NCBI GenBank assembly: GCA_964621905.1
Contig: CAZUNG010000003.1
Location: 216,366-280,365, forward strand
Source of the DNA: an uncultured Ruminococcus sp.
GTDB taxonomy: Bacteria > Bacillota > Clostridia > Lachnospirales > Lachnospiraceae
Reading direction: 5' to 3'
DNA length: 64,000 nucleotides
Shown: positions 1 to 64,000 of the stretch, piece by piece
How the letters are laid out: each line of letters starts with the position of its first letter
How positions within the stretch are numbered: the stretch's first letter is position 1
Program-made: the position numbers and the translations under genes
The notes under the pieces: model-generated
Told to the model about the DNA's origin: nothing
Databases searched by the model: none
The model's input: the letters and a program-made list of their open reading frames with translations, nothing else

Positions 1-151
1 TATTTGTTCTTTTATAAAGTGGTGGCACCACTGCGTAATCTGATAATTTTTCATATAATTGCATCCCCTGTATTTCAATTCCCATAAACTTATGGTAAAC
101 TTTCTACTATAGTAGCATTTGAAACGACAAAAGAAAAGGACTTTAGATAAA

Positions 152-1396
152 ATGGAGAATACGCACAGGCGAAGAGGGAGAAGAAAGAACACGAGGCGCA
201 GGAGAATGGGAGTGCGTGAGCGCCAGATTCAGCTGATGAGACGTGTGATCGGTACGGTATTGGTGCTGGTCCTGGTGTTATTCGTGTTACTGATTGTCAG
301 GGCGGTCGGAGGAAATGATCAGACCAAAGCCGAAAAGGCTGCCAAGACACAGGAAGCACAGGTTACGGCAACGCCGGAGCCCACACCGGAACCGGTTCAG
401 ATTACAGTCAGTGCGGCCGGAGACTGTACACTCGGAACAGATGAAGATTTTGATTACAATACAAGTTTTAACGCAATGTATGACAGCGTCGGAGACCCTT
501 CGTATTTTATGAAAAATGTGAAATCGATCTTTGAGAGCGATGACCTGACAATTGTAAATCTGGAAGGACCGCTTACAACATCGGAAGATCTCCAGGAAAA
601 GACGTTTTCATTTAAAGGAGAACCGGAATATACACAGGTTTTGACATCTGGATCGGTGGAAGCAGTAAATCTTGCCAACAACCATAGCCGTGATTATGGG
701 GAACAGGGCTATGAGGATACGATAAAAAATGTGGAAGACGCCGGCATTACCAGCTTTGGCTATGAGCGCACCGCTGTTGTGGATGTAAAAGGCATCAAGG
801 TAGGGCTTGTTGGAATCTATGTACTTGCGGACGGAATGGAGCGTGAAGCTCAGCTGAAGGACAACATTGCTGCTGTTCAGGGACAGGGGGCACAGCTTGT
901 CATTGTAAGTTTCCACTGGGGATCGGAGAAAGAAAATTATCCTGATGGGACACAGGTTTCGCTCGCGCATATTGCAGTTGATTCAGGTGCTGACCTCGTT
1001 CTGGGGCATCACCCACATGTGCTGCAGGGGATCGAAAAGTATAAGGGAAAAAACATTGTATACAGCCTGGCTAACTTCTGCTTTGGGGGAAATTCCAATC
1101 CGAGTGATAAAGACACTATGATATTTCAGCAGACGTTTACCGTAACAGGGGATCAGGTGGAGCCGGATGACGTCGTGAATATCATTCCGTGTTCTATTTC
1201 CTCGGAATCTGGTTATAATAATTATCAGCCGACACCCGCTGAAGGAGAAGAAAAAACACGTATCCAGCAGCGGATCGATGAATATAGTGCCGGGTTGTCA
1301 AACAGCGGCGAAATAGATCAGTCAGAAGGCCAAACAGACGAACCAAAGGATGGCAATAGAGATGATGTGTCAGACAGCGATTCTGATGAGCTGTAA
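152..1396 (+). CDS. CapA-family (poly-gamma-glutamate synthesis/metallophosphatase fold) membrane-anchored protein
   Basis: AAGDCTLG, VNLEG, NLANNHSRDYG, SFHWG, LGHHPHVLQGIE and YSLANF motifs; Arg-rich N-terminus followed by one TM helix; ATG at 152 chosen over TTG at 119. Confidence 0.85.
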   Translation: MENTHRRRGRRKNTRRRRMGVRERQIQLMRRVIGTVLVLVLVLFVLLIVRAVGGNDQTKAEKAAKTQEAQVTATPEPTPEPVQITVSAAGDCTLGTDEDFDYNTSFNAMYDSVGDPSYFMKNVKSIFESDDLTIVNLEGPLTTSEDLQEKTFSFKGEPEYTQVLTSGSVEAVNLANNHSRDYGEQGYEDTIKNVEDAGITSFGYERTAVVDVKGIKVGLVGIYVLADGMEREAQLKDNIAAVQGQGAQLVIVSFHWGSEKENYPDGTQVSLAHIAVDSGADLVLGHHPHVLQGIEKYKGKNIVYSLANFCFGGNSNPSDKDTMIFQQTFTVTGDQVEPDDVVNIIPCSISSESGYNNYQPTPAEGEEKTRIQQRIDEYSAGLSNSGEIDQSEGQTDEPKDGNRDDVSDSDSDEL

Positions 1397-1428
1397 ACGA
1401 GACGGAAACCATACGAATGGAGGAACAG

Positions 1429-1860
1429 ATGGACAGGACAGAGTTTCTGGAGGCATTGAGAGAAAAACTAAAAGAGGGAATGTCCGAGCGTGATATCTCG
1501 GAACAGATTCGTTATTATTCGGATTATATTGCACAGGAGGTACGAAGCGGAAAGCCTGAATCTCAGGTATTGGATGAACTGGGGAATCCGATGCTTCTTG
1601 CGAGAACGATATTGGATACACACGGGCGGATGGGGAATGATTCAGCAGCTGAAGGTGTTCAGCCGGACCATCAGAATCGGAAAAGGGGATGGTACGTAAA
1701 CACAGACCGAAGCTGGGGCTGCATTGTGGCAGCTGTTGTTATTGTGCTTGTCCTCGGAATCATTCTTTGGATGGTTGGAAGCATGTTCAGATTTTTGTCT
1801 CCGGTGCTGATGCCGGTTTTGATGATTCTGCTGATCACTGCGATCGTAAAGAAAAGATAA
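1429..1860 (+). CDS. DUF1700-like membrane protein
   Basis: N-terminal 'EFLEALREKL...IRYYSDYI...VLDELGNPMLLARTI' pattern, C-terminal TM helices; GGAGG RBS before ATG 1429. Confidence 0.7.
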   Translation: MDRTEFLEALREKLKEGMSERDISEQIRYYSDYIAQEVRSGKPESQVLDELGNPMLLARTILDTHGRMGNDSAAEGVQPDHQNRKRGWYVNTDRSWGCIVAAVVIVLVLGIILWMVGSMFRFLSPVLMPVLMILLITAIVKKR

Positions 1861-1868
1861 AACTGCGA

Positions 1869-1901
1869 AAAAAGCGTGTCGGCTTTGCCGACACGCTTTT
1901 T
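1869..1901. terminator. Bidirectional intrinsic terminator
   Basis: AAAAAGCGTGTCGGC-TTT-GCCGACACGCTTTTT perfect hairpin between convergent genes. Confidence 0.9.
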
Positions 1902-1936
1902 GATATCCGTATCCAGGGGATACTTAAGAGAGTGAA

Positions 1937-2140
1937 TTAATACTTTGAAGTAGAAGAATTTTCGTTTGAGTTGTGACAATTCGAAGCTTTATTCTTGCTA
2001 TTTGAATTCTTATTCGTGCTGTTCGAACTATTTGTTGCGTTTTTGCTGCTTTCATTGGATTCGTTGGATTCATTGTAAGCATTTGAGGTGTTGCTCATCT
2101 TATTTTTGTTTGTGCTGTCATCAGAATAATTTTTAGACAT
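1937..2140 (-). CDS. Small Asn/Ser-rich low-complexity protein (67 aa), possibly spore-associated
   Basis: AGGAGG RBS, upstream promoter motif, downstream terminator; 19 Asn and 19 Ser. Confidence 0.75.
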   Translation of the reverse strand: MSKNYSDDSTNKNKMSNTSNAYNESNESNESSKNATNSSNSTNKNSNSKNKASNCHNSNENSSTSKY

Positions 2141-2181
2141 GTCATTTCCTCCTGTTATATCAAAAATTTATGTTACGCTGT

Positions 2182-2210
2182 TAGTATCTCTAGAATTTAT
2201 TTTTTTATGC
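2182..2210 (-). promoter_or_regulatory. Candidate sigmaG-type (forespore) promoter
   Basis: GCATA-17 nt-GATACTA versus the B. subtilis sigG consensus GCATA-N17/18-CATACTA. Confidence 0.55.
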
Positions 2211-2383
2211 AAAATATAAAAAGTTAGCAGGTGCCTGAAATAAAAAGCATGAAAAAAAGGCAGGAATGCTTTAGTTTTAAAAAAATTTATATGATATAAT
2301 GAGCGTTAGTGAGGCAAGCATGCCTGCATGTTTGACAAACGATGGATGCCAAAATTTAGAAAATAACGAGGAGGTACACAACA

Positions 2384-3358
2384 ATGAAAGTGGCGATATT
2401 GGGGGCTGGAAACATCGCGACATCCATGGCAACTGCGCTTTGTGGACTGGATGACTCTGTTGTGGAGGCATATGCGATCGCAGCCAGAGATTATGAGCGT
2501 GCAAAAGAATTTGCAGAAAAGTGGGGGATTACGAAAGCATACGGTTCTTACGAGGAAATGTTGAATGATCCTGAAGTGGATCTTGTATATGTGGCTACGC
2601 CGCACGTTTTTCATTATGAACATTCTAAACTGTGCCTGGAACATGGAAAACCAGTACTCTGCGAGAAACCATTTACAGTGACATCCGCACAGGCGGAGGA
2701 GCTGTTTGCGCTGGCAAAAGAAAAAAGACTTTTGATTGCGGAAGCTATGTGGACGCGGTACATGCCAAGCAGGAAAATGATTCAGGATCTGATGGAAAGC
2801 GATATAATCGGTGATATCACATCGCTTAGCGGAAATCTGGGTTATGAACACATTAATATTGACAGAATGCGAAAACTTGAGATGGCTGGAGGAGCACTGA
2901 TGGATTTGGGGGTCTACCCCATCAATTTTGCTCTGATGTGTTTTGGGGATAAGATTAAAGAGATAAAATCGACGTGCGTGAAGCTTGAAACAGGTGTTGA
3001 CGCCCAGGAGAGTATGACCTTCATTTATGAGGACGGGAAAATGGCGGTGCTGTACTCATCCATGCTTGTACACTCCAACCGACTGGGAGAGATTAACGGA
3101 ACCAAGGGCTGCATCGAAGTTCAGAACATCAATAATTGTGAAGAAATCCGTGTACTGGATGAAAAACGCCGGCTGATCAAACGCTATCCGGTACCTGAGC
3201 AGGTGAACGGATACGAGTATGAAGTGCTGGCCTGTAAAGAAGCTATGGAGGAAGGACTGCTTGAGTGCCCGCAAATGCCGCATGAAGAGATCCTGAAGGT
3301 GGTAAAAATTACGGAATATCTGAGAAAAGAGTGGGGAGTCATCTATCCTTTTGAATGA
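2384..3358 (+). CDS. Gfo/Idh/MocA-family oxidoreductase
   Basis: GAGNIA Rossmann motif, YVATPH, LCEKP, GGALMDLGVY; GAGGAGG RBS. Confidence 0.9.
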   Translation: MKVAILGAGNIATSMATALCGLDDSVVEAYAIAARDYERAKEFAEKWGITKAYGSYEEMLNDPEVDLVYVATPHVFHYEHSKLCLEHGKPVLCEKPFTVTSAQAEELFALAKEKRLLIAEAMWTRYMPSRKMIQDLMESDIIGDITSLSGNLGYEHINIDRMRKLEMAGGALMDLGVYPINFALMCFGDKIKEIKSTCVKLETGVDAQESMTFIYEDGKMAVLYSSMLVHSNRLGEINGTKGCIEVQNINNCEEIRVLDEKRRLIKRYPVPEQVNGYEYEVLACKEAMEEGLLECPQMPHEEILKVVKITEYLRKEWGVIYPFE

Positions 3359-3416
3359 TCAGGCATGGATTTATAAAAAAGTGTTAATAATTCTGAAATT
3401 TCTATGATCTTTCTTA

Positions 3417-3445
3417 TTGCATTTTTATGGAAATTGTATTATAAT
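3417..3445 (+). promoter_or_regulatory. sigmaA promoter
   Basis: TTGCAT-17-TATAAT. Confidence 0.8.
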
Positions 3446-3449
3446 CTTA

Positions 3450-3566
3450 TTTGTAAAGAGAATTTACCCTTCAAAAAATTTTTTTTACAAATTAATAACC
3501 CTTATTAATTATTTATACTCCCCTCGAAAGGCCGTGGTAGCTCCCCTACCGCGGTCTTTCTCTTTG
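3450..3566 (+). ncRNA. Candidate ~115-nt small RNA with four C-rich motifs
   Basis: Consensus promoter upstream, three hairpins ending in a G-U-containing terminator with U-rich tail, no ORF inside. Confidence 0.55.
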
Positions 3567-3642
3567 TCTGTCGTGTTGATTGTGCCAAAGAAGACCTTAT
3601 CATTTTTGCAGCGCTGAATATACTATTAAAAAGGAGCTTTTT

Positions 3643-3945
3643 ATGTCGGAACTGGAAATGATTTCTGCAAAGATGCTGGATGCGTATCGCAAGCGAAGTG
3701 ATACGCTGCTTATAGATTTACGGTCTTCGCAAGAGTACTTCCGGTATCATATACCGGGTGCCCGTCATATTGACTATGAGGATACAGAGGCACTGTTTGC
3801 GCTTCCCAAAAACAAGGAGATCATCCTGTACTGTGAACGGGGTGCATCGAGTATGGCAAGGGCAAAGGAAATGGCCAGGTTAGGTTATAATGTCAAGTCG
3901 CTGATCGGCGGTGTGCATGCATATCGTGCGGAAGCTGGCCGCTGA
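3643..3945 (+). CDS. Rhodanese-like domain protein
   Basis: LIDLRSSQEYFRYHIPGA, active-site loop LYCERGASS, LIGG; AAGGAG RBS. Confidence 0.85.
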   Translation: MSELEMISAKMLDAYRKRSDTLLIDLRSSQEYFRYHIPGARHIDYEDTEALFALPKNKEIILYCERGASSMARAKEMARLGYNVKSLIGGVHAYRAEAGR

Positions 3946-4057
3946 CAGCTTGTGTTTTATCGGATATCATAGTAAAATAAACCAGTAGATGAAAGAAGAT
4001 ACAGGGACTTCTCCCGCTTTCCGGAAAGAAGTCCCTGAAATGGGAAAAGAGGAGAGC

Positions 4058-5203
4058 ATGAAGCTGTTTGAACTGATAGCACCCTGTCACTTCGGGACTG
4101 AGGCAGTGCTGAAAAGAGAAATTATTGACCTTGGATATGAAGTCAGCAAGGTGGAAGATGGAAAAGTGACTTTTCTGGGAGATGCGGAAGCGGTTGCCTA
4201 TGCAAATGTGTTTCTGCGCACAACCGAGAGGATTCTACTGAAAGTGGGACAGGTCAGAGCGGAGACATTTGAAGAATTGTTTGATAAGACAAAAGCTTTG
4301 CCCTGGGAGGAGTTTATCCCCAAAGACGGCAAGTTCTGGGTCGCAAAAGCAAATTCCATCAAAAGTAAACTGTTTAGTCCTTCGGATATTCAATCCATTA
4401 TGAAGAAGGCAATCGTAGAAAGACTGAAAAATAAGTATAATGTATCCTGGTTTGAAGAGAGCGGAGACAGTTATCCGATCCGTGTGACTTTCATGAAGGA
4501 TGTGGCTACGATTACACTTGACACATCGGGCATCTCTCTGCATAAAAGAGGGTATCGTCAGCACACCGTCAAGGCGCCGATTACCGAAACGCTTGCGTCG
4601 GCTCTGCTGATGCTGACACCATGGAAGCGGGATCGGATTTTAGTGGATCCATTCTGCGGAAGCGGTACGTTCCTGATCGAAGCGGCAATGATGGCGGCGA
4701 ATATAGCACCGGGGATGAACCGTTCATTCTTGGCGGAGAACTGGAAACACATTGTTCCCAGAAAGTGTTGGTACAATGCAGTCGAGGAAGCTCTGGATCA
4801 GGCAGATGCCAGTGCAGAGACAGATATTCAGGGGTATGATATCGATGCGGATGCAGTCCGGGATGCCAGGGAAAATGCAAAGCTTGCCAAAGTGGATCAT
4901 ATGATCCATTTTCAGCAGCGCGCAGTAAAGGATTTAAGTCATCCTAAAAAATATGGTTTTATTGTAACAAATCCGCCTTATGGAGAGCGTCTGGAGGATA
5001 AGGAGATGCTTCCGGGGCTGTATCGGGAACTTGGAGAAAGCTTTCGGAAACTGGACAGCTGGTCCATGTACCTGATCACCAGTTATGAGGATGCGGAAAA
5101 ATATATTGGAAGAAAGGCTGACAAAAACCGTAAGATTTATAATGGTATGCTGAAGACATATTTTTATCAGTACCTGGGACAAAAACCGCCGAAGAGGCAT
5201 TGA
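4058..5203 (+). CDS. rlmL: THUMP-domain class I SAM-dependent RNA methyltransferase (RlmL/YpsC-like)
   Basis: SLHKRGYR, APITETLA, DPFCGSGT and NPPYG motifs. Confidence 0.85.
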   Translation: MKLFELIAPCHFGTEAVLKREIIDLGYEVSKVEDGKVTFLGDAEAVAYANVFLRTTERILLKVGQVRAETFEELFDKTKALPWEEFIPKDGKFWVAKANSIKSKLFSPSDIQSIMKKAIVERLKNKYNVSWFEESGDSYPIRVTFMKDVATITLDTSGISLHKRGYRQHTVKAPITETLASALLMLTPWKRDRILVDPFCGSGTFLIEAAMMAANIAPGMNRSFLAENWKHIVPRKCWYNAVEEALDQADASAETDIQGYDIDADAVRDARENAKLAKVDHMIHFQQRAVKDLSHPKKYGFIVTNPPYGERLEDKEMLPGLYRELGESFRKLDSWSMYLITSYEDAEKYIGRKADKNRKIYNGMLKTYFYQYLGQKPPKRH

Positions 5204-5309
5204 ATCCGGCTTTTTTTCTTTTCATTTATGCAGCCAGATGGTATAATGAGCGCATAAGCTCTTTTGGCCTATCAAGGGGCAGTGTGCAGGGAAAAAGGAA
5301 TGTTTACTT

Positions 5310-5909
5310 ATGAAAAGAATCATATTTGCAACAGGAAATCCGGGCAAGATGAAAGAGATTCGGGAGATTTTGAAGGATTTGGACGTCGAAGTGGTCTCCA
5401 TGAAGGAAGCTGGCATTACAGCAGATATCGTGGAAGACGGAGCGACTTTTGAAGAAAATGCAGTCATCAAAGCGAAAGCGATCATGGAAATCACAAATGA
5501 GATCGTTCTGGCTGATGATTCGGGCCTTGAAATCGACTATCTGAATCGGGAACCGGGTATCTATTCAGCCAGATATATGGGGGAAGATACATCTTATCGT
5601 ATTAAAAATAAAAATCTGATTGACCGTCTTAAAGGGGTGCCGGATGAAATGAGAACGGCACGTTTTGTGTGTGCAGTTGCGGCTGCATTTCCTGACGGCG
5701 ACATTGTGACAGCACGGGGGACAATCGAGGGGATTATCGGCTATGAGGAGCGGGGAACAAATGGCTTTGGATATGATCCGATTTTTTATGTGCCGGAATA
5801 TGGCTGCTCCACGGCAGAACTGTCTCCGGAAGTGAAGAATCGTATCAGTCATCGCGGGAAAGCGCTGCGAAAAATGAAAGAGGAATTAAAATCAAGAAAA
5901 GTGAGTTGA
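5310..5909 (+). CDS. rdgB: XTP/dITP diphosphatase (non-canonical purine NTP pyrophosphatase)
   Basis: ATGNPGK, ADDSGLEID, PGIYSAR, FGYDPIF, ISHRGKAL. Confidence 0.95.
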   Translation: MKRIIFATGNPGKMKEIREILKDLDVEVVSMKEAGITADIVEDGATFEENAVIKAKAIMEITNEIVLADDSGLEIDYLNREPGIYSARYMGEDTSYRIKNKNLIDRLKGVPDEMRTARFVCAVAAAFPDGDIVTARGTIEGIIGYEERGTNGFGYDPIFYVPEYGCSTAELSPEVKNRISHRGKALRKMKEELKSRKVS

Positions 5910-5914
5910 AATAA

Positions 5915-6397
5915 ATGAAGGTGTTAATCATAAGTGATACGCACGGACATGCAAAAAATCTGATTGGAGTACTGGAGAGGGTTTGGCCGATCGATGCGCT
6001 GATTCATTGCGGTGATGTAGAGGGGGAAGAGGATTATATAACGGAACTGGCAGAATGTCCTTCTTATATTGTTGCGGGAAACAACGACTATTTCAGTGTG
6101 CTTGACCGTGAGATGGAGTTTGAACTGGGGGGGAAGCACATCTTTCTCACTCATGGTCATTATTATGGCGTGTCGATGGGGACGGAGATGATAAAAGAAG
6201 AAGGGGAGAGCCGGAGCGCAGATATCGTAGTGTTTGGTCATACGCATAAGCCGTGTTGCGAACTGTCAGAAAATGTTGCGGTGCTGAATCCGGGCAGTTT
6301 GGCTTACCCGAGACAGGCGGGGAGGAAACCGAGTTTTATGATTATGGAGCTGAATGAGAATGGAGAATTTCGCTGCTCTACGAGATATCTCGGATAG
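5915..6397 (+). CDS. YfcE/YsnB-family metallophosphoesterase
   Basis: SDTHG, HCGD, GNND, THGH, FGHTH, NPGS; usual partner of rdgB. Confidence 0.9.
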   Translation: MKVLIISDTHGHAKNLIGVLERVWPIDALIHCGDVEGEEDYITELAECPSYIVAGNNDYFSVLDREMEFELGGKHIFLTHGHYYGVSMGTEMIKEEGESRSADIVVFGHTHKPCCELSENVAVLNPGSLAYPRQAGRKPSFMIMELNENGEFRCSTRYLG

Positions 6398-6445
6398 GAC
6401 AGAAAACTGCTGGAAAATAAGTGAAAAAATAGTATAAAAAAAGTG

Positions 6446-6474
6446 TTGACATTTGATGAGCCGTATAATATAAT
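6446..6474 (+). promoter_or_regulatory. sigmaA promoter of the tRNA operon
   Basis: TTGACA-17-TATAAT. Confidence 0.9.
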
Positions 6475-6527
6475 ATACCTTGCGTCAGGCAAAAAAACGC
6501 AAAAATACAACAATGAATAAGAAATAT

Positions 6528-6602
6528 CGGGGTGTGGCTCAGCTTGGCTAGAGCGCCTGGTTTGGGACCAGGAGGCCGCAGGTTCGAATCCTGTCACCCC
6601 GA
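6528..6602 (+). tRNA. tRNA-Pro(TGG)
   Basis: Cloverleaf; anticodon arm CCTGG-TT TGG GA-CCAGG; T-loop GTTCGAATC. Confidence 0.97.
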
Positions 6603-6641
6603 CTGTTGTATCAACTATGACAACAAGATAGCAGCCAATAT

Positions 6642-6712
6642 GCGGGTGTAGTTCAATGGTAGAACACTAGCCTTCCAAGCTAGATACGTGGGTTCGATTC
6701 CCATCACCCGCT
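6642..6712 (+). tRNA. tRNA-Gly(TCC)
   Basis: Anticodon arm CTAGC-CT TCC AA-GCTAG. Confidence 0.97.
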
Positions 6713-6715
6713 TAC

Positions 6716-6789
<74 letters not shown>

Positions 6790-6793
6790 TTAT

Positions 6794-6868
6794 GGTGGGT
6801 ATAGCGCAGTTGGTTAGCGCGCCAGATTGTGGCTCTGGAGGCCAAGGGTTCGAATCCCTTTATCCACC
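6794..6868 (+). tRNA. tRNA-His(GTG)
   Basis: G-1 present; anticodon arm CCAGA-TT GTG GC-TCTGG. Confidence 0.97.
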
Positions 6869-6876
6869 TTATCTAA

Positions 6877-6948
6877 TGGGCTATCGCCAAGCGGTAAGGC
6901 ACAGGACTTTGACTCCTGCATTCGCTGGTTCAAATCCAGCTAGCCCAG
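6877..6948 (+). tRNA. tRNA-Gln(TTG)
   Basis: Anticodon arm CAGGA-CT TTG AC-TCCTG. Confidence 0.97.
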
Positions 6949-6951
6949 TTT

Positions 6952-6982
6952 GGGAATGCAGGATCTCATATCCTGCATTCCT
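6952..6982 (+). other. 13-bp hairpin in the tRNA-Gln/tRNA-Lys spacer (processing or attenuation element)
   Basis: GGGAATGCAGGAT-CTCAT-ATCCTGCATTCCT, no U-tract. Confidence 0.5.
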
Positions 6983-7003
6983 GTTAGACAATTAAATGAT
7001 TGT

Positions 7004-7076
7004 GGGATATTAGCTCAGTTGGTAGAGCACTTGACTTTTAATCAAGTTGTCCGGGGTTCGAATCCCCGATGTCTCA
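7004..7076 (+). tRNA. tRNA-Lys(TTT)
   Basis: Anticodon arm CTTGA-CT TTT AA-TCAAG. Confidence 0.97.
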
Positions 7077-7081
7077 TAGAC

Positions 7082-7120
7082 AAAAAGCTTTGGAAATATT
7101 ATTTCCAAAGCTTTTTCTTT
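7082..7120 (+). terminator. Terminator of the tRNA operon
   Basis: AAAAAGCTTTGGAAAT-ATT-ATTTCCAAAGCTTTTT. Confidence 0.9.
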
Positions 7121-7172
7121 TCAAATGAGGGGAATGTATGGTATACTCGTGCCAATATAAGGAGGGTAGACG

Positions 7173-10100
7173 GTGAAACAGAAAAATTTAACAGCATTAT
7201 ACCTATTATTAGCATCTATATTATTGACAGGCCCCCTGGTGAAAGTGGATGCTGCGGAACAGTCAGACATGCTGCCGGCGGCGGAAGAAGCATCTGACGA
7301 GAAGAATGAAGAGGCCTTTTATGAGGAGGACCTGGACTTTATCTATGGCCGTCCTATGACGGAAGAAGAGATTGCCCAACAGAAATCTTTGGAACCACAG
7401 CTTGAGGCACGAATACATACAGAGCCAGAGCCAGAGCCAGTGACGTATGCTTACCGGGCGCGCTCCGTATTGCCGCAGTACTACGATTCCAGGGAATATG
7501 GTTATGTCACGTCTGTAAAAGATCAGGGAGCGTTTGATATGTGCTGGGCATTTGCAATAGACTCTGCTGCCGAAAGTTCTTTGATTATGAATGGTATCTC
7601 GGTCGGCGGGGAAGTTTCCGACACAGATAACACTGATCTTTCAGAGCTTCATACGGCGTATTATTTTTACAACAGACAGACAGATCCTCTGAATCTGACG
7701 GAAGGGGATAAAAATATCCCGCAGAACGGATATGATTATCGTTCAAACGGGGGAAACCTTTGGATGAGCGCCCTTGCGTTTGCAAATTGGACTGGAACGG
7801 AGTCGGAACAGGATGCTCCGTATTCGTGGGCTTATGAGGATGAGCTGTCATTTGTGGAAGAACAGCAGTTCAGTGCGGATGCAAAACTGAAAAATGCGTA
7901 TTTTATCAACGGTGAGGCGTCGCAGATTAAAGAAGCAGTCCGGCAGTTTGGTTCGGTTGCCATTATGTACAATCATGATTCGCGGTTTTATAACTATGAC
8001 ACCGCAGCGTATTGTTATCCTGTGGGCAGCCCGTTGTATACAAGTCATGCGGTTGCAGTCGTGGGTTGGGATGACACGTATAAAAAGGAAAACTTTAAAC
8101 CTGAAAGCGGTGTGACCACAGATGGGGCATGGATTGCAAAGAACAGCTGGGGCAGTGCATGGGGAGAAGAAGGCTATTTCTACATATCGTATGAGGAGCC
8201 GACCATCAGTTGTGTGACAGCAATGGAATTTCAGAGCGGTGATACGTATCAATATAATTATCAATACGATGGAAGTTCCATGACGACTGCGAACATAGCG
8301 GATGCGGGTCAGAAATTGGCCAATGTGTTTGAGGTTCAGGGAAAAACTTCAAAATATGAAGTTCTGGAAGCGGTGAGCTTCGCATTGCAGAGCGCGAATG
8401 TACCGTATAGTATTCAGATTTATACAGACCTTCAGTCGGATCAAGATCCAACCAGCGGTACTTCTGTCTTTGAAACGCCGCTGGCGGGCGTAACCGGATA
8501 CAGCGGCGTCCATACCGTCGAGCTTCCGAAAACCGTTCAGTTGATGGCAGGGACAAAATTTTCTGTGGTGGTGAGCTTTTCTCAAAATACGGCTTTTTAT
8601 GCTGAAAGAACAACAGATTCTGATTACTGCGAATGGGTCTTTGCCATGGCTTCGATTGGAGCGGGACAAAGCTTTTGGATGAACTCAAACGGGGTTTGGA
8701 AGGATCTGGCCAATAGCGGGATGTGCGCCAGGATCAAGGCTTATACGAATGAATCAGCAGATGTAGGCGCGGACAGGGTGGCGGCCAGTGCAGAAAGATC
8801 CGCGGAAAATCAGATTTTATTAGAGTGGACAGTGCATAGCGGTGCGGAAGGATATTCCGTCTATCGCAGTACTTCCGAAGATGGAGAATACGTCTGTTTG
8901 GGAAATGTAAGCGGCGAGCAGAGCGTCACTTACACAGATACTGATGTTGAACCGGGGATCCAGTATTACTATCGGGTAAAATGGTATGTGACCGAAAATG
9001 ATCTGATGCTGGAAAGCCTGTCCAGTAATGTAGTGTCGGCGGTTACCTCTCTTGCGGTGTCTGAAGTGACGGTTTCTTCGGTGGATTATCAGAGTGTGAC
9101 GCTTGCATGGGAGGAGGCTGACGGTGCAGACGGCTGTCAGGTGTGGAGAAGTACCCAAAAAGATGGCGGTTATTCATTGGCGGCTGAAATAAAATCAGGA
9201 ACATCATACGTTGACCAGCTGCCGCTGGGAACCACGTATTATTTTAAAATACGTATGTTCCGCGAGACGGACGGACATACAGTATACAGCGCCTATTCAG
9301 ATGCAGTTACTGCAAAACCACAGATGAGGCAGCCGGCTCTTTCCGGTAAATCCGGAGGATATAATAAGGTGGATTTAAGCTGGCAGAAGATCGAAGGTGC
9401 ACAGGGGTACCGTATTTATCGGAGCAAAAGCAAAAACAGTGGATACAGTGCGATACGCAATCTGACAAATCCGAACACCACGTCATATTCCAATGTGTAT
9501 CTTTCTGGCAAAGAGACGCTGAAAACGGGACAGACATACTATTATAAAATGCGTGCATTTTGCACGGTGGGGAATGTGACTGTCTACAGTGAGTATTCTG
9601 AACCGGTTGCTGTAGCACCTGCTCTGGAGATGCCGGAACTGACGGGGAAATCCTGGAGTTATCAAAAAGCGGCGCTTAGCTGGAACAAAATTCCCGGAGT
9701 CAGCGGTTACCGGATCTATCGCAGTACAAAAGAAACCAGCGGTTTTTCAGCTATTCGTAACCTGACCAATGCGAATACGTTGTCGTATACGAACAGCGGA
9801 CTTGTGACGGGAAAAACCTATTATTATAAGATGCGCGCATTCCGCAATGAAGATGGAAAGACGTACTACAGTGCCTATTCAAAAGTTGTGGAGGTAAAGC
9901 CGGTTCCTAACCGGGTGCAAATTTCCGGTGTACAAGCGCCTTCTGCCGGAAAGATGAAAATCAGCTGGGCGAGAATATCGGGAGCGGACGGTTACCGCGT
10001 TTACCGGGCTGAGAGTTCATCGGGAACATATACCTATGTTAGAACGCTGAACGGAAATAGTAATGTTACGTATACAGATACCATAAAAAAGATAAAGGGG

Positions 10101-10196
10101 AAAAAGTACTACTATAAAGTCAGAGCTTTTCGGAAAACTTCTGATGGGCTGGTGTTTGGCTGGTTCTCGGCTGCGAAGTGGGGGACGGCGAAATAA
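7173..10196 (+). CDS. Secreted papain-family (C1) cysteine protease with lectin-like domain and C-terminal fibronectin type III repeats
   Basis: Signal peptide; VKDQGAFDMCWAF (Gln oxyanion hole, catalytic Cys), HAVAVVGW, WIAKNSWG; repeated 'LSW..I.G..GYRIYRS...YYYKMRAF' Fn3 units. Confidence 0.85.
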   Translation: MKQKNLTALYLLLASILLTGPLVKVDAAEQSDMLPAAEEASDEKNEEAFYEEDLDFIYGRPMTEEEIAQQKSLEPQLEARIHTEPEPEPVTYAYRARSVLPQYYDSREYGYVTSVKDQGAFDMCWAFAIDSAAESSLIMNGISVGGEVSDTDNTDLSELHTAYYFYNRQTDPLNLTEGDKNIPQNGYDYRSNGGNLWMSALAFANWTGTESEQDAPYSWAYEDELSFVEEQQFSADAKLKNAYFINGEASQIKEAVRQFGSVAIMYNHDSRFYNYDTAAYCYPVGSPLYTSHAVAVVGWDDTYKKENFKPESGVTTDGAWIAKNSWGSAWGEEGYFYISYEEPTISCVTAMEFQSGDTYQYNYQYDGSSMTTANIADAGQKLANVFEVQGKTSKYEVLEAVSFALQSANVPYSIQIYTDLQSDQDPTSGTSVFETPLAGVTGYSGVHTVELPKTVQLMAGTKFSVVVSFSQNTAFYAERTTDSDYCEWVFAMASIGAGQSFWMNSNGVWKDLANSGMCARIKAYTNESADVGADRVAASAERSAENQILLEWTVHSGAEGYSVYRSTSEDGEYVCLGNVSGEQSVTYTDTDVEPGIQYYYRVKWYVTENDLMLESLSSNVVSAVTSLAVSEVTVSSVDYQSVTLAWEEADGADGCQVWRSTQKDGGYSLAAEIKSGTSYVDQLPLGTTYYFKIRMFRETDGHTVYSAYSDAVTAKPQMRQPALSGKSGGYNKVDLSWQKIEGAQGYRIYRSKSKNSGYSAIRNLTNPNTTSYSNVYLSGKETLKTGQTYYYKMRAFCTVGNVTVYSEYSEPVAVAPALEMPELTGKSWSYQKAALSWNKIPGVSGYRIYRSTKETSGFSAIRNLTNANTLSYTNSGLVTGKTYYYKMRAFRNEDGKTYYSAYSKVVEVKPVPNRVQISGVQAPSAGKMKISWARISGADGYRVYRAESSSGTYTYVRTLNGNSNVTYTDTIKKIKGKKYYYKVRAFRKTSDGLVFGWFSAAKWGTAK

Positions 10197-10210
10197 ATAG
10201 ATGGAGAACG

Positions 10211-10255
10211 AAAAAACGCTCCGGTGCCTTTTAATGGAACCGGAGCGTTTTTTTT
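10211..10255. terminator. Bidirectional intrinsic terminator
   Basis: AAAAAACGCTCCGGT...ACCGGAGCGTTTTTT between convergent genes. Confidence 0.9.
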
Positions 10256-10256
10256 A

Positions 10257-11633
10257 TCAGTCAACCTTTGGAAGTCCTGCAAAACCAGGTTCCAGATCGG
10301 CATCTGTTGGGATGTAATCCGTCATTTCGCCATCGTTGTATTTTCCGTATGCAACCATATCGAAATAGCCGGTGCCTGTCAGACCGAAGACGATCGTTTT
10401 TTCTTCTCCGGTTTCTTTGCATTTGAGCGCTTCGTCGATTGCAACGCGGATAGCATGGCTGCTCTCCGGAGCCGGAAGGATTCCCTCGACGCGTGCGAAC
10501 TGTTCTGCTGCAGCGAATACTTCTGTCTGTTCAACAGAAACTGCCTCAATCAGTTTATCATCATAGAGCTGTGATACGATGGAGCTCATGCCGTGATAAC
10601 GCAGACCGCCTGCATGATTTGCGGACGGAATAAATCCACTCCCAAGCGTATACATTTTTGCGAGCGGACAAATCATGCCGGTGTCACAGAAATCATAGGC
10701 ATAACGGCCTCGCGTCAGGCTTGGGCAAGATGCAGGCTCTACTGCAATAATGCGGTAATCGGCTTCGCCCTTGATTTTTTCGCCCGCAAAAGGAGAAATC
10801 AGGCCGCCCAGGTTGGAACCTCCGCCGGCGCAGCCGATTACAATGTCGGCTTTAATGTCATATTTGTCCAGAGCGGCTTTGGTTTCCAGGCCGATGATCG
10901 ACTGGTGAAGAAGTACCTGACTGAGCACTGATCCCAGCACATACCGGTAACCGTCACGTGACATGGCGGCTTCGACAGCTTCAGAGATCGCACAGCCGAG
11001 GCTGCCGGAGGTTCCGGGATGTTCTGCGAGGATCTTTCGTCCAACCTCAGTGGTTTCGGATGGGGAGGGAGTGACAGAGGCTCCGTATGTTCTCATAACT
11101 TCGCGGCGGAAAGGCTTTTGCTCATAGGAGACTTTTACCATATATACCTTGCAGTCAAGGTCAAAGTAAGAGCAGGCCATGGAAAGGGCTGTTCCCCATT
11201 GTCCGGCACCGGTCTCTGTTGTGACGCCTGTCAGACCCTGTTTCTTTGCGTAATAGGCCTGTGCGATGGCTGAATTCAGTTTATGGCTCCCGGAAGTATT
11301 GTTGCCCTCAAATTTGTAATAGATGTTTGCCGGAGTGTCCAGCGCTTTTTCCAGAAAATATGCACGTACCAGAGGTGATGGACGGTACATTTTATAAAAA
11401 TCCTGAATCTCCTGAGGAATATCAAAGTATGCGGTGTCATTGTCGAGTTCCTGGCGGACCAGTTCATCGCAGAATACCGGCCGGAGCTCCTCGAATGTCA
11501 TTGGTTTTAAAGTGCCCGGATTTAACAGCGGTGCCGGCTTGTTTTTCATATCTGCGCGGACATTGTACCATTGTGTTGGCATCTCATTCTCTTCCAGATA
11601 AATTTTGTAAGGGATTTTCTTTTCTGCGCTCAT
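10257..11633 (-). CDS. trpB2: TrpB2-type (stand-alone) tryptophan synthase beta-like PLP enzyme
   Basis: SGSHKLN (PLP Lys), TETGAGQWG, GCAGGGSN, HAGGLRYHG, PAPESSHAI, GLTGTG; long N-terminus typical of TrpB2. Confidence 0.9.
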   Translation of the reverse strand: MSAEKKIPYKIYLEENEMPTQWYNVRADMKNKPAPLLNPGTLKPMTFEELRPVFCDELVRQELDNDTAYFDIPQEIQDFYKMYRPSPLVRAYFLEKALDTPANIYYKFEGNNTSGSHKLNSAIAQAYYAKKQGLTGVTTETGAGQWGTALSMACSYFDLDCKVYMVKVSYEQKPFRREVMRTYGASVTPSPSETTEVGRKILAEHPGTSGSLGCAISEAVEAAMSRDGYRYVLGSVLSQVLLHQSIIGLETKAALDKYDIKADIVIGCAGGGSNLGGLISPFAGEKIKGEADYRIIAVEPASCPSLTRGRYAYDFCDTGMICPLAKMYTLGSGFIPSANHAGGLRYHGMSSIVSQLYDDKLIEAVSVEQTEVFAAAEQFARVEGILPAPESSHAIRVAIDEALKCKETGEEKTIVFGLTGTGYFDMVAYGKYNDGEMTDYIPTDADLEPGFAGLPKVD

Positions 11634-11666
11634 TTTGTTCATCCTTTCTTTGGGTATTTTGTACTT

Positions 11667-11960
11667 AAATAAAAAACCTGTCCTATCAAATTGATAGGAC
11701 AGGAATATGATCACCTGCGGTGCCACCTAACTTCATTCTGACTGTCAGAATGCGCTTATCACATGTACGTACATACACGTCCCGTTGTAACGATCGGTAT
11801 TCGTCTCCCCTACTTGGATTGCTCCTTTTGGTTTGCCCTCGCAAGCCCATTCGTCATACTCACTTTGCTGCAATTCCACCGCCTGCAGTTCTCTGGAAAA
11901 GTTTTTGTAATGCTTACTACCCTTGCTCATAGGTTTCTGTTATGGTATCAGATGTTTGAT
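11667..11960 (-). ncRNA. T-box riboswitch, Trp specifier
   Basis: Stem I with AGAGA and GGTGGAA boxes, specifier GAA-UGG-GC (11847-11849), T-box AAGTTAGGTGGCACCGCAG (11715-11733), terminator CCTGTCCTATCAA..TTGATAGGACAGG-U-tract. Confidence 0.92.
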
Positions 11961-11968
11961 ATGTGTTA

Positions 11969-11997
11969 AATATACTATGCAAAAATAGAAAAGTCAA
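11969..11997 (-). promoter_or_regulatory. sigmaA promoter of the T-box/trpB2 transcript
   Basis: TTGACT-17-TATATT. Confidence 0.75.
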
Positions 11998-12006
11998 GAC
12001 CAAACA

Positions 12007-12036
12007 TTGACATAAATTGAGCATATGGTATATAAT
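12007..12036 (+). promoter_or_regulatory. sigmaA promoter of tRNA-Leu, back-to-back with the trpB2 promoter
   Basis: TTGACA-18-TATAAT. Confidence 0.75.
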
Positions 12037-12049
12037 TATGAGTAGTTTC

Positions 12050-12129
12050 GCGGGCATGGCGGAATTGGCAGACGCGCCAGATTTAGGTTCTGGTGGGAGA
12101 CCGTGCAGGTTCAAGTCCTGTTGCCCGCA
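12050..12129 (+). tRNA. tRNA-Leu(TAG)
   Basis: Anticodon arm CCAGA-TT TAG GT-TCTGG, variable arm, GTTCAAGTC T-loop. Confidence 0.95.
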
Positions 12130-12134
12130 TGCTG

Positions 12135-12164
12135 CAGAGCCTGTGTTTGCAGGCTCTGTTTTTT
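12135..12164 (+). terminator. Terminator after tRNA-Leu
   Basis: CAGAGCCTG-TGTTTG-CAGGCTCTG-TTTTTT. Confidence 0.85.
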
Positions 12165-12630
12165 AGATATGTATTGATTCGCTCCAGTCATCTTCATCAT
12201 AGGAAATGTCGGAAGTTACATGACCCTCTTCCATGTAACCGCTGAGCATGGAACGATACTGCTCTTCCAGGGTCAACTCTTCTTCGGCGGAAGGCATTGG
12301 ACTTTTTGTCAACGAACTGCCCAAAATTTTGAGCGGGGCCCACCAGTTAGTTGTTTCGCGTTCCTCAAGCGGCACATCTTTCCGGCGCTTTTGTACCAGA
12401 TAACCGTTCATCTCCGGATATGAGGCGATGGCCTCCATGTCTTTGTAAAATTCCTTTCCCACATACTCGAAATTCATCAGAATTAAATGATTCAGGCTGA
12501 AATAGCATTGATTGCGAATTCCGTGAATCCAAAGAATCTGTGCAACTTCTTTCGAGGGATTTAAATGTTGCTGCAGGTAAGCATCTCGTTCTTCAGGAAC
12601 GACGTGAATAATTTCTTGAACTCGTTTCAT
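12163..12630 (-). CDS. L-rhamnose mutarotase-like protein with acidic C-terminal extension
   Basis: Y18, H22, GIRN, FEYVG and a WW motif resemble RhaM/YiiL; AGGAGG RBS. Confidence 0.6.
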   Translation of the reverse strand: MKRVQEIIHVVPEERDAYLQQHLNPSKEVAQILWIHGIRNQCYFSLNHLILMNFEYVGKEFYKDMEAIASYPEMNGYLVQKRRKDVPLEERETTNWWAPLKILGSSLTKSPMPSAEEELTLEEQYRSMLSGYMEEGHVTSDISYDEDDWSESIHI

Positions 12631-12677
12631 GATTGAACCTCCTGATTTTGTTTTATATAGTTTGCTTTATATCTGTT

Positions 12678-12706
12678 ATTATATGGGCGGTGCGGGAGTT
12701 TTTCAA
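12678..12706 (-). promoter_or_regulatory. sigmaA promoter of the mutarotase-like gene
   Basis: TTGAAA-17-TATAAT. Confidence 0.75.
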
Positions 12707-12844
12707 TGTTTATTCGCAAAGTTTCCCGGTTTTTATGGAATTGCAAAGCAGTGCTGTCCGGATTGTAAAAAATAGCCGAAACGCTGATATATCAGAGCTT
12801 CGGCGGTTTTGATTTTCTTCTGCAATTAAATTGGAGAAAGGGCT

Positions 12845-12994
12845 TCAGGTCTCCTGGGTTTTCTTGCTTTCTGGACATTTAGCTTCCGGCAGAGGCTCTG
12901 ACACCTCTTTCGGCAAATCCACCTCCGGTATATTGCCGTCATCATAATCATCGGTGATATCCCAGACGGGTGGAAAGAACGACTGTTTTTCCAT
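12845..12994 (-). CDS. Small acidic, Pro-rich hypothetical protein (49 aa)
   Basis: AAGGAG RBS before ATG 12994; MEKQSFFPPVWDITDDYDDGNIPEVDLP... Confidence 0.5.
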   Translation of the reverse strand: MEKQSFFPPVWDITDDYDDGNIPEVDLPKEVSEPLPEAKCPESKKTQET

Positions 12995-13226
12995 ATGCGT
13001 ATACTCCTTTTTTGGTAGTGTGCGCATTATGTGGAGAAGATATACATGAATAGGGAGAAATGGAAGACAGCAGGTTGTTTGACAGAGAATTTATAATCAT
13101 GTAGAATTAGCCGTAATAGGACATTGTGAGTGACTGGAAGATAAGTTAAAGAGTGAGGCGGATGGTGAAGGAAAAGTTCACCTATCCCTGAACTGAGCCG
13201 CAGCAGATGCGGTATGGGAGGTGAAA

Positions 13227-14294
13227 ATGGCGGTTACATCAAAACAGATTGCAGAGCTGGCCGGTGTCTCGCGTGGGACCGTTGACCGTGCATTGCATAA
13301 TCGGGGGCGCGTGAAACCGGAGGTTGCCGAGCGGATCAGAAGAATTGCAGATGAGCTGGGATATCAGCCGCATCCGGCGGGACAGGCACTGGTACTTTCT
13401 GGCAGGGAATTTAAATTTGGTGTCTACGTGCAGTCGGTCGCGACGCCCACCATGCAGATGGTCCTTGCGGGAGTGAGGAAGGCGGCGTCTGAGCTGAAAA
13501 CCTTTGGGGTCACTACGTTGATTAAGACGCACCCAACCATCGATAAAGCAGCAGAGATGTCTGCGATTGATGAATTTTTGAAGGCGGGGTGCCAGGCGAT
13601 TGCACTTACGCCGGTTACGGAGCCGGATGTGGCGGAGCGGGTTGACGGTCTGGTGGAATCGGGGATTCCCGTGGTTGTTTTCAATGGAGATCTGCCGGAC
13701 AGTAAACGTCTGTGTTACGTAGGAATGGACAATTATGTGGGCGGTCAGATCGCAGGCGTCATGATGGGGTATATGTTTTCTGAAGGGGGTAAGGTGCTGC
13801 CGATTACGGCGCATCTGACGAATTATGCACATTATATTCGTGCAAAAGGATTCATGGAAGTTATACAGAATGATTTTCCAAATATTGAGCTCCTGCCGCT
13901 GCAGGCGTGTTTTGACAACGATACCTTTGCCTATGAGATTACCAAGACTGCTCTCGGCGAACATCCGGATATTGCAGGAGTCTTTTCGGCATCGAATGGT
14001 ACGCAGGGCGTGTGCAGAGCGATTGAGGAAGCCGGACAGACCGGACGAATCCGTGTCTTCACCTTTGATGCCAACCCGGTGAATGTAGAAGATTTAAAAG
14101 CGGGCCGTATCAGTCTGCTGTTTGGCCAGGGGGCAGAGTATCAGGGGTACCGTCCGCTTTATATTTTGTACGATTACGTGGCAAAGGGGATGCGTCCTGC
14201 TGAAACTGCCGAGTATATAGAGCCGAGTGTTGTAACCAAATATAATTTAAGTGAATCAATACCCATCAGGTCTGACAATATGCGTTCACTATGA
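13227..14294 (+). CDS. LacI-family transcriptional regulator
   Basis: HTH IAELAGVSRGTVDRALHNRG and sugar-binding domain; GGAGG RBS. Confidence 0.92.
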   Translation: MAVTSKQIAELAGVSRGTVDRALHNRGRVKPEVAERIRRIADELGYQPHPAGQALVLSGREFKFGVYVQSVATPTMQMVLAGVRKAASELKTFGVTTLIKTHPTIDKAAEMSAIDEFLKAGCQAIALTPVTEPDVAERVDGLVESGIPVVVFNGDLPDSKRLCYVGMDNYVGGQIAGVMMGYMFSEGGKVLPITAHLTNYAHYIRAKGFMEVIQNDFPNIELLPLQACFDNDTFAYEITKTALGEHPDIAGVFSASNGTQGVCRAIEEAGQTGRIRVFTFDANPVNVEDLKAGRISLLFGQGAEYQGYRPLYILYDYVAKGMRPAETAEYIEPSVVTKYNLSESIPIRSDNMRSL

Positions 14295-14449
14295 ACGCAG
14301 AAGTGAAACGCTGTATCGAAGAGATACGGCGTTTTTTTTGATTTGCGTGCAGATATTTGATGAAATCAATAAAGATTGTCAGTATATCCTAAAAAAAGCC
14401 GTTGATTATTGTAATTTCCTACAAAAACTATATTTTTTGGTAAAAACAC

Positions 14450-14478
14450 TTGCGTTCTCGTGAACGCTAGAATATAAT
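14450..14478 (+). promoter_or_regulatory. Promoter of iolG-iolI overlapped by a palindromic LacI-type operator
   Basis: TTGCGT-17-TATAAT; GCGTTCTCGTGAACGC (14452-14467) with central CG. Confidence 0.7.
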
Positions 14479-14549
14479 GTGTTTAACAAATAGGGGTACA
14501 CGAATACAGAAGGTATGCGTGTAAAAATTAAGTGATGGAGGATTTGAGA

Positions 14550-15569
14550 ATGGATTTAAGAGTGGGTATTATTGGATGCGGGATGATCGGTAAAGAGCAT
14601 GCGAAACGTCTTCAGTACAAGATCCAGGGGGTTGTCGTTGCTGCTGTGTGTGATGTCTTCGAGGCTGGTGCGAAGGCGGCATCTGAACTGATCGGAGGAG
14701 CTAAGATTTATACGGATGCGGCAGAACTGATCAACGATCCGGAAATTGATGCTGTTGTTGTGACAACTCCTGGAAATTTTCATAAAGATCCTATTCTCAA
14801 AGCAATCGCAGCGGGTAAACCGGTATTTACTGAGAAACCTCTGACGACGACGGCCGCTGAATGCAGGGAGATTGTAGATGCAGAAATTGCTTCCGGAAAA
14901 CATTTGGTTCAGGTTGGCTTTATGCGCCGTTATGACCGCGGATACAATCAAGTCAAGGAACTGATTGAAAATGGTGAGTTTGGAGCTCCGCTGGTTTTAA
15001 AGTGCACACACCGTGCGGAATCTGTTGCGGATGATTATACAACAGAGATGGCTGTCACAGATACTGCGATTCACGAAATCGATGTTCTTCCATGGCTGAT
15101 CGGGGGCGATGAATGGGATGAAGTGCAGTGCATTATGCCAAAGACTACGAAAAATGCTCATGGGGGACTGAAAGATCCACAGGTTATGATTATGAAAACA
15201 AAAGGCGGGGTAGTCTGCGTGCTGGAAGTCAACGTAAACTGTGGATTTGGATATGACATCAACTGTGAAGTTGTCTGTGAAGACGGTGTCATTAGCCTGC
15301 CGTGCCCATCGTTCCCGACAACACGCAGGAACTTTGAGGTGTCTACGGCTATTGAAAAAAACTGGATTCTTCGCTTTATTGACTCCTACGATGTAGAGCT
15401 TCAGGATTGGGTTGACAATGTAAAAGCAGGGACAACCGGCGGATCTTCAGCATGGGAGGGTTATACTGCTGCGATCACGGCAGATGCACTGGTGGCTTCT
15501 CAGAAATCCGGAAAGGCGGAGAAAGTCGTGACTGGCGGAACACCTGACTTTTACAAGACAAACAAATAA
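14550..15569 (+). CDS. iolG: myo-inositol 2-dehydrogenase
   Basis: GCGMIG, TEKPL, LVQVGFMRRYD, IHEIDV, GYDINCEV, FIDSYDVELQDW match B. subtilis IolG as recalled. Confidence 0.85.
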   Translation: MDLRVGIIGCGMIGKEHAKRLQYKIQGVVVAAVCDVFEAGAKAASELIGGAKIYTDAAELINDPEIDAVVVTTPGNFHKDPILKAIAAGKPVFTEKPLTTTAAECREIVDAEIASGKHLVQVGFMRRYDRGYNQVKELIENGEFGAPLVLKCTHRAESVADDYTTEMAVTDTAIHEIDVLPWLIGGDEWDEVQCIMPKTTKNAHGGLKDPQVMIMKTKGGVVCVLEVNVNCGFGYDINCEVVCEDGVISLPCPSFPTTRRNFEVSTAIEKNWILRFIDSYDVELQDWVDNVKAGTTGGSSAWEGYTAAITADALVASQKSGKAEKVVTGGTPDFYKTNK

Positions 15570-15593
15570 TAAAGAGAAAGGAAACAATCTGTT

Positions 15594-16466
15594 ATGAAAA
15601 TAGGCTTTAATGAAGGATGTAATCGTTTCTGCAAAAATCATTCCGTGATGGAGGATCTGGAACTCTGCGAAAAATATGGATTTGATTATATCGATATTCA
15701 GTCCGAATGCCTCGACCGTGACCTTGCAGCCGGCAAATATACAGTCGATGACCTTGCTGCATGGTTTGCTGATCCGAACCATAAGCTCAAAATGCTTTCC
15801 TATAATGCACTGGTTTTTTTCAATATGAAACAGACACAGGAAGAAAAAGATGCTGTTATGGCAAAGCTGGACAACATTATTGAAATGTGCAATAAACTTC
15901 AGTGCAGGATGATCGTGGTGGTGCCCTCTATGGATCTGCCGGTCGATGCAACGATTGATAAGATTCGCAACGATGCTGTTGCAGTGTTAAAAGAAATGGT
16001 GAAAAAGGTAGAACCTCATGGTATCAGACTTTCCCTTGAGTTCTGTGGCGCGCCGGGGATGTCGATCAATCGTTTTGAAGATGCCTATGCAATCGTACAG
16101 GAAGTAGACTCTCCGATGGTGGGCATTACACTGGATCAGTATCATTTTCATGCGATGGCTTCCTGTTTTGAAAATCTTGAAAAGGCAGATGGAAAGAAAA
16201 TTTTTGTGTGGCATCTGAACGGTATGGAGAATATGCCGTGCGGCGCTGCATATAATACGGATGAAAAACGTCTGTGGCCTGGACTGCCGGGGGATTGCCT
16301 GGATCATAAACGCTATGCGGATACATTGAAAAAGATTGGATTTGAGGGGGATGTCTGCACGATGGAAGTGTTCCGCCCGGAATATTACAACCTTTCAAAT
16401 GAGGAGAATATCAGAACAGCAGCGGAATATACCAAAAATCATGTGGCAGAATACTGGGATTGTTAA
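15594..16466 (+). CDS. iolI: Inosose (2-keto-myo-inositol) isomerase
   Basis: MKIGFNE, DLELCEKYGFDYI, NALVFFN, LEF, FHAM, ADGKKIF, RLWPG, EVFRPEYY match IolI; metal ligands E/D/H/E present. Confidence 0.85.
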   Translation: MKIGFNEGCNRFCKNHSVMEDLELCEKYGFDYIDIQSECLDRDLAAGKYTVDDLAAWFADPNHKLKMLSYNALVFFNMKQTQEEKDAVMAKLDNIIEMCNKLQCRMIVVVPSMDLPVDATIDKIRNDAVAVLKEMVKKVEPHGIRLSLEFCGAPGMSINRFEDAYAIVQEVDSPMVGITLDQYHFHAMASCFENLEKADGKKIFVWHLNGMENMPCGAAYNTDEKRLWPGLPGDCLDHKRYADTLKKIGFEGDVCTMEVFRPEYYNLSNEENIRTAAEYTKNHVAEYWDC

Positions 16467-16520
16467 TGCGGGATATTGAGGAAGGAATGTCTGTCTGATG
16501 AGTCTGAGCTTTTAAATCAG

Positions 16521-16565
16521 AAAGATGCATCTGCGAATTGAAAAACAGTTCGCAGATGCATTTTT
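16521..16565 (+). terminator. Terminator of the iol unit
   Basis: AGATGCATCTGCGAATTG...CAGTTCGCAGATGCATTT-U-tract. Confidence 0.85.
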
Positions 16566-16665
16566 GGTTGAAATCCTACAAAAGGAATATTTTTCGGTGT
16601 TGTGTGAAAGGTTAGGATTTGGTATACTGGAAGTAACTGGAACCTGATTTTCGAATACGAGGTAA

Positions 16666-18021
16666 ATGGATTTGATGAGAGAAAAATATGAAACATTACA
16701 GGTAGGAGTATTGCGTGATGCCGCTAAAAGGCGTGGGTTAAAAGGAATATCCACGATGAAGAAAAGTGAGCTGATAGAGCTTATGGTGCAGGAAGACGAG
16801 AAAGAAAAAATAGAAACTGCACCGGAGGTCGATTCAGAAAAACGGATTGAGAAAGAGACAGAAGATAAGGGCAGGATGGATTACAATCAGCTTGACAGCG
16901 GTGAATCGGCGAATGGGATCCTCGAAGTGATGAGTGACGGATATGGGTTCATCCGATGTGAAAACTATCTTCCAGGAGAGCATGATGTTTACGTTTCTCC
17001 GTCTCAAATACGTCGTTTTAATCTAAAAACAGGCGATATTCTGCAGGGGAATACCCGGGTAAAATCCCAGAATGAAAAATTCAGCGCATTGTTGTACGTG
17101 ACCAGGATAAATGGACTGTCTCCAAATGACAGTGTAAAGCGGTGTAATTTTGAAGATATGACACCTGTTTTCCCGGATGAACGTCTGCGGCTTGAACGTC
17201 CCGGCGGAAGTCTTGCGATGAGGATTGTAGATTTAGTCAGTCCGATTGGAAAAGGTCAGAGGGGGATGATAGTTTCACCGCCTAAAGCCGGAAAGACGAC
17301 ACTGCTGAAAGATGCAGCAAAATCAATTTTGAAAAATAGTCCGGACATGCATCTGATCATTTTGCTGATCGATGAGCGCCCGGAAGAAGTGACGGATATT
17401 AAGGAAGCCATTAAAGGACCGAATGTAGAAGTCATATATTCGACATTCGACGAGCTTCCGGAACACCATAAGCGTGTATCTGAGATGGTCATAGAAAGGG
17501 CAAAGCGGCTGGTAGAGCATAAAAAAGATGTGACGATCTTTATCGACAGTATTACGCGGCTTGCAAGGGCATATAATCTGACGGTGCCGCCAAGCGGAAG
17601 GACGCTTTCCGGCGGCCTGGATCCCGCGGCTCTTCATATGCCGAAACGTTTCTTTGGGGCTGCCAGAAATATGCGGGAAGGCGGAAGCCTGACCATACTT
17701 GCCACGGCGCTTGTGGATACTGGCAGCAAGATGGACGACGTAGTATACGAAGAATTTAAAGGAACGGGTAATATGGAACTTGTTCTTGACCGGAAGCTGC
17801 AGGAAAAGCGTGTGTTTCCAGCCATTGATATTGGAAAGTCCGGTACCCGCCGTGATGATCTTTTGCTGAGTCAGGAGGAGCAGGAAGCGACATATATTAT
17901 GCGAAAAGCCCTCAATGGAATGAAATCTGAAGATGCAGTAGAAAATATCCTGAATATGTTCTCCAGAACGAAGACAAATCAGGAATTTGTGCAAATGGTG
18001 AAAAAACAAAAATTTCTTTAA
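16666..18021 (+). CDS. rho: Transcription termination factor Rho
   Basis: [56 protein letters not shown]. Confidence 0.98.
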
Positions 18022-18027
18022 AGAAAC

Positions 18028-18056
18028 TTGCATTTATAATAAGGACATGATATAAT
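18028..18056 (+). promoter_or_regulatory. sigmaA promoter of rpmE
   Basis: TTGCAT-17-TATAAT with extended -10 TG. Confidence 0.8.
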
Positions 18057-18132
18057 TCAAAAGCTGTTTAAATTGGAAAAATCGTGATATGATTTAAATA
18101 ATGAAGAATAACAGATAGAAGAGGTGAAAAAA

Positions 18133-18342
18133 ATGAGAGAAGGAATCCATCCAGAGTACCATCAGGCAACTGTAACCTGCAACTGCGGCAATACATTTAC
18201 AACGGGATCTACCAAAAAAGACATCCACGTAGAAATTTGCTCAAAATGCCATCCGTTCTACACAGGACAGCAGAAGGCAGCGGCAGCGCGCGGACGTATC
18301 GATAAGTTTAATAAGAAATACGGAATGGGCGATAATAAATAA
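18133..18342 (+). CDS. rpmE: 50S ribosomal protein L31, Zn-binding type
   Basis: [26 protein letters not shown]. Confidence 0.98.
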
Positions 18343-18349
18343 GAGACGT

Positions 18350-18387
18350 AAAACAGGTTGAGATTGGCACAATCTCAACCTATTTTT
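18350..18387 (+). terminator. Terminator after rpmE
   Basis: AGGTTGAGATTG-GCA-CAATCTCAACCT-ATTTTT. Confidence 0.85.
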
Positions 18388-18421
18388 CTAATGTGAAAAG
18401 ATATAAGGGGACAATATCAAT

Positions 18422-19384
18422 ATGAAATCATCAAATATTGGCGGGCAGGCAGTACTGGAAGGAATTATGATGCGCCATGAGGATGTGTATTCCGTGGCGG
18501 TGCGAAAACAGGACGGGGAGATCGAAGTGAAGACGGAACCGTATAAAAGCATTATCAAAAGCCCATTGTTGAAAAAGACGCCGATCGTCCGCGGAGTGTT
18601 TAACTTTATAGAATCACTGGTGGTAGGAATGAAATGCCTGACCTATTCCGCGAGCTTTTATGAAGAAGAAGAGGAGACAGTGACGCTGACGAAGGAAGAA
18701 CAGGAAAAGGCGGACGCTAAAAAAGAGAAGCAGGACAAATTGCTGATGTATGGGACGGTTGCGTTTTCTATTGTGCTGTCGGTAGCTGTTTTTATCATGC
18801 TTCCTTATTTTATTGCGGGATTTCTGAGAAAGATCACAGCTTCAGAACCGCTGATTGCGATCGCTGAGGCGGTTGTCCGGATTGTTATTTTTCTGGGATA
18901 TATTCTGCTGATCTCCAGAATGAAGGATATTCAGAGAGTGTTCATGTACCATGGCGCAGAGCACAAATGTATCAACTGCGTGGAACACGGAATGGAGCTG
19001 ACGGTTGAAAACGTCATGAAAAGTTCACGGGAACATAAACGATGCGGAACTAGTTTTCTTTTGTTTGTCATGATCGTGAGTATCATTTTCTTCTTATTTA
19101 TAAGGGTCCCATCCCCATGGCTTCGCGTCGTCGTGCGCCTGCTGCTCGTTCCGGTCATTGCCGGAGTTTCTTATGAGATTATCCGGATTGCCGGCCGCAG
19201 CGACAATAGAATTGTGAATTTGCTGAGTAAACCGGGGATGGCACTGCAGAGACTGACGACAAGAGAACCGCAGGAAGATATGGTGGAAGTTGCGATCGCA
19301 GCTGTTGAAGCGGTGTTTGACTGGAAAGAATATCTGCAAGTGAACTTTTCAGAGGAAGTTTGCCGGGAAGGACAGCCCGGATGA
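18422..19384 (+). CDS. DUF1385-family membrane protein (YqhQ-like)
   Basis: IGGQAVLEGIMM, YHGAEHK, HKRCGTSF, LTTREP; usual rpmE-prmC-prfA context. Confidence 0.9.
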   Translation: MKSSNIGGQAVLEGIMMRHEDVYSVAVRKQDGEIEVKTEPYKSIIKSPLLKKTPIVRGVFNFIESLVVGMKCLTYSASFYEEEEETVTLTKEEQEKADAKKEKQDKLLMYGTVAFSIVLSVAVFIMLPYFIAGFLRKITASEPLIAIAEAVVRIVIFLGYILLISRMKDIQRVFMYHGAEHKCINCVEHGMELTVENVMKSSREHKRCGTSFLLFVMIVSIIFFLFIRVPSPWLRVVVRLLLVPVIAGVSYEIIRIAGRSDNRIVNLLSKPGMALQRLTTREPQEDMVEVAIAAVEAVFDWKEYLQVNFSEEVCREGQPG

Positions 19385-20217
19385 AGACACTTGGTGAACT
19401 TCTTCGGCAAGGAAGGCAGCAACTGTCGCAGTGCGGGATCGAAAACGGTGAAGCGGATGCGTGGTATTTGCTGGAATACGTTTGCGGTATCGATAAAAAC
19501 TATTATTTTATGCACACGGATGATATAATAGAGGAAACAAAAGAAGAGCAGTACAGACTTCTGGTCGGGCAAAGAAGCCGGCATGTTCCGCTGCAGTACC
19601 TGACCCATACGGCTTACTTTATGGGTCTGTCTTTTTATGTGAATGAACATGTTCTGATACCGAGGCAAGATACGGAGACACTGGTTGAAGCTGTCCTTGA
19701 GAGGATACCGGAAAACGGGCGTGTCCTTGATCTCTGTACGGGTTCCGGATGTATTTTGATCAGCCTCTTAAAATATGGCAGGGGTCTGCAGGGCACGGGA
19801 TCAGATGTTTCAGAGGACGCACTTAAAACTGCACAAAAAAATGCAGCCCGAAATGGGGTGACTGCCAGGTTTGTAAAAAGTGATTTGTTTGAGGATATTG
19901 AGGGAGTATACGATGTGATTGTATCAAACCCGCCGTATATCCGTACGGATGTGATACCGACCCTGATGGAAGAAGTGCGTTTGCATGAACCGCTGCTTGC
20001 GCTGGACGGAAAAGATGACGGTCTGTATTTTTACAGAGAGATTATCCGGTATGCCGGGCGGTATCTGTCTGAACATGGACTTCTGGCATTTGAGATAGGA
20101 TATGACCAGGGAGAGGCATTAAAAGACCTGCTTTGCGATGCGGGATACGGCGATATACAGATCATCCGCGATCTTGCCGGAATGGAACGCGTGGTAGTGG
20201 GAGAAATGCAGGAATAA
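19381..20217 (+). CDS. prmC: Release factor glutamine methyltransferase
   Basis: PLQYL, VLIPRQDTE, LDLCTGSGCI, NPPY, EP..ALDG..DGL.FY. Confidence 0.96.
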   Translation: MKTLGELLRQGRQQLSQCGIENGEADAWYLLEYVCGIDKNYYFMHTDDIIEETKEEQYRLLVGQRSRHVPLQYLTHTAYFMGLSFYVNEHVLIPRQDTETLVEAVLERIPENGRVLDLCTGSGCILISLLKYGRGLQGTGSDVSEDALKTAQKNAARNGVTARFVKSDLFEDIEGVYDVIVSNPPYIRTDVIPTLMEEVRLHEPLLALDGKDDGLYFYREIIRYAGRYLSEHGLLAFEIGYDQGEALKDLLCDAGYGDIQIIRDLAGMERVVVGEMQE

Positions 20218-20242
20218 AATGAAATAACAGGAGGAAAGCATC

Positions 20243-21316
20243 ATGTTTGATAAATTGGAAGATCTTCTGATTCGTTTTGAGGAAATTTTAAGCGAATTAA
20301 ATGAGCCGACCGTGGCGAACGATCAGACCAGATTCCAGAAGCTGATGAAAGAACAAAGTGATTTACAGCCCATTGTAGATGCATATAAAGAATATAAGAA
20401 CTGCAGACAGACGATTGAAGACAGCCTTTCCATGTTGGAGGAAGAATCTGATGCAGATATGCGTGAGATGCTGAAAGAAGAGCTGTCTGATGCGAAAAAA
20501 AGAACGGAAGAGCTGGAGCACACGCTGAAGATTCTGCTGCTTCCCAAGGATCCGAATGACAGCAAGAATGTCATCGTAGAGATCCGCGGCGGCGCAGGCG
20601 GCGATGAGGCTGCTTTGTTTGCGTCGGAGGTGTACCGTATGTATGTAAAATATGCGGAGTCACACCGCTGGAAAACAGAGTTGATCAGTCTGAACGAAAA
20701 TGGAAACGGCGGTTTCAAAGAAGTTACCTTTATGATCAACGGTAATGGAGCTTATTCGCGTTTGAAGTATGAAAGCGGTGTGCACCGCGTTCAGCGTGTG
20801 CCGGAGACAGAGTCGAGCGGACGCATCCATACATCGACGATCACTGTGGCCATCATGCCTGAGGCAGAGGAAATTGATTTTCAGCTTGATATGAATGACT
20901 GTAAATTTGATGTGTTCCGGGCTTCCGGAAACGGAGGGCAGTGTGTCAATACGACGGACTCAGCGGTGCGCCTGACACATATCCCGAGCGGCATTGTGAT
21001 TTCCTGTCAGGACGAAAAATCACAGCTGAAGAATAAAGAAAAGGCACTCAAGGTGTTAAGGGCGCGTCTTTATGAGATGGAACTTGAAAAACAGCACGAT
21101 GCCGAGGCGGAAGCCAGAAGAAGCCAGGTCGGAACGGGGGACCGTTCCGAGAAAATCCGTACGTATAATTTCCCGCAGGGGCGCGTGACGGATCACCGGA
21201 TTAAACTGACATTGCATAAACTGGATAACATTATGAACGGAGACCTGGATGAAATTATTGATAGTCTGATCGCGGCAGATCAGGCTGCAAAGCTCAGCAA
21301 ACTGCAGGAGGATTGA
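20243..21316 (+). CDS. prfA: Peptide chain release factor 1
   Basis: [21 protein letters not shown] (PxT), SGNGGQCVN (GGQ), [10 protein letters not shown]. Confidence 0.98.
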
Positions 21317-21359
21317 TGCCCCGAAGCTGAGGAAAAAGAAAAGGTACAGGAGAGAAGTT

Positions 21360-22292
21360 ATGGTGAAAAAAACAGCGCTGGTAATCATGGCAGCAGGAAT
21401 TGGCAGTCGGTTTGGAAAAGGCATCAAACAGCTGGAGCCGGTAGGCCCGAGTGGGGAAATCATTATGGATTATTCCATCCACGACGCACTTGAAGCGGGG
21501 TTTAATAAGGTTGTGTTTATTATCCGGAAAGATCTGGAAAAAGACTTTAAAGAAATCATTGGAAACCGGATTGAAAAGCTGACAGAAGTGGTATATGCGT
21601 TTCAGGAGCTTGATGACCTCCCAAATGGATTTGTAAAACCCGGTGACCGTACAAAACCGTGGGGGACGGGGCAGGCGGTTCTTAGCTGTAAGGGGTTGAT
21701 TGAAGAGCCGTTCGTTGTTATCAATGCTGACGATTACTATGGCAAAGAGCCGTTTGTAAAACTGCATGATTACCTTGTAAATGAGATGCCGGCGGCAGAT
21801 GGGCAGTATGACATCTGCATGGCAGGATTTATGCTGGGGAATACACTGAGTGATAACGGCGGAGTGACCCGCGGGATCTGTCGTATGGATAAAGAAAATA
21901 ACCTGGTTGGCATAGCAGAGACGAAAAATATAATAAAAACTGCTGATGGCGCCGGTATTCAGACGGGAGACAACGTGATTCCGGTTGCCCTGAGTTCCAA
22001 AGTATCCATGAACATGTGGGGACTGCAGCCTGAATTTGTGGATGAGCTTGAAGCGGGGTTTGTAAAATTTCTTTCCGCACTGTCCCCGGAGGATCCGAAA
22101 CAGGAATATCTTCTGCCGACGATTATTGACGGACTGCTGCAGGAAAAACGAGCAAAGGTACACGTGATCAATACAGATGCACAATGGTTTGGTGTTACAT
22201 ACCGGGAAGATAAAGATTCTGTTGTAACGGCATTCAAAAAGCTGATTGCAGAGGGAGTTTATCAGGAAAAATTGTTTGATTCTTGTGATTGA
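21360..22292 (+). CDS. Sugar-phosphate nucleotidyltransferase family protein
   Basis: MAAGIGSRFG..KQL, KPWGTGQA, VINADDYYG. Confidence 0.85.
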   Translation: MVKKTALVIMAAGIGSRFGKGIKQLEPVGPSGEIIMDYSIHDALEAGFNKVVFIIRKDLEKDFKEIIGNRIEKLTEVVYAFQELDDLPNGFVKPGDRTKPWGTGQAVLSCKGLIEEPFVVINADDYYGKEPFVKLHDYLVNEMPAADGQYDICMAGFMLGNTLSDNGGVTRGICRMDKENNLVGIAETKNIIKTADGAGIQTGDNVIPVALSSKVSMNMWGLQPEFVDELEAGFVKFLSALSPEDPKQEYLLPTIIDGLLQEKRAKVHVINTDAQWFGVTYREDKDSVVTAFKKLIAEGVYQEKLFDSCD

Positions 22293-22305
22293 TAAGGAGT
22301 GCAGA

Positions 22306-23652
22306 ATGGGAAAATATTTCGGAACTGATGGATTCAGAGGAGAAGCCAATATTGATTTGACGGTGGAGCATGCCTATAAAGTAGGCCGTTTCCTGGGATG
22401 GTACTTTGGAAGGGAGCATAAGGCGCAGATTGTGATCGGGAAGGATACGAGACGCAGCAGTTACATGTTCGAATATTCTCTTGTAGCGGGACTTACAGCT
22501 TCCGGAGCGGATGTGTACCTTCTCCATGTGACGACAACGCCGAGTGTATCTTATGTTGTACGAACTGAGAATTTTGACTGCGGCATTATGATCTCTGCCA
22601 GTCATAATCCATTCTACGACAATGGGATCAAGGTTATCAATGGTATGGGACAGAAGATGGAAGCGGATGTCGAGGCAGAAATAGAGGCTTATATCGATGA
22701 TGAGATACCGAAAATTCCATTTGCGGTCAAAGAAGATATCGGACGGACGGTGGATTTCTCTGCCGGCAGAAACCGTTATATCGGTTATTTAATTTCATTG
22801 CCCACCCGCTCCTTTAAGAATATGCGGGTAGGCCTGGACTGCTCAAACGGAAGTGCGTCATCGATCGCGAAGAGTGTGTTTGATGCGCTGGGAGCGAAAA
22901 CATATGTCATCAATAATGAACCTGACGGCACCAATATTAATCAGAACTGCGGCTCCACGCATATTGAAATTCTGCAGAAATTTGTAAGAGAAAAACATCT
23001 CGATGTGGGATTTGCCTATGACGGGGATGCAGACCGCTGTATTGCAGTGGACGAGACGGGAAAAGTAATTGACGGGGATTTAATACTCTATGTCTGCGGA
23101 AAATACCTGAAAGAGCAGGGGCGTCTTGACAACAATACGATTGTAACGACGATCATGTCCAATCTGGGACTTTACAAGGCGTGTGACCGTGAAGGAATTC
23201 ACTATGAAAAGACGGCGGTGGGCGATAAATATGTCTGTGAAAATATGATGACATACGGTCACAGTCTGGGCGGTGAGCAGTCAGGACACATCATTTTCAG
23301 CAAACATGCGACGACCGGAGATGGGATTCTGACTTCTCTTATGGTTATGGAGGTAATCCTGGAAAAGAAGCTGCCGCTTTCTGTACTTGCGTCAGAAGTG
23401 GTGATCTATCCGCAGCTGCTGAAAAATGTGCGTGTTGCGAATAAACAGGAAGCCCGTGAGAATATAAACGTGCAGAGCGTGGTGAAATCTGTCAGCGAAA
23501 GGCTTGGAGAGGACGGGCGCATTCTGGTGCGCGAAAGCGGAACTGAGCCGGTAATCCGCGTGATGGTAGAAGCAGAAGACGATGAGATCTGCCGGGAATG
23601 TGTCGACAGAGTGATCACGGTGATGACAGAAGAAGATTTAATTGTAGGATAG
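22306..23652 (+). CDS. glmM: Phosphoglucosamine mutase
   Basis: YFGTDGFRG, ISASHNP, DGDADR, GGEQSGH, RESGTEP.IRVMVE. Confidence 0.96.
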   Translation: MGKYFGTDGFRGEANIDLTVEHAYKVGRFLGWYFGREHKAQIVIGKDTRRSSYMFEYSLVAGLTASGADVYLLHVTTTPSVSYVVRTENFDCGIMISASHNPFYDNGIKVINGMGQKMEADVEAEIEAYIDDEIPKIPFAVKEDIGRTVDFSAGRNRYIGYLISLPTRSFKNMRVGLDCSNGSASSIAKSVFDALGAKTYVINNEPDGTNINQNCGSTHIEILQKFVREKHLDVGFAYDGDADRCIAVDETGKVIDGDLILYVCGKYLKEQGRLDNNTIVTTIMSNLGLYKACDREGIHYEKTAVGDKYVCENMMTYGHSLGGEQSGHIIFSKHATTGDGILTSLMVMEVILEKKLPLSVLASEVVIYPQLLKNVRVANKQEARENINVQSVVKSVSERLGEDGRILVRESGTEPVIRVMVEAEDDEICRECVDRVITVMTEEDLIVG

Positions 23653-23671
23653 ATATAGAGGAACTGTTCAG

Positions 23672-24709
23672 ATGAGAAAAAAGTGTTTGGTGCTGGCAGC
23701 CTGCGTGATGATCCTCGCGTCAGGCTGCGGCAGTTCGTCCAATGAGGAATACTATGAAGAGGGAATTGCCTGCATGGAGAAAAATGATTATGAGGGAGCC
23801 GTAAAACTGCTGAATCAGGCGGTTGCACAGGAGGAAAGACTTCCCGAAACTTACAGGGCACTTGGGATCAGTCAGCTTGAGCTGGGAGACAGTGCATCTG
23901 CCATAGCGGCATTTTCAAGGAGCTTAAATTCATTGGAAAATACAAACGTCGCATTTGAAAAAGACGTTATGTATTATCTTGCATCGGCACGGATGGATTA
24001 TGGAGAATATGAGAAAGCAGCAGAAGTCTATACGGATGTTTTGAAACTGGAGAAAAGTCCGGAGACTTATTTCATGCGGGGCTGTGTTTATCTGGAACTG
24101 GAGGATCAGGAAGAGGCTGCCAATGATTTTGACAGTGCGGTAAAGGACAGCCGGGATTATGAGATGTATCTGAAGATTTTCCAGGCATATGCTAAAAAAG
24201 ATGATACGCTGACGGGAGAAACGTATCTCCAAAGAGCACTCGAGTTTAAGCCGAAGGAGGCATCGGATTATTATAACCGGGGCCGGATCTATTACGAGCT
24301 GAAAGATTATGAGAGTGCCAGGGAAGAACTGACAGAAGCCATCAATGAAGGGGACTCGGATGCGGTTCTGCTGCTTGGCAAGGTCTATCTGTCGGTCGAT
24401 GATGCGGCAAGTGCAAGGGGACTTTATCAGGACTACCTGAAAGAAGAAAAAAATCAGGCAAAAGCGTACAATGGACTGGCCATGTGTGATATCTTCGAAA
24501 AAAATTATGACAATGCACTGGACAATATTCAGAAAGGACTGGAGTGTAATGAGGAATCAGAAACCCAGAGTCTGTTGTTTAATGAAATTGTCGTGTATGA
24601 GTATCAACTTGATTTTGAGACTGCAAAGACTAAGATGGCAGAATATCTGGAACAATATCCAGATGATCAGACTGCCATAAGAGAAAATGAATTTTTAAAA
24701 AGCAGATAG
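23672..24709 (+). CDS. TPR-repeat lipoprotein
   Basis: Lipobox LASGC and several TPR-like repeats. Confidence 0.8.
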   Translation: MRKKCLVLAACVMILASGCGSSSNEEYYEEGIACMEKNDYEGAVKLLNQAVAQEERLPETYRALGISQLELGDSASAIAAFSRSLNSLENTNVAFEKDVMYYLASARMDYGEYEKAAEVYTDVLKLEKSPETYFMRGCVYLELEDQEEAANDFDSAVKDSRDYEMYLKIFQAYAKKDDTLTGETYLQRALEFKPKEASDYYNRGRIYYELKDYESAREELTEAINEGDSDAVLLLGKVYLSVDDAASARGLYQDYLKEEKNQAKAYNGLAMCDIFEKNYDNALDNIQKGLECNEESETQSLLFNEIVVYEYQLDFETAKTKMAEYLEQYPDDQTAIRENEFLKSR

Positions 24710-24779
24710 TCTGTACTGGGGAGTGCGGGTAAGGGGAGAGGTAACCGAAAAAGTTGCATTTAACAAACAGGGGTGGGCT

Positions 24780-26021
24780 ATGCAATTATATGAATCAAAA
24801 AACATGGAAGAGCGGGTCATCTTGATCGGGATTCAGACTGATGCCAGTGACGATACACAAAAATCACTGCGGGAGCTCGAAGAACTTGTGGAAACGGCGG
24901 GAGCTGTTACTGTAGGGGAAGTCATCCAAAAAAGAGAAAATATTCATCCGGTAAGTTATGTGGGTCCGGGGAAGCTGGAAGAGCTGAGAGAACTTCTCTA
25001 TACACTGGATGCCACGGGAATTATCTGCGACGATGAACTTTCCCCGGCACAGTACGGGACACTGGAAAGTGAACTTCAGTGCAAGGTAATGGACCGCACG
25101 TTGGTAATTCTCGATATTTTTGCAGGTCGGGCTGTCACAAAAGAAGGTAAGCTGCAGGTTGAGCTTGCGCAGTTGAAGTATCGTGCCGCCAGGCTCGTAG
25201 GTCTGCGCAATTCGATGTCACGGCTGGGCGGAGGAATTGGAACGCGCGGACCTGGCGAGAAGAAACTTGAGATGGACCGCCGTATGATCCGCAACAGGAT
25301 TACACAGCTGAAACAGGATCTGGAAGAAATGAAACGTCACAGGGAGCTGCTGCGGGGTCAGCGAATCAAGAGCAACCAGAAAGTAGCTGCGATTGTCGGG
25401 TACACGAATGCCGGAAAATCAACGCTTTTGAATACGCTGACAGGGGCATCTGTGCTCGAGGAAAACAAGCTGTTTGCGACACTGGATCCGACGACTCGTG
25501 TGCTTGATCTCCCGGGCAGACAGCAGATTTTACTGACGGATACGGTGGGGTTCATAAGAAAACTGCCGCATCATCTGGTCGATGCATTTAAGAGCACGCT
25601 GGAAGAGGCAAAATATGCGGACATTATTATCCATGTGGTAGATGCATCAAATCCGCAGATGGACGAGCAGATGCATATTGTATATGACACCCTTCGGCAG
25701 CTGGGGATAGAGGGTAAGAAGATCATTACACTTTTTAACAAACAGGATCAGGTAGACTGTCCGGAAAATCTGAAAGACCTTCAGGCTGACTGTGTCATCA
25801 GAATCTCGGCCAAGACGGGGAGTGGTTTGGAGGAACTGAAAGAAGAGCTGGTTCGTATGCTCCAGGCGGATCAGATATATATTGAACGGTTCTATGGGTA
25901 TGACAGAGCGAATATTATCAGTATGATTCGCCAGGTCGGGCAGGTTGTAGAAGAGGAATACTATCCGGAAGGGATCTCCGTCAAAGCCTATGTACCAGTG
26001 GAGATCTATGGAAAAGTCTGA
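24780..26021 (+). CDS. hflX: GTPase HflX
   Basis: KLQVELAQLKY, GPGEKKLE.DRR, GYTNAGKST, DTVGF, NKQD; start codon uncertain (24723/24780/24804). Confidence 0.96.
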   Translation: MQLYESKNMEERVILIGIQTDASDDTQKSLRELEELVETAGAVTVGEVIQKRENIHPVSYVGPGKLEELRELLYTLDATGIICDDELSPAQYGTLESELQCKVMDRTLVILDIFAGRAVTKEGKLQVELAQLKYRAARLVGLRNSMSRLGGGIGTRGPGEKKLEMDRRMIRNRITQLKQDLEEMKRHRELLRGQRIKSNQKVAAIVGYTNAGKSTLLNTLTGASVLEENKLFATLDPTTRVLDLPGRQQILLTDTVGFIRKLPHHLVDAFKSTLEEAKYADIIIHVVDASNPQMDEQMHIVYDTLRQLGIEGKKIITLFNKQDQVDCPENLKDLQADCVIRISAKTGSGLEELKEELVRMLQADQIYIERFYGYDRANIISMIRQVGQVVEEEYYPEGISVKAYVPVEIYGKV

Positions 26022-26048
26022 CTGTTAAAGTCTGTAAATTTTGAAAAC

Positions 26049-26095
26049 CCCCTAGAATTGGGGGTGCCGGAAAATTTACATACAATATATGGTAT
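26049..26095. promoter_or_regulatory. Tandem NrdR boxes
   Basis: ATACAATATATGGTAT (26080-26095) fits acaCwAtATaTwGtgt; a weaker box at 26049-26064 lies 31 bp upstream. Confidence 0.7.
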
Positions 26096-26103
26096 TTTTT
26101 GTA

Positions 26104-26132
26104 TTGACGACTCTTAAATCCTCTGATATGAT
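26104..26132 (+). promoter_or_regulatory. sigmaA promoter of nrdD
   Basis: TTGACG-17-TATGAT. Confidence 0.75.
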
Positions 26133-26182
26133 AGTCCCATAGCGCAGTCAGGGACTTAAAGATTGCAGAGGAGGCAGATGTA

Positions 26183-28546
26183 ATGTTTAAAGTGGAAAAA
26201 AGAGACGGAGCCATTGCTGATTTTGAGCTTGCCAAGATTACAGAGGCGGTTCGCAAGGCATTTGAAGCGAACCAAAAGCAATACAGTCAGGATATGCTTG
26301 AGATGGTGAGTCTGCGTGTCACCTCTGATTTTCAGAAAAAAATCAAAGAGGATCGGGTTAATGTAGAAGATATTCAGGACAGTGTGGAAAATGTTTTGAT
26401 TCAATGTGGATATTCGGACGTCGCGAAAGCTTATATCCTGTACAGAAAGCAGCGCGAAAAGGTCCGCAATATGAAATCCACGATCCTGGACTACAAAGAG
26501 ATTGTAAACAGCTATGTCAAAGTGGAGGACTGGCGTGTAAAAGAAAATTCCACAGTAACGTATTCAGTAGGAGGCCTGATCTTAAGCAACAGCGGTGCAG
26601 TGACTGCCAATTACTGGTTATCGGAGATCTATGATCCGGAGATCGCGGATGCACACCGGCATGCAGATATCCACATTCACGATTTATCCATGCTGACCGG
26701 ATATTGTGCCGGCTGGTCGCTGAAGCAGCTGATCATGGAAGGCCTGGGGGGCATCAAGGGAAAGATTACGTCTTCGCCGGCAAAGCATCTGAGCGTACTC
26801 TGCAACCAGATGGTTAATTTCCTGGGAATCATGCAGAACGAATGGGCAGGAGCACAGGCGTTTTCTTCTTTTGATACATACCTTGCTCCGTTTGTTAAAG
26901 CAGATAACCTTTCTTATCCGGAGGTGAAGAAATGCATTGAATCCTTTATCTACGGCGTGAATACACCGAGCCGCTGGGGAACACAGGCTCCATTTTCCAA
27001 CATCACGCTGGACTGGACCGTACCTCAGGACCTTGCAGAACTTCCGGCGATTGTGGGCGGAAAAGAGATGGATTTCCGGTATAAAGACTGTAAGCCGGAG
27101 ATGGATATGATCAACCGGGCATTTATCGAGACCATGATCGAGGGGGATGCCAACGGGAGAGGATTTCAGTATCCAATTCCGACATACTCCATTACCTCAG
27201 ACTTTGACTGGTCGGATACGCTGAATAACCGTCTGCTGTTTGAGATGACAGCGAAATACGGAACACCGTATTTTTCAAATTATATCAACAGCGATATGGA
27301 GCCGAGTGACGTGAGGAGCATGTGTTGCCGTCTGCGTCTGGATCTGAGAGAACTGAGAAAGAAGACGGGCGGATTTTTTGGTTCCGGTGAGAGCACTGGC
27401 TCAGTCGGCGTCGTGACAATCAATATGCCGCGAATCGCATATCTGGCAAAAAATGAAAAAGACTTCTATCAGAGACTGGATCATATGATGGACCTGAGCG
27501 CAAGGTCACTTCATGTGAAACGCGAAGTCATCACGAAGCTGCTGAATGAAGGTCTTTATCCATACACGAAGCGATATCTGGGAACCTTTGACAATCATTT
27601 CTCTACAATTGGCCTGATTGGTATGAATGAGGTAGGGCTGAATGCAAAATGGCTCGGAGGAGACATGACGGATGCACGTACACAGGAATTTACGAAAGAA
27701 GTCCTGAAGCATATGCGCAATAAGCTTTCTGATTATCAGGAAGAATACGGAGATTTGTATAATCTGGAGGCAACACCGGCAGAGTCGACGACATACCGTC
27801 TGGCAAAGCATGACAGGGAAAAATGGCCGGATATTAAAACTGCCGGAAGTAAGGGTGATACGCCGTACTATACCAACAGTTCGCATCTTCCGGTTGAATT
27901 TACATCAGATATATTTGATGCGCTTGACATTCAGGATGAGCTCCAGAGCTTATATACTTCGGGTACAGTATTCCATGCATTCCTTGGGGAGAAACTGCCG
28001 GACTGGCAGTCGGCGGCATCTCTGGTCCGAAAGATTGCGGAGAATTATACCCTGCCGTACTATACACTCTCACCAACGTATTCTGTATGCAAGGATCACG
28101 GCTATATTGCAGGTGAACATTTCACATGTCCGACATGCGGTCATCCGGCTGAGGTTTACAGCAGAATTACAGGATATTATCGTCCGGTACAGAACTGGAA
28201 CGACGGCAAGAGCCAGGAATATAAAAACCGGACGGTATATGATATCGAAAGCTCTTCTGTTAAGAAGTCAAAAGGGACAGCAGCAGCCGTCATTGATGAA
28301 GCGGTATCTGTGGAAAATGGCGACGGCTTGAAATATCTGTTTACGACAAGAACGTGTCCGAACTGTAAGGCGGCCAAAGAGATGCTGGAGGGTGAAGAAT
28401 ATGAAGTGATCGATGCGGAGGCAAATCCGGATCTCGCAGCAAAATACGGCATCATGCAGGCTCCGACACTGGTGATTGTGGACGGTGACAACATGAAAAA
28501 ATATGTAAATGCTTCAAACATTCAGAAGTATGTAGAGACACACTGA
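26183..28546 (+). CDS. nrdD: Class III anaerobic ribonucleoside-triphosphate reductase with ATP cone and C-terminal glutaredoxin-like domain
   Basis: VEKRDG ATP cone, MCCRL, Zn ribbon CKDH..CPTC, glycyl-radical loop YSRITGYYRP, C-terminal CPNC...IMQAPTL. Confidence 0.95.
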   Translation: MFKVEKRDGAIADFELAKITEAVRKAFEANQKQYSQDMLEMVSLRVTSDFQKKIKEDRVNVEDIQDSVENVLIQCGYSDVAKAYILYRKQREKVRNMKSTILDYKEIVNSYVKVEDWRVKENSTVTYSVGGLILSNSGAVTANYWLSEIYDPEIADAHRHADIHIHDLSMLTGYCAGWSLKQLIMEGLGGIKGKITSSPAKHLSVLCNQMVNFLGIMQNEWAGAQAFSSFDTYLAPFVKADNLSYPEVKKCIESFIYGVNTPSRWGTQAPFSNITLDWTVPQDLAELPAIVGGKEMDFRYKDCKPEMDMINRAFIETMIEGDANGRGFQYPIPTYSITSDFDWSDTLNNRLLFEMTAKYGTPYFSNYINSDMEPSDVRSMCCRLRLDLRELRKKTGGFFGSGESTGSVGVVTINMPRIAYLAKNEKDFYQRLDHMMDLSARSLHVKREVITKLLNEGLYPYTKRYLGTFDNHFSTIGLIGMNEVGLNAKWLGGDMTDARTQEFTKEVLKHMRNKLSDYQEEYGDLYNLEATPAESTTYRLAKHDREKWPDIKTAGSKGDTPYYTNSSHLPVEFTSDIFDALDIQDELQSLYTSGTVFHAFLGEKLPDWQSAASLVRKIAENYTLPYYTLSPTYSVCKDHGYIAGEHFTCPTCGHPAEVYSRITGYYRPVQNWNDGKSQEYKNRTVYDIESSSVKKSKGTAAAVIDEAVSVENGDGLKYLFTTRTCPNCKAAKEMLEGEEYEVIDAEANPDLAAKYGIMQAPTLVIVDGDNMKKYVNASNIQKYVETH

Positions 28547-28564
28547 GAGTTTTAGCAATGTGGA

Positions 28565-28607
28565 GAGAGATGGTTTGGAAGGCGGTCAGCCGGGAGCCAT
28601 CTCTTTT
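28565..28607 (+). terminator. Probable terminator after nrdD
   Basis: AGAGATGGT...GCCATCTCT-TTT. Confidence 0.6.
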
Positions 28608-28647
28608 AAATTTGTGTACGCATTGAAGGATGAAAGAGGGATAGAAG

Positions 28648-29589
28648 ATGCAGAGGATACGCAAACTTTATGTGGAATTTCCCAAAATGGACGATACGGC
28701 GATATCTGTAGTCCCGTGTCTTGTAGACCGGCGGGTAGGTGCACACTGCCACACGTACTATGAATTTGTAGTCATTACAAAGGGATCCTGTATATTTGAT
28801 TATCGCGGGGCACAATCTCTGCTGATGCCGGGAGATGTATTTTTGATTGAACCGCATCAGGTGCACAGCTATGAGGTGCAGATGACAGCAACTATCATCA
28901 ATTGTCACTTTTTCCCGGAGCCGCTTGGCGCCGAGTGCAGCGAGACACTCAGCCATGCAACGATAAATACTCCTTATGCCAACGAGGATGTAAAACAACA
29001 GTGGGACGAGCTGCTTCGCTATGTAACACTGGGGGACTCGGTGATAGAGGAGGAAAGCAGACGTGTTGGAGTGAATGTACAGGGAGTGATACATTTAAAT
29101 ACGCAGGAAATGAAATATGTGGAACAGCTTCTGGATGGAATGATGGAGGAACAGGATAAAAAAGAGGAAGGGATCGAGTACGTAAAATCAGCTTATCTGC
29201 AGTTGATTTTAGTCTTTTTTAAGCGTGTCAAATCAAGACAACATGAGCAGATGCAGAATTATACAAGCCATAAGAAAAAGCTGATCTATCGTGCGATGAC
29301 TTATATAGAAGAACATCTGACCGAAAAAATAAATGTTTCACAGATCGCAGAGAGTGTTTATCTAAGCCCCAATTATTTCAGGACGACATTCAAAGATGTG
29401 ACGGGACTGTCGCCGATGGAATATCTGAATCGTATGCGTGTTGTGAAATCTCTGGAATATCTGGAAATGGAACAGATAAGTGTGGCGGAAGCGGCAGAGA
29501 AAGTTGGCATATACGATGCCAATTATTTTTCCAGAATGTTCAAGAAGGTCATGGGCTACTCTCCGCGTTATTTTAAAAAGATCAACTGA
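28648..29589 (+). CDS. AraC-family regulator (cupin + double HTH), paralog A
   Basis: HCHTYYEF cupin; LSPNYFRTTFK..TG, GIYDANYFSRMFKK..GYSP. Confidence 0.93.
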   Translation: MQRIRKLYVEFPKMDDTAISVVPCLVDRRVGAHCHTYYEFVVITKGSCIFDYRGAQSLLMPGDVFLIEPHQVHSYEVQMTATIINCHFFPEPLGAECSETLSHATINTPYANEDVKQQWDELLRYVTLGDSVIEEESRRVGVNVQGVIHLNTQEMKYVEQLLDGMMEEQDKKEEGIEYVKSAYLQLILVFFKRVKSRQHEQMQNYTSHKKKLIYRAMTYIEEHLTEKINVSQIAESVYLSPNYFRTTFKDVTGLSPMEYLNRMRVVKSLEYLEMEQISVAEAAEKVGIYDANYFSRMFKKVMGYSPRYFKKIN

Positions 29590-29707
29590 TGTTACCAATG
29601 ATTTATGCTAGTATGACTGTGCCGTGTGCTACCAGAATTTCAAATCTCCATGCTATACTGTAATCATCAAAAATGATGATTTGGCAGTCAGAAATAGCAG
29701 GAGGTTG

Positions 29708-30931
29708 ATGATGATGACGAATAAAGAGCGCGAATTTCGTACATTGAGCTTTTCAAATGAGGGACTTGACAGAGGCGCAAAACAGGAAACATTTGAACCG
29801 TGGGATCTGACGGTTTCGGATTGGGAAAAAGAAGGGCTGACAACAGATTTTAACAAAAAACTGAAGGTGCCGATTGTCCCCACAGAGGTCGGCTATATCA
29901 AAAAAGATGAGCCCGTTGAATGGGTTGACCATTATTATATGACAATGCTTGCAGATCCGATTTTTGATCTGGAAAAAACGCTGGGGTATGACCCGGTACT
30001 TCGTATGGCTTTTCGAATTCCATTTCTCAGTTATGATGAGGAAATGATGGAGGATACGGATGAGTATACGGTAAAAAGAGATATTGACGGCTGGATCAGA
30101 AAATATTATAAAGGACGTGATCTTTTTACTGCCGTTCAGCCGGTGGTTTCTGATGAGGAATCCTGGGAACGCCACAAAGACCATACGTTAAAGGCTTATA
30201 AAAAATACTGTACAGATGAAGCGATGCATGCCGCATATGATAAGTATCATGCGATCAGCGAGAGCGGGGAATATCCGATTCGCTTTCGGCTGATGGGATT
30301 TTTCTGGAGTATCCGTGATCTGATGGACAACGAACCGATGCTGTATGCATGGTATGATTACCCGGAAATGATTGAGGACATTCATAGATTTCAGCTGAAT
30401 CTTTATAAAGAACAGATGGATAAGATATTAAAAATTGTGAAGCCTGAAGTACTGTTTTTTGAAGAAGATTTAAGTGGAAAGAATGGTCCGATGATCTCCC
30501 CGGATACCTTTGATGAGTTTTTAAGGCCGTGTTATGAAGAGATCATTCCATTTCTCAGAGAACGCGGAGTGCAGAATATATTCGTGGACACGGACGGCGA
30601 CTTTACAAAGCTGATTCCGAATTTTACATCATCGGGTGTCGATGGTTTTTTGCCGGTGGACGTGAATGCCGGTGTTGATATCGTGGATGTAAGAAGACGT
30701 TTTCCGGATGTTAAATTTATTGGAGGATTCAATAAACTGGAAATCCTGAAAGGTCCGGAGGCAATAGACCGCGAATTCAAGCGCCTGGAACCTGTGATCC
30801 GGCAGGGAGGCTATCTGTGCGGGATCGATCATCAGGCGGCTCCGGGCACTCCCTATGCATACTATCAGTATTATATAAAACGGCTGGGTGAAGTCATGGC
30901 GGCCTGCCGCGGAGAACACATCACGAAATAA
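29708..30931 (+). CDS. Uroporphyrinogen decarboxylase/MtaA-fold protein 1
   Basis: EDLSGKNGPMISP, VDTDGD, G.DGFLPVDVNAGVD, FIGGFNK, GGYLCGIDH; GGAGG RBS before ATG 29708. Confidence 0.8.
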   Translation: MMMTNKEREFRTLSFSNEGLDRGAKQETFEPWDLTVSDWEKEGLTTDFNKKLKVPIVPTEVGYIKKDEPVEWVDHYYMTMLADPIFDLEKTLGYDPVLRMAFRIPFLSYDEEMMEDTDEYTVKRDIDGWIRKYYKGRDLFTAVQPVVSDEESWERHKDHTLKAYKKYCTDEAMHAAYDKYHAISESGEYPIRFRLMGFFWSIRDLMDNEPMLYAWYDYPEMIEDIHRFQLNLYKEQMDKILKIVKPEVLFFEEDLSGKNGPMISPDTFDEFLRPCYEEIIPFLRERGVQNIFVDTDGDFTKLIPNFTSSGVDGFLPVDVNAGVDIVDVRRRFPDVKFIGGFNKLEILKGPEAIDREFKRLEPVIRQGGYLCGIDHQAAPGTPYAYYQYYIKRLGEVMAACRGEHITK

Positions 30932-30966
30932 GCCTGCAATACTCTCTTTTCATAATGTTATAAATC

Positions 30967-31016
30967 AAAACACGGGGACTGTAAAATGAGAAATCATTTT
31001 GCGGTCCCTGTGTTTT
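30967..31016 (+). terminator. Long hairpin terminator with GAAA loop
   Basis: AAAACACGGGGACTGTAAAATGA-GAAA-TCATTTTGCGGTCCCTGTGTTTT. Confidence 0.8.
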
Positions 31017-31071
31017 CTTATGTTATAACTGGAATATGGGTAATGAAAAGCGAAAATCTCTTATGTACAAT
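31008..31071 (+). promoter_or_regulatory. 41-bp shared motif copy 1 with promoter (sulfatase 1)
   Basis: CTGTGTTTTCTTATGTTATAACTGGAATATGGGTAATGAAA-17-TACAAT. Confidence 0.75.
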
Positions 31072-31152
31072 CTAATTATAGAATGCAGTCCTAATGCATC
31101 AGGGGTCAAAAAGATCTTTTGACGCCAACATTATCACAATATGGAGGTACAT

Positions 31153-32487
31153 ATGGAAACAAAAAAAGCAAATATTCTGTTTTTCTTTACGGATCAGCAG
31201 CGCTGGGACACTTGTGGATGTATGAATCCAAACCTGGATCTGACACCGAATCTGGACCAACTGGCAAAAGACGGGGCGTGTTTTAGAAAAGCGTATACGT
31301 GTCAGCCCGTCTGCGGACCGGCGCGTGCCTGCCTTCAGTCTGGAATGTATGCCACGGAGACTGGAAATTTTCACAACCTGCGCAGACTGGAACCGAATTC
31401 CTGCACACCACTTGCTGAATATCTGAACAGAGCCGGATACAAAACGGGGTACGTCGGCAAACTTCATCTGGCACAAACGACAGACGGACCGGTGCCGCCC
31501 GAATTACACTATGGATATAAGGACTACTGGCGTGCGATGGATGTTGTAGAATGGGGTTCCCTGCCGTATGAGGGCGGGCTGTATGACGAAAACGGAACAT
31601 TAGTCCCTTATAAAAACCAGTATCGGGTAGATTTCACGACAGATTTGCTGCTGGAATTCCTGGAACAGCAAAAAGATTCTGATGATCCGTTTTTTACCAT
31701 GATGTCATTGATCGAACCGCATCACCAGAACTGCATGTACCGGTATGTGGCGCCGGACGGATATGCAGATAAGTATCGGGATGCATGGGTTCCCGGGGAT
31801 CTGGCCGTACGTCGGGGAGAGGGGGACTGGGAAAAGAATCTTCCGGACTATTATGGCATGATTCGCAGGATTGATGAAAATCTTGGGCGTGTGGTGGAGG
31901 CTCTGAAGAAAAATGGTCAGTATGAAAATACATATCTCATATTCAGCAGCGATCACGGCAGTCATTTCCGGACAAGAAACAGTGAATACAAGCGGGCGTG
32001 CCATGATGCGTGTACGCATATTCCTATGGTGATTCATGGACCAGGCGTAAAGCCCGGGTATCAGGAACATGAAAAACTTGCGAGTCTGATTGACATACCG
32101 GCTACGATTCTGGATATGGCGGGGGTGGAAAAACCCCGGCATTATCGTGGAAGATCGCTTCTTCCTCTGATGAAAGGGGAAGATGTTGAGTGGAGAGAGG
32201 AGGTATTTATCCAGATATCAGAATCACAGGTGGGGCGGGCAGTCTGCGACGGGAAATATAAATACTCTGTTTCTGCCCCCGGGCTTGACGGATTTGCAGT
32301 GTGTGCGGCAGATTTGTACCGGGAAGAGTTTTTGTATGATCTGGAAGCGGATCCGGATGAAAATGTGAATCTGGTAACGGATGCAGATTACGAAGAGGTG
32401 AGAAAGAAACTACGAAGAACCTTGCTTAAATATATAGAGGAAGTGGAACATTATACGCCGGATATTCTTCCGGCTGAACACAGGTAA
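31153..32487 (+). CDS. Cytoplasmic formylglycine-dependent (Cys-type) sulfatase 1
   Basis: FFTDQQR, CQPVCGPARACLQSG (CxPxR), YVGKLHL, FSSDHG; no signal peptide. Confidence 0.9.
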   Translation: METKKANILFFFTDQQRWDTCGCMNPNLDLTPNLDQLAKDGACFRKAYTCQPVCGPARACLQSGMYATETGNFHNLRRLEPNSCTPLAEYLNRAGYKTGYVGKLHLAQTTDGPVPPELHYGYKDYWRAMDVVEWGSLPYEGGLYDENGTLVPYKNQYRVDFTTDLLLEFLEQQKDSDDPFFTMMSLIEPHHQNCMYRYVAPDGYADKYRDAWVPGDLAVRRGEGDWEKNLPDYYGMIRRIDENLGRVVEALKKNGQYENTYLIFSSDHGSHFRTRNSEYKRACHDACTHIPMVIHGPGVKPGYQEHEKLASLIDIPATILDMAGVEKPRHYRGRSLLPLMKGEDVEWREEVFIQISESQVGRAVCDGKYKYSVSAPGLDGFAVCAADLYREEFLYDLEADPDENVNLVTDADYEEVRKKLRRTLLKYIEEVEHYTPDILPAEHR

Positions 32488-32649
32488 CGGCTGAAACAGT
32501 ACAGTGGAGGAGAAGTCTTTTGCTGTGCTGTTTTTATGACTTTCTTACAAAGAAATCCTGTAATAACAGATGAATCGTGCGTATTCTGACAGGGATCTGT
32601 GTGAAATAACGGTGACTATTGTGTGTTTTGCTGTAAAAAAGCAAACAAT

Positions 32650-32713
32650 CTGTATTTTCTTATGTTATATCTGGATTCTGAATAGTGAAAACCAAAGAAT
32701 ATTCACGTAATAT
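32650..32713 (+). promoter_or_regulatory. 41-bp shared motif copy 2 with promoter (sulfatase 2)
   Basis: CTGTATTTTCTTATGTTATATCTGGATTCTGAATAGTGAAA-17-TAATAT. Confidence 0.8.
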
Positions 32714-32767
32714 ATAACTATGTTGTAAAACAGAACGGCAAGAAGAGGGAGGTGTAAGAAAGGCCGG

Positions 32768-34291
32768 ATGAAGACAGTATTTATTTTATGTGATACCGTA
32801 AACCGCCGGATGCTGGATCTCTATAACAGCAGCCGGGAAGAGACGGCACTGATGCCGAATCTAAACCGCCTGGCAAAAAGAGGGATGGTTTTTGACAATC
32901 ACTGGTGCGGCAGTGCGCCCTGCATGCCTGCACGCAAGGACATCATGACGGGGCGTCTGAATTTTCTGGAAAAGCCGTGGGGGGCGATTGAACCTTATGA
33001 ACAGACATTACAGACGGTATTGGCTGAGAAAAATGTGCATACAATGATGTTCAGTGACCATTCTCACTATGTGATTCCGGGAGGTGAGAATTATACAAAG
33101 GGTTTTACCGCATGGGAAGTGTTCAGAGGTCAGGAAGGAGATCCCTGGTGTGTGACTCCCGACAAGGGGGGGATAAAAAAGGATGTCAGGCCAAGTGACT
33201 TCAAGGGTGAGTATTCGGTGTCAGAAGAAGCAAATCGCCGAAGATTAAAAACGGAGGACGATTACCCGAGTGTAAAAACATTGAGCAGTGCTGCGAGATG
33301 GCTGGAAGAAAATCATAACGCAGACAACTTTATGCTGTGGGCGGAGGCGTTCGATCCGCATGAGCCATATGATGTTCCGGAAAAATATCTGGATCTCTAT
33401 GAAAAAGATTATACCGGTTTTGACGCAAAACACCCGGATTATCAGCCAAATATTTTCACGGAGGAGGAGACTAAGCATCTAAAGAACCGCTGCAGGGCAT
33501 TGATGACCATGACGGATACCCATATTGGTGAGATTCTGGACGTACTGGATGCGCACGATATGTGGAAGGATACGATGGTGATATTTACGACGGACCATGG
33601 TTTCCATCTGGGAGAACACGGATATATGGCGAAGAACTATATGGCGCCGTACAATGAAGTGTTCCATATTCCGCTTATTGTCTGTGCACCTGGATGTAAG
33701 GCGGGGCGCAGTCAGGCGCTGACACAGAACATCGATGTGATGCCGACGGTGCTGGAATACTTTGGCGCGGATCGTAAACTGCATTATCCGCTGCACGGGA
33801 AAAGCCTGATGCCAATTCTTTCGGGGAAAGTAACGCAGATGAGAAGTGATACGATCTTTGGATATTTCGGAAAACAGGTTGGCTATACTGACGGGACTTA
33901 TGTGTATATCAAAGCCGCCAGAGATGACAGCAATCGGCCGCTGAATGTTTATACGGCTGTGCCCAGTATCCTGAGGCAGTATTTTGGAGCGGATGATGCA
34001 GTAAATGCAGAGGATTATGACAAAATTGAAATGGGAAGATTCTTATCCTGGACGAATTATCCGGTATATAAAATACCCGCGGATATTATTAACTTCAGAA
34101 ATCCATCGCAGGAATTCTCTTGCCGGTCCAGGTACAATCAGGAAAATCTTCTGTTTGATCTGACAGAGGATTACCATCAGGAACATCCTATTACGGATGA
34201 AAAACTGGAACGCAAATATCAGGAACAGTTGAAACGATGTATGCAGGAATATGATGCACCGGCAGAACAGTATGAACGTCTGGGTATTTAA
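32768..34291 (+). CDS. Cytoplasmic formylglycine-dependent (Cys-type) sulfatase 2
   Basis: ILCDT, PCMPARKDIMTG (CxPxR), FDPHEP, FTTDHGFHLGEHG, FHIPLIV; no signal peptide. Confidence 0.9.
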   Translation: MKTVFILCDTVNRRMLDLYNSSREETALMPNLNRLAKRGMVFDNHWCGSAPCMPARKDIMTGRLNFLEKPWGAIEPYEQTLQTVLAEKNVHTMMFSDHSHYVIPGGENYTKGFTAWEVFRGQEGDPWCVTPDKGGIKKDVRPSDFKGEYSVSEEANRRRLKTEDDYPSVKTLSSAARWLEENHNADNFMLWAEAFDPHEPYDVPEKYLDLYEKDYTGFDAKHPDYQPNIFTEEETKHLKNRCRALMTMTDTHIGEILDVLDAHDMWKDTMVIFTTDHGFHLGEHGYMAKNYMAPYNEVFHIPLIVCAPGCKAGRSQALTQNIDVMPTVLEYFGADRKLHYPLHGKSLMPILSGKVTQMRSDTIFGYFGKQVGYTDGTYVYIKAARDDSNRPLNVYTAVPSILRQYFGADDAVNAEDYDKIEMGRFLSWTNYPVYKIPADIINFRNPSQEFSCRSRYNQENLLFDLTEDYHQEHPITDEKLERKYQEQLKRCMQEYDAPAEQYERLGI

Positions 34292-34300
34292 TACCGCATC

Positions 34301-34314
34301 TGAATACGTATTCG
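34301..34314. promoter_or_regulatory. Candidate LacI-type operator
   Basis: Palindrome (T)GAATACGTATTC with central CG, 43 bp upstream of the LacI gene. Confidence 0.55.
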
Positions 34315-34356
34315 GTTATTACATCTGATCAAAATTTTAGGAAAGCGGGATATAAC

Positions 34357-35370
34357 ATGACATCCAGAGAGCTTGCGGTGTTGGCAGGAGTGTCGCAGTC
34401 TACAGTTTCCAGAGTGTTAAATAATTGCGAAAACGTTTCTGACAGAAAACGGCAGAAAGTGCTGGAGCTTGCCCGTATTTATAATTTTGAACTGGACGGC
34501 AATGCCAGAAGTCTGAAAACACAAAAATTGAACAGAGTTGGTGTTTTCTTATCCGATTATTTTGTCGGCTTTGACCAGAACCTGTTCTGGTCAAATATCT
34601 ACTCAAGGCTGCACACAGAACTGCAGAGCAGAGGGCTTACCGCACTTCCGGTATATGCATATAACAGTTCAACGAAGATAATGTTAAACCGTCTGATCGG
34701 ACAGAGGCAGATGGACAGAATTATTATGGTTGCCACGGACAAGTTTTATGACGAAGACAGCCTGCAGATCCTGTTTGAAAAGGAAATTCCTTTTGTCTGT
34801 ATCTATGACAGAGCGGATGATGATCATTACTATGAGAAAGAAGAGGTCAATATCATAGCGCTTGATTTTAAAGGTGCGGGACGGATTGCAGCTGAATTTC
34901 TGTATCAGCAGGGACATCGCCGGATCGCGCTGCAGGTCAATCCGAGGGACCGTTCCAACAACAGCAGATGCAGAGGGTTTCGCAGGGCACTGCCCCGGGA
35001 CTGTACGGTTCAGGAAGTCAGTACGGGTAAAGGGATCAGTTCCATTACCTTTGAGGGGGGATATGCGGCGGCAAAAGCCCATATCGACACCTTTCATGAA
35101 TGTACAGCTGTTCTTGCGGCGAATGACGCCGCGGCCATCGGGATGATTGCTGCTCTGCAGGAACATGGATTTGATGTGCCCGGTGATATCAGCGTCATCG
35201 GAATCAATGATATTCCGATGTGTAAATGGTGGCGGCCTCATCTGACAACCGTTGCATTTGATGTCCAGGAGATTATCGACCACACGATCGACTTGCTGAT
35301 CGAAAGACGGGAAGAGACAAGACAGATTATCATAACACCCAAACTGGTAGTCAGAGAGTCTGTAAAATGA
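34357..35370 (+). CDS. LacI-family transcriptional regulator
   Basis: LAGVSQSTVSRVLN HTH; NDAAAIG, VPGDISVIG, P.LTTV. Confidence 0.93.
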   Translation: MTSRELAVLAGVSQSTVSRVLNNCENVSDRKRQKVLELARIYNFELDGNARSLKTQKLNRVGVFLSDYFVGFDQNLFWSNIYSRLHTELQSRGLTALPVYAYNSSTKIMLNRLIGQRQMDRIIMVATDKFYDEDSLQILFEKEIPFVCIYDRADDDHYYEKEEVNIIALDFKGAGRIAAEFLYQQGHRRIALQVNPRDRSNNSRCRGFRRALPRDCTVQEVSTGKGISSITFEGGYAAAKAHIDTFHECTAVLAANDAAAIGMIAALQEHGFDVPGDISVIGINDIPMCKWWRPHLTTVAFDVQEIIDHTIDLLIERREETRQIIITPKLVVRESVK

Positions 35371-35446
35371 GCACGGGATGGCAGCAGATTTATAAAGCGA
35401 AGGCAGCTTTGTAAATAAAACGATATCATGCATAGGAGGATGACAA

Positions 35447-36592
35447 ATGAAAAGTATGAAAAAAGTAATCAGTTTATTGTTGGTTTTGACAATGGCAGCA
35501 GCATTGTGTGCATGCGGAGGGAAAAAGGAAGAGGCCAAAGAGGAAAGTAAGGATACCCAAGAGACAGAAGCGGCAGATACTTCTTCGGAAGACAAAAAAG
35601 ACGGGGAACTGGCGCCCAGTGGGGATACCGTCAACATTGCCGCGTTGATCAACACAGATGGGCTTGCTGTGTGGTATGCAGATAAAATGGGGTATTTTGA
35701 AGAACTGGGTTTAAAAACAAATATCACCTATTTTGTCAATGGAACACTGGAAAATGAAGCGTTGTCCGCAGGAGAAGCAGAGATCGGCTTTAACGGATTT
35801 GCGGGGGTGTATGCGCTGGCTACCGGAGATTATACAATGGTTGCAGACTGCGATGACGGAAAAGGGCTTGCTGTTTATGTAAATCCGGACTGTCCGGTGG
35901 TTGATGTACAGGGAGAGTACAGCAAAGAAAACCCGGATGTGTACGGTAATGCCGAGACGGCAGCGGGACTGAGCTTCGGTGTGACACTGGGAACCGTACA
36001 GCAGATCATGGTGGACTCTTATTATGCAAACCTTGGACAGAAAGATTACAATCTTGTGAGCATGGATGCAGCTTCCTGCTATAATGCACTGATCAGCGGA
36101 GAGGTTGACGGAGCGGCACTGACGATGAATTACTGTGCGGCAGCGGAAGCGGCAGGCATGGTATGTCTGGGTACCTACGAGGGAATCACCGGTGTCGGAA
36201 CCGGGTCAACGGTCATTGTTCCGAACGATTATATGGAGAGCAACCGCGATGATATTGTGCTGTCCTTGAAAGCAGTCTTTAAGGCGCTGGATGAAATTCA
36301 GAATGATGAACAGCTGGAATTTGATCAGGGCATGGAGTTCTTCAAAGAGATGGGAACGGAATACACAGAAGACGAAATGTGGACAGAAATCAATGTTCGT
36401 GATCTTTACTCCTATGAGAAGCTGAAAGATCTCAAATATGGAAATCATGTGGTATTCTCGGCGATTGAGCTGACCAAACTGGGGCTGCTGGACGAAGGCA
36501 GTGCAGAAACAGTAGCAAAGAGTATCAATAAAGACCTCATGGAAGAGGCTACGGGTGTTTCGATTACGGTTGAAATGCCGGAGGGATACTAA
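35447..36592 (+). CDS. ABC substrate-binding lipoprotein, TauA/SsuA/NMT1-like
   Basis: Lipobox LCACG; ADKMGYFEELGL, F.NG..ENEAL.AG; precedes Tau-type permeases and ATPases. Confidence 0.75.
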   Translation: MKSMKKVISLLLVLTMAAALCACGGKKEEAKEESKDTQETEAADTSSEDKKDGELAPSGDTVNIAALINTDGLAVWYADKMGYFEELGLKTNITYFVNGTLENEALSAGEAEIGFNGFAGVYALATGDYTMVADCDDGKGLAVYVNPDCPVVDVQGEYSKENPDVYGNAETAAGLSFGVTLGTVQQIMVDSYYANLGQKDYNLVSMDAASCYNALISGEVDGAALTMNYCAAAEAAGMVCLGTYEGITGVGTGSTVIVPNDYMESNRDDIVLSLKAVFKALDEIQNDEQLEFDQGMEFFKEMGTEYTEDEMWTEINVRDLYSYEKLKDLKYGNHVVFSAIELTKLGLLDEGSAETVAKSINKDLMEEATGVSITVEMPEGY

Positions 36593-36622
36593 ATACAAAA
36601 GCCGTACCGATAGGTAAGCATA

Positions 36623-36679
36623 AGCTGCCCCCTGTGCCAAAAGCAGGTATTTTGAAGCATTCAGGCACAGGGGGCAGCT
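36623..36679 (+). other. 16-bp perfect intra-operon stem-loop
   Basis: AGCTGCCCCCTGTGCC / GGCACAGGGGGCAGCT, no U-tract. Confidence 0.75.
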
Positions 36680-36717
36680 GTTGAAACAACGAACAGGTTA
36701 AGACGGGAGGGTTTAAT

Positions 36718-37521
36718 ATGCCTGCTGAAAAGGTTAAAAAGAAAAAAAAGAAACGGTCGTATCTCTGGCTGTCGGTCTTGTCGATGGTGCTGTTTTTCTT
36801 TATCTGGTGGCTGTTTACAGAGGGAAGTCTCGGCACGATTAAAGAAAATGTACTGCCCGGACCAATAAAAGTGCTGCGCACACTGATTGATAAATTTTCC
36901 AACAGGAATCCCGACGGCGCTACCATGCAGATGCATCTGTGGGCAAGTCTGAAGATTACGTTGATCGGATATCTTATAGGATGCCTGGTAGGGATACCGC
37001 TGGGGATATTTATGGGCTGGTATGAAAAAGCGGATATCTTTATTAATCCAATTTTTGATTTCATCCGGCCAATTCCGGGGATCGCATGGACACCGTTGTT
37101 CATTTTGCTGTTTGGTATCGGTATGCTTCCGAAAGTGATCGTTATCGCACTGGCAACTTTCGGCCCGGCACTGGTGAACACCTATACGGGAATTAAACAG
37201 ACGAAAGAAGTTCACATCTGGGTAGGACAGACGTTTGGGGCATCAAAATTCGAGATTCTGCGTAAAATTGCGATTCCATCATCGATTCCTTTTGTTTTGA
37301 CGGGAATGCGTGTCGGTCTCGGTGTTGCGTGGTCGACGATTATCGGAGCAGAGATGCTTGCGGCTACTGCAGGTCTTGGCTACCTGATTAATCTGTGCCG
37401 CGGAATTTATCGTCCGGATATTATTATTGCGGCGATGATCTGTGTTGGTCTGATCGGAGCGGCGCTTGGCTATCTGCTGACACTCCTGGAGCGTCATCTG
37501 ATGAAAGGGGGAAGATGGTAA
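36718..37521 (+). CDS. ABC permease, TauC/SsuC type
   Basis: IRPIPGIAWTPL, EAA-loop region, GMRVGLGVAWS.IIGAEML. Confidence 0.9.
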   Translation: MPAEKVKKKKKKRSYLWLSVLSMVLFFFIWWLFTEGSLGTIKENVLPGPIKVLRTLIDKFSNRNPDGATMQMHLWASLKITLIGYLIGCLVGIPLGIFMGWYEKADIFINPIFDFIRPIPGIAWTPLFILLFGIGMLPKVIVIALATFGPALVNTYTGIKQTKEVHIWVGQTFGASKFEILRKIAIPSSIPFVLTGMRVGLGVAWSTIIGAEMLAATAGLGYLINLCRGIYRPDIIIAAMICVGLIGAALGYLLTLLERHLMKGGRW

Positions 37522-38306
37522 TGACTTTGAGAAAAGCAAAATTTTGGCAGAAGCTGGGTGCCGGTGTGATATCATTTGCAGTTTTCATATTAATATGGCA
37601 GCTTGCAGCGATGAATCCCACTTTCAGCCAGGTAATGCCGGGCCCGTTTGATGTTCTGAAAAAGTTTTTTGAATCATTCGTAGAGCCAATCGGAAAAAAT
37701 GTCATGGTTTACCATGTTTTTATTACCTTGTCCAGGTGGGCGGTGGGATTTATTGCGGCGACGGTACTCGGCATTGCACTGGGGCTTGCGATGGGCTGGT
37801 ATCCGAAATTTGAGTCTTTTATGCGGCCCCTTTTTGAACTGGTTCGTCCGATCCCAACGCTTGCATGGATTCCGCTTGTGATTCTGTGGTGCGGTATCGG
37901 TGAGTTTGCAAAATATACACTGGTATTCATCGGTGCTTTTATGAGCATTGTCCAGAATGCTTATCACGGAGCAAAATCTGTCGACCGTTCGATTGTGGAT
38001 GCGGCACAGATGCTTGGATGTAATGACCGCCAGCTGTTTTTTACGATTGTAATCCCGGCCTCTGTACCGGCAATCTCGGCGGGCCTTCAGATTGGCGTCG
38101 CCTCGGCATGGTCGTCTGTTGTAGCGGCAGAACTGGTACGTTCGTCGAGCGGTATCGGATGGATTGTAGTGACGGGACAGCAGAATAATAACATGACGCA
38201 GATTCTGGTGGGAATCCTGGTTATTGCGGTGATCGGGCTGATATTGGCACTTTTGATAAGGAAAGTTGAGGATGTATTATGCAGATGGAACAAACGCGGA
38301 AGATAG
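37521..38306 (+). CDS. Second ABC permease, TauC/SsuC type
   Basis: VRPIPTLAWIPL, DAAQMLG, GLQIGVASAWSSVVAAEL; TAATG coupling with the previous gene (alternative start 37515). Confidence 0.9.
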   Translation: MTLRKAKFWQKLGAGVISFAVFILIWQLAAMNPTFSQVMPGPFDVLKKFFESFVEPIGKNVMVYHVFITLSRWAVGFIAATVLGIALGLAMGWYPKFESFMRPLFELVRPIPTLAWIPLVILWCGIGEFAKYTLVFIGAFMSIVQNAYHGAKSVDRSIVDAAQMLGCNDRQLFFTIVIPASVPAISAGLQIGVASAWSSVVAAELVRSSSGIGWIVVTGQQNNNMTQILVGILVIAVIGLILALLIRKVEDVLCRWNKRGR

Positions 38307-39064
38307 ATGAAAACTTTATCGAACTGAAACATGTAGAGAAAGAATTTGAGAAGGTCAAAGAAGGCGGCGTGTTTCAAGTTGTCGGTGATCTGAATATCAA
38401 TGTCAGGGAAAATGAGTTTCTGGTGCTGTTTGGTCCGGGCCAATGTGGAAAAACAACAATCCTGAATATGATCGCAGGGTTTCAGGAACCGACCGCAGGC
38501 ACACTTAAGATGAAAGGGAAAGAGATCCACGGACCGGACCCCTCCAGAGGGATGGTGTTTCAGAATCTTGCAATCTTTCCATGGCTGACTGTCATGGGAA
38601 ATGTGGAGTACGGTCTGCGGATGAAAGGCATTGATAAAAAGACACGTCGTGAGAGAGCACAGTATTACATAGACCTGGTAGGATTAAAGGGGTTTGAAAA
38701 CCATTATCCGGTCCAGATATCCGGAGGAATGAAACAACGTGTTGGGATTGCGAGGGCATACTGCAATGAACCCGATGTGATCTTAATGGATGAACCATTT
38801 GGCGCTCTTGATGCACAGACACGTTATCTGATGCAGGATGAGATCATCAGGATCTGGGAAGCGGAAAAGCGGACCGTCATCTTTGTCACCAACAATATTG
38901 AAGAAGCGGTCTACGTGGCAGACAGAATTATCGTGATCCGCAACTGTCCGACCAGTGTGAAGGCGGAGTATGAAATCAATCTGCCGAGACCGAGAAGTTA
39001 TATTGATCCTGAATTTTTGAAACTGCGCCGTGAGATTAACAGCGTTGTGGATCATACGCTTTAA
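38279..39064 (+). CDS. ABC ATPase 1 (TauB/SsuB type), degenerate Walker A and H-loop
   Basis: GPGQCGKT, ISGGM signature, LMDEPF, VTNN in place of VTH. Confidence 0.9.
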   Translation: MQMEQTRKIDENFIELKHVEKEFEKVKEGGVFQVVGDLNINVRENEFLVLFGPGQCGKTTILNMIAGFQEPTAGTLKMKGKEIHGPDPSRGMVFQNLAIFPWLTVMGNVEYGLRMKGIDKKTRRERAQYYIDLVGLKGFENHYPVQISGGMKQRVGIARAYCNEPDVILMDEPFGALDAQTRYLMQDEIIRIWEAEKRTVIFVTNNIEEAVYVADRIIVIRNCPTSVKAEYEINLPRPRSYIDPEFLKLRREINSVVDHTL

Positions 39065-39079
39065 AAACGGGAGGGAAAT

Positions 39080-39826
39080 ATGGCTGATAAAAAAATTAAA
39101 ATTCAGGTAGATCATCTGACGAAAAAATTTGGAGATCTTACGGTTTTGGATGACATTTCATTCAATGTAGAAGAAGGAGAATTCCTTTGTATCGTTGGGC
39201 CTACCGGGTGTGGAAAAACAACATTCCTCAACAGTGTGACCAAGTTGTATGATATCACGGCAGGACAGATCCTTGTGAACGGCGAGGAGGTCGATCTGAA
39301 AAAACATAATATTTCCTATATTTTTCAGGAATTCTCAGCAATGCCATGGCTTACAATCGAACAGAATGTAGGGTTCGGACTGGATATCAAGAAAGTTCCA
39401 AAGGCGGAAAAAAAGGAACTGGTGGAAGAAATGCTGGAAATTGTAGGTCTGTCCGATTTCAGAAATTTCTATCCGCAGCAGGTATCCACGAGTATGAATC
39501 AGAGGATTGGGATTGCCCGTGCGTTTGCTACAAAGCCGGAGATCCTGCTGATGGATGAACCGTACGGACAGCTGGATATTGACCTGCGTTTTAAGCTGGA
39601 AGACGAACTGGTAAAGCTGTGGAAGAAAACCGGGACAACGGTATTATTTATCACACATAACGTGGAAGAGGCAGTTTACCTGAGTGAACATATCATGGTT
39701 CTGACAAATAAACCGTGTCATGTGAAAACTGTAATAGAAAATACACTGCCGCGTCCGCGGGATGTCATGTCCCTGGAATTTGTCAAACTGAGAGATCACG
39801 TGACAGAAATGATTAAATGGTGGTGA
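39080..39826 (+). CDS. ABC ATPase 2 (TauB/SsuB type), degenerate signature
   Basis: GPTGCGKT, VSTSM in place of LSGGM, LMDEPY, ITHN. Confidence 0.9.
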   Translation: MADKKIKIQVDHLTKKFGDLTVLDDISFNVEEGEFLCIVGPTGCGKTTFLNSVTKLYDITAGQILVNGEEVDLKKHNISYIFQEFSAMPWLTIEQNVGFGLDIKKVPKAEKKELVEEMLEIVGLSDFRNFYPQQVSTSMNQRIGIARAFATKPEILLMDEPYGQLDIDLRFKLEDELVKLWKKTGTTVLFITHNVEEAVYLSEHIMVLTNKPCHVKTVIENTLPRPRDVMSLEFVKLRDHVTEMIKWW

Positions 39827-39833
39827 GCGTGCA

Positions 39834-40628
39834 ATGGCGTTAGTTTTGTTTGCCGTATGTCTGTTTGCATCGACAGCCGGTGCAGTGGCCGGATTTGGCG
39901 GAGGAGTCATCATTAAACCGGTACTGGATGCATTTGGGATTCTGCCGGTGAGCACTGTCAGCTTTCTGTCGGGCTGTACGGTGCTCGGCATGTCAGCTGC
40001 CTCTCTGATCCGGGGCAGAAATGACGGTGTGAAACTCATGGTGAAGACCAGCACACCGCTTGCGGTTGGGGCAGCGGCAGGGGGGCTGTTGGGAAAAACA
40101 TTGTTTGACCTGGTGCGGGCACGTTTTGCTGATGAAAATATGCTGGGATTGATCCAGACGGCGCTGCTGCTGCTCACGACGGTCGTGGTACTGATCTATG
40201 TCATCAAAAAGGACCGGATGAGCGCCATGCAGGTGGAACATATGGCGGTCTGTCTGCTGATCGGTGTCTTTCTGGGAGGAATCTCATCTTTTCTGGGAAT
40301 TGGCGGAGGACCGATTAACGTTGCCGTGCTGTTTTTTTTCTTTTCTATGGACGCGAAGACAGCCGCCAAAAACTCTATTTATATCATTCTGTTCTCGCAG
40401 GTCTTTAACCTGGCAGCGGCACTGGTAAAAGGCAATGTTCCTGCATTTTCTGTCAGCAGTCTGGTACTGATGACGGCAGGCGGAATTGCCGGTGCCATTC
40501 TGGGTGCCGGGATATCCGGGCGGCTGGATTCGAAAAAAGTGGAAAAACTTTTGTATGCATTGATGATATTGATTATCGGGATCAATTGTTATAATCTGGT
40601 ATCCTTTGCCCTGGTGCTGCGTTTCTGA
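39834..40628 (+). CDS. TauE/SafE-family (sulfite exporter-like) membrane protein
   Basis: Duplicated GFGGGVIIKP / GIGGGPINVA motifs, multiple TM helices. Confidence 0.88.
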   Translation: MALVLFAVCLFASTAGAVAGFGGGVIIKPVLDAFGILPVSTVSFLSGCTVLGMSAASLIRGRNDGVKLMVKTSTPLAVGAAAGGLLGKTLFDLVRARFADENMLGLIQTALLLLTTVVVLIYVIKKDRMSAMQVEHMAVCLLIGVFLGGISSFLGIGGGPINVAVLFFFFSMDAKTAAKNSIYIILFSQVFNLAAALVKGNVPAFSVSSLVLMTAGGIAGAILGAGISGRLDSKKVEKLLYALMILIIGINCYNLVSFALVLRF

Positions 40629-40629
40629 A

Positions 40630-40898
40630 ATATTAAAAAATATGATAGAAGATATGGAGGGGCCAGGCTTACGGACAGTCTTTGACATACCTTTATCGTA
40701 CCGATGGTCCCTCACCACAGAACCGCTATTGAAATGTCCCATAATATTCTGCAGTATACAACCTGTATTCCCTTACAGGATATTGCCTCTGGCATTATTG
40801 AAGAACAGACCAGAGGCATACAGAACATGCAGTGTATACTGGACCGATACCGTCAGCTGAGAAATTCACAGCAGGTTAGAGAAGCGCAGATCCGATGA
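40630..40898 (+). pseudogene. DUF305 (ferritin-like) pseudogene remnant
   Basis: ARLTDSL*HTFIVPMVPHHRTAIEMSHNILQYT...IIEEQ...M: in-frame TGA, upstream frameshift, no start or RBS. Confidence 0.65.
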
Positions 40899-40924
40899 AA
40901 GTTGGATCTGCGTTTTGTTTATCT

Positions 40925-41782
40925 TTAAATGCCGTGGATCTTCAGATTTCGGTATTCGGTAGGCGTTTTGTGAAACTGGGTGTGAAAATAGTTGGTAAAA
41001 TAAGAATCGCTTTGAAAACCTGTTTTGTCAGCAATTTCCCGTATGCTCCAGTCAGTATCGCGAAGCAGTATCTTGGCGGCATTAAGACGGGTCTGGATCA
41101 GGTATTGTTTCGGCGTGACACCGGTCCTGCTTTTGAATTTTTCGGAAAAGTAACTGGCATTCAGGCAGGCCATACCGGCAAGCTCCTGTACGGTCACAGG
41201 CAGATAATAATTTGCCTCGATATAGTGGATAGACTGATCAATCACAGATTCCCTTCCTGCTTCTGATCCGTGCTGCAGGGTGAGAAGGTCGCTCAGGATA
41301 GTATGGATATGACTGGAGATGACTTCTTCGTAGAGCGGTGTCTGCTGAATGAATCCCTCAGCAATCTCCATCAGAGCACGGTGCGTGCGGTTAATGTTGG
41401 GCGGGGTATACGCATGCCGGTATTCATGGATGCGGGAGACAAGCTCTGGTGCGTGGTTGCCCCGGAAACGTACAAATAACAGCTCTGTGTCCTTGCAGGC
41501 TGCATACAGGTGCGCTTTGGAGGTGTCGATGACTCCGATCTCGTTGTCGTGCAGCAGGTATTCTTTTCCGTCGATGATGATCAGCATCTCGCCGCGTACA
41601 ACATACTGGAAGGAAAAGTACCGAAAGTTTGAGAGCGGACGTGATGTAACGTAATGTCTGTTCAGATGATAATGACCGCCCTGTTCCGTGTAAAAGAGAT
41701 TTTTCTTGGCAAATTCAGAGGGAAAATTAATATAGTATTCAGAATCTTTCAGCATGATTCCGGCTTCTCCAAAAGGTTTCAT
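40925..41782 (-). CDS. AraC-family regulator divergent from UroD-like gene 2
   Basis: AAGGAG RBS before ATG 41782; LNASYFSEKFK.RTG.TP, GFQSDSYFTNYF...TPTEYR. Confidence 0.92.
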   Translation of the reverse strand: MKPFGEAGIMLKDSEYYINFPSEFAKKNLFYTEQGGHYHLNRHYVTSRPLSNFRYFSFQYVVRGEMLIIIDGKEYLLHDNEIGVIDTSKAHLYAACKDTELLFVRFRGNHAPELVSRIHEYRHAYTPPNINRTHRALMEIAEGFIQQTPLYEEVISSHIHTILSDLLTLQHGSEAGRESVIDQSIHYIEANYYLPVTVQELAGMACLNASYFSEKFKSRTGVTPKQYLIQTRLNAAKILLRDTDWSIREIADKTGFQSDSYFTNYFHTQFHKTPTEYRNLKIHGI

Positions 41783-41798
41783 AACAGTACTCCTTAAT

Positions 41799-41862
41799 CT
41801 GTATTTTCTTATGTTATATCTGGAATCTGAATAATGAAATAAAGAAAAATATCGCGTAATAT
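41799..41862 (+). promoter_or_regulatory. 41-bp shared motif copy 3 with promoter (UroD-like 2)
   Basis: CTGTATTTTCTTATGTTATATCTGGAATCTGAATAATGAAA-17-TAATAT. Confidence 0.8.
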
Positions 41863-41936
41863 ATAGATATATTATAACATATGAGTTATATGAAGAGTAG
41901 AAAAAATATGAAAAAAATGAAGTTTGGAGGAAGGAA

Positions 41937-43082
41937 ATGTTATCGAGAAAAAATTTCATTGCAGCGATGCGGGGAGAAAAAACAGACAAGATTCCGCTTT
42001 TGATGCGGGAAGGATTTGAGTACTGGTGGGAGCCTAAAGGAAAAGACAGATTTAAGGCGGGATGGATGAACGATCCGGAATACCGAAGGCTGATCCGGGC
42101 TGTCAAAGAGAGCGATGCCTATATTTTGTGTCAGGATCAGTCCTCTTTGTTTAATCGATTCATGATGTCGAGCACAGACAGGATAAAGACGGTGACGAAA
42201 GATGTGGATGAAAATACGAAGGACGTTTTTGGTGAATTACATACGGGCAAGGGAGTTTTGAAATTTCGTGATTCGATCTTTCGGAATCAGTGTACACAGT
42301 GGATTATGGAGGTGCCGGTAACTGAGGTAGAGCAGATGGAGGAACTTTTAGATACTCCGTTTGAAATTAATGATGAAACTGTTGATAAAGCGGTGCAGGA
42401 GGTACAGGATACGGTTGACCGCCTGGATGAGCGTGTGATCTATCAGTTCTTCGTCCCCTCACCGATTGTGACAATCTCGCGCTGTATGACGTTTGAGATG
42501 TTTTTGGAACTGTCACTGACGGAGCGGGAACTGATGCTGGATGCGCTGGAAGAAATTACGGCAAGACAGATACGGATGGTGGATGCCGTCGCTCCAAGGC
42601 TTCCTGACCAGGTTGTGTTCTGGATGGGAGGATCTGAACAGTGTACGCCGCCGATGATGAATCCGGAAGCTTTTGACTTGTTTGTAGAACCGTACGATTC
42701 CAGAGTCGTGAAAAAAATGAAAGAGTACGGCTATGCAGTAGGCTGCCACTGTCATGGAAAAGTTCGCCACGCTGTCGATGTCATGCGGCGGATCGGGTAC
42801 GATGCGACAGAGCCTGTAGAGCCGGCGCCTCAGGGAAACGTGTCGATGAAAGAAGCATTTGAGATTACAGAAGGCCAGCTGACACTGATTGGAAACCTGG
42901 AGTGGGCAGATCTGGAACTGGCATCGGAAGAAGAAATTCGCCATAAGGTCAGAGCCTTGGAAGAAGTGAAAGGGGAACGGCTGATCGTTGCGTCTTCTGC
43001 AGGTCCGATCACTACAGTAACCGGTAAACTGGTCGATAATCATCTGGTGTGGCTGGATGAGTATCAGAAAGTATTTGGATAA
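41937..43082 (+). CDS. Uroporphyrinogen decarboxylase/MtaA-fold protein 2
   Basis: MLSRKNFIAAMRGEKTDKIP start, GGSEQCTPPMMNP, CHCHGKV, EPVEPAPQGN, LIGNLE. Confidence 0.8.
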   Translation: MLSRKNFIAAMRGEKTDKIPLLMREGFEYWWEPKGKDRFKAGWMNDPEYRRLIRAVKESDAYILCQDQSSLFNRFMMSSTDRIKTVTKDVDENTKDVFGELHTGKGVLKFRDSIFRNQCTQWIMEVPVTEVEQMEELLDTPFEINDETVDKAVQEVQDTVDRLDERVIYQFFVPSPIVTISRCMTFEMFLELSLTERELMLDALEEITARQIRMVDAVAPRLPDQVVFWMGGSEQCTPPMMNPEAFDLFVEPYDSRVVKKMKEYGYAVGCHCHGKVRHAVDVMRRIGYDATEPVEPAPQGNVSMKEAFEITEGQLTLIGNLEWADLELASEEEIRHKVRALEEVKGERLIVASSAGPITTVTGKLVDNHLVWLDEYQKVFG

Positions 43083-43103
43083 TCTAATATGGTAAAGAAA
43101 TAT

Positions 43104-43142
43104 GACCTCCGTATGGCGTGTATGAGACAGCCGGTACGGAGG
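43104..43142 (+). terminator. Hairpin separating UroD-like 2 from the NRPS
   Basis: ACCTCCGTA...TACGGAGGT followed by TGTTCTTTT. Confidence 0.5.
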
Positions 43143-43218
43143 TTGTTCTTTTAGGGCTTTCAAAATCCGCATTTTTTAGTATAATAGAAGGTATGTATGG
43201 AGATATGGAGCATGAGAG

Positions 43219-46200
43219 ATGAGAAGTGTCAGAGATACGTTTATTATCAATCACGATAAAAGTAAGGACAAAACAAATAAAACATTTTCTTTGGTATACG
43301 GAATCAAGCATCATGATACAGAAGAAAACTATCAGACATTTGACGTTGGCCAGTGTGCATTTTATGATACGTATGCCGCATCCGGAATGACAGCGCTAAG
43401 CTGCCTGGTGTTTAAATATACCAACCGGGAACATTTTTTGATTACGTATCGTTTTGAAAAAGAACGAATGATGGATATTCGTTTGAGCAAGGAGTATGCA
43501 CCGGCAGACATTTTTCAGGAAATTTCTGACAGATCAGGGGAGGAACCAGACGCGGCGCTTATTGATGCGGCGGATATCCTGCTGGATTTTTCAGATACCT
43601 CTGAATACCCGAAAGATATGAAACACAATATGATCATAAATGTACAGGCTGACGGCGGAAAGGTCAGCTGTTCGGCGCGATATAAGGCGTCTGTATATCA
43701 GGAGGCGTATGCAAAGCAAATTGCAGGGCACTGGTTTTCAATGTTTCATAATCAGGTGTGCGGAAATACACAAAAGCTCAGTGAGCTGCGGCTGGATACA
43801 AAAGAAGAGATCATACAAAAGTGGAATGGGGTGAAATCTTCAGGCAAAAATTACAACTATGATTTCAGCCATTCGATAATTGAAGAGTTCTATCACGGTT
43901 TTCATGAACACATGAATGATGCGGCACTTTGTGATGAGAAGGGGGAACTGACTTATCAGCAGCTTGATTCCATATCGAATCAGATTGCCAATATGCTGCG
44001 GGTGAATGGTGTCATGAAGGGAGATCACGTCGTTGTGATCGGGGAGAGAAGCCGCTTTATGATTCTCTCCATCTTAGCTATACTGAAACTCGGTGCGGCA
44101 TACGTGCCCATTGATATGGAACTGCCATCTATCAGGATCAGATATATCATGCAGGATGTGAGGGCGAAAAACACGATTCTGCTGAATCGCGTACCCGGAG
44201 ATGAGGATTTTGAGAATGTTCTGACACTCGATAATCTGGAACGGTATTCAAAAGAATTTCAGGGTGAATCTGTGGACGGCGGGGATAATGCCTATATCCT
44301 CTACACGTCCGGTACCACCGGCAAACCGAAAGGAGTTATCGTCAGGCACTCCAGCGTGGTGAATCTCAGCAAGTGGTTTGGCGAAACTTACAATTTAAAA
44401 CAGAACAGGCATGTGCTTCATATGACGAACATGTCGTTCGACGTCTCTGTGGAAGAAACGATAACAACACTTCTGAACTTTGCGGTGATATATCTGATTC
44501 CACAGGATATAAAATTAAACAGGCAGAAGTTTGCCGCTTATATCTCGGATAACGGAATATCGATTGCACAGTTTGTTCCGGTCACATTAAAAGAACTGTT
44601 GGGTGATGAACCGAAAATAGAATGCCTGAATGTTGTCATCTGCGGAGGGGATCGGCTGGACGATGACCTGAAAAATGAAATTCTGGCAAAAGGATACCAT
44701 CTGTTTAACCACTACGGCCCGACGGAATGCACCGTAGATGCCGTTGCGTGCCAGTGTGAACCAGACTCTAATGATCTGGGGCGTCCCATAGCAAACACAG
44801 AAGTTTATATCATTGACGAGGACAAACAACTGCAGACATTTGGTGTGGCGGGAGAGCTCTGCATTGCCGGCGCCGGTATGTCCGGGGGGTATTACCGAAA
44901 AAAAGAGATGACAGAGGAGAAGTTTGTCTGGATTCCCTCTCTGCATAAAAAAGTTTACCGGACCGGTGATCTGGCAATTATGCAGCCGAATGGGAAACTG
45001 ATCTTTATCGGCCGCTCAGACCAACAGGTTAAAATCAACGGTCTGCGAATTGAACTGGAGGAGATTGAATTTTACTTTAAGCAGTACCCTGGGATTTTGG
45101 AGGCAGTGGTTACGGTTATTAATAATAATTATGGGGGCAGGGCATTATGTGTGTATTATAAAAGCAATGCTTCTGTGATCTATAAAAAAGTAAAAAACTT
45201 TTTAAGTAAATATCTGCCCCAGTATATGATTCCGAATCATTATATCAGAATCTCAGAATGGCCGGTTACGGTCAATGGAAAAATAGATCAAGAGATGTTG
45301 AGAAAATGGGAGATCAGCGCCCGGAACACAAAGTATATAGCTCCTGAGAGCAAGACTGAAAAAGCAGTGTCGAATATATGGAGAAGGATTCTCGGGCATG
45401 ACCGGATCAGTGTGGAGGATGAATTTATCAATGTCGGAGGAGATTCTCTGAGAGCAGCGATTTTATCCAACCTTCTGATGGAAACCTTTCATGTACAGAT
45501 TTTACCTAACCGCATCTTAACATATACGATCCGAGATACAGCGAATACTATAGACTCAGGGCTGTTAGGAGAGGAACCGGCGGAGGATGATACTCTGCTC
45601 CTGATGAAAAGTGGAAGTGATCCTGAGAAACATATATTTTTGGTGCACGCTGGGAGCGGTGAGGCGGAAGTGTTTGTTGATCTTTGTGATAATCTGTCGG
45701 GAGACTATCATCTATGGGGGATCCGGGCAGACAGGTTAACCGATGATTCACCGAGGAATATCACGCTGGAAGAGATTGCGGAGACATATGTGAAACGGCT
45801 CGAAGCGATACAGCCAAAAGGGTGCTGCCATCTGATCGGATGGTGCATCGGGGGCAGCATTGCGTTTGAGATGGGACTGCAGCTTGAGAAAAAGGGGAGA
45901 AAACTCGGCTTTTTTGCTATGATCAACAGCTTTGCACCGGACAGGGAATTCTGGGGCGAGGTTCCTGCATTTTCTATCCATACGGAAATTCAAGCGGCCA
46001 AAAGACTTCCGCGATTTGAAGCGTTTAAAGTATTACATGGCAAAATAGAAAGTATTTCGGATCTCTGGTGTTCACTGCTGGATTACTACAGTGACATCGG
46101 GTTATCTGCAGAGGAATTGAAGGAATGCGTCTATGACGATATGGACCGGGCGATTCCGTATTATGATTCAGATAATATCACGGTACGGGATATCATCTAT

Positions 46201-46452
46201 TACATGAATGTTCTGCGGACGTTTGACAACGTCAGAGCGTGTTATGTGCCGGAACGAAAGCTGAACGTGCAGGCGTACTTTTTTGCGGCGGCTGATGAGA
46301 CCGCAGCCAATTTTCCGGTATGGGATCAATATTGTGAAAAGCCGATGAGGGTTTATAAAATGAAAGGCAACAACTTTTCGATCTTGCAGTACCCGGATGT
46401 GCTGGATTTTGCAGAACAGTTAAATACAGTGTTATCATGTGAAGGAGTTTAA
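43219..46452 (+). CDS. Stand-alone single-module NRPS-like protein: truncated C - A - T - atypical TE
   Basis: A1-A10 cores (LTYQQL, YTSGTTGKPKG, FDVS, NHYGPTE, YRTGD, GRSDQQVKING.RIEL, NGKID), carrier GGDSL, TE with GWCIGG. Confidence 0.9.
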   Translation: MRSVRDTFIINHDKSKDKTNKTFSLVYGIKHHDTEENYQTFDVGQCAFYDTYAASGMTALSCLVFKYTNREHFLITYRFEKERMMDIRLSKEYAPADIFQEISDRSGEEPDAALIDAADILLDFSDTSEYPKDMKHNMIINVQADGGKVSCSARYKASVYQEAYAKQIAGHWFSMFHNQVCGNTQKLSELRLDTKEEIIQKWNGVKSSGKNYNYDFSHSIIEEFYHGFHEHMNDAALCDEKGELTYQQLDSISNQIANMLRVNGVMKGDHVVVIGERSRFMILSILAILKLGAAYVPIDMELPSIRIRYIMQDVRAKNTILLNRVPGDEDFENVLTLDNLERYSKEFQGESVDGGDNAYILYTSGTTGKPKGVIVRHSSVVNLSKWFGETYNLKQNRHVLHMTNMSFDVSVEETITTLLNFAVIYLIPQDIKLNRQKFAAYISDNGISIAQFVPVTLKELLGDEPKIECLNVVICGGDRLDDDLKNEILAKGYHLFNHYGPTECTVDAVACQCEPDSNDLGRPIANTEVYIIDEDKQLQTFGVAGELCIAGAGMSGGYYRKKEMTEEKFVWIPSLHKKVYRTGDLAIMQPNGKLIFIGRSDQQVKINGLRIELEEIEFYFKQYPGILEAVVTVINNNYGGRALCVYYKSNASVIYKKVKNFLSKYLPQYMIPNHYIRISEWPVTVNGKIDQEMLRKWEISARNTKYIAPESKTEKAVSNIWRRILGHDRISVEDEFINVGGDSLRAAILSNLLMETFHVQILPNRILTYTIRDTANTIDSGLLGEEPAEDDTLLLMKSGSDPEKHIFLVHAGSGEAEVFVDLCDNLSGDYHLWGIRADRLTDDSPRNITLEEIAETYVKRLEAIQPKGCCHLIGWCIGGSIAFEMGLQLEKKGRKLGFFAMINSFAPDREFWGEVPAFSIHTEIQAAKRLPRFEAFKVLHGKIESISDLWCSLLDYYSDIGLSAEELKECVYDDMDRAIPYYDSDNITVRDIIYYMNVLRTFDNVRACYVPERKLNVQAYFFAAADETAANFPVWDQYCEKPMRVYKMKGNNFSILQYPDVLDFAEQLNTVLSCEGV

Positions 46453-46453
46453 T

Positions 46454-47362
46454 ATGAAAAGAAAATATGCAGACCTTTTATTGATATTTATTACTGCCAT
46501 ATGGGGACTGTCTTTTCCGATCATACGGAATTCTTTAAATTATATACCGGAACTCACCTATTTGTTTTATCGTTTTCTGGCGGCGAGTATCGTACTGGCG
46601 GTGATTTTTCACCGCAAAATCAGAAGCATAACGAGAACGGTATTGTGGAAAGGCGCATTAATGGGTGTCTCCATATCCGGAGCACTCGGGTTTACGGTTA
46701 TTGCACTTCGCTATACCACGGCTGCAAATGTGGCTTTTATCACGGGAATGAATATTGTGATTGTTCCGTTGCTTTCCGGCTTAATGCTAAAGAAAAAAGT
46801 TGACTGGGTCAAAAAGGGAAGTGTTCTCATTGCCATGATTGGGCTTTTTCTGATCTCGGGCGGTGTGGAGCTGAAGTTTAACCGGGGAGATTTTCTGGCC
46901 TTTCTGTGTGCATTATGCATTTCACTTCAAATCATTTTGACAGATCTTTTTGCGGCTGATGAAGATCCTGTGATCCTGGGATGTCTGCAAGTCAATGTGG
47001 CGGCCGTCATTTACTTTTTTTTAAGCCTGATCAGTGGAATCGGGTTTGCCTTTGAAGTGAAAGGCATTGTTGTAACCACGATCCTCGTAACAGGGATTGC
47101 AGGCACGGCATTGGCATTTGTGGGGCAGACTTTTGTTCAAAAGTTCACGACGCCGTCACACGTGGCCATCATTTTTGTTTTAGAGCCTGTCTTTGGAGCA
47201 CTGTTTGCACTGTGGATTCCAAGGCTGGACGGGACAACGGAGACAATTTCTGTTATCAAAGGAGCGGGGTGTGTGCTGTTGGTTATATCCATGCTTTTTA
47301 CCGAGATCTTTGGTGCGAAAGCTGACGCCAGGAGCAAACTGCACGATGAAATTGCAAGTTGA
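46454..47362 (+). CDS. EamA/DMT-family transporter
   Basis: IWGLSF start, duplicated EamA halves, LEPVFGALFA; starts 1 nt after the NRPS stop. Confidence 0.9.
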   Translation: MKRKYADLLLIFITAIWGLSFPIIRNSLNYIPELTYLFYRFLAASIVLAVIFHRKIRSITRTVLWKGALMGVSISGALGFTVIALRYTTAANVAFITGMNIVIVPLLSGLMLKKKVDWVKKGSVLIAMIGLFLISGGVELKFNRGDFLAFLCALCISLQIILTDLFAADEDPVILGCLQVNVAAVIYFFLSLISGIGFAFEVKGIVVTTILVTGIAGTALAFVGQTFVQKFTTPSHVAIIFVLEPVFGALFALWIPRLDGTTETISVIKGAGCVLLVISMLFTEIFGAKADARSKLHDEIAS

Positions 47363-47387
47363 CAAAATGAATCTGCTACTGTATAAT
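47359..47387 (+). promoter_or_regulatory. sigmaA promoter of amt-glnK
   Basis: TTGACA-17-TATAAT. Confidence 0.9.
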
Positions 47388-47427
47388 ACGCCTGAAGACA
47401 AACATAGTACCCCGGAAAGGGGATTAG

Positions 47428-47464
47428 AGGCAATGGTGCCGTAAATGACACCATTGCCTTTTTT
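47428..47464 (+). terminator. Leader terminator (attenuator) upstream of amt with an ANTAR-like sub-hairpin
   Basis: AGGCAATGGTG-CCGTAAATGA-CACCATTGCCT-TTTTT about 35 nt after the promoter; alternative GGC-AATGGT-GCC hairpin. Confidence 0.75.
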
Positions 47465-47649
47465 GTGTAGAAGAGGAGGTAAGATAGGAAAATGAATGAT
47501 ATGATGGCGGCTGCCTATATCAGCTTTGGGCTGCCGGGATGTCAGGGAGTGCGAAGCAGTCCTTCTTGCAAACTCCCGTAAAATGAAGATTTCAATAATA
47601 AACAATGGCGGTGTAACTGACGCTGCCTGGATGAAAAGGAGGTTTTTTT

Positions 47650-48891
47650 ATGAATACCGGGGACACAGGCTTTATGTTAATTTGTACTGCATTTGTATTT
47701 CTTATGACACCGGCACTGGCATTTTTTTATGGAGGTCTTGTGAGACGGAAAAATGTCGTGAATACCATGATGGTTTGCGTGGCAATTATGGGATTATCTG
47801 TGGTAATGTGGACGTTATTCGGATATTCACTTTCGTTTGGAGGAAATCATGCAGGGATAATCGGGGACTTCCGCTGGCTTGGACTAAACGGTGTGGGAAT
47901 GGATGCAGGACCGTATGCAGAGACGATTCCTCATCTGGTCTACTGTGCATTTCAGATGATGTTCGCAATGATCACACCGGCATTGATTACCGGGGCAGTT
48001 GTGGGAAGAATGAGATTTAAAGCATTGTTTTTCTTTATCGCACTCTGGTCGGTGGCAGTCTATTATCCGCTGGCGCATATGGTGTGGGGAGAAGGCGGTT
48101 TGCTGGCAGCGATTGGTTCTGTGGATTTCGCAGGCGGAGATGTGGTTCATATCAGTTCCGGCATTACGGCACTGACCTTGGCCATTATTTTGGGAAGACG
48201 GCGTGGGTATGAGGTGATGACATACCGCGTACATAATATTCCTTTCGTTGTGCTTGGAGCGACGCTTCTCTGGTTTGGATGGTTCGGATTTAATGCGGGC
48301 AGTGCGCTTGCAGCAGATGGTCTGGCAGCACATGCATTTATGACCTCTGCAATTGCAGCCGCATCGGCGCTGTTATCATGGATGCTGATTGATGTGATCC
48401 GGAACGGGAAACCGACGCTTGTCGGCGCATCAACAGGACTGGTAGTGGGACTGGTGGCAATCACGCCGGGTGCGGGCTTCGTGCCGGTCTGGTCATCCTT
48501 CATCATCGGAGCGCTGGTCAGCCCGATCTGCTACTTTGGAGTGGCACTGGTTAAGAGAAAATTGAAAATAGATGATGCATTGGATGCGTTTGGATGCCAT
48601 GGAATCGGCGGGATTTGGGGTGGAATTGCCACCGGAATCTTTGCGAAGAGATCCATCAATGGTGTGGCTCGCTGGGACGGTCTTATCTATGGCGATTATC
48701 ATCTGTTCACGGCACAGATCATAGGGATCGCTGTTACGATTGGTGTTGCGATTGTTGGAACTCTCATTTGTGTGGCAATCGTTAAAGTGTTTACACCGCT
48801 GCGGGTAGAGGTAAAAGACGAACAGATTGGTTTGGACAATTCCCAGCATGGAGAAAACGCATATCCATGTTTCAACGGACTGGATCAGTAG
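47650..48891 (+). CDS. amt: Ammonium transporter
   Basis: FFYGGLVRRKN, FQMMFAMITPALITG, DFAGG.VVH, WFGWFGFNAGS, DDALDAFGCHG. Confidence 0.96.
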   Translation: MNTGDTGFMLICTAFVFLMTPALAFFYGGLVRRKNVVNTMMVCVAIMGLSVVMWTLFGYSLSFGGNHAGIIGDFRWLGLNGVGMDAGPYAETIPHLVYCAFQMMFAMITPALITGAVVGRMRFKALFFFIALWSVAVYYPLAHMVWGEGGLLAAIGSVDFAGGDVVHISSGITALTLAIILGRRRGYEVMTYRVHNIPFVVLGATLLWFGWFGFNAGSALAADGLAAHAFMTSAIAAASALLSWMLIDVIRNGKPTLVGASTGLVVGLVAITPGAGFVPVWSSFIIGALVSPICYFGVALVKRKLKIDDALDAFGCHGIGGIWGGIATGIFAKRSINGVARWDGLIYGDYHLFTAQIIGIAVTIGVAIVGTLICVAIVKVFTPLRVEVKDEQIGLDNSQHGENAYPCFNGLDQ

Positions 48892-48902
48892 GAGGAAGAG
48901 TC

Positions 48903-49247
48903 ATGATGATCAAGGTAGAAGCAATTGTGAGAGAAGAGAAATTTGAGGATATTAAACAGGCGCTGCAGGATATTGAAGTGAACGGAATGACAGTATCCCA
49001 AGTGATGGGTTGCGGTGTGCAAAGAGGGTACAAGGAGATTGTCAGAGGAATGGAAGTAGATATTCAGATGCGTCCGAAGATCAAGTTTGAGATTGTAGTG
49101 TCTTCTGAAGAGTGGGAGGCCAAGACGGTCGAAGCAATCCAGAAAGCAGCGTTTACCGGCGAGATGGGGGACGGAAAAATTTTCAGTTATGAAATCCGTT
49201 CCGCAATGAAAATCCGTACGAAAGAGACCGGGTATGATGCAATTTAA
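48903..49247 (+). CDS. glnK: PII nitrogen regulator (GlnB/GlnK)
   Basis: KVEAIVR, GCGVQRG, PKIKFEIV, TGEMGDGKIF; directly after amt. Confidence 0.92.
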   Translation: MMIKVEAIVREEKFEDIKQALQDIEVNGMTVSQVMGCGVQRGYKEIVRGMEVDIQMRPKIKFEIVVSSEEWEAKTVEAIQKAAFTGEMGDGKIFSYEIRSAMKIRTKETGYDAI

Positions 49248-49441
49248 GGACCGCAGTGAATGCGTTTATCTTCGGAACGATGGAAATTTAGGCCCGTGAA
49301 GTGGGGCCGGATAATCGCCGGGCGGCCGGTACGGTGTGAACGGCAGTAAAAAGAGAACAGGAATTACATAGAATTTTTTGTGTGAAATGTTATAATAAAC
49401 ACAAACGGCTTTTATTATGACATCAATACGGAGGATTTTTT

Positions 49442-50461
49442 ATGCGGGGTTGGGATGACCGAAAGGTATATGTGGCGAGGCACTGCTATCAGGACTGCTT
49501 CTGGGGGCTTGGATTTCGGGACGGATATCTGGAATTCCCTGTGCGGGATACTTCTGCAATTACGGTGCTGCCATGGGAGGATAATATCTCTGTGAAACCG
49601 CACCGGCACTCTTACTATGAATTTGCACTGGTTACAAAAGGGTCTTGTGTTCACAGCTACAAAGGAGTGAAAGCACCGCTGGTGCCGGGGGATGTCTTCT
49701 TGATAGAACCCCATCAGGAGCACAGTTATGAGATTCAGGCATCGGTTCATATTATAAACTGCAATTTTATCGCAGAGGGACTGGGTGATGACTGCAATGA
49801 GGTGATTTCGGGAGCCTCAAAGCCAAGAACAGGCACCCGCATGGATGAAGATACAAAGCGGCACTGGGATGAACTGCTTCGTTATGTTTCGCTGGAGGAG
49901 CAGGAAATCAGTCAGGAAGTGCGCCAGTCGTATCTGAACACGCAGGGTATCATCCATCTGGAGAGTAAGGAGATGGAAGAGGTAGAGCGCCTGCTGTGGA
50001 TTATGGTCGATGAGCAGGAGAAAAATGAACTGAATTCGGAGTACGCCAAAGCAGCGTATCTGCAGTTGATTCTGATCCTGTTTCAGCGTGTACAGGTTCA
50101 GAAAAACCAGAGGATCGGCAGGTATTCCAGTCAGAAGAAAGCGATGATCTATGATGCACTTGCTTACATTGAGGAACACCTGGATGAAAAAATTGATTTT
50201 GAAGAGATTTCCCAAAATTCGTTTCTGAGTCCCAGTTACTTTCGGGCGATTTTTAAAGATGTGACCGGGCTGACGCCGATTGAGTACCTGAACCGTATGC
50301 GGATCGTCAAGTCGCTGGAGTATCTGGAGATGGAGCAGCTCTCCATCACGGATGCTGCGGCCAGAGTCGGAATCTATGATTCCAACTATTATTCGAGACT
50401 GTTTAAAAAAGTGATGGGATACTCGCCCCGCTATTTTAAAAGTATCCGGGAAAAGGCATAG
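49442..50461 (+). CDS. AraC-family regulator, paralog B of 28648-29589
   Basis: HRHSYYEF cupin; C-terminus nearly identical to paralog A (KSLEYLEMEQ...FKKVMGYSPRYFK). Confidence 0.92.
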   Translation: MRGWDDRKVYVARHCYQDCFWGLGFRDGYLEFPVRDTSAITVLPWEDNISVKPHRHSYYEFALVTKGSCVHSYKGVKAPLVPGDVFLIEPHQEHSYEIQASVHIINCNFIAEGLGDDCNEVISGASKPRTGTRMDEDTKRHWDELLRYVSLEEQEISQEVRQSYLNTQGIIHLESKEMEEVERLLWIMVDEQEKNELNSEYAKAAYLQLILILFQRVQVQKNQRIGRYSSQKKAMIYDALAYIEEHLDEKIDFEEISQNSFLSPSYFRAIFKDVTGLTPIEYLNRMRIVKSLEYLEMEQLSITDAAARVGIYDSNYYSRLFKKVMGYSPRYFKSIREKA

Positions 50462-50470
50462 GTCAGTTTA

Positions 50471-51991
50471 TCACTGCAGAGAATCGTCGATCATAAAAGA
50501 AATCATCAGATGTGTCAGCTGCTCTCTGTTGTTAAAATCAATTCCCGTCAGTTCGATGATCTTATTGAGGCGGTAAATACACGTTGTCCGGTGGACAAAC
50601 AGTGATTCTGCCGTGTGGGAAATATTAAACTTATATTCGGTCAGTGCTTTCAGTGTCAGAATCAGACAACTGTGCGGGTGAAGGGCATCGTATTTTTTTA
50701 ATATGCTGATCGCCGGATGACAGAGTTCGGATGCAGGGTACTGGGACACACACTGAGATTTCAGATAATCGTACACAAAATCCGAAAAATAGTAATACCA
50801 GAACGACGGTGCCCTCTGTTCCCCGACCGAAAGAGCAGTCTCAGCTTCGCTGCAGAAGGTCTGAATGTTAAAAATGTCGGTAAAGGAATTGCTGATACCT
50901 GTTTTGCATAACGTTTCCCTCAAAAACAGTTTGAGATCATCCGGCAGCTGTTCTCCTCCCTGTGACAGTGACAAATTCCGCACACAGAAGATTCCGGCTG
51001 CATTGCTGATAAAGCAGCTGTTTTTAAGAAGGTTTTCAACCTGTATCCGCACAAAATCAAAAGAGATCGTAAAATGCTCCTCCTCCAGAAATTTAAACTT
51101 GAGCACCTGATAGCAATGATTTTTCTCCCAGCCATAGGAGGAGAGCACCGCAGTATATCTGTGCATATCTTCAACAGACCCCTGTATCATATGATTTACG
51201 ATACTGTACAGGCTGTGTCTGCTGTCGGAATAGGGCGAGGAGCTGCTCTCGACGGAAAAGGCGTGGGTGATAGAGTTGCCGAGTGCTTCGATCACTGCAA
51301 GTTTTCCGCTGAAATATATGTGTTTTTTGAACTTTGCCACCAGTCTGGCACAATATCTGCCATTTAAAAAAATATTGATATAATAAAGAAGCAGATTACG
51401 GTTTCCGGACGGATAGTTCTGAACTCCGTGGAGGGAGAAGGCTTCTTTAAATTCTGTTTCCTGATTATATTCCGTCACCTGTTCCCAGGTCATGCTGGAG
51501 GTTTGCGGAAATTCAGACACTTTGTAGAAATTTTTCGTTGTGACTAGGTAGTGATAATCGGCATCGACAAGGGCCATTTCCATATCGGTTAACCGCGAGG
51601 CCACATCAAACAATTCTTTTGCATACTGCAGACTGGACCGTGTCAGCAGCAGGAGATCATGAAAGCGGTCAAAATCTGTCCAGATTTCCTGAAGCTGATT
51701 TGCCAGTTCAAAAACAGACATTTCTTCATTGACGTAGATGACGTCACAGTCTTCATGAAAGAGCGCTTTCTGCTCTTGCTTTTTTTGACATAAAAAAGTA
51801 TATCCGCTGCGGTCTTCCAAACGGACAAACACAGGGTAAGAGATGATCTGCAGGTATTGTGTGCTGCGCTCGGAAGCAGACGGATAAAATAAAAATCCTT
51901 TGAGTGGAATGTCTGAAAAAGCATGGTCCGGGCGCTCCATACATAGTGTTGATGACATTGTTTCATATATCAGACTTGCGGTAAGTTCCAT
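50471..51991 (-). CDS. PucR/CdaR-family transcriptional regulator
   Basis: C-terminal YKFNISHTAESLFVHRTTCIYRLNKIIELTG HTH; GGAGG RBS; TTGACA-17-TACATT promoter at 52019-52047. Confidence 0.85.
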   Translation of the reverse strand: MELTASLIYETMSSTLCMERPDHAFSDIPLKGFLFYPSASERSTQYLQIISYPVFVRLEDRSGYTFLCQKKQEQKALFHEDCDVIYVNEEMSVFELANQLQEIWTDFDRFHDLLLLTRSSLQYAKELFDVASRLTDMEMALVDADYHYLVTTKNFYKVSEFPQTSSMTWEQVTEYNQETEFKEAFSLHGVQNYPSGNRNLLLYYINIFLNGRYCARLVAKFKKHIYFSGKLAVIEALGNSITHAFSVESSSSPYSDSRHSLYSIVNHMIQGSVEDMHRYTAVLSSYGWEKNHCYQVLKFKFLEEEHFTISFDFVRIQVENLLKNSCFISNAAGIFCVRNLSLSQGGEQLPDDLKLFLRETLCKTGISNSFTDIFNIQTFCSEAETALSVGEQRAPSFWYYYFSDFVYDYLKSQCVSQYPASELCHPAISILKKYDALHPHSCLILTLKALTEYKFNISHTAESLFVHRTTCIYRLNKIIELTGIDFNNREQLTHLMISFMIDDSLQ

Positions 51992-52131
51992 AAACACCTC
52001 CATTAGCTGTTACTACAAAATGTAGCAAAAACATTTGTAAATGTCAATACTCTGAGAGTTAATCCGGATGAAACCAAATGCTATAATAAGAACAGAAAAT
52101 GGAAACGGGTATCAGAAAGGATGTGCTGTGT

Positions 52132-53253
52132 ATGGAAAGAAAAAAGTTTGATAACAGTGAGCTGGATATTATCGACTATAAGAAATGTGGAGCCATGGCG
52201 ATTTTTAAGCCCCTGTTCGGAGGTAATGTCCCTCCGGAACCGGTCTATAACACACCGGTTACACCGAAAGAAAACTGGAAACTGGCGGTGGCCGGCAAAA
52301 AGCCTTACTGGATCCCGCGGGGAGGATGGGGGTTTTGTGACATTAATGTGTTCAGACCCAGAATTCATCCTGACAATGTAGTGACACATATTATCTGTGA
52401 CGGGGAGGAGGATTACCCGTATACTTCCAATACCATGACGAGTGACTGGTTTGGACTGGACTGGGTATTTGTACCTCATGTGGGCGGTGCCACAGTCAAA
52501 CCGGGGCATCCGAAGGTTCTGGATGCTTCCTGCTGGGAAGATTACGTTGCGCTTCCAAACCTGGATACTATGGACTTCGCTGAATGCGGAGAGAAAAACA
52601 GGGAGTTCTTAAATACTCCGAAGATGAATCAGCTGGGAATCCTGTCAGGGTTCTGGGAAAGACTGATGTCTTTGATGGATGTGGAAGGAGCAGCGGTTGC
52701 GCTGGTTGACGAGGAACAAAAGGCAGGGGTACACAGGCTGTTCGACGCGCTGTGCTGTCTGTACGACGAATATATTGAACGTATGGTAACATACTGCGAT
52801 ATCGACTGCGTACTGGTCCATGATGACTGGGGAACACAGAACGGTCCGTTTTTTTCGCTGGAGACGTGTATGGAAATGATCGCGCCTTATCTGAAGCGAA
52901 TGGTGGAATCGGCACACAGGCGCGGACTGTTGTTTGAACTGCACAGCTGCGGGAAAATGGAAAAACTGGTGCCCGCTATTCTGGAGGCAAAGGTGGATAT
53001 CTGGTGTCCGCAAAGTATCAACGATTTTGACTCGCTGGTTGAGACATATAAAGATGAACCGCTGATTTTTGGAAAACAGGGAATTGAAGTGCCGCAGGGG
53101 CTCGGTGATGAAGAATACCGCAGGCTTGGCAAAGAGTGGGCGGCAAAATATATTGATCATCATGTGTGCACAGCCACCCGGGGGATTCCTGAGGCATTTA
53201 TACAGGGGGTTTATGAGTATAGCCGGACGGCTTACCAGAGCGCGGAAGACTAA
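52132..53253 (+). CDS. Uroporphyrinogen decarboxylase/MtaA-fold protein 3
   Basis: HDDWGTQNGPFFS, ELHSCGK, W.PQ.IND; divergent from the PucR regulator. Confidence 0.8.
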   Translation: MERKKFDNSELDIIDYKKCGAMAIFKPLFGGNVPPEPVYNTPVTPKENWKLAVAGKKPYWIPRGGWGFCDINVFRPRIHPDNVVTHIICDGEEDYPYTSNTMTSDWFGLDWVFVPHVGGATVKPGHPKVLDASCWEDYVALPNLDTMDFAECGEKNREFLNTPKMNQLGILSGFWERLMSLMDVEGAAVALVDEEQKAGVHRLFDALCCLYDEYIERMVTYCDIDCVLVHDDWGTQNGPFFSLETCMEMIAPYLKRMVESAHRRGLLFELHSCGKMEKLVPAILEAKVDIWCPQSINDFDSLVETYKDEPLIFGKQGIEVPQGLGDEEYRRLGKEWAAKYIDHHVCTATRGIPEAFIQGVYEYSRTAYQSAED

Positions 53254-53335
53254 AGATTGTGCAAAAAGTACTGCTTTTTCATATGCGGGGGTACCGTTTT
53301 TATGATATGCTTTTCATAAATGGAGGCGAGCCGAT

Positions 53336-53693
53336 ATGACGCATATGAATCTTTATAATATGAAACTGAATCAGATCTGATTTGGATGACTACGCACATC
53401 AGAGGGGGGCCTTTATATCACCAGCCGTCTTCGATGCAGTCATTGCTCGGGGACTAAAAAAGATTGTAAGTGCGGTGGAAGCAAATGGAATGAAATATCT
53501 CCAGCACTGCTGCGGGCAGGTACAGGCGGTGCTTGACAATCTGTACGCTGTCGGCGTACGGAGGATTGATAATCCTTACAGCTCTGAAGCGGATATCCGC
53601 AGGGAAGTCCGCAGATGTATTGATGAGTATGCTCCCGGGAAAAAATTGGGCATTGTTGTTGATGAATCAATGGAATTAAAAAAAGGTTTTTAG
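53336..53693 (+). pseudogene. Internally deleted UroD/MtaA-fold remnant
   Basis: DDYAHQRGAFISPAVF...LQHCCGQ aligns with DDWGTQNGPFFS...LHSCGK of the previous gene; the RBS-linked ATG 53336 closes after 14 codons. Confidence 0.65.
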
Positions 53694-53706
53694 AAGCTGA
53701 TTGAGG

Positions 53707-53750
53707 CGGCAGCCCATATCCAGAACCAGGATATGGACTGCTGTTTTTTT
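53707..53750 (+). terminator. Intrinsic terminator
   Basis: GCAGCCCATATCC-AGAACCA-GGATATGGACTGC followed by a U-tract. Confidence 0.8.
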
Positions 53751-53858
53751 CGTTCGTGAGTAAATTTCTCAATAACTGAAAAACCATGGAAAAACAGGAA
53801 AGAGAGGATTATAATGAATCCCATATTATGGCAGAAATGCTGTTGGGAGGCGGATGAT

Positions 53859-53939
53859 ATGAAGCACCATAAATTTTGGGCGTGGGGCATGGTGATTTGC
53901 CTCACAATGGCCATGTATACTGGCTATAAGCATAAGTAG
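53859..53939 (+). CDS. 26-aa hydrophobic peptide MKHHKFWAWGMVICLTMAMYTGYKHK (DUF6219-like)
   Basis: GGAGG RBS, single TM segment; below the ORF-track length cutoff. Confidence 0.7.
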   Translation: MKHHKFWAWGMVICLTMAMYTGYKHK

Positions 53940-53955
53940 AACGGAGGTACATAAG

Positions 53956-54273
53956 ATGTTAGATTGTTTTAAGTGTATTCATTTAAAAAAAACAGGACTT
54001 TTTGCTGCCGGGGTTTTATTTGGAACGGCAGGAATCAAACTGCTTTCCAGCAAGGATGCAAAAAAAGTGTATACTAACTGTACGGCGGCAGTGTTAAGAG
54101 CGAAAGAATGTGTGATGAAGACGGCCACCACTGTTCAGGAAAATGTCGAAGACATTTATGCGGAGGCAAAGCAGATCAATGAAGAGCGCATGACAGAAGA
54201 AGAAATTGACGGTGTGGAGGGTAATGTTCAAGACTCTGCTGCAGAGACGGCGGAAGAGGAAGCAACCGAATAA
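53956..54273 (+). CDS. DUF6110/DUF1490-like small protein associated with P1B ATPases
   Basis: GLFAAGVLFGTAGIKLLSSKDAKK.Y...AAVLRAKE.VM pattern; GGAGG RBS. Confidence 0.7.
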   Translation: MLDCFKCIHLKKTGLFAAGVLFGTAGIKLLSSKDAKKVYTNCTAAVLRAKECVMKTATTVQENVEDIYAEAKQINEERMTEEEIDGVEGNVQDSAAETAEEEATE

Positions 54274-54276
54274 AGA

Positions 54277-54317
54277 GCAAACAGCACCTGTAGGAAATGA
54301 CTACAGGTGCTGTTTGC
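54277..54317 (+). other. 17-bp perfect intra-operon stem-loop
   Basis: GCAAACAGCACCTGTAG-GAAATGA-CTACAGGTGCTGTTTGC, no U-tract. Confidence 0.75.
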
Positions 54318-54375
54318 CCATAAGGTGTAAAAAGGACTGCCGGCGGCGGACTTTCTTGTTGGAAAGAAGGATACG

Positions 54376-56451
54376 ATGAAGTTTAAAATCAAGCACGAAA
54401 TGAAGGGCAGAATCCGTATTCATGTGATGCAGAAAAATATGACATATGAGGAGGCGGATATTCTGCTGTATTATCTTCACAATCTAAAATGTGTTACGTT
54501 TGCAAAAGTCTATGAACGAACACAGGATGCAGTGGTCAGTTATGTCGGCGGCAGAGATGAGATTGTGGATGCTTTAAAAAAATTTCAGTACGGGTGTGTA
54601 AAAGTTCCCAGTGAACTGATTGAAAATTCGGGCAGGGAGCTGAATGCGAAGTACTGGGAGAAACTGGCGAACAAGGTGATCATGCGCGCCGGCAACAGGC
54701 TGCTGCTGCCATACCCGGTTCAGACGGCACTGGCGGCTGTGAAATCTGTCAAATACATCTGGAAAGGGATTCAGACTCTGGCAAAGGGGAAAATTGAAGT
54801 CCCCGTTCTGGACGCGACAGCGATCAGTGTCTCTATTTTAAGGGGGGATATCAAAACCGCCGGTTCCATCATGTTTCTGCTTGGAATCGGTGAGATTCTG
54901 GAAGAGTGGACGCATAAGAAGTCCGTAGATGACCTGGCCAGAACGATGTCTTTAAATGTCGGTAAAGTCTGGATGGTTCAAAAAGACCAGGAGATTCTGG
55001 TACCGGCGTCTGAGATAAAAGCAGGAGACGAGGTACGGATACGGGTGGGGAATGTAGTGCCGTTTGACGGGGTCGTGACGACGGGCGAGGCAATGCTGAA
55101 TCAGACATCGCTGACCGGCGAGTCTGTTCCTGTCAGAAAGACTGCCTGCAAATACGTATATGCCGGAACTGTGGTGGAAGAGGGTGAGATCACTGTCTGC
55201 GTGAAAGAAGTGGAAGGGTCCAGCAGATATGAAAAGATTGTCAAATTGATCGAGGAGTCGGAGAGGCTAAAGTCAGTGCTGGAGAGCAAGGCGGAGCATC
55301 TGGCCGACCGGCTCGTCCCTTATACACTGGCGGGAACAGCAATTACCTATCTGTTTACCAGAAATATCACAAAAGCGCTGTCTGTTCTCATGGTGGATTT
55401 CTCCTGCGCACTGAAACTGGCGATGCCAATCTCCGTACTGTCGGCGATTCGGGAGGCAAGCCTGTATCATGTGACGGTTAAGGGTGGAAAATATCTTGAA
55501 GCTGTTGCACAGGCGGATACGATTGTATTTGACAAAACCGGAACACTGACGAAGGCAAAACCGACGGTGGTGGACGTGGTATCATTCTGTGATATGGAAC
55601 CGGAGGAGCTGCTGCGCACAGCGGCGTGTCTGGAAGAGCATTTTCCGCATTCTATGGCAAAGGCAGTCGTACAGGCGGCAAAAGCAAAAAAACTGTACCA
55701 CGAAGAAAAGCATTCAAAAGTGGAGTATATCGTTGCCCATGGGATTTCAACCACAATTGATGGCGAGAGGACGGTGATTGGAAGTTACCATTTTGTCTTT
55801 GAAGATGAAAAATGTGTGATCACAGAGGAACAGAGACAAAAATTTGAAGAGCTTCCTGCAGAGTATTCTCATCTGTATCTGGCAATTGAAAATCATCTGG
55901 CAGCTGTCATCTGCATTGCTGATCCGCTGAGAGATGAAGCGCAGGCGGTCGTAAATTCTCTGAAAAAAGCGGGTATCAGCAAAGTTGTCATGATGACTGG
56001 GGACAGCGAGCGCACAGCGTGTGCGATTGCGGCCGAAATTGGAGCCGATGAGTATTATTCGGAAGTACTGCCTGAAGACAAGGCAAAGTTTATCGAAAAA
56101 GAAAAGGCAGAAGGAAGAAAGGTCATCATGATCGGAGATGGCATTAATGATTCACCGGCACTTTCTGCGGCGGACGTGGGAATTGCCATCAGTGACGGGG
56201 CGGAGATTGCCCGGGAAATTGCAGATATCACGATCGGAGCGGATGATTTATTTGGTATTATGACGCTGAAAGCTATCAGTGACGGGCTGATGAAACGGAT
56301 TGGCAGGAATTACAGGTTTATCGTGGGTTTTAATGCAGGACTGATCATTCTCGGGATTGGAGGCGTCCTGCAGCCAACTACTTCAGCCCTGTTCCACAAC
56401 ACATCAACACTGGCGATAAGCCTGAAAAGTATGCAAAATTTACTGAATTAA
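54376..56451 (+). CDS. Heavy-metal P1B-type ATPase with SCA motif
   Basis: LTGES, VDFSCAL, DKTGT, EHFPHS, MTGD, GDGINDSPAL, HN.ST. Confidence 0.93.
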   Translation: MKFKIKHEMKGRIRIHVMQKNMTYEEADILLYYLHNLKCVTFAKVYERTQDAVVSYVGGRDEIVDALKKFQYGCVKVPSELIENSGRELNAKYWEKLANKVIMRAGNRLLLPYPVQTALAAVKSVKYIWKGIQTLAKGKIEVPVLDATAISVSILRGDIKTAGSIMFLLGIGEILEEWTHKKSVDDLARTMSLNVGKVWMVQKDQEILVPASEIKAGDEVRIRVGNVVPFDGVVTTGEAMLNQTSLTGESVPVRKTACKYVYAGTVVEEGEITVCVKEVEGSSRYEKIVKLIEESERLKSVLESKAEHLADRLVPYTLAGTAITYLFTRNITKALSVLMVDFSCALKLAMPISVLSAIREASLYHVTVKGGKYLEAVAQADTIVFDKTGTLTKAKPTVVDVVSFCDMEPEELLRTAACLEEHFPHSMAKAVVQAAKAKKLYHEEKHSKVEYIVAHGISTTIDGERTVIGSYHFVFEDEKCVITEEQRQKFEELPAEYSHLYLAIENHLAAVICIADPLRDEAQAVVNSLKKAGISKVVMMTGDSERTACAIAAEIGADEYYSEVLPEDKAKFIEKEKAEGRKVIMIGDGINDSPALSAADVGIAISDGAEIAREIADITIGADDLFGIMTLKAISDGLMKRIGRNYRFIVGFNAGLIILGIGGVLQPTTSALFHNTSTLAISLKSMQNLLN

Positions 56452-56463
56452 ATAACAGATACG

Positions 56464-56501
56464 AACAGCTGCAGAGATGAGATGCTCTGCAGCTGTTTTT
56501 T
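56464..56501. terminator. Bidirectional terminator
   Basis: AACAGCTGCAGAG-ATGAGATG-CTCTGCAGCTGTT between convergent genes. Confidence 0.85.
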
Positions 56502-57489
56502 AGGTGGATTCCTTGCAGGAAAGTGTCACCGGAAGTACCAGACGATGGGGATCCATCGACCGGTTTTCAATATAATCAATCAGAACCTGTACGCTTGTCT
56601 CGGCCTGCAGGGCACACTGAACATCAATGGATGTGATGGATGGGGTACTCATCTTACCGATAATGCTGTTGTCAAATCCCACCAGTGCAATATCTTTCGG
56701 TACCGATAGTCCGAATTCGGCAAAAATCTTTGCTGCCAGCACTGCCATGTTATCATTGGTACAGATAAATGCCTCCGGATAACTCTCTAATTCCCTGAGC
56801 TTGCTGCGCAGCCTGCCAAAGTCATAGACATGAGTCTGATCGAGGTCTGTTACCAGCCATTCCTGTTTCGGAAGCAGACCAAAGTGATACATGGCTCCCA
56901 TGAATCCCTCAAATCGTTCCATAAAGCCCGTGCTGTGCAGTGGATTTCCGATAAAGCCGATGTTGCGGTATCCTTTTTCCAGCAGGTATTTTACAGCTTT
57001 ATGGGCGCCCTCCAGATTATCTTCGATGATGGTGGGGATCTTTAAACTGTGATACCGTGTGCCGATAGCGATGAGCGGCATCTGTGCTGCGGCAATTTTG
57101 GCTACAATCCGCTCCTCCATGTCACCAAGGACGATCAAACCTGAGATAGAATTTGTTTCAAATATATCTCTTAGCATTTCCGGCTGTGTATCGCAGGCAT
57201 CCCCCTTAAATACCATCATATTATATCCTTTGTCATGTACCTTGGACAGGATATTCTGATAAAAGCTCATATAAAAATAAGAATCCTGCAGACGTTCCCC
57301 GGTTGAAATCAGACCGATATTATGGATATCCGGTTTACTTTTCTGATCCAGGTAGCCGAGCTGTGTTGCGGTCTGCCAGATCAGATCTCTGGTTTCTTTT
57401 TTTACCGAAGAAATGTTGCGAAGAGCAAGGGATACCGTGTTGATGGATACACCTGTCTTTTCTGCGATATCTTTCATTGTAACCTTCAT
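56500..57489 (-). CDS. LacI-family regulator divergent from the sugar ABC operon
   Basis: MKDIAEKTGVSINTVSLAL HTH; VPKDIALVGFD, PSITSI. Confidence 0.93.
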   Translation of the reverse strand: MKVTMKDIAEKTGVSINTVSLALRNISSVKKETRDLIWQTATQLGYLDQKSKPDIHNIGLISTGERLQDSYFYMSFYQNILSKVHDKGYNMMVFKGDACDTQPEMLRDIFETNSISGLIVLGDMEERIVAKIAAAQMPLIAIGTRYHSLKIPTIIEDNLEGAHKAVKYLLEKGYRNIGFIGNPLHSTGFMERFEGFMGAMYHFGLLPKQEWLVTDLDQTHVYDFGRLRSKLRELESYPEAFICTNDNMAVLAAKIFAEFGLSVPKDIALVGFDNSIIGKMSTPSITSIDVQCALQAETSVQVLIDYIENRSMDPHRLVLPVTLSCKEST

Positions 57490-58003
57490 AAAAGAGCTCC
57501 TCATCTAAATAAGTTTGAATGCACATATGTTCCTTCTTACTATAATCAATCCATGCCAGAATGTCAAATCCAAACATTATATTAATATTAATTTTAATGA
57601 TATACTTTAGCATTCCTGCCGAGTATGGTGAACAAAACGGATGGGACAGCCAGGAAAGCGAAACAAATATAGCATTTCTGCGCTTTTTTTGGGCAATATG
57701 AGAAAAAATCAAAACTTTTTTTAGGATTCTTGCACGGAAAGTGCAATGATGATTCCTTCATGTGAAATTCTATAGAAATTGTGAAAGCGTTTTTGTTGAA
57801 TATTAATAAAGATAAAATATAATATTACATAAAAGAATAAATAATATTAAATAATACGGTTAAAATTCCGGATAAAATCGTGAAATAATCAATAATTAAT
57901 ATTAAACCATGCAAGAAAACAATAGTAATTTCCAAGCATTCATAATACTATGGTGACAGGACGAAAAAGAAAACAGGAACGTGATAAATAGAAGGAGGGT
58001 AAC

Positions 58004-59509
58004 ATGGAGGAATATGTAGTTAGTCTGAAGCACATTACGAAACGTTTTCCCGGTGTTGTGGCATTGAGAGATATGTCTCTGGACATTCGGCCAGGGGAGA
58101 TTCACGGGCTGATCGGAGAAAACGGTGCCGGAAAATCGACATTGATCAAGGTGCTGACTGGGGTTAATATCCCTGAAGAAGGCGAGATTTACATAGGAGG
58201 ACAGAAGCGCATCATCCGCTCGCCGGTGGATTCAAGAAATCTTGGAGTTGCCTGTGTTTACCAGGAACTGAACATCGTTTCTCTGCTGTCTGTCACGGAT
58301 AATATTTTTATTGGCAGATCAATTAAGAAAAAGAACGGTCTGCTGGACTATAAAAAGATGGACAGGGAGGCTATGGATGCACTGGAGTCCCTTGGACATG
58401 GGGAAATTGATCTTCACGCCCAGTGCGGGAAACTGGGAATTGGTCTTCAGCAGATGGTTGAGATTGCGAAAGCAGTTGCCGTAAATGCCAGGCTGATCAT
58501 TATGGATGAGCCGACATCGAGTCTCGGAGAAGGTGAAGTAAAACAGCTGATGAAGACGATACGGAAACTGAAAGAAAAAGGAATTGCTATCCTGTTTGTA
58601 TCGCATAAACTGGAAGAACTTTTTGAACTGTGTGACAGAGTGACAGTCATGCGTGACGGACAGCATATCATTACCGAAGACATTGAGAATATGGACAATG
58701 AAAAGCTGATTGAAGCCATGGTTGGACGGACACTTGAGAATCTGTATCCGAAGGAGCAGGGTGTACGCGGCAGAGAAGGACTGCGGGCAGAACATCTGAT
58801 GGAAGAAGGCGTGCTGCATGACGTAAGCTTCACGGCGTATCACGGGGAAATCCTCGGATTTGCAGGTCTTGTGGGTGCAGGAAGAACAGAGACGATGCGT
58901 GCGATCTTTGGAGCGGATCCGCTGGATGGCGGTAAAGTGTTTGTTGAAGGGGAAGAAGTGCACATTAAAAATCCTACGGAAGCGATCGCAAAGAAAATTG
59001 CATTTCTGACAGAGGACAGAAAAGGACAGGGACTTGTGCTTTCGCAGAGTGTGAAGACGAATTTGATTATGTCGAGCATGAAAAGATTTCGAAAGAACGG
59101 GCTGTTTGACTTTAAGAAAATTGAAGCCGTCAGCAAAGAGAATATCGAAAAGCTGAGAATCAAAACACCGACCAGTGAAGAAGTCGTTGCGCAGCTCTCC
59201 GGCGGCAACCAGCAGAAAGTGGTCATCGGAAAATGGCTGAACAGCGATTCCGAGATATTCATTTTTGATGAACCGACAAGAGGCATCGATGTAGGAGCCA
59301 AGATTGAAGTTTATAACGTCATGAATGAACTGGTAAGGCAGGGGAAATGTATTATTATGATTTCATCAGAACTTCCCGAAGTGATTGCCATGAGCGACCG
59401 GGTGATCGTTATGCGTGAGGGCCGGGTGACAGGAGAAATTGAAAGAGCAACAGAACATTTTAATCAGGAATCGATTATGAAAGCCGCGTGGGGAGGTAAA
59501 CTGTCATGA
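58004..59509 (+). CDS. Sugar ABC ATPase (RbsA/MglA type, two NBDs)
   Basis: [46 protein letters not shown]. Confidence 0.95.
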
Positions 59510-60492
59510 AAAAAAATATGAAAAGTGCATTGATGAAAATCGCGCCGTTGCTGGCGCTGATCATTCTGGGAATGATCCTGGCATTTATGCTTCCGGGAAA
59601 ATTCTTAAGGGGCAGCAACCTTATGAATATCCTGAAACAGGCGGGTATCAACTGTATGATCTCCGGCGGTATGCTGGTTGTACTAATCACAGCCGGAATT
59701 GATTTGTCAGTTGGTTCCAACACAGTACTGGGCGCCTGTTTTATCGGGGTGCTGATGCAGAAATTCGGAATTACGAATCCGTTTGTGCTGATGGGAGCGG
59801 CGCTTTTGATCTGTACACTGATGGGATTTTTCAATGGAACACTGCTGACCAGGCTGAACCTGCCGCACCCTTTCGTGTCCACCCTGGGCATGAAAAATGT
59901 TTTGCTGGGCGTGGCGCTCCTGATTACAGATTCCACACCAATTGGTTTTATGAATAAAGGGGTTGATTCCACATTGTTTCTGGGGTCTGCAACAATCGGG
60001 GATTTCCCGGTCAGTTTTATAGTAGTCATTATTGTTTACGCTATCTTTCATGTTTTTCTTACAAGGACAGCTCTGGGCCGCCAGATCTACTGTGTTGGGG
60101 GGAATGCGGAAGCGGCCCGCCTGTCCGGGATAAAATCAAAAAACGTATTGACGTTTGTCTATTCGCTGTCCGGTTTTATGTGCGGACTTGCGGCTATCAT
60201 CCTGGTTGGGCGTGTGACAACGGCAAATGCGACGGCAGGTACTACCTATGATACGGATGCGATCGCAGCCTGTATTATCGGCGGTGCATCTTTTACCGGC
60301 GGAAAGGGTACCATCTGGGGAACCATGATGGGAGCGATTCTGATCGCAACGATTCGAAACGGATTGAATCTGTTCGGCACAAAGAATGATATCCAGTACA
60401 TTGTAATTGGAGCGGTTATTATCCTTGCAGTTACCATAGATGTTGTCCGCAACCAGATGGAGGCGAAGGCAAGAAGACTGGCAGCTAAATAG
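59506..60492 (+). CDS. Sugar ABC permease (RbsC type)
   Basis: TAGIDLSVGS, GGNAEAARLSGI, DAIAACIIGGAS. Confidence 0.93.
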   Translation: MKKNMKSALMKIAPLLALIILGMILAFMLPGKFLRGSNLMNILKQAGINCMISGGMLVVLITAGIDLSVGSNTVLGACFIGVLMQKFGITNPFVLMGAALLICTLMGFFNGTLLTRLNLPHPFVSTLGMKNVLLGVALLITDSTPIGFMNKGVDSTLFLGSATIGDFPVSFIVVIIVYAIFHVFLTRTALGRQIYCVGGNAEAARLSGIKSKNVLTFVYSLSGFMCGLAAIILVGRVTTANATAGTTYDTDAIAACIIGGASFTGGKGTIWGTMMGAILIATIRNGLNLFGTKNDIQYIVIGAVIILAVTIDVVRNQMEAKARRLAAK

Positions 60493-60520
60493 CGGTTGAT
60501 TCAGAAAGGAGAATATAAAA

Positions 60521-61519
60521 ATGAAAAAACTGAGAATCGGTGTTATCGGTCTTGGAAGACTGGGATACCACCACGCAATGAACGTAACCAAGAGTCAGAG
60601 AGCAGCACTTACTGCGGTATCAGATCCATTTCCGGAGGCACTGAAAAGAGGCGTCGATAACTTCGGTGTAAAAGGCTATGCAGATTATAAAGAAATGATC
60701 GCAAGTGAAGAAGTGGATGCAATCGTAGTGGCTACTCCCACAAAGACACATTATGATGTGCTGATGAATTGTATTGCAGCGAAAAAACCTATATTTGTTG
60801 AAAAACCGATTACGTTTACGGTAGAAGAATCAGAAGTGATTATGAAGGAAGTGGAAAAACAGGGTGTATTCCTTCAGGTTGGATTCATGCGCCGTTTTGA
60901 TCCCGGCCATATGGCGGCTAAAGAAGCGATCGTGAGTGGAAAATGTGGAAAGCCGATCTATATTCATGACTGCCAGCGGGATCCGAACGGACCGCCTCCG
61001 GCATACGTACCGGAAAGCGGAGGACTCTTTGTGGACATGGGAATCCATGATCTGGATGTTGCGCGATGGCTGATGGGAAGAGAAATCACAGAAATCTATG
61101 CACAGGGCGCGGTATTAAAACATGAATTTCTGAAAGATCTGAATGACGTGGATGACGGACAGATGCTGCTGAAGTTTGAGGATGGCGGTCTTGGAATGAT
61201 TGAGATCAGCCGCAATGCAAATGATGTATATGATACGCGGACGGAGGTTATCGGTCTTGATAAAAGTGTATTTGTAGGACAGAATCAGCTGACGCCTTAT
61301 ACGATGATCGGAAATCAGGAGATTACTGTAGATATGGCGAATTGGTGTCTGGGAAGATTTAAAGATGCTTATGAGATCGAGATGCAGACATTCATTGACT
61401 GTGTACTTGATCATAAACCGTCACAGGTGACGGCATATGACGGTATGATGGGAATCAAACTTGCGCTGGCAGCTACAGAATCATACCGTGCAGGCAAAGC
61501 GGTTTCCATATCATATTAA
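60521..61519 (+). CDS. Gfo/Idh/MocA dehydrogenase, inositol dehydrogenase-like
   Basis: GLGRLG, VEKP, LQVGFMRRFD, GGLFVDMGIHDLD, YD.RTEV.G, RF.DAY..E. Confidence 0.8.
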   Translation: MKKLRIGVIGLGRLGYHHAMNVTKSQRAALTAVSDPFPEALKRGVDNFGVKGYADYKEMIASEEVDAIVVATPTKTHYDVLMNCIAAKKPIFVEKPITFTVEESEVIMKEVEKQGVFLQVGFMRRFDPGHMAAKEAIVSGKCGKPIYIHDCQRDPNGPPPAYVPESGGLFVDMGIHDLDVARWLMGREITEIYAQGAVLKHEFLKDLNDVDDGQMLLKFEDGGLGMIEISRNANDVYDTRTEVIGLDKSVFVGQNQLTPYTMIGNQEITVDMANWCLGRFKDAYEIEMQTFIDCVLDHKPSQVTAYDGMMGIKLALAATESYRAGKAVSISY

Positions 61520-61547
61520 ACCATAAAAGAAAAGGGAGGATTTTAGG

Positions 61548-62570
61548 ATGAAGAGAAGATTATTAGCGGTATTACTGACTGCAGGGCTGGTTCTGTCAAT
61601 GACTGCATGTGGAGGAAAGTCCGATGACAGCACTTCGGGCGGCGCATCAGATGATGCAGCTGCGGAAGATGCCGGAGGAGACGAGGAGGATGCGGGAGAC
61701 AGTGCCGGTGCGGCAGATGCAAAAGATATCAGTATTGCCGTCAATCTGAAGACGCTGAACAGTGAGTACTGGGGAAATGTAAAGGCGGGATGCGATAAAG
61801 CAGCAGAAGAACTTGGCATTGAGGTGACCGTTAATGGGCCGGATGCGGAGAGTGAAATCGCGCAGCAGGTTACTCAGATCGGTGATCAGCTTGCTCAGGA
61901 TGTGGATGCCATTATTGTAGCTCCGTGTGATACAGATGCAGTTTCCGGAGCGCTGGAAAGTGTTAACGGTAAGATTCCGGTATTCTTCATCGACCAGGAT
62001 GTGGATTTCCCAGGGAAAACTTCTTTCGTTGGAACAAGCAACGTGGATGCTGCCAAAAAGGGCGGACAGTATATCGGGGAAAAAATCGGTAAAGATGCGA
62101 AAGTTGTCATTATCTATGGGCAGGAAGGAGAGAGCACATCGAACGCAAGAACACAGGGATACAAAGAAGGGCTTGCTGAATTCGGGATTGAACCGATCGC
62201 CGAGATGTCAGGGAATAACGTGTCCGATACAGCAAAAGCAGCAATGGAAGATCTGCTGACCCGTTTCAACAATGAAATTGATGCCGTTTTGTGTATGAAT
62301 GATGACACTGCGATCGGTGCACTGTCGGCGTGCCAGGATGCAGGTGTTGCGGAGAATATCACGATCATTGGATTTGATGGAAACCAGTCTGCAATTGAAC
62401 TGGTTGCAGCAGGGGATCTGGAAGCTACGATTGCGCAGCAGCCGTCTGAGATGGGTTATATTGCCACCATGAATGCATACAAAGCAATTAGCGGCGAAAC
62501 TGTGGAAAAAGAGATACCAATTGACACAATTTTTATCACAAAAGATAATGCTGAGGAATATATGAAATAA
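61548..62570 (+). CDS. Sugar ABC substrate-binding lipoprotein (RbsB type)
   Basis: Lipobox MTACG; NSEYW, VGTSN.DAAKK, NDDTAIGA, GFDG, TIAQQP. Confidence 0.92.
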   Translation: MKRRLLAVLLTAGLVLSMTACGGKSDDSTSGGASDDAAAEDAGGDEEDAGDSAGAADAKDISIAVNLKTLNSEYWGNVKAGCDKAAEELGIEVTVNGPDAESEIAQQVTQIGDQLAQDVDAIIVAPCDTDAVSGALESVNGKIPVFFIDQDVDFPGKTSFVGTSNVDAAKKGGQYIGEKIGKDAKVVIIYGQEGESTSNARTQGYKEGLAEFGIEPIAEMSGNNVSDTAKAAMEDLLTRFNNEIDAVLCMNDDTAIGALSACQDAGVAENITIIGFDGNQSAIELVAAGDLEATIAQQPSEMGYIATMNAYKAISGETVEKEIPIDTIFITKDNAEEYMK

Positions 62571-62598
62571 ATAAAAAAGAGAGGAATCCCATGATAAT

Positions 62599-63810
62599 GG
62601 ATGTGACCCCAAAAAGTTAGACTTTATTAGCGAGACAGTTTTGGCTGCCTCGCTATTTTTATGCAGCCAGAAGGTTAAGTCTACGCGAATACGCTTTCAT
62701 TTGATAAGCCCATCCCTGATCTGAATGGAAGGTTCTTCTGTATGGGCAGTCTGATGTAATTTCTATTGCTTTTTCTAATGCATCCATTACATTTTTAGCA
62801 GACGGTTGCTTATCTGTGCCAAAACTAAGTATGTTCACCGGTACACATATCCATAAATGGATCTGAATAGAGCTTATGCATAGTCATATGACCTTTTTCA
62901 TCTACTTCATAGTATTTAAACTCAGTTGTATCAGTCGTTATTTTCTGATGAGGTATGTGGGTATTAAATCTTCTTCTGATTCTGTTAGGTGCAACTATTC
63001 CAATTTTTCCTTTGTAAGAACTATACTTTCTGCTTCTTCGTGTAAATGATGTTGCCTGAAGTCCGAGTTTTTGCATGATTCGCTGGACTTTCTTTCTGTT
63101 GACAGCATATCCCTGATTACGAAGTTCACCTAACATCCGACGATATCCATAATCCTTATTCAGTTCTCGAATTTCAAGTATCTTTTCTTCAAGTTCTTTG
63201 TCTGGATTTTCTCTGTCAAATCTTTTTTGTCAGTACATGTATGTTGCTTTTGGCATACCTGTATATGAGAGAAGGTCTTTTAATTTGAACTGTCTTCGAA
63301 GACTGTTGATGACTCGTGCCGTTCTCTTATTTTTGCTTCGCCCTCTAAACGCAGTCTCCTCAGTTCTTTTAAAAATGCATTCTCTATTCTCAGTTTGAGA
63401 AGTTCATCCTCTAATTCTTTTACGTGCTCCGCACTTGTATCAACAGTATTTTCTTCTAATGGTTGAGTTACCGTCTCTTTTTTTGCTGATCCAAAGTTTT
63501 CTTTCGACCTTTCTTATGCGGTCTCAACGCTTCAGGAGCAGCTACGCGAAAGCGATTAACCCAGTTAACAATCATACTTGGATTTGTAATACCTTCTTTA
63601 AGTGCCAACTCCTGATATGAGACTTCAATTGATAAATATAACTCTACCACATAAAGCTTCTTTTCAAAAGAGTAAGCATCATTCTTTCGGGAACGCATTA
63701 AACCTTCATCACCAAAAGTTTGATAATTATGTATCCATTTCTCATTGAGCCATAAAAATACCGACCTCCAAATCGTTAGATTTTTGGTCTAACTTTTTGG
63801 GGTCGGTACA
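62599..63810 (-). mobile_element. Decayed IS3-family (IS150-like) insertion sequence, 1212 bp
   Basis: Terminal IRs sharing GACCCCAAAAAGTTAGAC (62605-62622 and 63787-63804), AAT target duplication (62596-62598 and 63811-63813), OrfA/OrfB fragments. Confidence 0.9.
62659..63753 (-). pseudogene. IS3 transposase OrfA/OrfB pseudogene
   Basis: YSFEKKL.VVELYL, KITTDTTEF, FHSDQGWAYQ fragments with stops, frameshifts and two deletions. Confidence 0.9.
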
Positions 63811-63956
63811 AATATGGATTCCGCTCTTTTTTATTTTTGGCATCAGAATATCCGATTTTCAGCTGTAACAGATATAATGAAAGAACCATGGCAGACTGCC
63901 AATGAAATGCGATTCTGACAGAGGAGATGGCTCTGTGGAATTGTGTAAAACAGAAA

Positions 63957-64000
63957 TTATTTTGTAGCTTCTTTCAGTGCACGTACATCCTCTTTCATGA
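63957..64000 (-). CDS. Possible 3' end of a CDS entering from beyond the window (...MKEDVRALKEATK*)
   Basis: Open frame ending in TAA at 63957-63959; only 44 nt visible. Confidence 0.25.
   Translation of the reverse strand, partial: MKEDVRALKEATK

What the first reader, a model, noticed from the sequence alone, without database searches (positions are those of the whole stretch)
28648..53693. Catabolic island combining UroD/MtaA-fold proteins, sulfatases, a Tau-type importer and TauE, with no corrinoid partners
Seen: three intact UroD-fold genes plus a remnant, two signal-less CxPxR sulfatases, a five-gene TauABC-like importer, TauE, amt-glnK and five regulators. No corrinoid protein (DxHxxG), RamA/RACE activator or anSME radical-SAM maturase is present. 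Known: MtaA-fold methyltransferases need a corrinoid protein, and Cys-type sulfatases in anaerobes usually need anSME. Inference: a pathway that imports a small sulfated molecule, desulfates it in the cytoplasm, exports the anion, and uses UroD-fold enzymes in a step that may not be methyl transfer (for example decarboxylation). The substrate cannot be read from the sequence.
Basis: partly seen in the sequence, partly recalled or inferred. Interest (0 to 1): 0.75.

Follow-up and report, generated by a model that had tools for sequence, protein, structure and literature searches.

The report
Sulfate-ester operon with MtaA-like partner

Summary
That includes a third AraC regulator on the minus strand. 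The whole 64-kb window holds no corrinoid protein, radical-SAM maturase or cobalamin riboswitch.

The region is a mosaic rather than one island.
- **Core unit (31141-40628):** Sulf1, Sulf2, LacI, a five-gene NitT/TauT-type importer and TauE, bracketed by two terminator-like hairpins.
- **AraC1-UroD1:** a separate cassette that elsewhere sits with sugar transporters, and next to urease genes in a 92%-identical relative.
- **amt-glnK:** lies in a segment absent from the R. gauvreauii-type relative.

The link between sulfatases and UroD-fold proteins is nevertheless real. In three other gut lineages one tight operon reads importer, sulfatase, UroD-fold, sulfatases, TauE, anSME. In a fourth, a 44%-identical UroD2 homologue sits between the Sulf1 and Sulf2 orthologues.

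UroD2 is closest to the methyltransferase MtaA and has a conserved His-x-His…Glu site. This favours metal-dependent alkyl transfer over decarboxylation. The missing anSME and corrinoid genes are probably elsewhere in the genome. The substrate remains unknown; the regulators suggest something carbohydrate-like.

The parts
28648..29589 (+). AraC1 regulator (cupin + AraC HTH), paired with UroD1
   Evidence: Pfam. An AraC1-like gene neighbours UroD1 homologues in 32 of 80 loci. It is 56% identical to AraC2.
29708..30931 (+). UroD1: a divergent UroD-fold protein with DTDG where MtaA has HxCG. A separate cassette, probably not part of the sulfatase unit.
   Evidence: Family context: CUT2 sugar permease in 34/80 loci, sulfatase in 3/80, corrinoid protein in 3/80.
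30969..31014 (+). Intrinsic-terminator-like hairpin (20-bp stem plus T run) separating UroD1 from Sulf1
31141..32487 (+). Sulf1: cytoplasmic Cys-type (CGPAR) formylglycine sulfatase
   Evidence: C58, P60, A61 and R62 are invariant in the family. Orthologues lie in compact operons.
32768..34291 (+). Sulf2: cytoplasmic Cys-type (CMPAR) sulfatase
   Evidence: A 70%-identical orthologue lies in L091.
34357..35370 (+). LacI-family regulator
   Evidence: Conserved at the same position in L006 and L175.
35447..36592 (+). Lipoprotein substrate-binding protein, NMT1/SsuA-like (NitT/TauT family)
   Evidence: It is 30% identical to the L091 binding protein.
36718..37521 (+). ABC permease 1
   Evidence: 52% identical to its L091 counterpart.
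37521..38306 (+). ABC permease 2 (start 37515 or 37521; the ORF as listed starts at 37395)
   Evidence: The L175 orthologue is 261 aa.
38279..39064 (+). ABC ATPase 1
   Evidence: 69% identical to its L091 counterpart.
39080..39826 (+). ABC ATPase 2
   Evidence: 76% identical to its L091 counterpart.
39834..40628 (+). TauE/SafE-family anion exporter
   Evidence: Pfam 101 bits. 47% identical to the TauE of L091.
40615..40875 (.). Decayed remnant of a DUF305 gene that is intact in the R. gauvreauii-type locus L175
   Evidence: stop codons in all frames.
40881..40916 (+). Terminator-like hairpin closing the Sulf1-to-TauE unit
40925..41782 (-). AraC3 regulator, divergent from UroD2
   Evidence: The L175 orthologue is 285 aa.
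41937..43082 (+). UroD2: MtaA-like UroD-fold protein with conserved H271-C-H273…E295. The likely enzymatic partner of the sulfatases.
43219..46452 (+). NRPS-like protein (N-terminal region, adenylation, thiolation, thioesterase). A neighbour of UroD2, conserved only within the genus as far as checked.
46439..47362 (+). EamA-family transporter
47308..49409 (+). amt-glnK segment (amt 47650-48891, glnK 48867-49247) with its own 12/12 consensus promoter at 47359-47387. Absent from L175, so not part of the system.
49442..50461 (+). AraC2 regulator, paralogue of AraC1
50471..52003 (-). PucR/CdaR-family regulator, divergent from UroD3
52099..53253 (+). UroD3: UroD-fold protein with an MtaA-type H-S-C-G motif
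   Evidence: A 91%-identical orthologue lies in L175.
53382..53693 (+). UroD-fold gene fragment (H-C-C-G motif, about 100 aa). The L175 alignment stops upstream of it, at 53252.

Best explanation
The region is a mosaic of separately regulated units in an accessory stretch of a gut Clostridium of the Ruminococcus gauvreauii group.

Its functional core is a sulfate-ester utilisation system. The steps below are marked as shown or inferred.
1. A NitT/TauT-type ABC importer (lipoprotein binding protein, two permeases, two ATPases) takes up a small anionic sulfated compound. This is inferred from the family. The LacI regulator here, and the YesMN-type sensor pairs in the related operons, suggest something carbohydrate-like.
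2. Two cytoplasmic Cys-type formylglycine sulfatases, Sulf1 and Sulf2, remove the sulfate groups. The catalytic motif and the cytoplasmic location are shown. They would be matured by an anSME encoded elsewhere in the genome; this is inferred, because the related operons carry one in cis.
3. TauE exports the released anion (inferred).
4. UroD2 acts on the same substrate. It is a metal-dependent MtaA/MetE-like enzyme transcribed divergently from its own AraC regulator just downstream. The most likely reaction is removal or transfer of a methyl or other alkyl group. It probably uses a corrinoid protein or cobalamin supplied from elsewhere (inferred).

The other genes are neighbours rather than components. 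AraC1-UroD1 is a cassette normally associated with sugar transporters. The PucR-UroD3 pair (with AraC2 upstream), the NRPS-like and EamA genes, and amt-glnK are also separate.
For: The core is one unit:
- Terminator-like hairpins at 30969-31014 and 40881-40916 bracket Sulf1 through TauE. None was called between Sulf1, Sulf2 and LacI.

Conservation as a single operon elsewhere:
- L091, L176/L177 and L178 read: binding protein, permease, permease, ATPase, ATPase, a 510-aa sulfatase, a 367-aa UroD-fold gene, further sulfatases including the Sulf1 orthologue, TauE, a radical-SAM/SPASM gene, histidine kinase, response regulator. In L091 and L176 a Sulf2 orthologue is among those sulfatases.
- The Sulf1 orthologues are 64-69% identical. 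In L091 the ATPases are 69% and 76% identical, and Sulf2 is 70% identical.

The UroD link:
- The 367-aa UroD-fold gene has gaps of only 3-28 bp to the sulfatase genes on either side.
- It is homologous to the UroD2 family over 334 aligned columns (hhalign probability 98.5%, E = 2.6e-15).
- L173 reads Sulf1-like (68%), UroD2-like (44%), Sulf2-like, with gaps of 17 and 60 bp.
- L059 joins the same ATPases (60% and 69%), two sulfatases, an anSME, AraC with a UroD1-like gene, and AraC with a UroD3-like gene.
- Six of 80 metagenome loci anchored on the Sulf1 family hold a UroD-fold gene. At least two of these lie directly beside the sulfatase, and in one the UroD-fold gene is followed by a B12-binding protein.

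UroD2 chemistry:
- The only PDB hit of the family profile is MtaA 4ay7 (E = 9e-10). In that alignment HCHG lines up with MtaA's HICG, and PVEP with SVEE.
- H271, H273, E295 and C236 are invariant in 35 homologues. About 113 of 120 full-length family representatives carry HxHG.
- The best fold match is MtaA (TM 0.64/0.71).

Passengers:
- See for UroD1, and for amt-glnK.
Against: - No corrinoid protein lies in cis in the window or in any of the five sulfatase-embedded arrangements examined. This is unusual for corrinoid methyltransferase systems.
- UroD2 lacks MtaA's two cysteine ligands: it has His instead of the first Cys, and Ala/Ser at the position of the second. Its NCBIfam MtaA scores are far below the cut-offs, 26-40 bits against 235-400.
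- UroD2 has its own regulator and is followed by the NRPS-like and EamA genes. It could belong to that unit instead.
- The number of independent contexts is small, and nearly all come from metagenome assemblies.
- No usable expression data were found.
- The substrate is unknown.
Confidence: 0.5

Rival explanations
1. The UroD-fold enzymes work with the sulfatases but without any corrinoid, in a reaction that is not methyl transfer, for example a decarboxylation or another metal-assisted step on the desulfated product.
For: - No B12-binding gene lies in the window or in any compact sulfatase operon.
- There is no cobalamin riboswitch in the window.
- Only 3 of 80 UroD1-family loci hold a corrinoid protein.
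- UroD2 has a His/His/Glu set rather than a thiolate-rich zinc site.
- UroD1 has lost the site altogether: it has DTDG and no conserved Cys.
- Foldseek scores HemE decarboxylases almost as high as MtaA.
Against: - HemE models score far below their cut-off: 15.9 bits against 303.
- The UroD2 family profile finds MtaA and no HemE in the PDB.
- The 367-aa operon-embedded form keeps a full H-x-C…E…C pattern.
- Relatives in T. primitia, a Eubacteriales MAG and metagenome locus L117 lie directly beside corrinoid proteins.
- From general knowledge, MtaA-type enzymes can use corrinoid proteins encoded elsewhere.
Confidence: 0.25
2. There is no shared pathway. The UroD-fold genes, the sulfatases and the importer are unrelated operons that happen to lie together in a variable accessory region.
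For: - There are five separate regulators, and a strong terminator-like hairpin follows UroD1.
- The 92%-identical AraC-UroD1 pair sits next to urease genes in another MAG.
- The UroD1 family lies near sulfatases in only 3 of 80 loci.
- amt-glnK is an insertion or deletion relative to L175.
Against: - UroD-fold genes are embedded between sulfatase genes with gaps of 3-60 bp in four independent gene orders.
- L059 combines the same importer, sulfatases, an anSME and two UroD-fold genes.
Confidence: 0.1
3. The module scavenges sulfur rather than feeding catabolism. On this reading it is a Tau/Ssu/Ats-like system that frees sulfate or sulfite from organosulfur compounds when sulfur is scarce, and the UroD-fold genes are irrelevant.
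For: - The binding protein is SsuA/NMT1-like, and the permeases and ATPases are of the NitT/TauT type.
- From general knowledge, Pseudomonas atsRBC-atsA is such a sulfur-starvation system.
Against: - The regulators are LacI here and YesMN-type sensor pairs in the compact operons, not cysteine-regulon types.
- Up to four sulfatases per operon, plus a dedicated exporter (TauE), point to disposal of the anion rather than its assimilation.
- In L091 a GFO/IDH/MocA sugar dehydrogenase gene directly precedes the importer genes.
Confidence: 0.1

Closest known systems
Pseudomonas atsRBC-atsA sulfate-ester uptake and arylsulfatase cluster (from general knowledge; annotation usage seen in PMC4079955)
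   Same: An SsuA/TauA-like binding-protein-dependent ABC importer is encoded next to a formylglycine sulfatase, so a small sulfate ester is imported and cleaved inside the cell.
   Different: - Here the host is an anaerobic Firmicute, with two permease and two ATPase genes.
- The sulfatases are Cys-type. Their orthologues travel with an anSME, a TauE exporter and an MtaA-like UroD-fold gene.
- The regulators are sugar-type rather than sulfur-starvation regulators.
anSME-dependent Cys-type sulfatases of anaerobes (Bacteroides ChuR, Clostridium perfringens anSMEcpe; from general knowledge)
   Same: The sulfatases carry the C-x-P-x-R motif. In the related operons a radical-SAM/SPASM maturase gene sits beside them.
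   Different: The window has no maturase gene. The sulfatases are cytoplasmic and coupled to an ABC importer, not periplasmic and linked to a PUL.
MtaA/MtbA/MtsA soluble corrinoid:coenzyme M methyltransferases, and the MtaA-like 'Mlp' gene clusters of non-methanogens (PMC10418091)
   Same: UroD2 has the UroD-superfamily TIM barrel. MtaA is its best sequence-profile and fold match in the PDB. A metal site lies at the same positions.
   Different: - The ligands are His/His/Glu instead of His/Cys/(Glu)/Cys.
- NCBIfam scores are far below the cut-offs.
- There is no corrinoid protein in cis.
- The genomic partners are sulfatases, which the Mlp paper does not mention (0 occurrences of 'sulfatase').
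UroD-superfamily O-demethylase methyltransferases I (OdmB, VdmB) of anaerobes (cited in PMC10418091)
   Same: These are diverse, substrate-specific UroD-fold paralogues that take a methyl group off an ether substrate. Several paralogues per genome is typical, as here.
   Different: Known systems are encoded together with a corrinoid protein, a second methyltransferase and an activator.
HemE uroporphyrinogen decarboxylase
   Same: The overall fold is the same (Foldseek TM 0.5-0.65).
   Different: The TIGR01464 score is 15.9 bits against a cut-off of 303. The active-site pattern is different. The genes have no haem-biosynthesis context.

Membership tests
MtaA/CmuA-type corrinoid methyltransferase (UroD superfamily) | UroD-type TIM-barrel fold | tested here: met
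   The UroD1 model has pLDDT 94.6 and matches HemE and MtaA at E = 1e-11 to 1e-9. The UroD2 model has pLDDT 91.0 and its top hit is MtaA 4ay7, TM 0.64/0.71.
MtaA/CmuA-type corrinoid methyltransferase (UroD superfamily) | Zinc site His-x-Cys … (Glu) … Cys | tested here: not met
   - UroD1 family: DTDG at the aligned position and no invariant Cys in 74 sequences.
- UroD2 family: H271-x-H273 and E295 are invariant, but Ala/Ser occupies the position of MtaA's second Cys.
- UroD3 and the remnant do have H-x-C-G, but conservation in their family was not tested.
MtaA/CmuA-type corrinoid methyltransferase (UroD superfamily) | Score above curated family cut-offs (TIGR01463, NF040654, PRK06252) | tested here: not met
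   Scores of 15-40 bits against cut-offs of 235-400 for all four UroD-fold ORFs.
MtaA/CmuA-type corrinoid methyltransferase (UroD superfamily) | Cognate corrinoid (B12-binding) protein and activator | tested here: not met
   - None in the 64-kb window and none in L091, L173, L176 or L178.
- Present beside relatives in L002, L090 and L117.
- Presence elsewhere in the genome cannot be tested with these tools.
HemE uroporphyrinogen decarboxylase | Equivalog score (TIGR01464) and haem-pathway context | tested here: not met
   15.9 bits against a cut-off of 303 for UroD2, and no hit for the others. The neighbours are regulators, sulfatases and transporters.
Type I formylglycine sulfatases (S1) | Sulfatase domain with the C/S-x-P-x-R maturation motif | tested here: met
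   Pfam PF00884 E = 1.6e-54 and 7.8e-36. The motifs are CGPAR and CMPAR. C58, P60, A61 and R62 are invariant in 25 Sulf1 homologues.
Type I formylglycine sulfatases (S1) | Maturation enzyme available (anSME for Cys-type in anaerobes) | not testable with these tools
   It is absent from the window. It is present in cis in the orthologous operons L091, L176 and L178, and in L059. The rest of this genome could not be searched.
Type I formylglycine sulfatases (S1) | Assignment to a characterised subfamily or substrate | tested here: inconclusive
   The best PDB relatives are GlcNAc-6-sulfatase 5g2v (1.6e-41) for Sulf1, and uncharacterised sulfatases and choline sulfatases (about 1e-25 to 1e-21) for Sulf2. 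NCBIfam scores are far below the equivalog cut-offs.
NitT/TauT ABC importers (TauABC, SsuABC, AtsRBC) | SsuA/TauA/NMT1-type binding protein with BPD_transp_1 permease and ABC ATPase | tested here: met
   Pfam NMT1 scores 26.9 bits (cut-off 20.5). The permeases and ATPases match clearly. The L091, L176 and L178 orthologues hit NMT1_2 and NMT1. At family level only: TIGR01728 SsuA scores 29 bits against 163.
TauE/SafE anion exporters | PF01925 domain above the cut-off | tested here: met
   101.2 bits against 32.6. The transported anion was not tested.

The most novel reading that the evidence does not exclude
The UroD2 family and its 367-aa sister form may be an unrecognised branch of the UroD superfamily. 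On this reading it is dedicated to sulfate-ester catabolism and removes a methyl or other alkyl group from a sulfated, carbohydrate-like compound under anoxic conditions. It would have no dedicated corrinoid protein of its own. That would make it an anaerobic counterpart of the oxygen-dependent P450 sugar O-demethylases, which act on sugars such as 6-O-methyl-galactose of sulfated algal galactans (PMC6292453).
Probability: 0.12. Interest if true: 0.85.

Novelty: new variant of a known kind. Interest (0 to 1): 0.6.

Why it matters
Cytoplasmic sulfatase systems of gut Firmicutes are much less studied than the periplasmic ones of Bacteroides. In my literature searches I found no paper describing a UroD-superfamily enzyme as a fixed component of a sulfatase operon.

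If the link holds, three things follow:
- It defines a compact set of genes to test: importer, sulfatases, MtaA-like enzyme, TauE and anSME.
- It points to a class of dietary or host compounds that need both desulfation and dealkylation before fermentation.
- It extends the known reactions of the MtaA/MetE-like fold beyond methanogenesis and O-demethylation of aromatics.

It also corrects the picture of the window. Only part of the 25-kb stretch belongs to the system.

Tried and rejected
- **Expression data.** Three pig-gut metatranscriptome runs were laid on 28600-48500. They gave one exact 178-bp contig in Sulf1 and a few short, partly matching pieces, so nothing could be said about co-expression. 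All DNA runs holding the region are metagenomes, not isolates. The rest of the genome therefore could not be searched for anSME or corrinoid genes.
- **Cobalamin riboswitch.** The Rfam scan found none. It found only tRNAs and a T-box.
- **Solved structures by sequence.** A single-sequence PDB search of the three UroD-fold proteins found no meaningful match. The search with the binding protein was also uninformative.
- **Literature.** Searches for UroD plus sulfatase clusters, TauE plus anSME plus sulfatase, and R. gauvreauii plus sulfatase found nothing relevant. The Mlp gene-cluster paper (PMC10418091) was checked and does not mention sulfatases.
- **Plus-strand ORFs 40895-41266 and 41349-41654.** These were rejected as genes. 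They have no Pfam hit and lie antisense to AraC3.
- **UroD-fold gene as an alternative sulfatase maturase.** This was considered and dropped, because the compact operons carry both an anSME and the UroD-fold gene.
- **The 449-aa gene after the L173 trio.** It was checked and showed no similarity to the UroD-fold proteins or the other panel proteins compared.

Full report
**What is in the sequence**

The window has a strong plus-strand gene bias and GC skew. Upstream of the finding lie housekeeping genes: rho, prmC, prfA, a GTPase and nrdD. Downstream lie DUF6110, a P-type ATPase and a sugar ABC cluster.

The finding's coordinates contain 21 real genes and one gene fragment:
- AraC1, UroD1, Sulf1, Sulf2 and LacI;
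- a lipoprotein binding protein, two permeases, two ATPases and TauE;
- AraC3 on the minus strand (40925-41782; fixes the start) and UroD2;
- an NRPS-like A-T-TE protein and EamA;
- amt, glnK and AraC2;
- PucR on the minus strand, UroD3, and a 103-aa UroD fragment.

Both sulfatases carry C-x-P-x-R and start directly in the catalytic domain. No ORF of 60 aa or more in the whole window resembles a B12-binding protein or a radical-SAM/SPASM enzyme. There is no cobalamin riboswitch.

**Whose genome**

UroD2 is 92% identical to a protein that NCBI names from Ruminococcus gauvreauii. A contig encoding exactly that UroD2 protein (L175) aligns with the window at 75-81% nucleotide identity over 32304-47307 and 49410-53252. 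The organism is thus a related species of the same group. The region occurs in gut, pig-gut and bioreactor metagenomes.

**The region is a mosaic**

- *UroD1 is cut off from the sulfatases.* A 20-bp-stem terminator-like hairpin at 30969-31014 follows UroD1 and precedes Sulf1. A second hairpin at 40881-40916 follows TauE.
- *The UroD1 family has a different usual context.* I anchored 80 genome loci on this family. An AraC1-like gene was adjacent in 32 and a CUT2 sugar permease in 34. Sulfatases appeared in only 3, and a corrinoid protein in 3.
- *The closest species-level relative differs.* In a Ruminococcus sp. MAG (UroD1 92% identical), AraC-UroD1 is followed by a urease operon. In Treponema primitia and a Eubacteriales MAG (68-69% identical), the orthologue lies with a CUT2 sugar transporter, a B12-binding corrinoid protein and a second UroD-fold gene. 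UroD1 is therefore a separate cassette.
- *amt-glnK is an indel.* It lies in a segment (47308-49409) that L175 lacks, and it has its own perfect consensus promoter.
- *The NRPS-like and EamA genes* follow UroD2 in L175 as well, but not in the more distant UroD2 context L173.

**The sulfatase-UroD link is nevertheless real**

I looked up homologues of Sulf1. Three further lineages carry one tight operon: L091, L176/L177 and L178, with Sulf1 orthologues 66%, 69% and 64% identical. The gene order is:
- binding protein, two permeases, two ATPases;
- a 510-aa sulfatase, then a 367-aa UroD-fold gene;
- further sulfatases, including the Sulf1 orthologue in all three and a Sulf2 orthologue in L091 and L176;
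- TauE, a radical-SAM/SPASM maturase, and a sensor kinase with an AraC-type response regulator.

In L091 the two ATPases are 69% and 76% identical to the window's, Sulf2 is 70% identical and TauE 47%. The UroD-fold gene lies 17-18 bp after the preceding sulfatase and 3-28 bp before the next one.

A fourth arrangement (L173/L174) reads Sulf1-like (68%), UroD2-like (44% to the window's UroD2), Sulf2-like, with gaps of 17 and 60 bp.

A fifth (L059, a digester Clostridiaceae MAG) joins the same ATPases (60% and 69%), two other sulfatases, an anSME, AraC with a UroD1-like gene and AraC with a UroD3-like gene.

Among 80 environmental loci anchored on more distant Sulf1 relatives (45-53% identical; 0.94 Mb in total), six contain a UroD-fold gene. 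At least two lie directly beside the sulfatase. In one (L117) the UroD-fold gene is immediately followed by a B12-binding protein. Six hold an anSME-like gene. In Mahella australiensis (53% identical), a Sulf1-like gene and a second sulfatase flank a CUT1 sugar transporter and a ROK gene, with no UroD gene.

The 367-aa operon form and the UroD2 family are homologous over their whole length (hhalign probability 98.5%, E = 2.6e-15). The 367-aa form shows only a marginal relation to UroD1 (probability 10.6%). UroD2 is therefore the window's counterpart of the operon-embedded enzyme.

**What kind of enzyme is UroD2**

- The family profile hits only MtaA (4ay7) in the PDB, at E = 9e-10. In that alignment HCHG lines up with MtaA's HICG and PVEP with SVEE. 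MtaA's second cysteine aligns with Ala/Ser.
- H271, H273, E295, C236 and several Arg/Asn residues are invariant in 35 homologues.
- About 113 of 120 full-length representatives carry HxHG.
- The 367-aa form keeps a full H-x-C…E…C pattern.
- The AlphaFold2 model (pLDDT 91) is closest to MtaA (TM 0.64/0.71), with HemE close behind.
- HemE and MtaA equivalog models score far below their cut-offs.

I read this as a metal-dependent MtaA/MetE-like alkyl transferase of a new subtype. It is not a decarboxylase. Neither claim has been tested biochemically.

UroD1 has replaced the site by DTDG with a C-terminal DHQ and has no conserved cysteine. UroD3 and the fragment carry H-x-C-G.

**How it most likely works**

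A small anionic sulfate ester is imported. The cytoplasmic Cys-type sulfatases desulfate it. The anion leaves through TauE. UroD2 carries out a dealkylation or alkyl transfer on the same molecule.

The sugar-type regulators (LacI here, YesMN-type pairs elsewhere), the GFO/IDH/MocA dehydrogenase gene just upstream of the importer genes in L091, and the sugar transporter in Mahella all suggest a carbohydrate-like substrate. This is inference only.

The anSME must be encoded elsewhere in this genome, because its orthologous operons carry one in cis. Whether a corrinoid partner exists elsewhere is open.

**Comparison with known systems**

- The import-plus-sulfatase logic matches the Pseudomonas atsRBC-atsA paradigm (general knowledge).
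- The maturation logic matches anSME-dependent sulfatases of anaerobes (general knowledge).
- The UroD-fold member matches the MtaA-like proteins found outside methanogens (PMC10418091). That paper describes clusters with corrinoid proteins and does not mention sulfatases.
- My searches found no description of a sulfatase operon with an embedded UroD-superfamily gene. These searches cover open-access text only.

**Verdict**

The novelty lies in the conserved coupling of sulfatases with an MtaA-like enzyme, not in the 25-kb "island" as drawn.

Noticed in passing
window 29708-30931; loci L002, L090, L008-L087: The UroD1 family (about 400 aa, 342 relatives found in the genome collection) is highly conserved. 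It replaces MtaA's HxCG with DTDG and usually sits with an AraC regulator and a CUT2 sugar ABC transporter. In T. primitia and a Eubacteriales MAG it lies in an operon with a corrinoid protein and a second UroD-fold gene. This may be a sugar-linked corrinoid methyltransferase system, and it is uncharacterised as far as I could find.
   Followed up: partly
window 43219-47362: A 1077-aa NRPS-like protein (unassigned N-terminal region of about 220 aa, amino-acid adenylation domain, thiolation domain, thioesterase) is followed by an EamA transporter. Both lie directly after UroD2 and are conserved in the R. gauvreauii-type locus L175.
   Followed up: partly
window 47308-49409: amt-glnK lies in a segment missing from L175. 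A perfect TTGACA-17-TATAAT promoter at 47359-47387 precedes it, leaving a leader of about 260 nt before amt.
   Followed up: partly
window 40615-40875: This is a decayed remnant (stop codons in all frames) of a DUF305 gene that is intact between TauE and the AraC regulator in L175.
   Followed up: yes
window 26183-28546: The anaerobic ribonucleotide reductase NrdD carries a C-terminal glutaredoxin/thioredoxin-like domain (residues about 711-785).
   Followed up: no
window 6528-7076, 10257-12129: A cluster of six tRNA genes, one more tRNA gene at 12050-12129, and a T-box leader (11692-11939, minus strand) lying at the 5' end of a PLP-dependent enzyme gene (ORF 10257-11726, minus strand).
   Followed up: no
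window 7173-10196: A 1007-aa protein with papain-type cysteine protease, lectin-like and fibronectin type III domains.
   Followed up: no
window 13221-16466 and 56500-62570: Two sugar or inositol-type clusters (LacI, GFO/IDH/MocA dehydrogenase, a xylose-isomerase-like TIM barrel, CUT2-type ABC transporter). They resemble the genes that accompany UroD1 homologues in other genomes.
   Followed up: no
window 49442-50461 versus 28648-29589: AraC2 is a 56%-identical paralogue of AraC1, but no UroD1-like gene lies next to it. The next genes are PucR (minus strand) and UroD3.
   Followed up: partly
L059 3919-6174: A 751-aa DUF3604 protein lies between the two sulfatases in the digester Clostridiaceae version of the cluster.
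   Followed up: no

What the first reader, a model, noticed from the sequence alone, without database searches (positions are those of the whole stretch)
31008..41862. A 41-bp motif repeated at three promoters defines a sulfatase/UroD-like regulon
Seen: copies at 31008-31048, 32650-32690 and 41799-41839. Copies 2 and 3 match at 39/41 and copies 1 and 3 at 36/41. Each ends in a weak -35 (RTGAAA) exactly 17 nt before a -10 (TACAAT, TAATAT, TAATAT), and CTG recurs at a 21-bp period. Copy 3 starts 17 nt upstream of the divergent AraC start codon. Known: AraC activators bind tandem half-sites about 21 bp apart overlapping the -35. Inference: AraC 40925-41782 activates both sulfatases and UroD-like 2 and autoregulates. 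This is direct sequence evidence that these genes share one pathway.
Basis: partly seen in the sequence, partly recalled or inferred. Interest (0 to 1): 0.7.

Follow-up and report, generated by a model that had tools for sequence, protein, structure and literature searches.

The report
Shared AraC operator at three promoters
A conserved 41-bp DNA element sits at the same place in three promoters (two sulfatase genes and a UroD-fold enzyme gene) and is most likely the binding site of the neighbouring AraC-type regulator, tying these genes into one small organosulfate-utilisation regulon in an uncultured gut/bioreactor Firmicute.

Summary
The three copies, their identities (39/41 and 36/41), the RTGAAA-17 nt-TAnnAT geometry and the CTG 21 bp apart are all as described.

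The element is a conserved footprint, not a chance or junk repeat. In relatives whose AraC2 orthologue is 63-79% identical, it lies at the same promoters, always ending in RTGARA 17-18 nt before a -10. The spacers and flanks have diverged (identity 0.72-0.77 against 0.35-0.49).

It occurs nowhere else in about 0.35 Mb of related loci, in a JGI metagenome scan, or in all contigs of four metagenome runs that hold this organism (exactly three places in each run).

AraC2 (40925-41782, minus strand) is the only regulator that always accompanies it. The local LacI has its own conserved palindromic operator (34301-34314). Paralogous sulfatase/UroD operons under a two-component AraC-type regulator lack the motif.

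In one relative, the sulfatase 2 and UroD-like 2 orthologues sit in a single operon behind one motif.

A conserved extended -10 (TGnTAnAAT) on the opposite strand makes autoregulation of araC2 plausible.

Binding, activation and transcription starts remain untested. The tandem half-site structure is only weakly supported.

Verdict: first reading supported; an ordinary but well-supported new member of a known kind.

The parts
31008..31048 (+). Motif copy m1, the operator in the sulfatase 1 promoter. Its 5' end (CTGTGTTTT) doubles as the 3' arm and T-tract of the uroD-like 1 terminator (30969-31014).
   Evidence: The orthologous copy in L031 scores 48.9 bits. A 15-nt deletion relative to L031 fuses the terminator to the motif.
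31066..31071 (+). Predicted -10 (TACAAT) of the sulfatase 1 promoter, 17 nt after ATGAAA (31043-31048).
   Evidence: promoter scan with spacer 17.
31153..32487 (+). Sulfatase 1. Cytoplasmic S1 sulfatase of the Cys type (CGPAR). The ORF opens at 31141, but the likely start is 31153.
   Evidence: Pfam Sulfatase 1.6e-54; motif and N-terminus.
32650..32690 (+). Motif copy m2, the operator in the sulfatase 2 promoter.
   Evidence: Orthologous copies in L031, L006, L009 and L012.
32708..32713 (+). Predicted -10 (TAATAT) of the sulfatase 2 promoter, 17 nt after GTGAAA.
   Evidence: Sequence; the column is conserved in alignment A4.
32768..34291 (+). Sulfatase 2 (Cys type, CMPAR, no signal peptide), first gene of the long operon.
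   Evidence: Pfam 7.8e-36; 79% identical to the sulfatase of the L012 operon.
34301..34314 (.). Palindromic LacI-type operator TGAATACGTATTCG between sulfatase 2 and lacI. This is a second, separate control element.
   Evidence: It is conserved at the same place in L009 (TGAATACGTATTCA) and L006 (doubled). It is the only good match in the window.
34357..35370 (+). LacI/RbsR-family regulator inside the operon.
   Evidence: Pfam LacI and Peripla_BP_3; NCBIfam RbsR-like.
35447..40628 (+). SsuA/NMT1-like lipoprotein binding protein, two permeases, two ATPases and a TauE-family exporter. Probably co-transcribed from the m2 promoter.
   Evidence: Pfam; lipoprotein signal; same gene order in relatives; terminator-like hairpin at 40881-40916.
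40925..41782 (-). araC2, AraC/XylS-family regulator of 285 aa, the proposed binder of the motif.
   Evidence: Pfam HTH_18 9e-22. Fold matches to CsvR, Rns and ToxT, and to the MarA, AdpA and AraC DNA-binding domains. Orthologues always lie divergent from a motif-bearing promoter.
41799..41839 (+). Motif copy m3, the operator in the uroD-like 2 promoter. It lies within the predicted 5' UTR of araC2.
41857..41862 (+). Predicted -10 (TAATAT) of the uroD-like 2 promoter.
   Evidence: Sequence; conserved TAnnAT column in alignment A1.
41871..41879 (-). Predicted extended -10 (TGTTATAAT) of the araC2 promoter on the minus strand, 8 bp from the uroD-like 2 -10, so the two promoters overlap.
   Evidence: TGnTAnAAT is conserved in all 7 aligned intergenic regions (columns 86-97; identity 0.79).
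41937..43082 (+). UroD-like 2, a UroD/MtaA-fold enzyme of unknown reaction. Probably monocistronic.
   Evidence: Pfam URO-D 2.9e-18; 83% identical to the UroD gene inside the L012 sulfatase operon.
43102..43146 (+). Terminator-like hairpin after uroD-like 2, separating it from the NRPS-EamA genes.
   Evidence: -26.2 kcal/mol, z = -4.15, followed by a U-rich tail.

Best explanation
The 41-bp element is the operator of the adjacent AraC/XylS-family regulator AraC2 (40925-41782, minus strand).

Proposed mechanism:
- AraC2 probably binds as a dimer. It occupies about four helical turns immediately upstream of, and overlapping, a weak -35 (RTGAAA), in a class II arrangement.
- When it has bound its still unknown small-molecule signal, it recruits RNA polymerase to three promoters.

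The three promoters and what they drive:
- Psulf1 drives sulfatase 1.
- Psulf2 drives sulfatase 2, lacI, an SsuA-like ABC importer and tauE.
- PuroD2 drives UroD-like 2.

Together these genes import an organosulfate, desulfate it in the cytoplasm, export the sulfur anion and process the carbon skeleton with a UroD-fold enzyme.

Autoregulation: at m3 the araC2 promoter (a conserved extended -10 on the opposite strand) overlaps PuroD2, and its transcript must cross the operator. Occupancy at m3 therefore probably lowers araC2 expression.

Second layer: a LacI-family repressor acts at its own palindromic operator downstream of sulfatase 2 and gates the transporter part of the operon.

Shown here: the sequence anatomy, the conservation, the restriction to these promoters and the co-occurrence with AraC2. 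Inferred: binding, activation rather than repression, dimer stoichiometry, autoregulation, operon extents and substrate.
For: 1. The repeat is real and far beyond chance.

2. Phylogenetic footprint. The element is present at the orthologous promoters in these loci (AraC2 orthologue identity in brackets where applicable):
- L006 (79%)
- L009 and L019 (72%)
- L018 (64%)
- L022 (63%)
- L012 (63%)
- L029
- L031, the syntenic relative with an 89% sulfatase 1

The RTGARA, 17-18 nt, TAnnAT geometry is fixed throughout. Seventeen positions are invariant in 13 non-redundant sites. Mean pairwise identity is 0.72-0.77 in the motif, 0.40 in the spacer and 0.35-0.49 in the flanks.

3. Specificity.
- A PWM scan of about 0.35 Mb of window plus loci gave hits above 12 bits only at these promoters. 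Shuffled windows scored at most 4.1 bits.
- A degenerate 35-mer scan of JGI metagenomes gave 6 hits, all upstream of sulfatase 2 or UroD orthologues.
- Laying the motif at 80% likeness or more on every contig of four metagenome runs that hold the organism gave exactly m1, m2 and m3 in each run.

4. Regulator link.
- AraC2 orthologues are always divergent from a motif-bearing promoter, with the motif 14-16 nt from their start codon.
- Paralogous sulfatase/UroD/TauE/anSME operons with a histidine kinase and a response-regulator-AraC protein instead (L033, and the second operon of L012) have no motif.

5. AraC2 has a confident AraC-type two-HTH domain and an N-terminal beta-rich domain like those of Rns, ToxT and CsvR.

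6. The size (41 bp) and the position abutting the -35 match published dimeric AraC/XylS operators. XylS, MekR and AraC have a 21-bp period. The MtlR site covers at least 37 bp upstream of the -35 and has a weaker proximal half-site (PMC4514859).

7. Pathway link. In L012 and L013 the orthologues (sulfatase 79%, UroD 83% identical) lie in one operon behind a single motif, divergent from the AraC.
Against: - There is no binding, expression or transcription-start data. Public RNA runs gave only one 196-nt contig, inside uroD-like 2.
- The internal direct-repeat structure is weak. Only CTG (positions 1-3 and 22-24) clearly repeats. The offset-21 score is beaten by 78 of 5000 column permutations, and by 967 of 5000 when any offset from 15 to 26 is allowed.
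Copies below about 80% identity elsewhere in the genome cannot be excluded.
- The DNA-binding helices of the AraC2 orthologues are too conserved to show protein-DNA covariation.
- m2 and m3 also share spacer sequence. Part of their similarity is therefore recent common descent or gene conversion, not selection.
Confidence: 0.72

Rival explanations
1. The motif is a real operator but is bound by another regulator: one of the paralogous AraC proteins (AraC1 28648-29589, AraC3 49442-50461) or an unlinked factor. AraC2 would be only a neighbour.
For: AraC1 lies directly upstream of uroD-like 1 and m1, in L031 as well. An AraC3 homologue is near the locus in L006. No binding data exist.
Against: The motif-bearing loci L009, L019, L012, L018 and L029 show no AraC1- or AraC3-type gene within the flanks fetched, while an AraC2 orthologue is always adjacent. 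The motif keeps a fixed distance of 14-16 nt from the AraC2 start codon in every species.
Confidence: 0.1
2. AraC2 binds the motif but acts as a repressor that occludes the -35, with induction by release.
For: The site overlaps the -35, which is also a classic repressor position. The -10 boxes are fairly good (TAATAT, TACAAT).
Against: The -35 is weak in every copy (RTGAAA, 4 of 6 matches to TTGACA) and is part of the invariant block. This is typical of activator-dependent class II promoters. Most AraC/XylS catabolic regulators with this geometry are activators (established knowledge; PMC4514859).
Confidence: 0.1
3. The LacI-family regulator encoded in the operon (34357-35370) binds the 41-bp motif.
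For: It is encoded inside the m2-driven operon and is conserved in L006, L009 and L031. The motif contains CTGAATA, which equals one half of the LacI palindrome.
Against: A canonical 14-bp palindrome, TGAATACGTATTCG, is conserved just upstream of lacI in the window, L009 and L006, and does not occur at m1, m2 or m3. The motif is not palindromic. The CTGAATA positions are variable between species. L012 and L013 keep the motif without any lacI in the operon.
Confidence: 0.03
4. There is no dedicated factor. The three copies are simply a promoter cassette copied by duplication or gene conversion, an UP-element-like AT-rich upstream region kept by descent.
For: m2 and m3 also share spacer and post -10 sequence (82% over 82 nt). 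This indicates recent common ancestry of the whole promoter.
Against: Across species the spacer and flanks have diverged to 0.35-0.49 identity, while the block from about -75 to -31 stays at 0.72-0.77, with 17 invariant positions including G and C bases. After a 15-nt deletion in the window lineage the CTG...TTT start of m1 was still preserved. Paralogous operons lack the motif.
Confidence: 0.05

Closest known systems
AraC at araBAD I1-I2, XylS at Pm and MekR at PmekA (dimeric AraC/XylS activators at class II promoters)
   Same: - A roughly 40-bp site immediately upstream of, and overlapping, a weak -35.
- A 21-bp recurrence of a short box (here CTG at positions 1 and 22).
- A regulator with an N-terminal sensor domain and a C-terminal double HTH.
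- A regulator gene that is divergent and probably autoregulated.
(Site formats as summarised in PMC4514859.)
   Different: - The two half-sites are not clearly alike beyond CTG.
- The host is an uncultured Firmicute.
- The regulated genes are sulfatases, an SsuA-like importer, TauE and a UroD-fold enzyme.
- No binding has been shown.
- No sign of a distal looping site was looked for or seen.
MtlR at PmtlE of Pseudomonas fluorescens (PMC4514859)
   Same: The operator covers at least 37 bp upstream of the -35. It consists of two similar but non-identical blocks, with a weaker promoter-proximal half-site that is needed for inducibility.
   Different: The sequence is different (AGTGC-N5-AGTAT-N7-AGTGC-N5-AGGAT, period 22). 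mtlR is unlinked to its operon. MtlR binding is verified experimentally; this case is not.
Rns, CsvR and ToxT (structurally closest full-length AraC-family proteins)
   Same: Two-domain architecture: an N-terminal cupin-like domain plus a C-terminal AraC DNA-binding domain. Foldseek E-values 1e-8 to 1e-10.
   Different: Sequence identity is only 12-18% and overall TM-scores are about 0.33, from a medium-confidence model (pLDDT 66). Those proteins are virulence regulators that sense fatty acids. Nothing suggests a shared ligand or targets.
LacI/RbsR-type repressors with 14-bp palindromic operators
   Same: The local LacI homologue has the HTH plus Peripla_BP architecture. A conserved TGAATACGTATTCR palindrome lies just upstream of its own gene.
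   Different: The operator lies inside an operon, between sulfatase 2 and lacI, rather than at the main promoter. The effector is unknown.

Membership tests
AraC/XylS family transcription factor (AraC2, 40925-41782 minus strand) | C-terminal domain of about 100 aa with two helix-turn-helix motifs | tested here: met
   Pfam HTH_18 9e-22 (residues 201-279) and HTH_AraC 8e-19. The model has pLDDT 84-91 over residues 180-280. The DNA-binding domain superposes on AdpA-DNA, YesN-CTD, MarA-DNA, SoxS and the AraC DBD with target TM-scores 0.76-0.91.
AraC/XylS family transcription factor (AraC2) | N-terminal ligand-binding and dimerisation domain (cupin-like), as in the catabolic, dimeric members | tested here: inconclusive
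   Only sub-threshold Pfam hits (AraC_binding_2 4e-4, Cupin_2 6e-4). The model shows a beta-rich domain (residues 55-107) followed by long helices, but at pLDDT 40-67. Full-length Foldseek hits to CsvR, Rns and ToxT at 1e-8 to 1e-10, and to the BgaR sensor domain at about 1e-3.
AraC/XylS family transcription factor (AraC2) | Sequence-specific binding to the proposed operator | not testable with these tools
   Needs EMSA, footprinting or DAP-seq. Only co-occurrence was shown.
Dimeric AraC-type class II operator | A site of about 35-42 bp that ends at or overlaps the -35 of the regulated promoter | tested here: met
   The 41-bp conserved block ends in RTGARA, 17 nt (18 in one case) before TAnnAT, in all 13 sites. 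The -35 and -10 are predicted, not mapped.
Dimeric AraC-type class II operator | Two similar half-sites in direct repeat with a period of about 21 bp | tested here: inconclusive
   C1 and C22-T23 are invariant, and CTG repeats at offset 21. The offset-21 profile similarity is the best among offsets 15-26. It is matched by 78 of 5000 column permutations at that offset, and by 967 of 5000 at any offset.
Dimeric AraC-type class II operator | Transcription start about 7 nt after the -10, and activator dependence | not testable with these tools
   No usable RNA data.
LacI family repressor and operator (34357-35370; 34301-34314) | N-terminal LacI HTH plus a periplasmic-binding-protein-like core, with a palindromic operator of 14-20 bp near the gene | tested here: met
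   Pfam LacI 2.8e-11 and Peripla_BP_3 6.5e-29. The palindrome TGAATACGTATTCG is conserved in L009 and L006 at the same position. Binding was not tested.
S1 formylglycine-dependent sulfatases (31153-32487; 32768-34291) | Sulfatase fold with a C/S-x-P-x-R maturation motif, and a maturase available | tested here: met
   Pfam Sulfatase 1.6e-54 and 7.8e-36. The motifs are CGPAR and CMPAR. An anSME-type radical SAM/SPASM gene lies in the orthologous operons of L009, L012 and L029 but not in this window. Whether the genome has one elsewhere could not be checked.

The most novel reading that the evidence does not exclude
The motif and AraC2 mark a conserved, uncharacterised organosulfate-utilisation module of anaerobic gut and bioreactor Clostridia. 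In it, a cytoplasmic Cys-type sulfatase is obligatorily coupled to a UroD/MtaA-fold enzyme that has no corrinoid partner and no HxC zinc motif. That enzyme would catalyse a new reaction on the desulfated product. Expression would need two signals: AraC2 at the promoter and LacI at an intra-operon operator.
Probability: 0.3. Interest if true: 0.6.

Novelty: new member of a known kind. Interest (0 to 1): 0.38.

Why it matters
The element gives a concrete, testable cis-regulatory code for an uncharacterised AraC-family regulator in uncultured gut and bioreactor Firmicutes: a 41-bp operator with 17 invariant positions.

It also links two sulfatases, an SsuA-like importer, TauE and a UroD-fold enzyme of unknown reaction by regulatory evidence, on top of the synteny evidence. 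That link narrows the search for the substrate and for the chemistry of the UroD-like protein. It also supplies promoters and a regulator that could be used as a biosensor to screen organosulfates.

As regulation, it is a textbook arrangement and is not surprising in itself.

Tried and rejected
I substituted a genome-contig scan, a metagenome-contig scan and laying the motif on all contigs of four runs that hold the organism. The genome-contig scan of the 20-mer core found only one chance hit, in an archaeal MAG, so the source genome is not in that collection.\n- RNA evidence for transcription starts. Only metatranscriptome contigs were available, and they gave one 196-nt piece inside uroD-like 2. 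This was uninformative.\n- Known RNA element. Rfam has no match at any copy, and the motif lies upstream of the -10. Rejected.\n- LacI as the binder. Rejected after finding its own conserved palindrome.\n- CodY-like or other global boxes. By eye, the best CodY-box alignment has about 7 of 15 mismatches and falls on variable positions. Not pursued.\n- Protein-DNA covariation between AraC2 recognition helices and motif variants. The helices are nearly invariant, so this was uninformative.\n- More distant AraC2 homologues (49-53% identity; L014, L016, L023). They remain divergent from a UroD-like gene or an ABC operon, but the motif is not recognisable there beyond TAATGAAA-17-TATGAT (best 9.7 bits). 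The operator has diverged.\n- Literature. No paper links sulfatase, UroD-like, TauE and AraC genes in such a cluster.

Full report
**Observation**

The three copies are in the sequence exactly as described:
- m1, 31008-31048
- m2, 32650-32690
- m3, 41799-41839

All three are on the plus strand. m2 and m3 match at 39/41, and m1 and m3 at 36/41.

- The invariant core TTTTCTTATGTTATAWCTGGA occurs three times without mismatch in 64 kb, against 0.01 expected.
- The full 41-mer has an expectation of 0.00.
- The repeat finder extends the similarity to about 82 nt, through the -10 (family D2).
- Each copy ends in ATGAAA or GTGAAA, followed by exactly 17 nt and then TACAAT, TAATAT or TAATAT. The m1 promoter is also listed by the promoter scan.

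**Gene map**

| Coordinates | Strand | Feature |
|---|---|---|
| 26183-28546 | + | NrdD |
| 28648-29589 | + | AraC1 |
| 29624-30931 | + | UroD-like 1 |
| 31008-31048 | + | motif m1 |
| 31153-32487 | + | sulfatase 1 (likely start; the ORF opens at 31141) |
| 32650-32690 | + | motif m2 |
| 32768-34291 | + | sulfatase 2 |
| 34357-35370 | + | LacI-family regulator |
| 35447-36592 | + | SsuA/NMT1-like lipoprotein binding protein |
| 36718-39826 | + | two permeases and two ATPases |
| 39834-40628 | + | TauE |
| 40881-40916 | + | terminator-like hairpin |
| 40925-41782 | - | araC2 |
| 41799-41839 | + | motif m3 |
| 41937-43082 | + | UroD-like 2 |
| about 43102-43146 | + | strong hairpin |
| from 43219 | + | NRPS-EamA pair |

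Both sulfatases are Cys-type (CGPAR and CMPAR) and lack signal peptides, so they are cytoplasmic.

**Is the element conserved, or just a local repeat?**

AraC2 has few relatives: 15 proteins at E no greater than 1e-20. I fetched their contigs.

In every relative down to 63% AraC identity, the same element lies in the AraC-UroD or AraC-sulfatase intergenic region. It starts 14-16 nt from the AraC start codon. A second copy lies upstream of the sulfatase 2 orthologue wherever that promoter is separate (L006, L009, and partially in L018).

A syntenic relative found through sulfatase 1 (L031, 89% identical) carries the element upstream of both sulfatase 1 and sulfatase 2.

Thirteen non-redundant sites share 17 invariant positions: 1, 7-9, 11-15, 19, 22-23, 35, 37-39 and 41. 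All end in RTGARA, 17 nt (once 18) before TAnnAT.

In multiple alignments of the orthologous intergenic regions, mean pairwise identity by segment is:

| Segment | Mean pairwise identity |
|---|---|
| Motif | 0.72-0.77 |
| -10 | about 0.8 |
| -35/-10 spacer | 0.40 |
| Flanks | 0.35-0.49 |

This is a classic phylogenetic footprint.

In the window lineage, a 15-nt deletion relative to L031 has fused the uroD-like 1 terminator to m1. The CTG...TTT start of the element was still preserved.

**Is it restricted to these promoters?**

- A position weight matrix built from the sites gave hits above 12 bits only at these promoters, in about 0.35 Mb of (partly redundant) window plus loci. Shuffled windows never exceeded 4.1 bits.
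- A degenerate 35-mer scan of the JGI metagenome collection returned six loci. All were upstream of sulfatase 2 or UroD orthologues. One (L029) is an internal promoter in front of UroD-TauE-anSME.
I therefore laid 41790-41865, at 80% likeness or more, on every contig of four metagenome runs that hold this organism. Each run gave exactly three places, which are m3, m2 and m1.
- A scan of 185,579 species genomes for the 20-mer core found only one chance hit, in an archaeon.

**Which regulator binds it?**

AraC2 is the only regulator always present next to the element. AraC1- and AraC3-type genes are absent from the flanks of L009, L019, L012, L018 and L029.

Paralogous operons (binding protein, permeases, ATPases, sulfatases, UroD, TauE, anSME) that are governed by a histidine kinase plus a response-regulator-AraC protein carry no motif. 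These are L033/L034 and the second operon of L012.

The LacI-family protein has its own operator. A 14-bp palindrome, TGAATACGTATTCG, lies at 34301-34314 between sulfatase 2 and lacI. It is conserved at the same place in L009 (perfect) and L006 (doubled), and is absent from m1, m2 and m3. L012 keeps the motif without any lacI.

AraC2 has a confident AraC-type double-HTH domain: Pfam 9e-22, model pLDDT 84-91, and target TM-scores of 0.76-0.91 to the AdpA, MarA and AraC DNA-binding domains. Its N-terminal beta-rich domain resembles Rns, ToxT and CsvR, although that part of the model is of low confidence.

**Architecture and mechanism**

A 41-bp site that ends in the -35 is what dimeric AraC/XylS activators use. 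Published formats are:
- XylS: TGCA-N6-GGNTA, twice
- MekR: CACC-N5-CTTCAA, twice

All three have a 21-bp period. MtlR occupies at least 37 bp upstream of the -35, with a weaker proximal half-site (PMC4514859).

Here CTG recurs at positions 1-3 and 22-24, and C1, C22 and T23 are invariant. The remainder of the two halves is not obviously alike. The offset-21 profile similarity is the best among offsets 15-26, but 78 of 5000 column permutations reach it at that offset, and 967 of 5000 reach it at some offset. I therefore regard the two-half-site model as plausible, not demonstrated.

The -35 is weak in every copy (4 of 6 matches) and is part of the invariant block, which favours activation over repression.

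New here: the intergenic alignment shows a third conserved island, ATATTATARCA. On the minus strand this reads TGnTAnAAT, an extended -10 (window 41879-41871, TGTTATAAT). It is the likely araC2 promoter and lies only 8 bp from the -10 of PuroD2. The two promoters must therefore compete for RNA polymerase, and the araC2 leader runs across the operator.

**Pathway link**

In L012/L013 the orthologues of sulfatase 2 (79% identical) and UroD-like 2 (83% identical) lie in one operon behind a single motif, divergent from the AraC gene. The gene order is sulfatase, binding protein, permeases, ATPases, UroD, TauE, anSME.

In the window lineage this unit is split, and both parts keep the element. This independently supports the claim that the sulfatases and the UroD-like enzyme work together.

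- The regulon probably includes the ABC importer and TauE, through the m2 promoter.
- The NRPS-EamA genes are separated from UroD-like 2 by a hairpin. In relatives that position is occupied by urease or surface-protein genes, so they are not part of the unit.
- The substrate is unknown. The sulfatases are closest to choline-sulfatase and arylsulfatase models, well below their cut-offs.
- UroD-like 2 has only weak MtaA-type similarity, no solved relative by sequence and no HxC motif.
- No anSME gene lies in the window.

**Limits**

- No binding, expression or transcription-start data exist. The public RNA runs were uninformative.
- Part of the m2-m3 similarity, in the spacer, reflects recent common descent.
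- Weak or diverged sites elsewhere in the genome cannot be excluded.

**Verdict**

This is a well-supported but conventional AraC-type operator and regulon, a new member of a known kind. Its main value is as a handle on an uncharacterised sulfatase-UroD-fold pathway.

Noticed in passing
window 34301-34314: Conserved LacI-type palindrome TGAATACGTATTCG between sulfatase 2 and lacI. It is also in L009 (11962-11975) and doubled in L006. This implies a second, intra-operon control point for the transporter genes.
   Followed up: partly
window 30969-31014 and 31008-31016; L031 7880-7936: In the window, the 3' arm and T-tract of the uroD-like 1 terminator are fused to the 5' end of m1 by a 15-nt deletion relative to L031, where terminator and motif are separate.
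   Followed up: partly
window 31102-31126: A 25-nt near-perfect palindrome, GGGGTCAAAAAGATCTTTTGACGCC, lies in the predicted sulfatase 1 leader. The segment is absent from the orthologous leader in L031. Its function is unknown.
   Followed up: no
window, whole; L009 4549-5733, L012 500-1522, L029 1158-2285: Relatives carry an anSME-type radical SAM/SPASM maturase inside the sulfatase/UroD operon. tblastn finds none in this 64-kb window, so the two Cys-type sulfatases must rely on a maturase encoded elsewhere.
   Followed up: partly
L033 1-16144; L012 10857-20846: Paralogous operons (binding protein, permeases, ATPases, up to four sulfatases, a different UroD-like subfamily, TauE, anSME) sit under a histidine kinase plus a response-regulator-AraC hybrid and lack the motif. 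The sulfatase plus UroD-fold pairing therefore recurs in at least two independently regulated versions.
   Followed up: partly
L006 2954-8706, compared with window 43219-48891: Downstream of UroD-like 2 the window has NRPS, EamA and Amt genes. The 79% relative has a complete urease cluster (ureABC, ureI-like, ureEFGD) at that position. This is a variable insertion point next to a conserved promoter.
   Followed up: no
window 31141-31153: The sulfatase 1 ORF opens at ATG 31141, but GGAGG (31143-31147) precedes ATG 31153. The shorter start is the more likely one.
   Followed up: no
L031 9576-9734: The gene call for the sulfatase 2 orthologue in L031 (455 aa) starts too late. The alignment shows the MKTIFILCDT start about 160 nt upstream, as in the 507-aa orthologues.
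   Followed up: no
window 42795-42990: A 196-nt contig from a wastewater metatranscriptome matches uroD-like 2 with one difference, so the gene, or a near-identical one, is transcribed in situ.
   Followed up: no
window 11692-11939 (minus strand) and 6528-7076, 12050-12129: A T-box leader and a cluster of seven tRNA genes (Rfam). This is consistent with a Firmicute host.
   Followed up: no

Follow-up and report, generated by a model that had tools for sequence, protein, structure and literature searches.

NRPS thioesterases (TEs) are usually treated as Ser/Cys-His-Asp enzymes of the hydrolase fold. A gene pair on the plus strand of the 64-kb window (the whole stretch of DNA that was analysed) raises the question of what a single NRPS module could make, and how it would release its product, when its TE has no histidine. 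The NRPS open reading frame encodes 1077 aa and is followed by an EamA open reading frame, both of which were found in the translated window. The cassette, one protein and one exporter, has a size of 4.1 kb and is laid out as follows:

43102-43152, plus strand: hairpin with U-run (fold of 43102-43146, -26.2 kcal/mol, z = -3.7)
43180-43185, plus strand: TATAAT -10 box, with a weak -35 (3/6)
43207-43210, plus strand: GGAG ribosome-binding site of the NRPS gene, 8 nt 5' of the ATG
43219-46452, plus strand: NRPS gene (orphan C-lobe, A, T and TE), 1077 aa
46441-46447, plus strand: GAAGGAG ribosome-binding site of EamA, within the NRPS 3' end
46454-47362, plus strand: EamA/DMT-family transporter, 302 aa, two EamA repeats

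The hairpin is predicted to act as an intrinsic terminator for the URO-D/MtaA-like gene that lies upstream, parting the cassette from upstream transcription; a comparable hairpin, judged by eye, was found in the syntenic locus L006. The sequence-only reading had given the pair its own -10 behind a hairpin. Both the hairpin and the TATAAT were recovered; the promoter amounts to no more than this -10, and no full sigma-70 site was called there by the promoter scan because the -35 is weak. The translational coupling proposed from a 1-nt gap was borne out, with the NRPS stop codon TAA at 46450-46452, the EamA ATG at 46454 and the GAAGGAG inside the NRPS end. Rfam searches for a T-box or riboswitch were empty at gathering thresholds across the window and seven loci, and on two long upstream gaps even at E<=1. 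The NRPS gene was found in no RNA run, and three same-study pig-gut metatranscriptomes gave no contig with it, an absence that is uninformative on expression.

The cassette is rare, being present in five of 185,579 species genomes, all of them Clostridia and the named ones Lachnospiraceae; its few hosts are anaerobes of the gut and of bioreactors. In two of these five the copies appear broken, that of A. mobilis by a 66-aa deletion and a frameshift and that of UC5.1-1D2 by several frameshifts, suggesting that the cassette is dispensable. In all 11 family loci examined an EamA orthologue lies immediately 3' of the NRPS gene while the flanks are unrelated, indicating an autonomous cassette, as the stand-alone, two-gene reading had proposed. 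The transporter assignment is given by PF00892 (95 bits, two stretches in 302 aa). EamA identity follows NRPS identity (82/69/67/52/48-49%), and the transporter co-evolves with the NRPS; EamA is the putative exporter of the NRPS product.

No NRPS domains beyond the module were found in the 64-kb window, nor was a Sfp-type PPTase matched there by tblastn with the PPTase of a homologous locus as the query, confirming the earlier observation on this enzyme; one family locus has a Sfp-type PPTase directly upstream. No other NRPS genes lie in the seven family loci for which gene tables exist, and EamA is the sole constant neighbour. Genes of sulfur or Cys/Met metabolism were seen in three settings (the window together with its syntenic locus L006; L012; L013), and other family loci carry 5-oxoproline/D-Glu, purine or NAD genes. 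The neighbourhood was rejected as a substrate clue, since no consistent gene theme runs across the loci. A match to a characterised cluster would have counted against the earlier reading; the literature searched gave no cluster or paper matching the cassette, nothing on His-less Cys-TEs and nothing on a clostridial single-module NRPS with EamA.

The domain assignment of the NRPS was concordant between Pfam (AMP-binding 229-559, AMP-binding_C 615-688, PP-binding 716-769 and Thioesterase 805-1064), NCBIfam and the AF2 model, and the top structural matches were the termination modules AB3403, EntF, SrfA-C and ObiF1. The parts of the protein are encoded as follows:

43219-43245, plus strand: family-specific N-terminal nonapeptide MRSV(K/R)DTFI (AF2 pLDDT <50)
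43276-43863, plus strand: C-terminal lobe remnant of a condensation domain, residues ~20-215
43903-45318, plus strand: adenylation (A) domain, residues 229-700, core motifs intact, code DVEQIGHVDK
45364-45525, plus strand: carrier (T) domain, with the GGDSL Ser743 codon at 45445-45447
45586-46440, plus strand: thioesterase, α/β-hydrolase fold, residues 790-1074

The N-terminal ~200 aa had been described as degenerate condensation-like sequence. The absence of HHxxxDG was upheld, but the region is not a degenerate whole C domain: the Pfam Condensation profile had no match on the protein, and the first ~215 aa match residues 324-519 of TycC6 (2jgp; E 2e-11), which is only the C-terminal lobe, the N-lobe that is the site of HHxxxDG being absent. 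The C-lobe region is missing altogether in three family members, short forms that keep A-T-TE, EamA and also the nonapeptide; this remnant without a catalytic motif is dispensable.

The intact A domain, GGDSL carrier and TE reported from the sequence agree with the translation and the Pfam matches. The A domain is well supported (AMP-binding E 2e-69; TIGR01733 355 bits against a cut-off of 317), with the Lys517-equivalent K688 invariant in the family, and the carrier has a PP-binding score of 30.2 bits against a cut-off of 20.8 with Ser743 of GGDSL likewise invariant. The specificity code DVEQIG(H/N)VDK is constant across the family and diverse in related stand-alone modules, and no counterpart was found in the literature searched; it is presumably one for a basic or polar side chain.

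The TE fold is supported by PF00975 (69 bits), by PDB TE matches down to E 4e-21 and by concordant AF2 secondary structure and fold matches. Its triad positions were set by phmmer/hmmsearch alignments to solved TEs (EntF, skyllamycin and AB3403), and the residues of interest are:

45844-45846, plus strand: Cys876 (TGC), nucleophile position, GWCIGG
45925-45927, plus strand: Asn903 (AAC), acid position I, MINS, loop after β6
46135-46146, plus strand: D973-D974-M975-D976, family-specific acidic lid motif YDDMDR
46297-46299, plus strand: Glu1027, loop after β7 (putative 'position II')
46372-46374, plus strand: Asn1052 (AAC), catalytic His position, GNNF (GNNFSIL)

Cys876 aligns with the nucleophilic Ser in the TEs of EntF and skyllamycin, Asn903 with the Asp of EntF (LLDT) and Asn1052 with the AB3403 His (GDH). 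In the AF2 secondary structure, Cys876 is on the nucleophile elbow after β5, Asn903 on the loop after β6 and Asn1052 on that after β8. The TE therefore has Cys876/Asn903/Asn1052 instead of the canonical Ser/Cys-Asp-His triad, as had been read from GWCIGG, MINS and GNNFSIL.

The same Cys/Asn/Asn combination was found in all 17 members of the family, which are 30-65% identical; none has His, which is kept in 142 of 144 other close TE domains. A TE-profile search of a 90% cluster database added only fragments. Because every relative carries Cys-Asn-Asn, the histidine-less Cys-TE is a genuine, uncharacterised enzyme variant and not the product of a broken gene. Asn in place of the usual Asp, which had also been pointed out, is present but not unusual in this TE clade, where 37 of the 177 closest TE stretches are Cys/Asn/His. 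What is distinctive is the missing His together with the linked family-specific substitutions, among them Phe for the near-universal Tyr819, Glu1027 (fixed in the family, Ser in most relatives, and three residues past the β7 strand in the AF2 secondary structure), the YDDMDR lid and FAPDxEFWG. Beside Asn1052 there are 14 further family-specific fixed TE residues, several of which adjoin triad positions or sit in the lid or in the loop after β7. The loss of His belongs to a coordinated, conserved remodelling of the active site; judging from the topology, Glu1027 and the DDMD lid may lie near Cys876.

AB3403 (ABBFA_003403, Acinetobacter baumannii, PDB 4zxh), termed uncharacterised (PMC11298585), was the top sequence match for the TE profile, with E 4e-21, and also the closest in fold to the whole protein. 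It is likewise a lone termination module whose nucleophile is a Cys (GWCFGG), but it retains the Asp (MIDT), the His (GDH) and a complete C domain, and lies in an operon with further biosynthetic genes and without an EamA partner. An uncharacterised sister clade (P0017 and P0217, for example) shares the stand-alone C-lobe-A-T-TE arrangement, with Condensation profile matches only from position ~186-190, and has the nearest A-domain code (DPEDIGHVDK); it differs in having Ser/Asp/His, Tyr819 and no DDMD lid. P0017, the nearest canonical relative, is the last module of a multi-protein NRPS composed of C-A-T-C, a B12-radical-SAM and then C-lobe-A-T-TE, with no EamA. The cassette may illustrate how a large assembly line's last module turns into an autonomous mini-pathway. 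The TE of EntF (enterobactin) is also among the closest sequence relatives; it is iterative, holding the acyl group while the carrier is reloaded, but it has Ser/Asp/His, an ester intermediate and DHB-Ser delivered by a functional C domain.

The explanation that we favour, tentatively and at slightly under an even chance, is an autonomous operon in which a single-module NRPS and a dedicated EamA exporter make and export one small amino-acid-derived molecule by non-hydrolytic release. The A domain would adenylate one amino acid and load the phosphopantetheine on Ser743, and the aminoacyl group would shift onto Cys876 by thiol-thioester exchange, for which little base catalysis should be needed. 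The group would keep its free α-amine because no condensation step exists, and the aminoacyl-S-enzyme would be long-lived and unhydrolysed because there is no His to activate water. The best reading of the sequence is such an aminoacyl-S-Cys intermediate, released by an amine and not by water, with aminolysis or transfer to an amine as the probable chemistry. The amine nucleophile, held in the acidic pocket, could be the side chain of the substrate itself, with a lactam as the product; the α-amine of another aminoacyl unit bound to T, which would yield a dipeptide or diketopiperazine by an EntF-like reload logic, since a long-lived acyl-enzyme with carrier reloading would permit self-condensation of aminoacyl units; or a free amine of the cell, which would lead to an amide. 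EamA would then export the product.

A more specific claim, which we consider doubtful, is that the family is a new catalytic class: a His-independent Cys transacylase (Cys876/Glu1027/Asn network with an Asp-rich lid), descended from the TE at the end of a larger assembly line, that handles a free-amine aminoacyl thioester and releases it by aminolysis only, the product being a hitherto unknown lactam, dipeptide or aminoacyl-amine exported by Lachnospiraceae of the gut and of digesters. If a conserved Cys-TE does work without His, offloading can proceed without a general base, and the family would define hydrolysis-suppressing residues, of value in the engineering of non-hydrolytic release. 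The anaerobic Lachnospiraceae of gut and bioreactor would also be credited with a new small molecule, and the minimal system, being one protein and one exporter in 4.1 kb, should be unusually tractable for heterologous expression.

Among the alternatives, the one that survives best, itself unlikely, is a catalytically silent TE0 in a stand-alone loading module that serves a trans-acting enzyme encoded elsewhere, with the Cys at most relaying the aminoacyl group. The precedent is PacP of pacidamycin, a stand-alone A-T-TE0 whose TE has no canonical triad and which passes its aminoacyl group to another carrier (PMC8748450). P0017 also belongs to a multi-protein NRPS, and the orphan C-lobe and the N-terminal nonapeptide could serve as docking elements. 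However, the TE of PacP is deemed inactive and sits in a cluster of free-standing NRPS parts, whereas in this family the Cys is retained and partner T or C proteins are absent from the window and the seven loci, EamA alone being constant. The TE is also as conserved as the A domain (mean pairwise identity 47.5% and 48.6%; T has 36% and the C-lobe, the least conserved part, 24%) and has 15 family-specific fixed residues, which argues against a dead domain, since this would be expected to drift as the C-lobe has.

Still less probable is the release of a strained or small ring (a β-lactone, β-lactam, or another lactone or thiolactone) formed from an amino acid that bears a hydroxy, amino or thiol group. 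The Cys-TEs of ObiF1 (obafluorin β-lactone) and SulM (sulfazecin monobactam) release small products non-hydrolytically and have the acid located in the loop that follows β7 (position II), and it has been argued that the nucleophile of SulM needs no base (PMC11298585). The family shares the Cys nucleophile and the expectation of a small product; its fixed Glu1027, which by the AF2 secondary structure may lie at position II, could replace the relocated Asp, and ObiF1 is among the top structural matches. Against this, the catalytic His is kept in both enzymes (Cys2818/Asp2926/His2956 in SulM), as the sequence-only reading had stated, while the family has Asn1052. The Gln-Cys-Asn motif around the nucleophile, which is the SulM type (PMC11298585), is replaced by Trp-Cys-Ile, both enzymes belong to multi-domain lines with functional C domains, and the sequence neighbours of the TE are AB3403 and EntF and not ObiF1 or SulM. 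The A-domain code is not known to resemble those for Ser, Thr or Dap.

Slightly less probable again is a TE that is still a hydrolase, with Glu1027 or an Asp of the lid standing in as the base, in a cassette that frees and exports a possibly modified amino acid. A Glu-activated Cys occurs in other enzyme folds, namely the nitrilase superfamily, and this precedent would fit the fixed Glu on the loop after β7 and the acidic lid. ATP activation of an amino acid merely to hydrolyse it would be futile, however, and neither the module nor the cassette has a tailoring or epimerisation domain.

A damaged allele or sequencing error, which had been raised because the AAC codon is one base away from CAC, can be dismissed as having a negligible probability, given the intact NRPS open reading frame, Asn in each of the 17 family members, even at 30% identity, and triad codons that were variant-free at every point covered by contigs from six metagenome runs belonging to four studies. 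The strain-level SNPs in these contigs were largely synonymous or conservative (13 synonymous and 11 non-synonymous), with no indels and none in the triad codons.

The single-module NRPS of the window combines a condensation (C) lobe remnant with adenylation (A), carrier (T) and thioesterase (TE) domains, and is followed by an EamA/DMT-family gene.

Features of the NRPS-EamA cassette
43219..46452, plus strand: NRPS ORF, 1077 aa, with the EamA ORF next downstream
NRPS residues 229-559: AMP-binding (Pfam)
NRPS residues 615-688: AMP-binding_C (Pfam)
NRPS residues 716-769: PP-binding (Pfam)
NRPS residues 805-1064: Thioesterase (Pfam)
46441-46447, plus strand: Shine-Dalgarno sequence GAAGGAG

The NCBIfam amino-acid-adenylation model matches the NRPS with 355 bits (cut-off 317), and no Pfam match to the Condensation domain was found in it. 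The four strings picked out in the sequence-only reading, GWCIGG, MINS, GNNFSIL and GGDSL, were confirmed in the translation, as were the junction (TAA at 46450-46452, EamA ATG from 46454) and the upstream TATAAT box (43180-43185). The hairpin reported ahead of this box was also found (43102-43146, followed by a U-run; folding -26.2 kcal/mol, z = -3.7), and is interpreted as terminating the URO-D/MtaA-like gene before it. A consensus promoter scan called no promoter at the TATAAT box, and the -35 element is weak.

The N-terminus had been described as degenerate condensation-like sequence without HHxxxDG. It is condensation-like and the motif is missing, but searches with a residue 1-235 profile matched condensation domains in their C-terminal lobe alone (TycC6, 2jgp residues 324-519, E 2e-11), and relatives meet the Pfam Condensation model only from position ~186-190 on. 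Since the matches are confined to the C-lobe, the N-lobe carrying HHxxxDG is absent, not degenerate. The C-lobe remnant is the fastest-evolving part of the NRPS and is deleted in three members of the family, here meaning the 17 relatives with Cys876, Asn903 and Asn1052 (window numbering) at the TE triad positions. An N-terminal nonapeptide, MRSV(K/R)DTFI (43219-43245), is kept by all members, short A-T-TE forms included; its codons vary synonymously, canonical relatives lack it, and the AlphaFold2 model shows it as disordered.

To place the triad, PDB sequences were searched by phmmer and with a profile of the family: Cys876 aligned on the Ser that serves as nucleophile in the EntF and skyllamycin TEs, Asn903 on the EntF Asp (LLDT) and Asn1052 on the AB3403 His (GDH). 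The best PDB match was AB3403 (E 4e-21), with the nucleophile motif GWCFGG. In the AlphaFold2 model of the whole protein (mean pLDDT 82.4), Cys876 sits between strand 870-875 and helix 877-891, Asn903 directly past strand 896-902 and Asn1052 past strand 1044-1048, and the predicted TE topology is that of a canonical α/β-hydrolase. The closest structural matches of the protein are the termination modules AB3403, EntF, SrfA-C and ObiF1. It is predicted to work and fold like an NRPS termination module, and it lacks two defining features of the canonical family: the catalytic motif of the C domain and a canonical triad in the TE.

A database search recovered full-length relatives at 45-65% identity (P0002-P0009) and several further groups. 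Cys/Asn/Asn was present in every aligned family member, comprising P0002-P0009, two relatives at 39% identity (from an Epulopiscium-labelled MAG and Anaerosacchariphilus polymeriproducens), three shorter A-T-TE members and the divergent member P0055; the Cys and the Asn replacing His noted in the window copy are therefore kept across the family, and no member carries His. The next relative outward, P0017, reads GWSIGG, LIDS and GNHFS in the alignment. When 1.84 billion representative proteins were searched exhaustively by profile and the matches realigned, 177 closely related TE stretches were obtained, with the triads Ser/Asp/His (94), Cys/Asn/His (37), Cys/Asp/His (7) and Cys/Asn/Asn (19), the last comprising the NRPS-EamA family and two unrelated outliers. 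Mean pairwise identity within the family was 47.5% for TE, 48.6% for A, 36% for T and 24% for the N-terminal region.

Family-fixed columns were set against 144 full-length TE domains from outside the family but within its clade.

Family-specific TE positions and the state of the other TE domains
Position 1052: Asn in the family; His in 142/144
Position 819: Phe in the family; Tyr in 139/144
Position 880: Ser in the family; Thr in 104/144
Position 1027: Glu in the family; Ser in 79/144
Positions 905-913: F-A-P-D-x-E-F-W-G in the family, immediately past Asn903; not conserved in the others
Positions 973-976 (lid): D-D-M-D in the family; not conserved in the others

These columns point to a coordinated remodelling of the family TE, and what sets it apart is that the loss of His goes with changes at Phe819, Ser880, Glu1027, 905-913 and DDMD. 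Glu1027 lies three residues beyond the β7 strand, putatively at 'position II', the loop after β7 that bears the catalytic Asp of SulM and ObiF1 (PMC11298585). The Asn for the usual acid, also remarked on earlier, is present (Asn903) but not peculiar to the family, because many terminal TEs of the clade's large NRPSs have Cys/Asn/His. The 37 Cys/Asn/His stretches of the 177 fall among the related proteins P0123-P0263, and 24 of these form the C-terminal part of larger NRPS proteins; the Ser-to-Cys and Asp-to-Asn changes occur jointly in the 37, with no consistent position II acid.

P0017, the closest relative with a canonical triad, forms the final module of a multi-protein NRPS and has no EamA. 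Its locus (L015 1386-11459, a JGI metagenome contig) encodes a C-A-T-C protein, both C domains of which carry HHIISDG, then a B12-binding radical-SAM gene and the C-lobe-A-T-TE protein. Radical-SAM and B12 domains are fused within an NRPS in the related protein P0114, and their association with NRPS in both cases is an unusual layout in itself. In other stand-alone C-lobe-A-T-TE proteins of the clade the triad is canonical or Cys/Asp/His, and their specificity codes are diverse, resembling those for Lys, Gln, Glu, Asp/Asn, Val and Tyr. The Cys/Asn/Asn family has a single, invariant code, DVEQIG(H/N)VDK, for which no paper was found in the literature; that of the sister P0017 is DPEDIGHVDK. Glu239 and Asp331 of the family code, numbered as in GrsA by manual placement from the motifs, are tentatively likened to Lys/Orn/Arg-type codes, an assignment of low confidence.

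The NRPS has the full activate-load-offload domain set and no condensation catalyst, so the aminoacyl thioester that reaches its TE must still have a free α-amine. In the family TE the Cys is conserved, His is missing, a Glu is new and the lid is rich in Asp, and EamA is the predicted dedicated exporter of the cassette. We tentatively propose a general scheme that is quite possible, in which a persistent aminoacyl-Cys876 thioester is resolved by an amine. The aminoacyl group would leave phosphopantetheine for Cys876 through thiol-thioester exchange, needing little base catalysis; without His, water would not be activated, so that the intermediate would last until amine attack. Candidates for this amine are a side chain of the substrate itself, a second aminoacyl unit loaded on the carrier and a free amine bound by the acidic pocket, with no firm choice among them. 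A cationic substrate would fit the acidic lid and the acidic A-domain pocket residues.

PacP, like the window NRPS, is a stand-alone A-T-TE without a triad, and a similarly silent TE feeding a partner encoded elsewhere is an unlikely explanation, since the family TE is strongly conserved, apparently under selection, and no partner genes were found in the window or in the seven family loci with gene tables. The nucleophile is Cys in AB3403, ObiF1 and SulM as in the family, but all three keep His, and ring-forming release of the ObiF1/SulM type, with Glu1027 as relocated acid, is rather improbable; hydrolysis by an alternative base seems slightly more so. The lesion or sequencing error at the Asn1052 codon (AAC from CAC) that the sequence-only reading had left open is refuted, because all family members carry Cys/Asn/Asn, the TE is conserved like A, and metagenome contigs show no triad-codon variant. 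These contigs came from six runs of four separate studies (gut, pig gut, bioreactor and one unlabelled metagenome study), and no variant of TGC/AAC/AAC was seen wherever they cover these codons, the bioreactor contig stopping before Asn1052. Over the cassette there were 24 strain-level SNPs (13 synonymous and 11 mostly conservative replacements) and no indels. No papers on the Cys/Asn/Asn NRPS-EamA family were found in the literature; for an NRPS enzymologist its active site would be unexpected, and the system is compact enough to be tested directly.

EamA lies immediately 3' of the NRPS in the gene tables of six family members, with gaps of 1-91 nt and otherwise unrelated flanks. The same layout was found by tblastn in all five GTDB species genomes with the family: Anaerosporobacter mobilis, a Clostridiales MAG, Clostridia bacterium UC5.1-1D2, a Lacrimispora MAG and Anaerosacchariphilus polymeriproducens. 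EamA identity to the window copy drops in parallel with that of the NRPS (82, 69, 67, 52 and 48-49%). One family locus has an Sfp-type PPTase directly upstream, and P0055 is the exception, with a larger cluster containing an ATP-grasp ligase, MFS, Dabb, 2-hydroxyacid dehydrogenase and a non-orthologous EamA. The family is rare (5/185,579 species genomes; <20 clusters in protein collections), and the cassette is dispensable, as two of the five genome copies of the NRPS look broken. In A. mobilis DSM 15930 (L001 7852-10855) it is split, with a 66-aa deletion and a frameshift, and the A4 motif is lost; in UC5.1-1D2 (L003 4500-7847) it is split by several frameshifts at A-runs and cut short at the 3' end, possibly through assembly errors. 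Both genomes have an intact EamA.

As reported earlier, the window holds no PPTase, and no other NRPS domains were found within it. Upstream of the cassette, the block at 37395-43082 contains ABC transporter permease and ATPase genes, a TauE sulfite-exporter family gene, an AraC regulator (minus strand) and a URO-D/MtaA-like methyltransferase gene. In the syntenic locus L006, an NMT1-type binding protein stands beside the ABC genes and a second URO-D-like gene lies downstream. Cys/Met-metabolism genes also adjoin the cassette in loci L012 and L013, in a pattern not consistent among loci. Downstream in the window are amt, glnB, an AraC regulator and a PucR regulator, and a perfect sigma-70 consensus (TTGACA-17-TATAAT, 47359-47387) stands just past EamA, ahead of the first two.

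Genes behind the sigma-70 consensus
47650-48891: amt
48867-49247: glnB (P-II)

This pair is missing from the otherwise syntenic L006. The T-box leader (11692-11939, minus strand; 96.7 bits), six-tRNA cluster (6528-7076, plus strand) and one further tRNA (12050-12129, plus strand) of the window have no relation to the cassette. At the P0004 locus, a purine riboswitch (L009 5553-5654) precedes a xanthine permease/PRTase pair beside the cassette and is part of these neighbouring genes, not of the NRPS.
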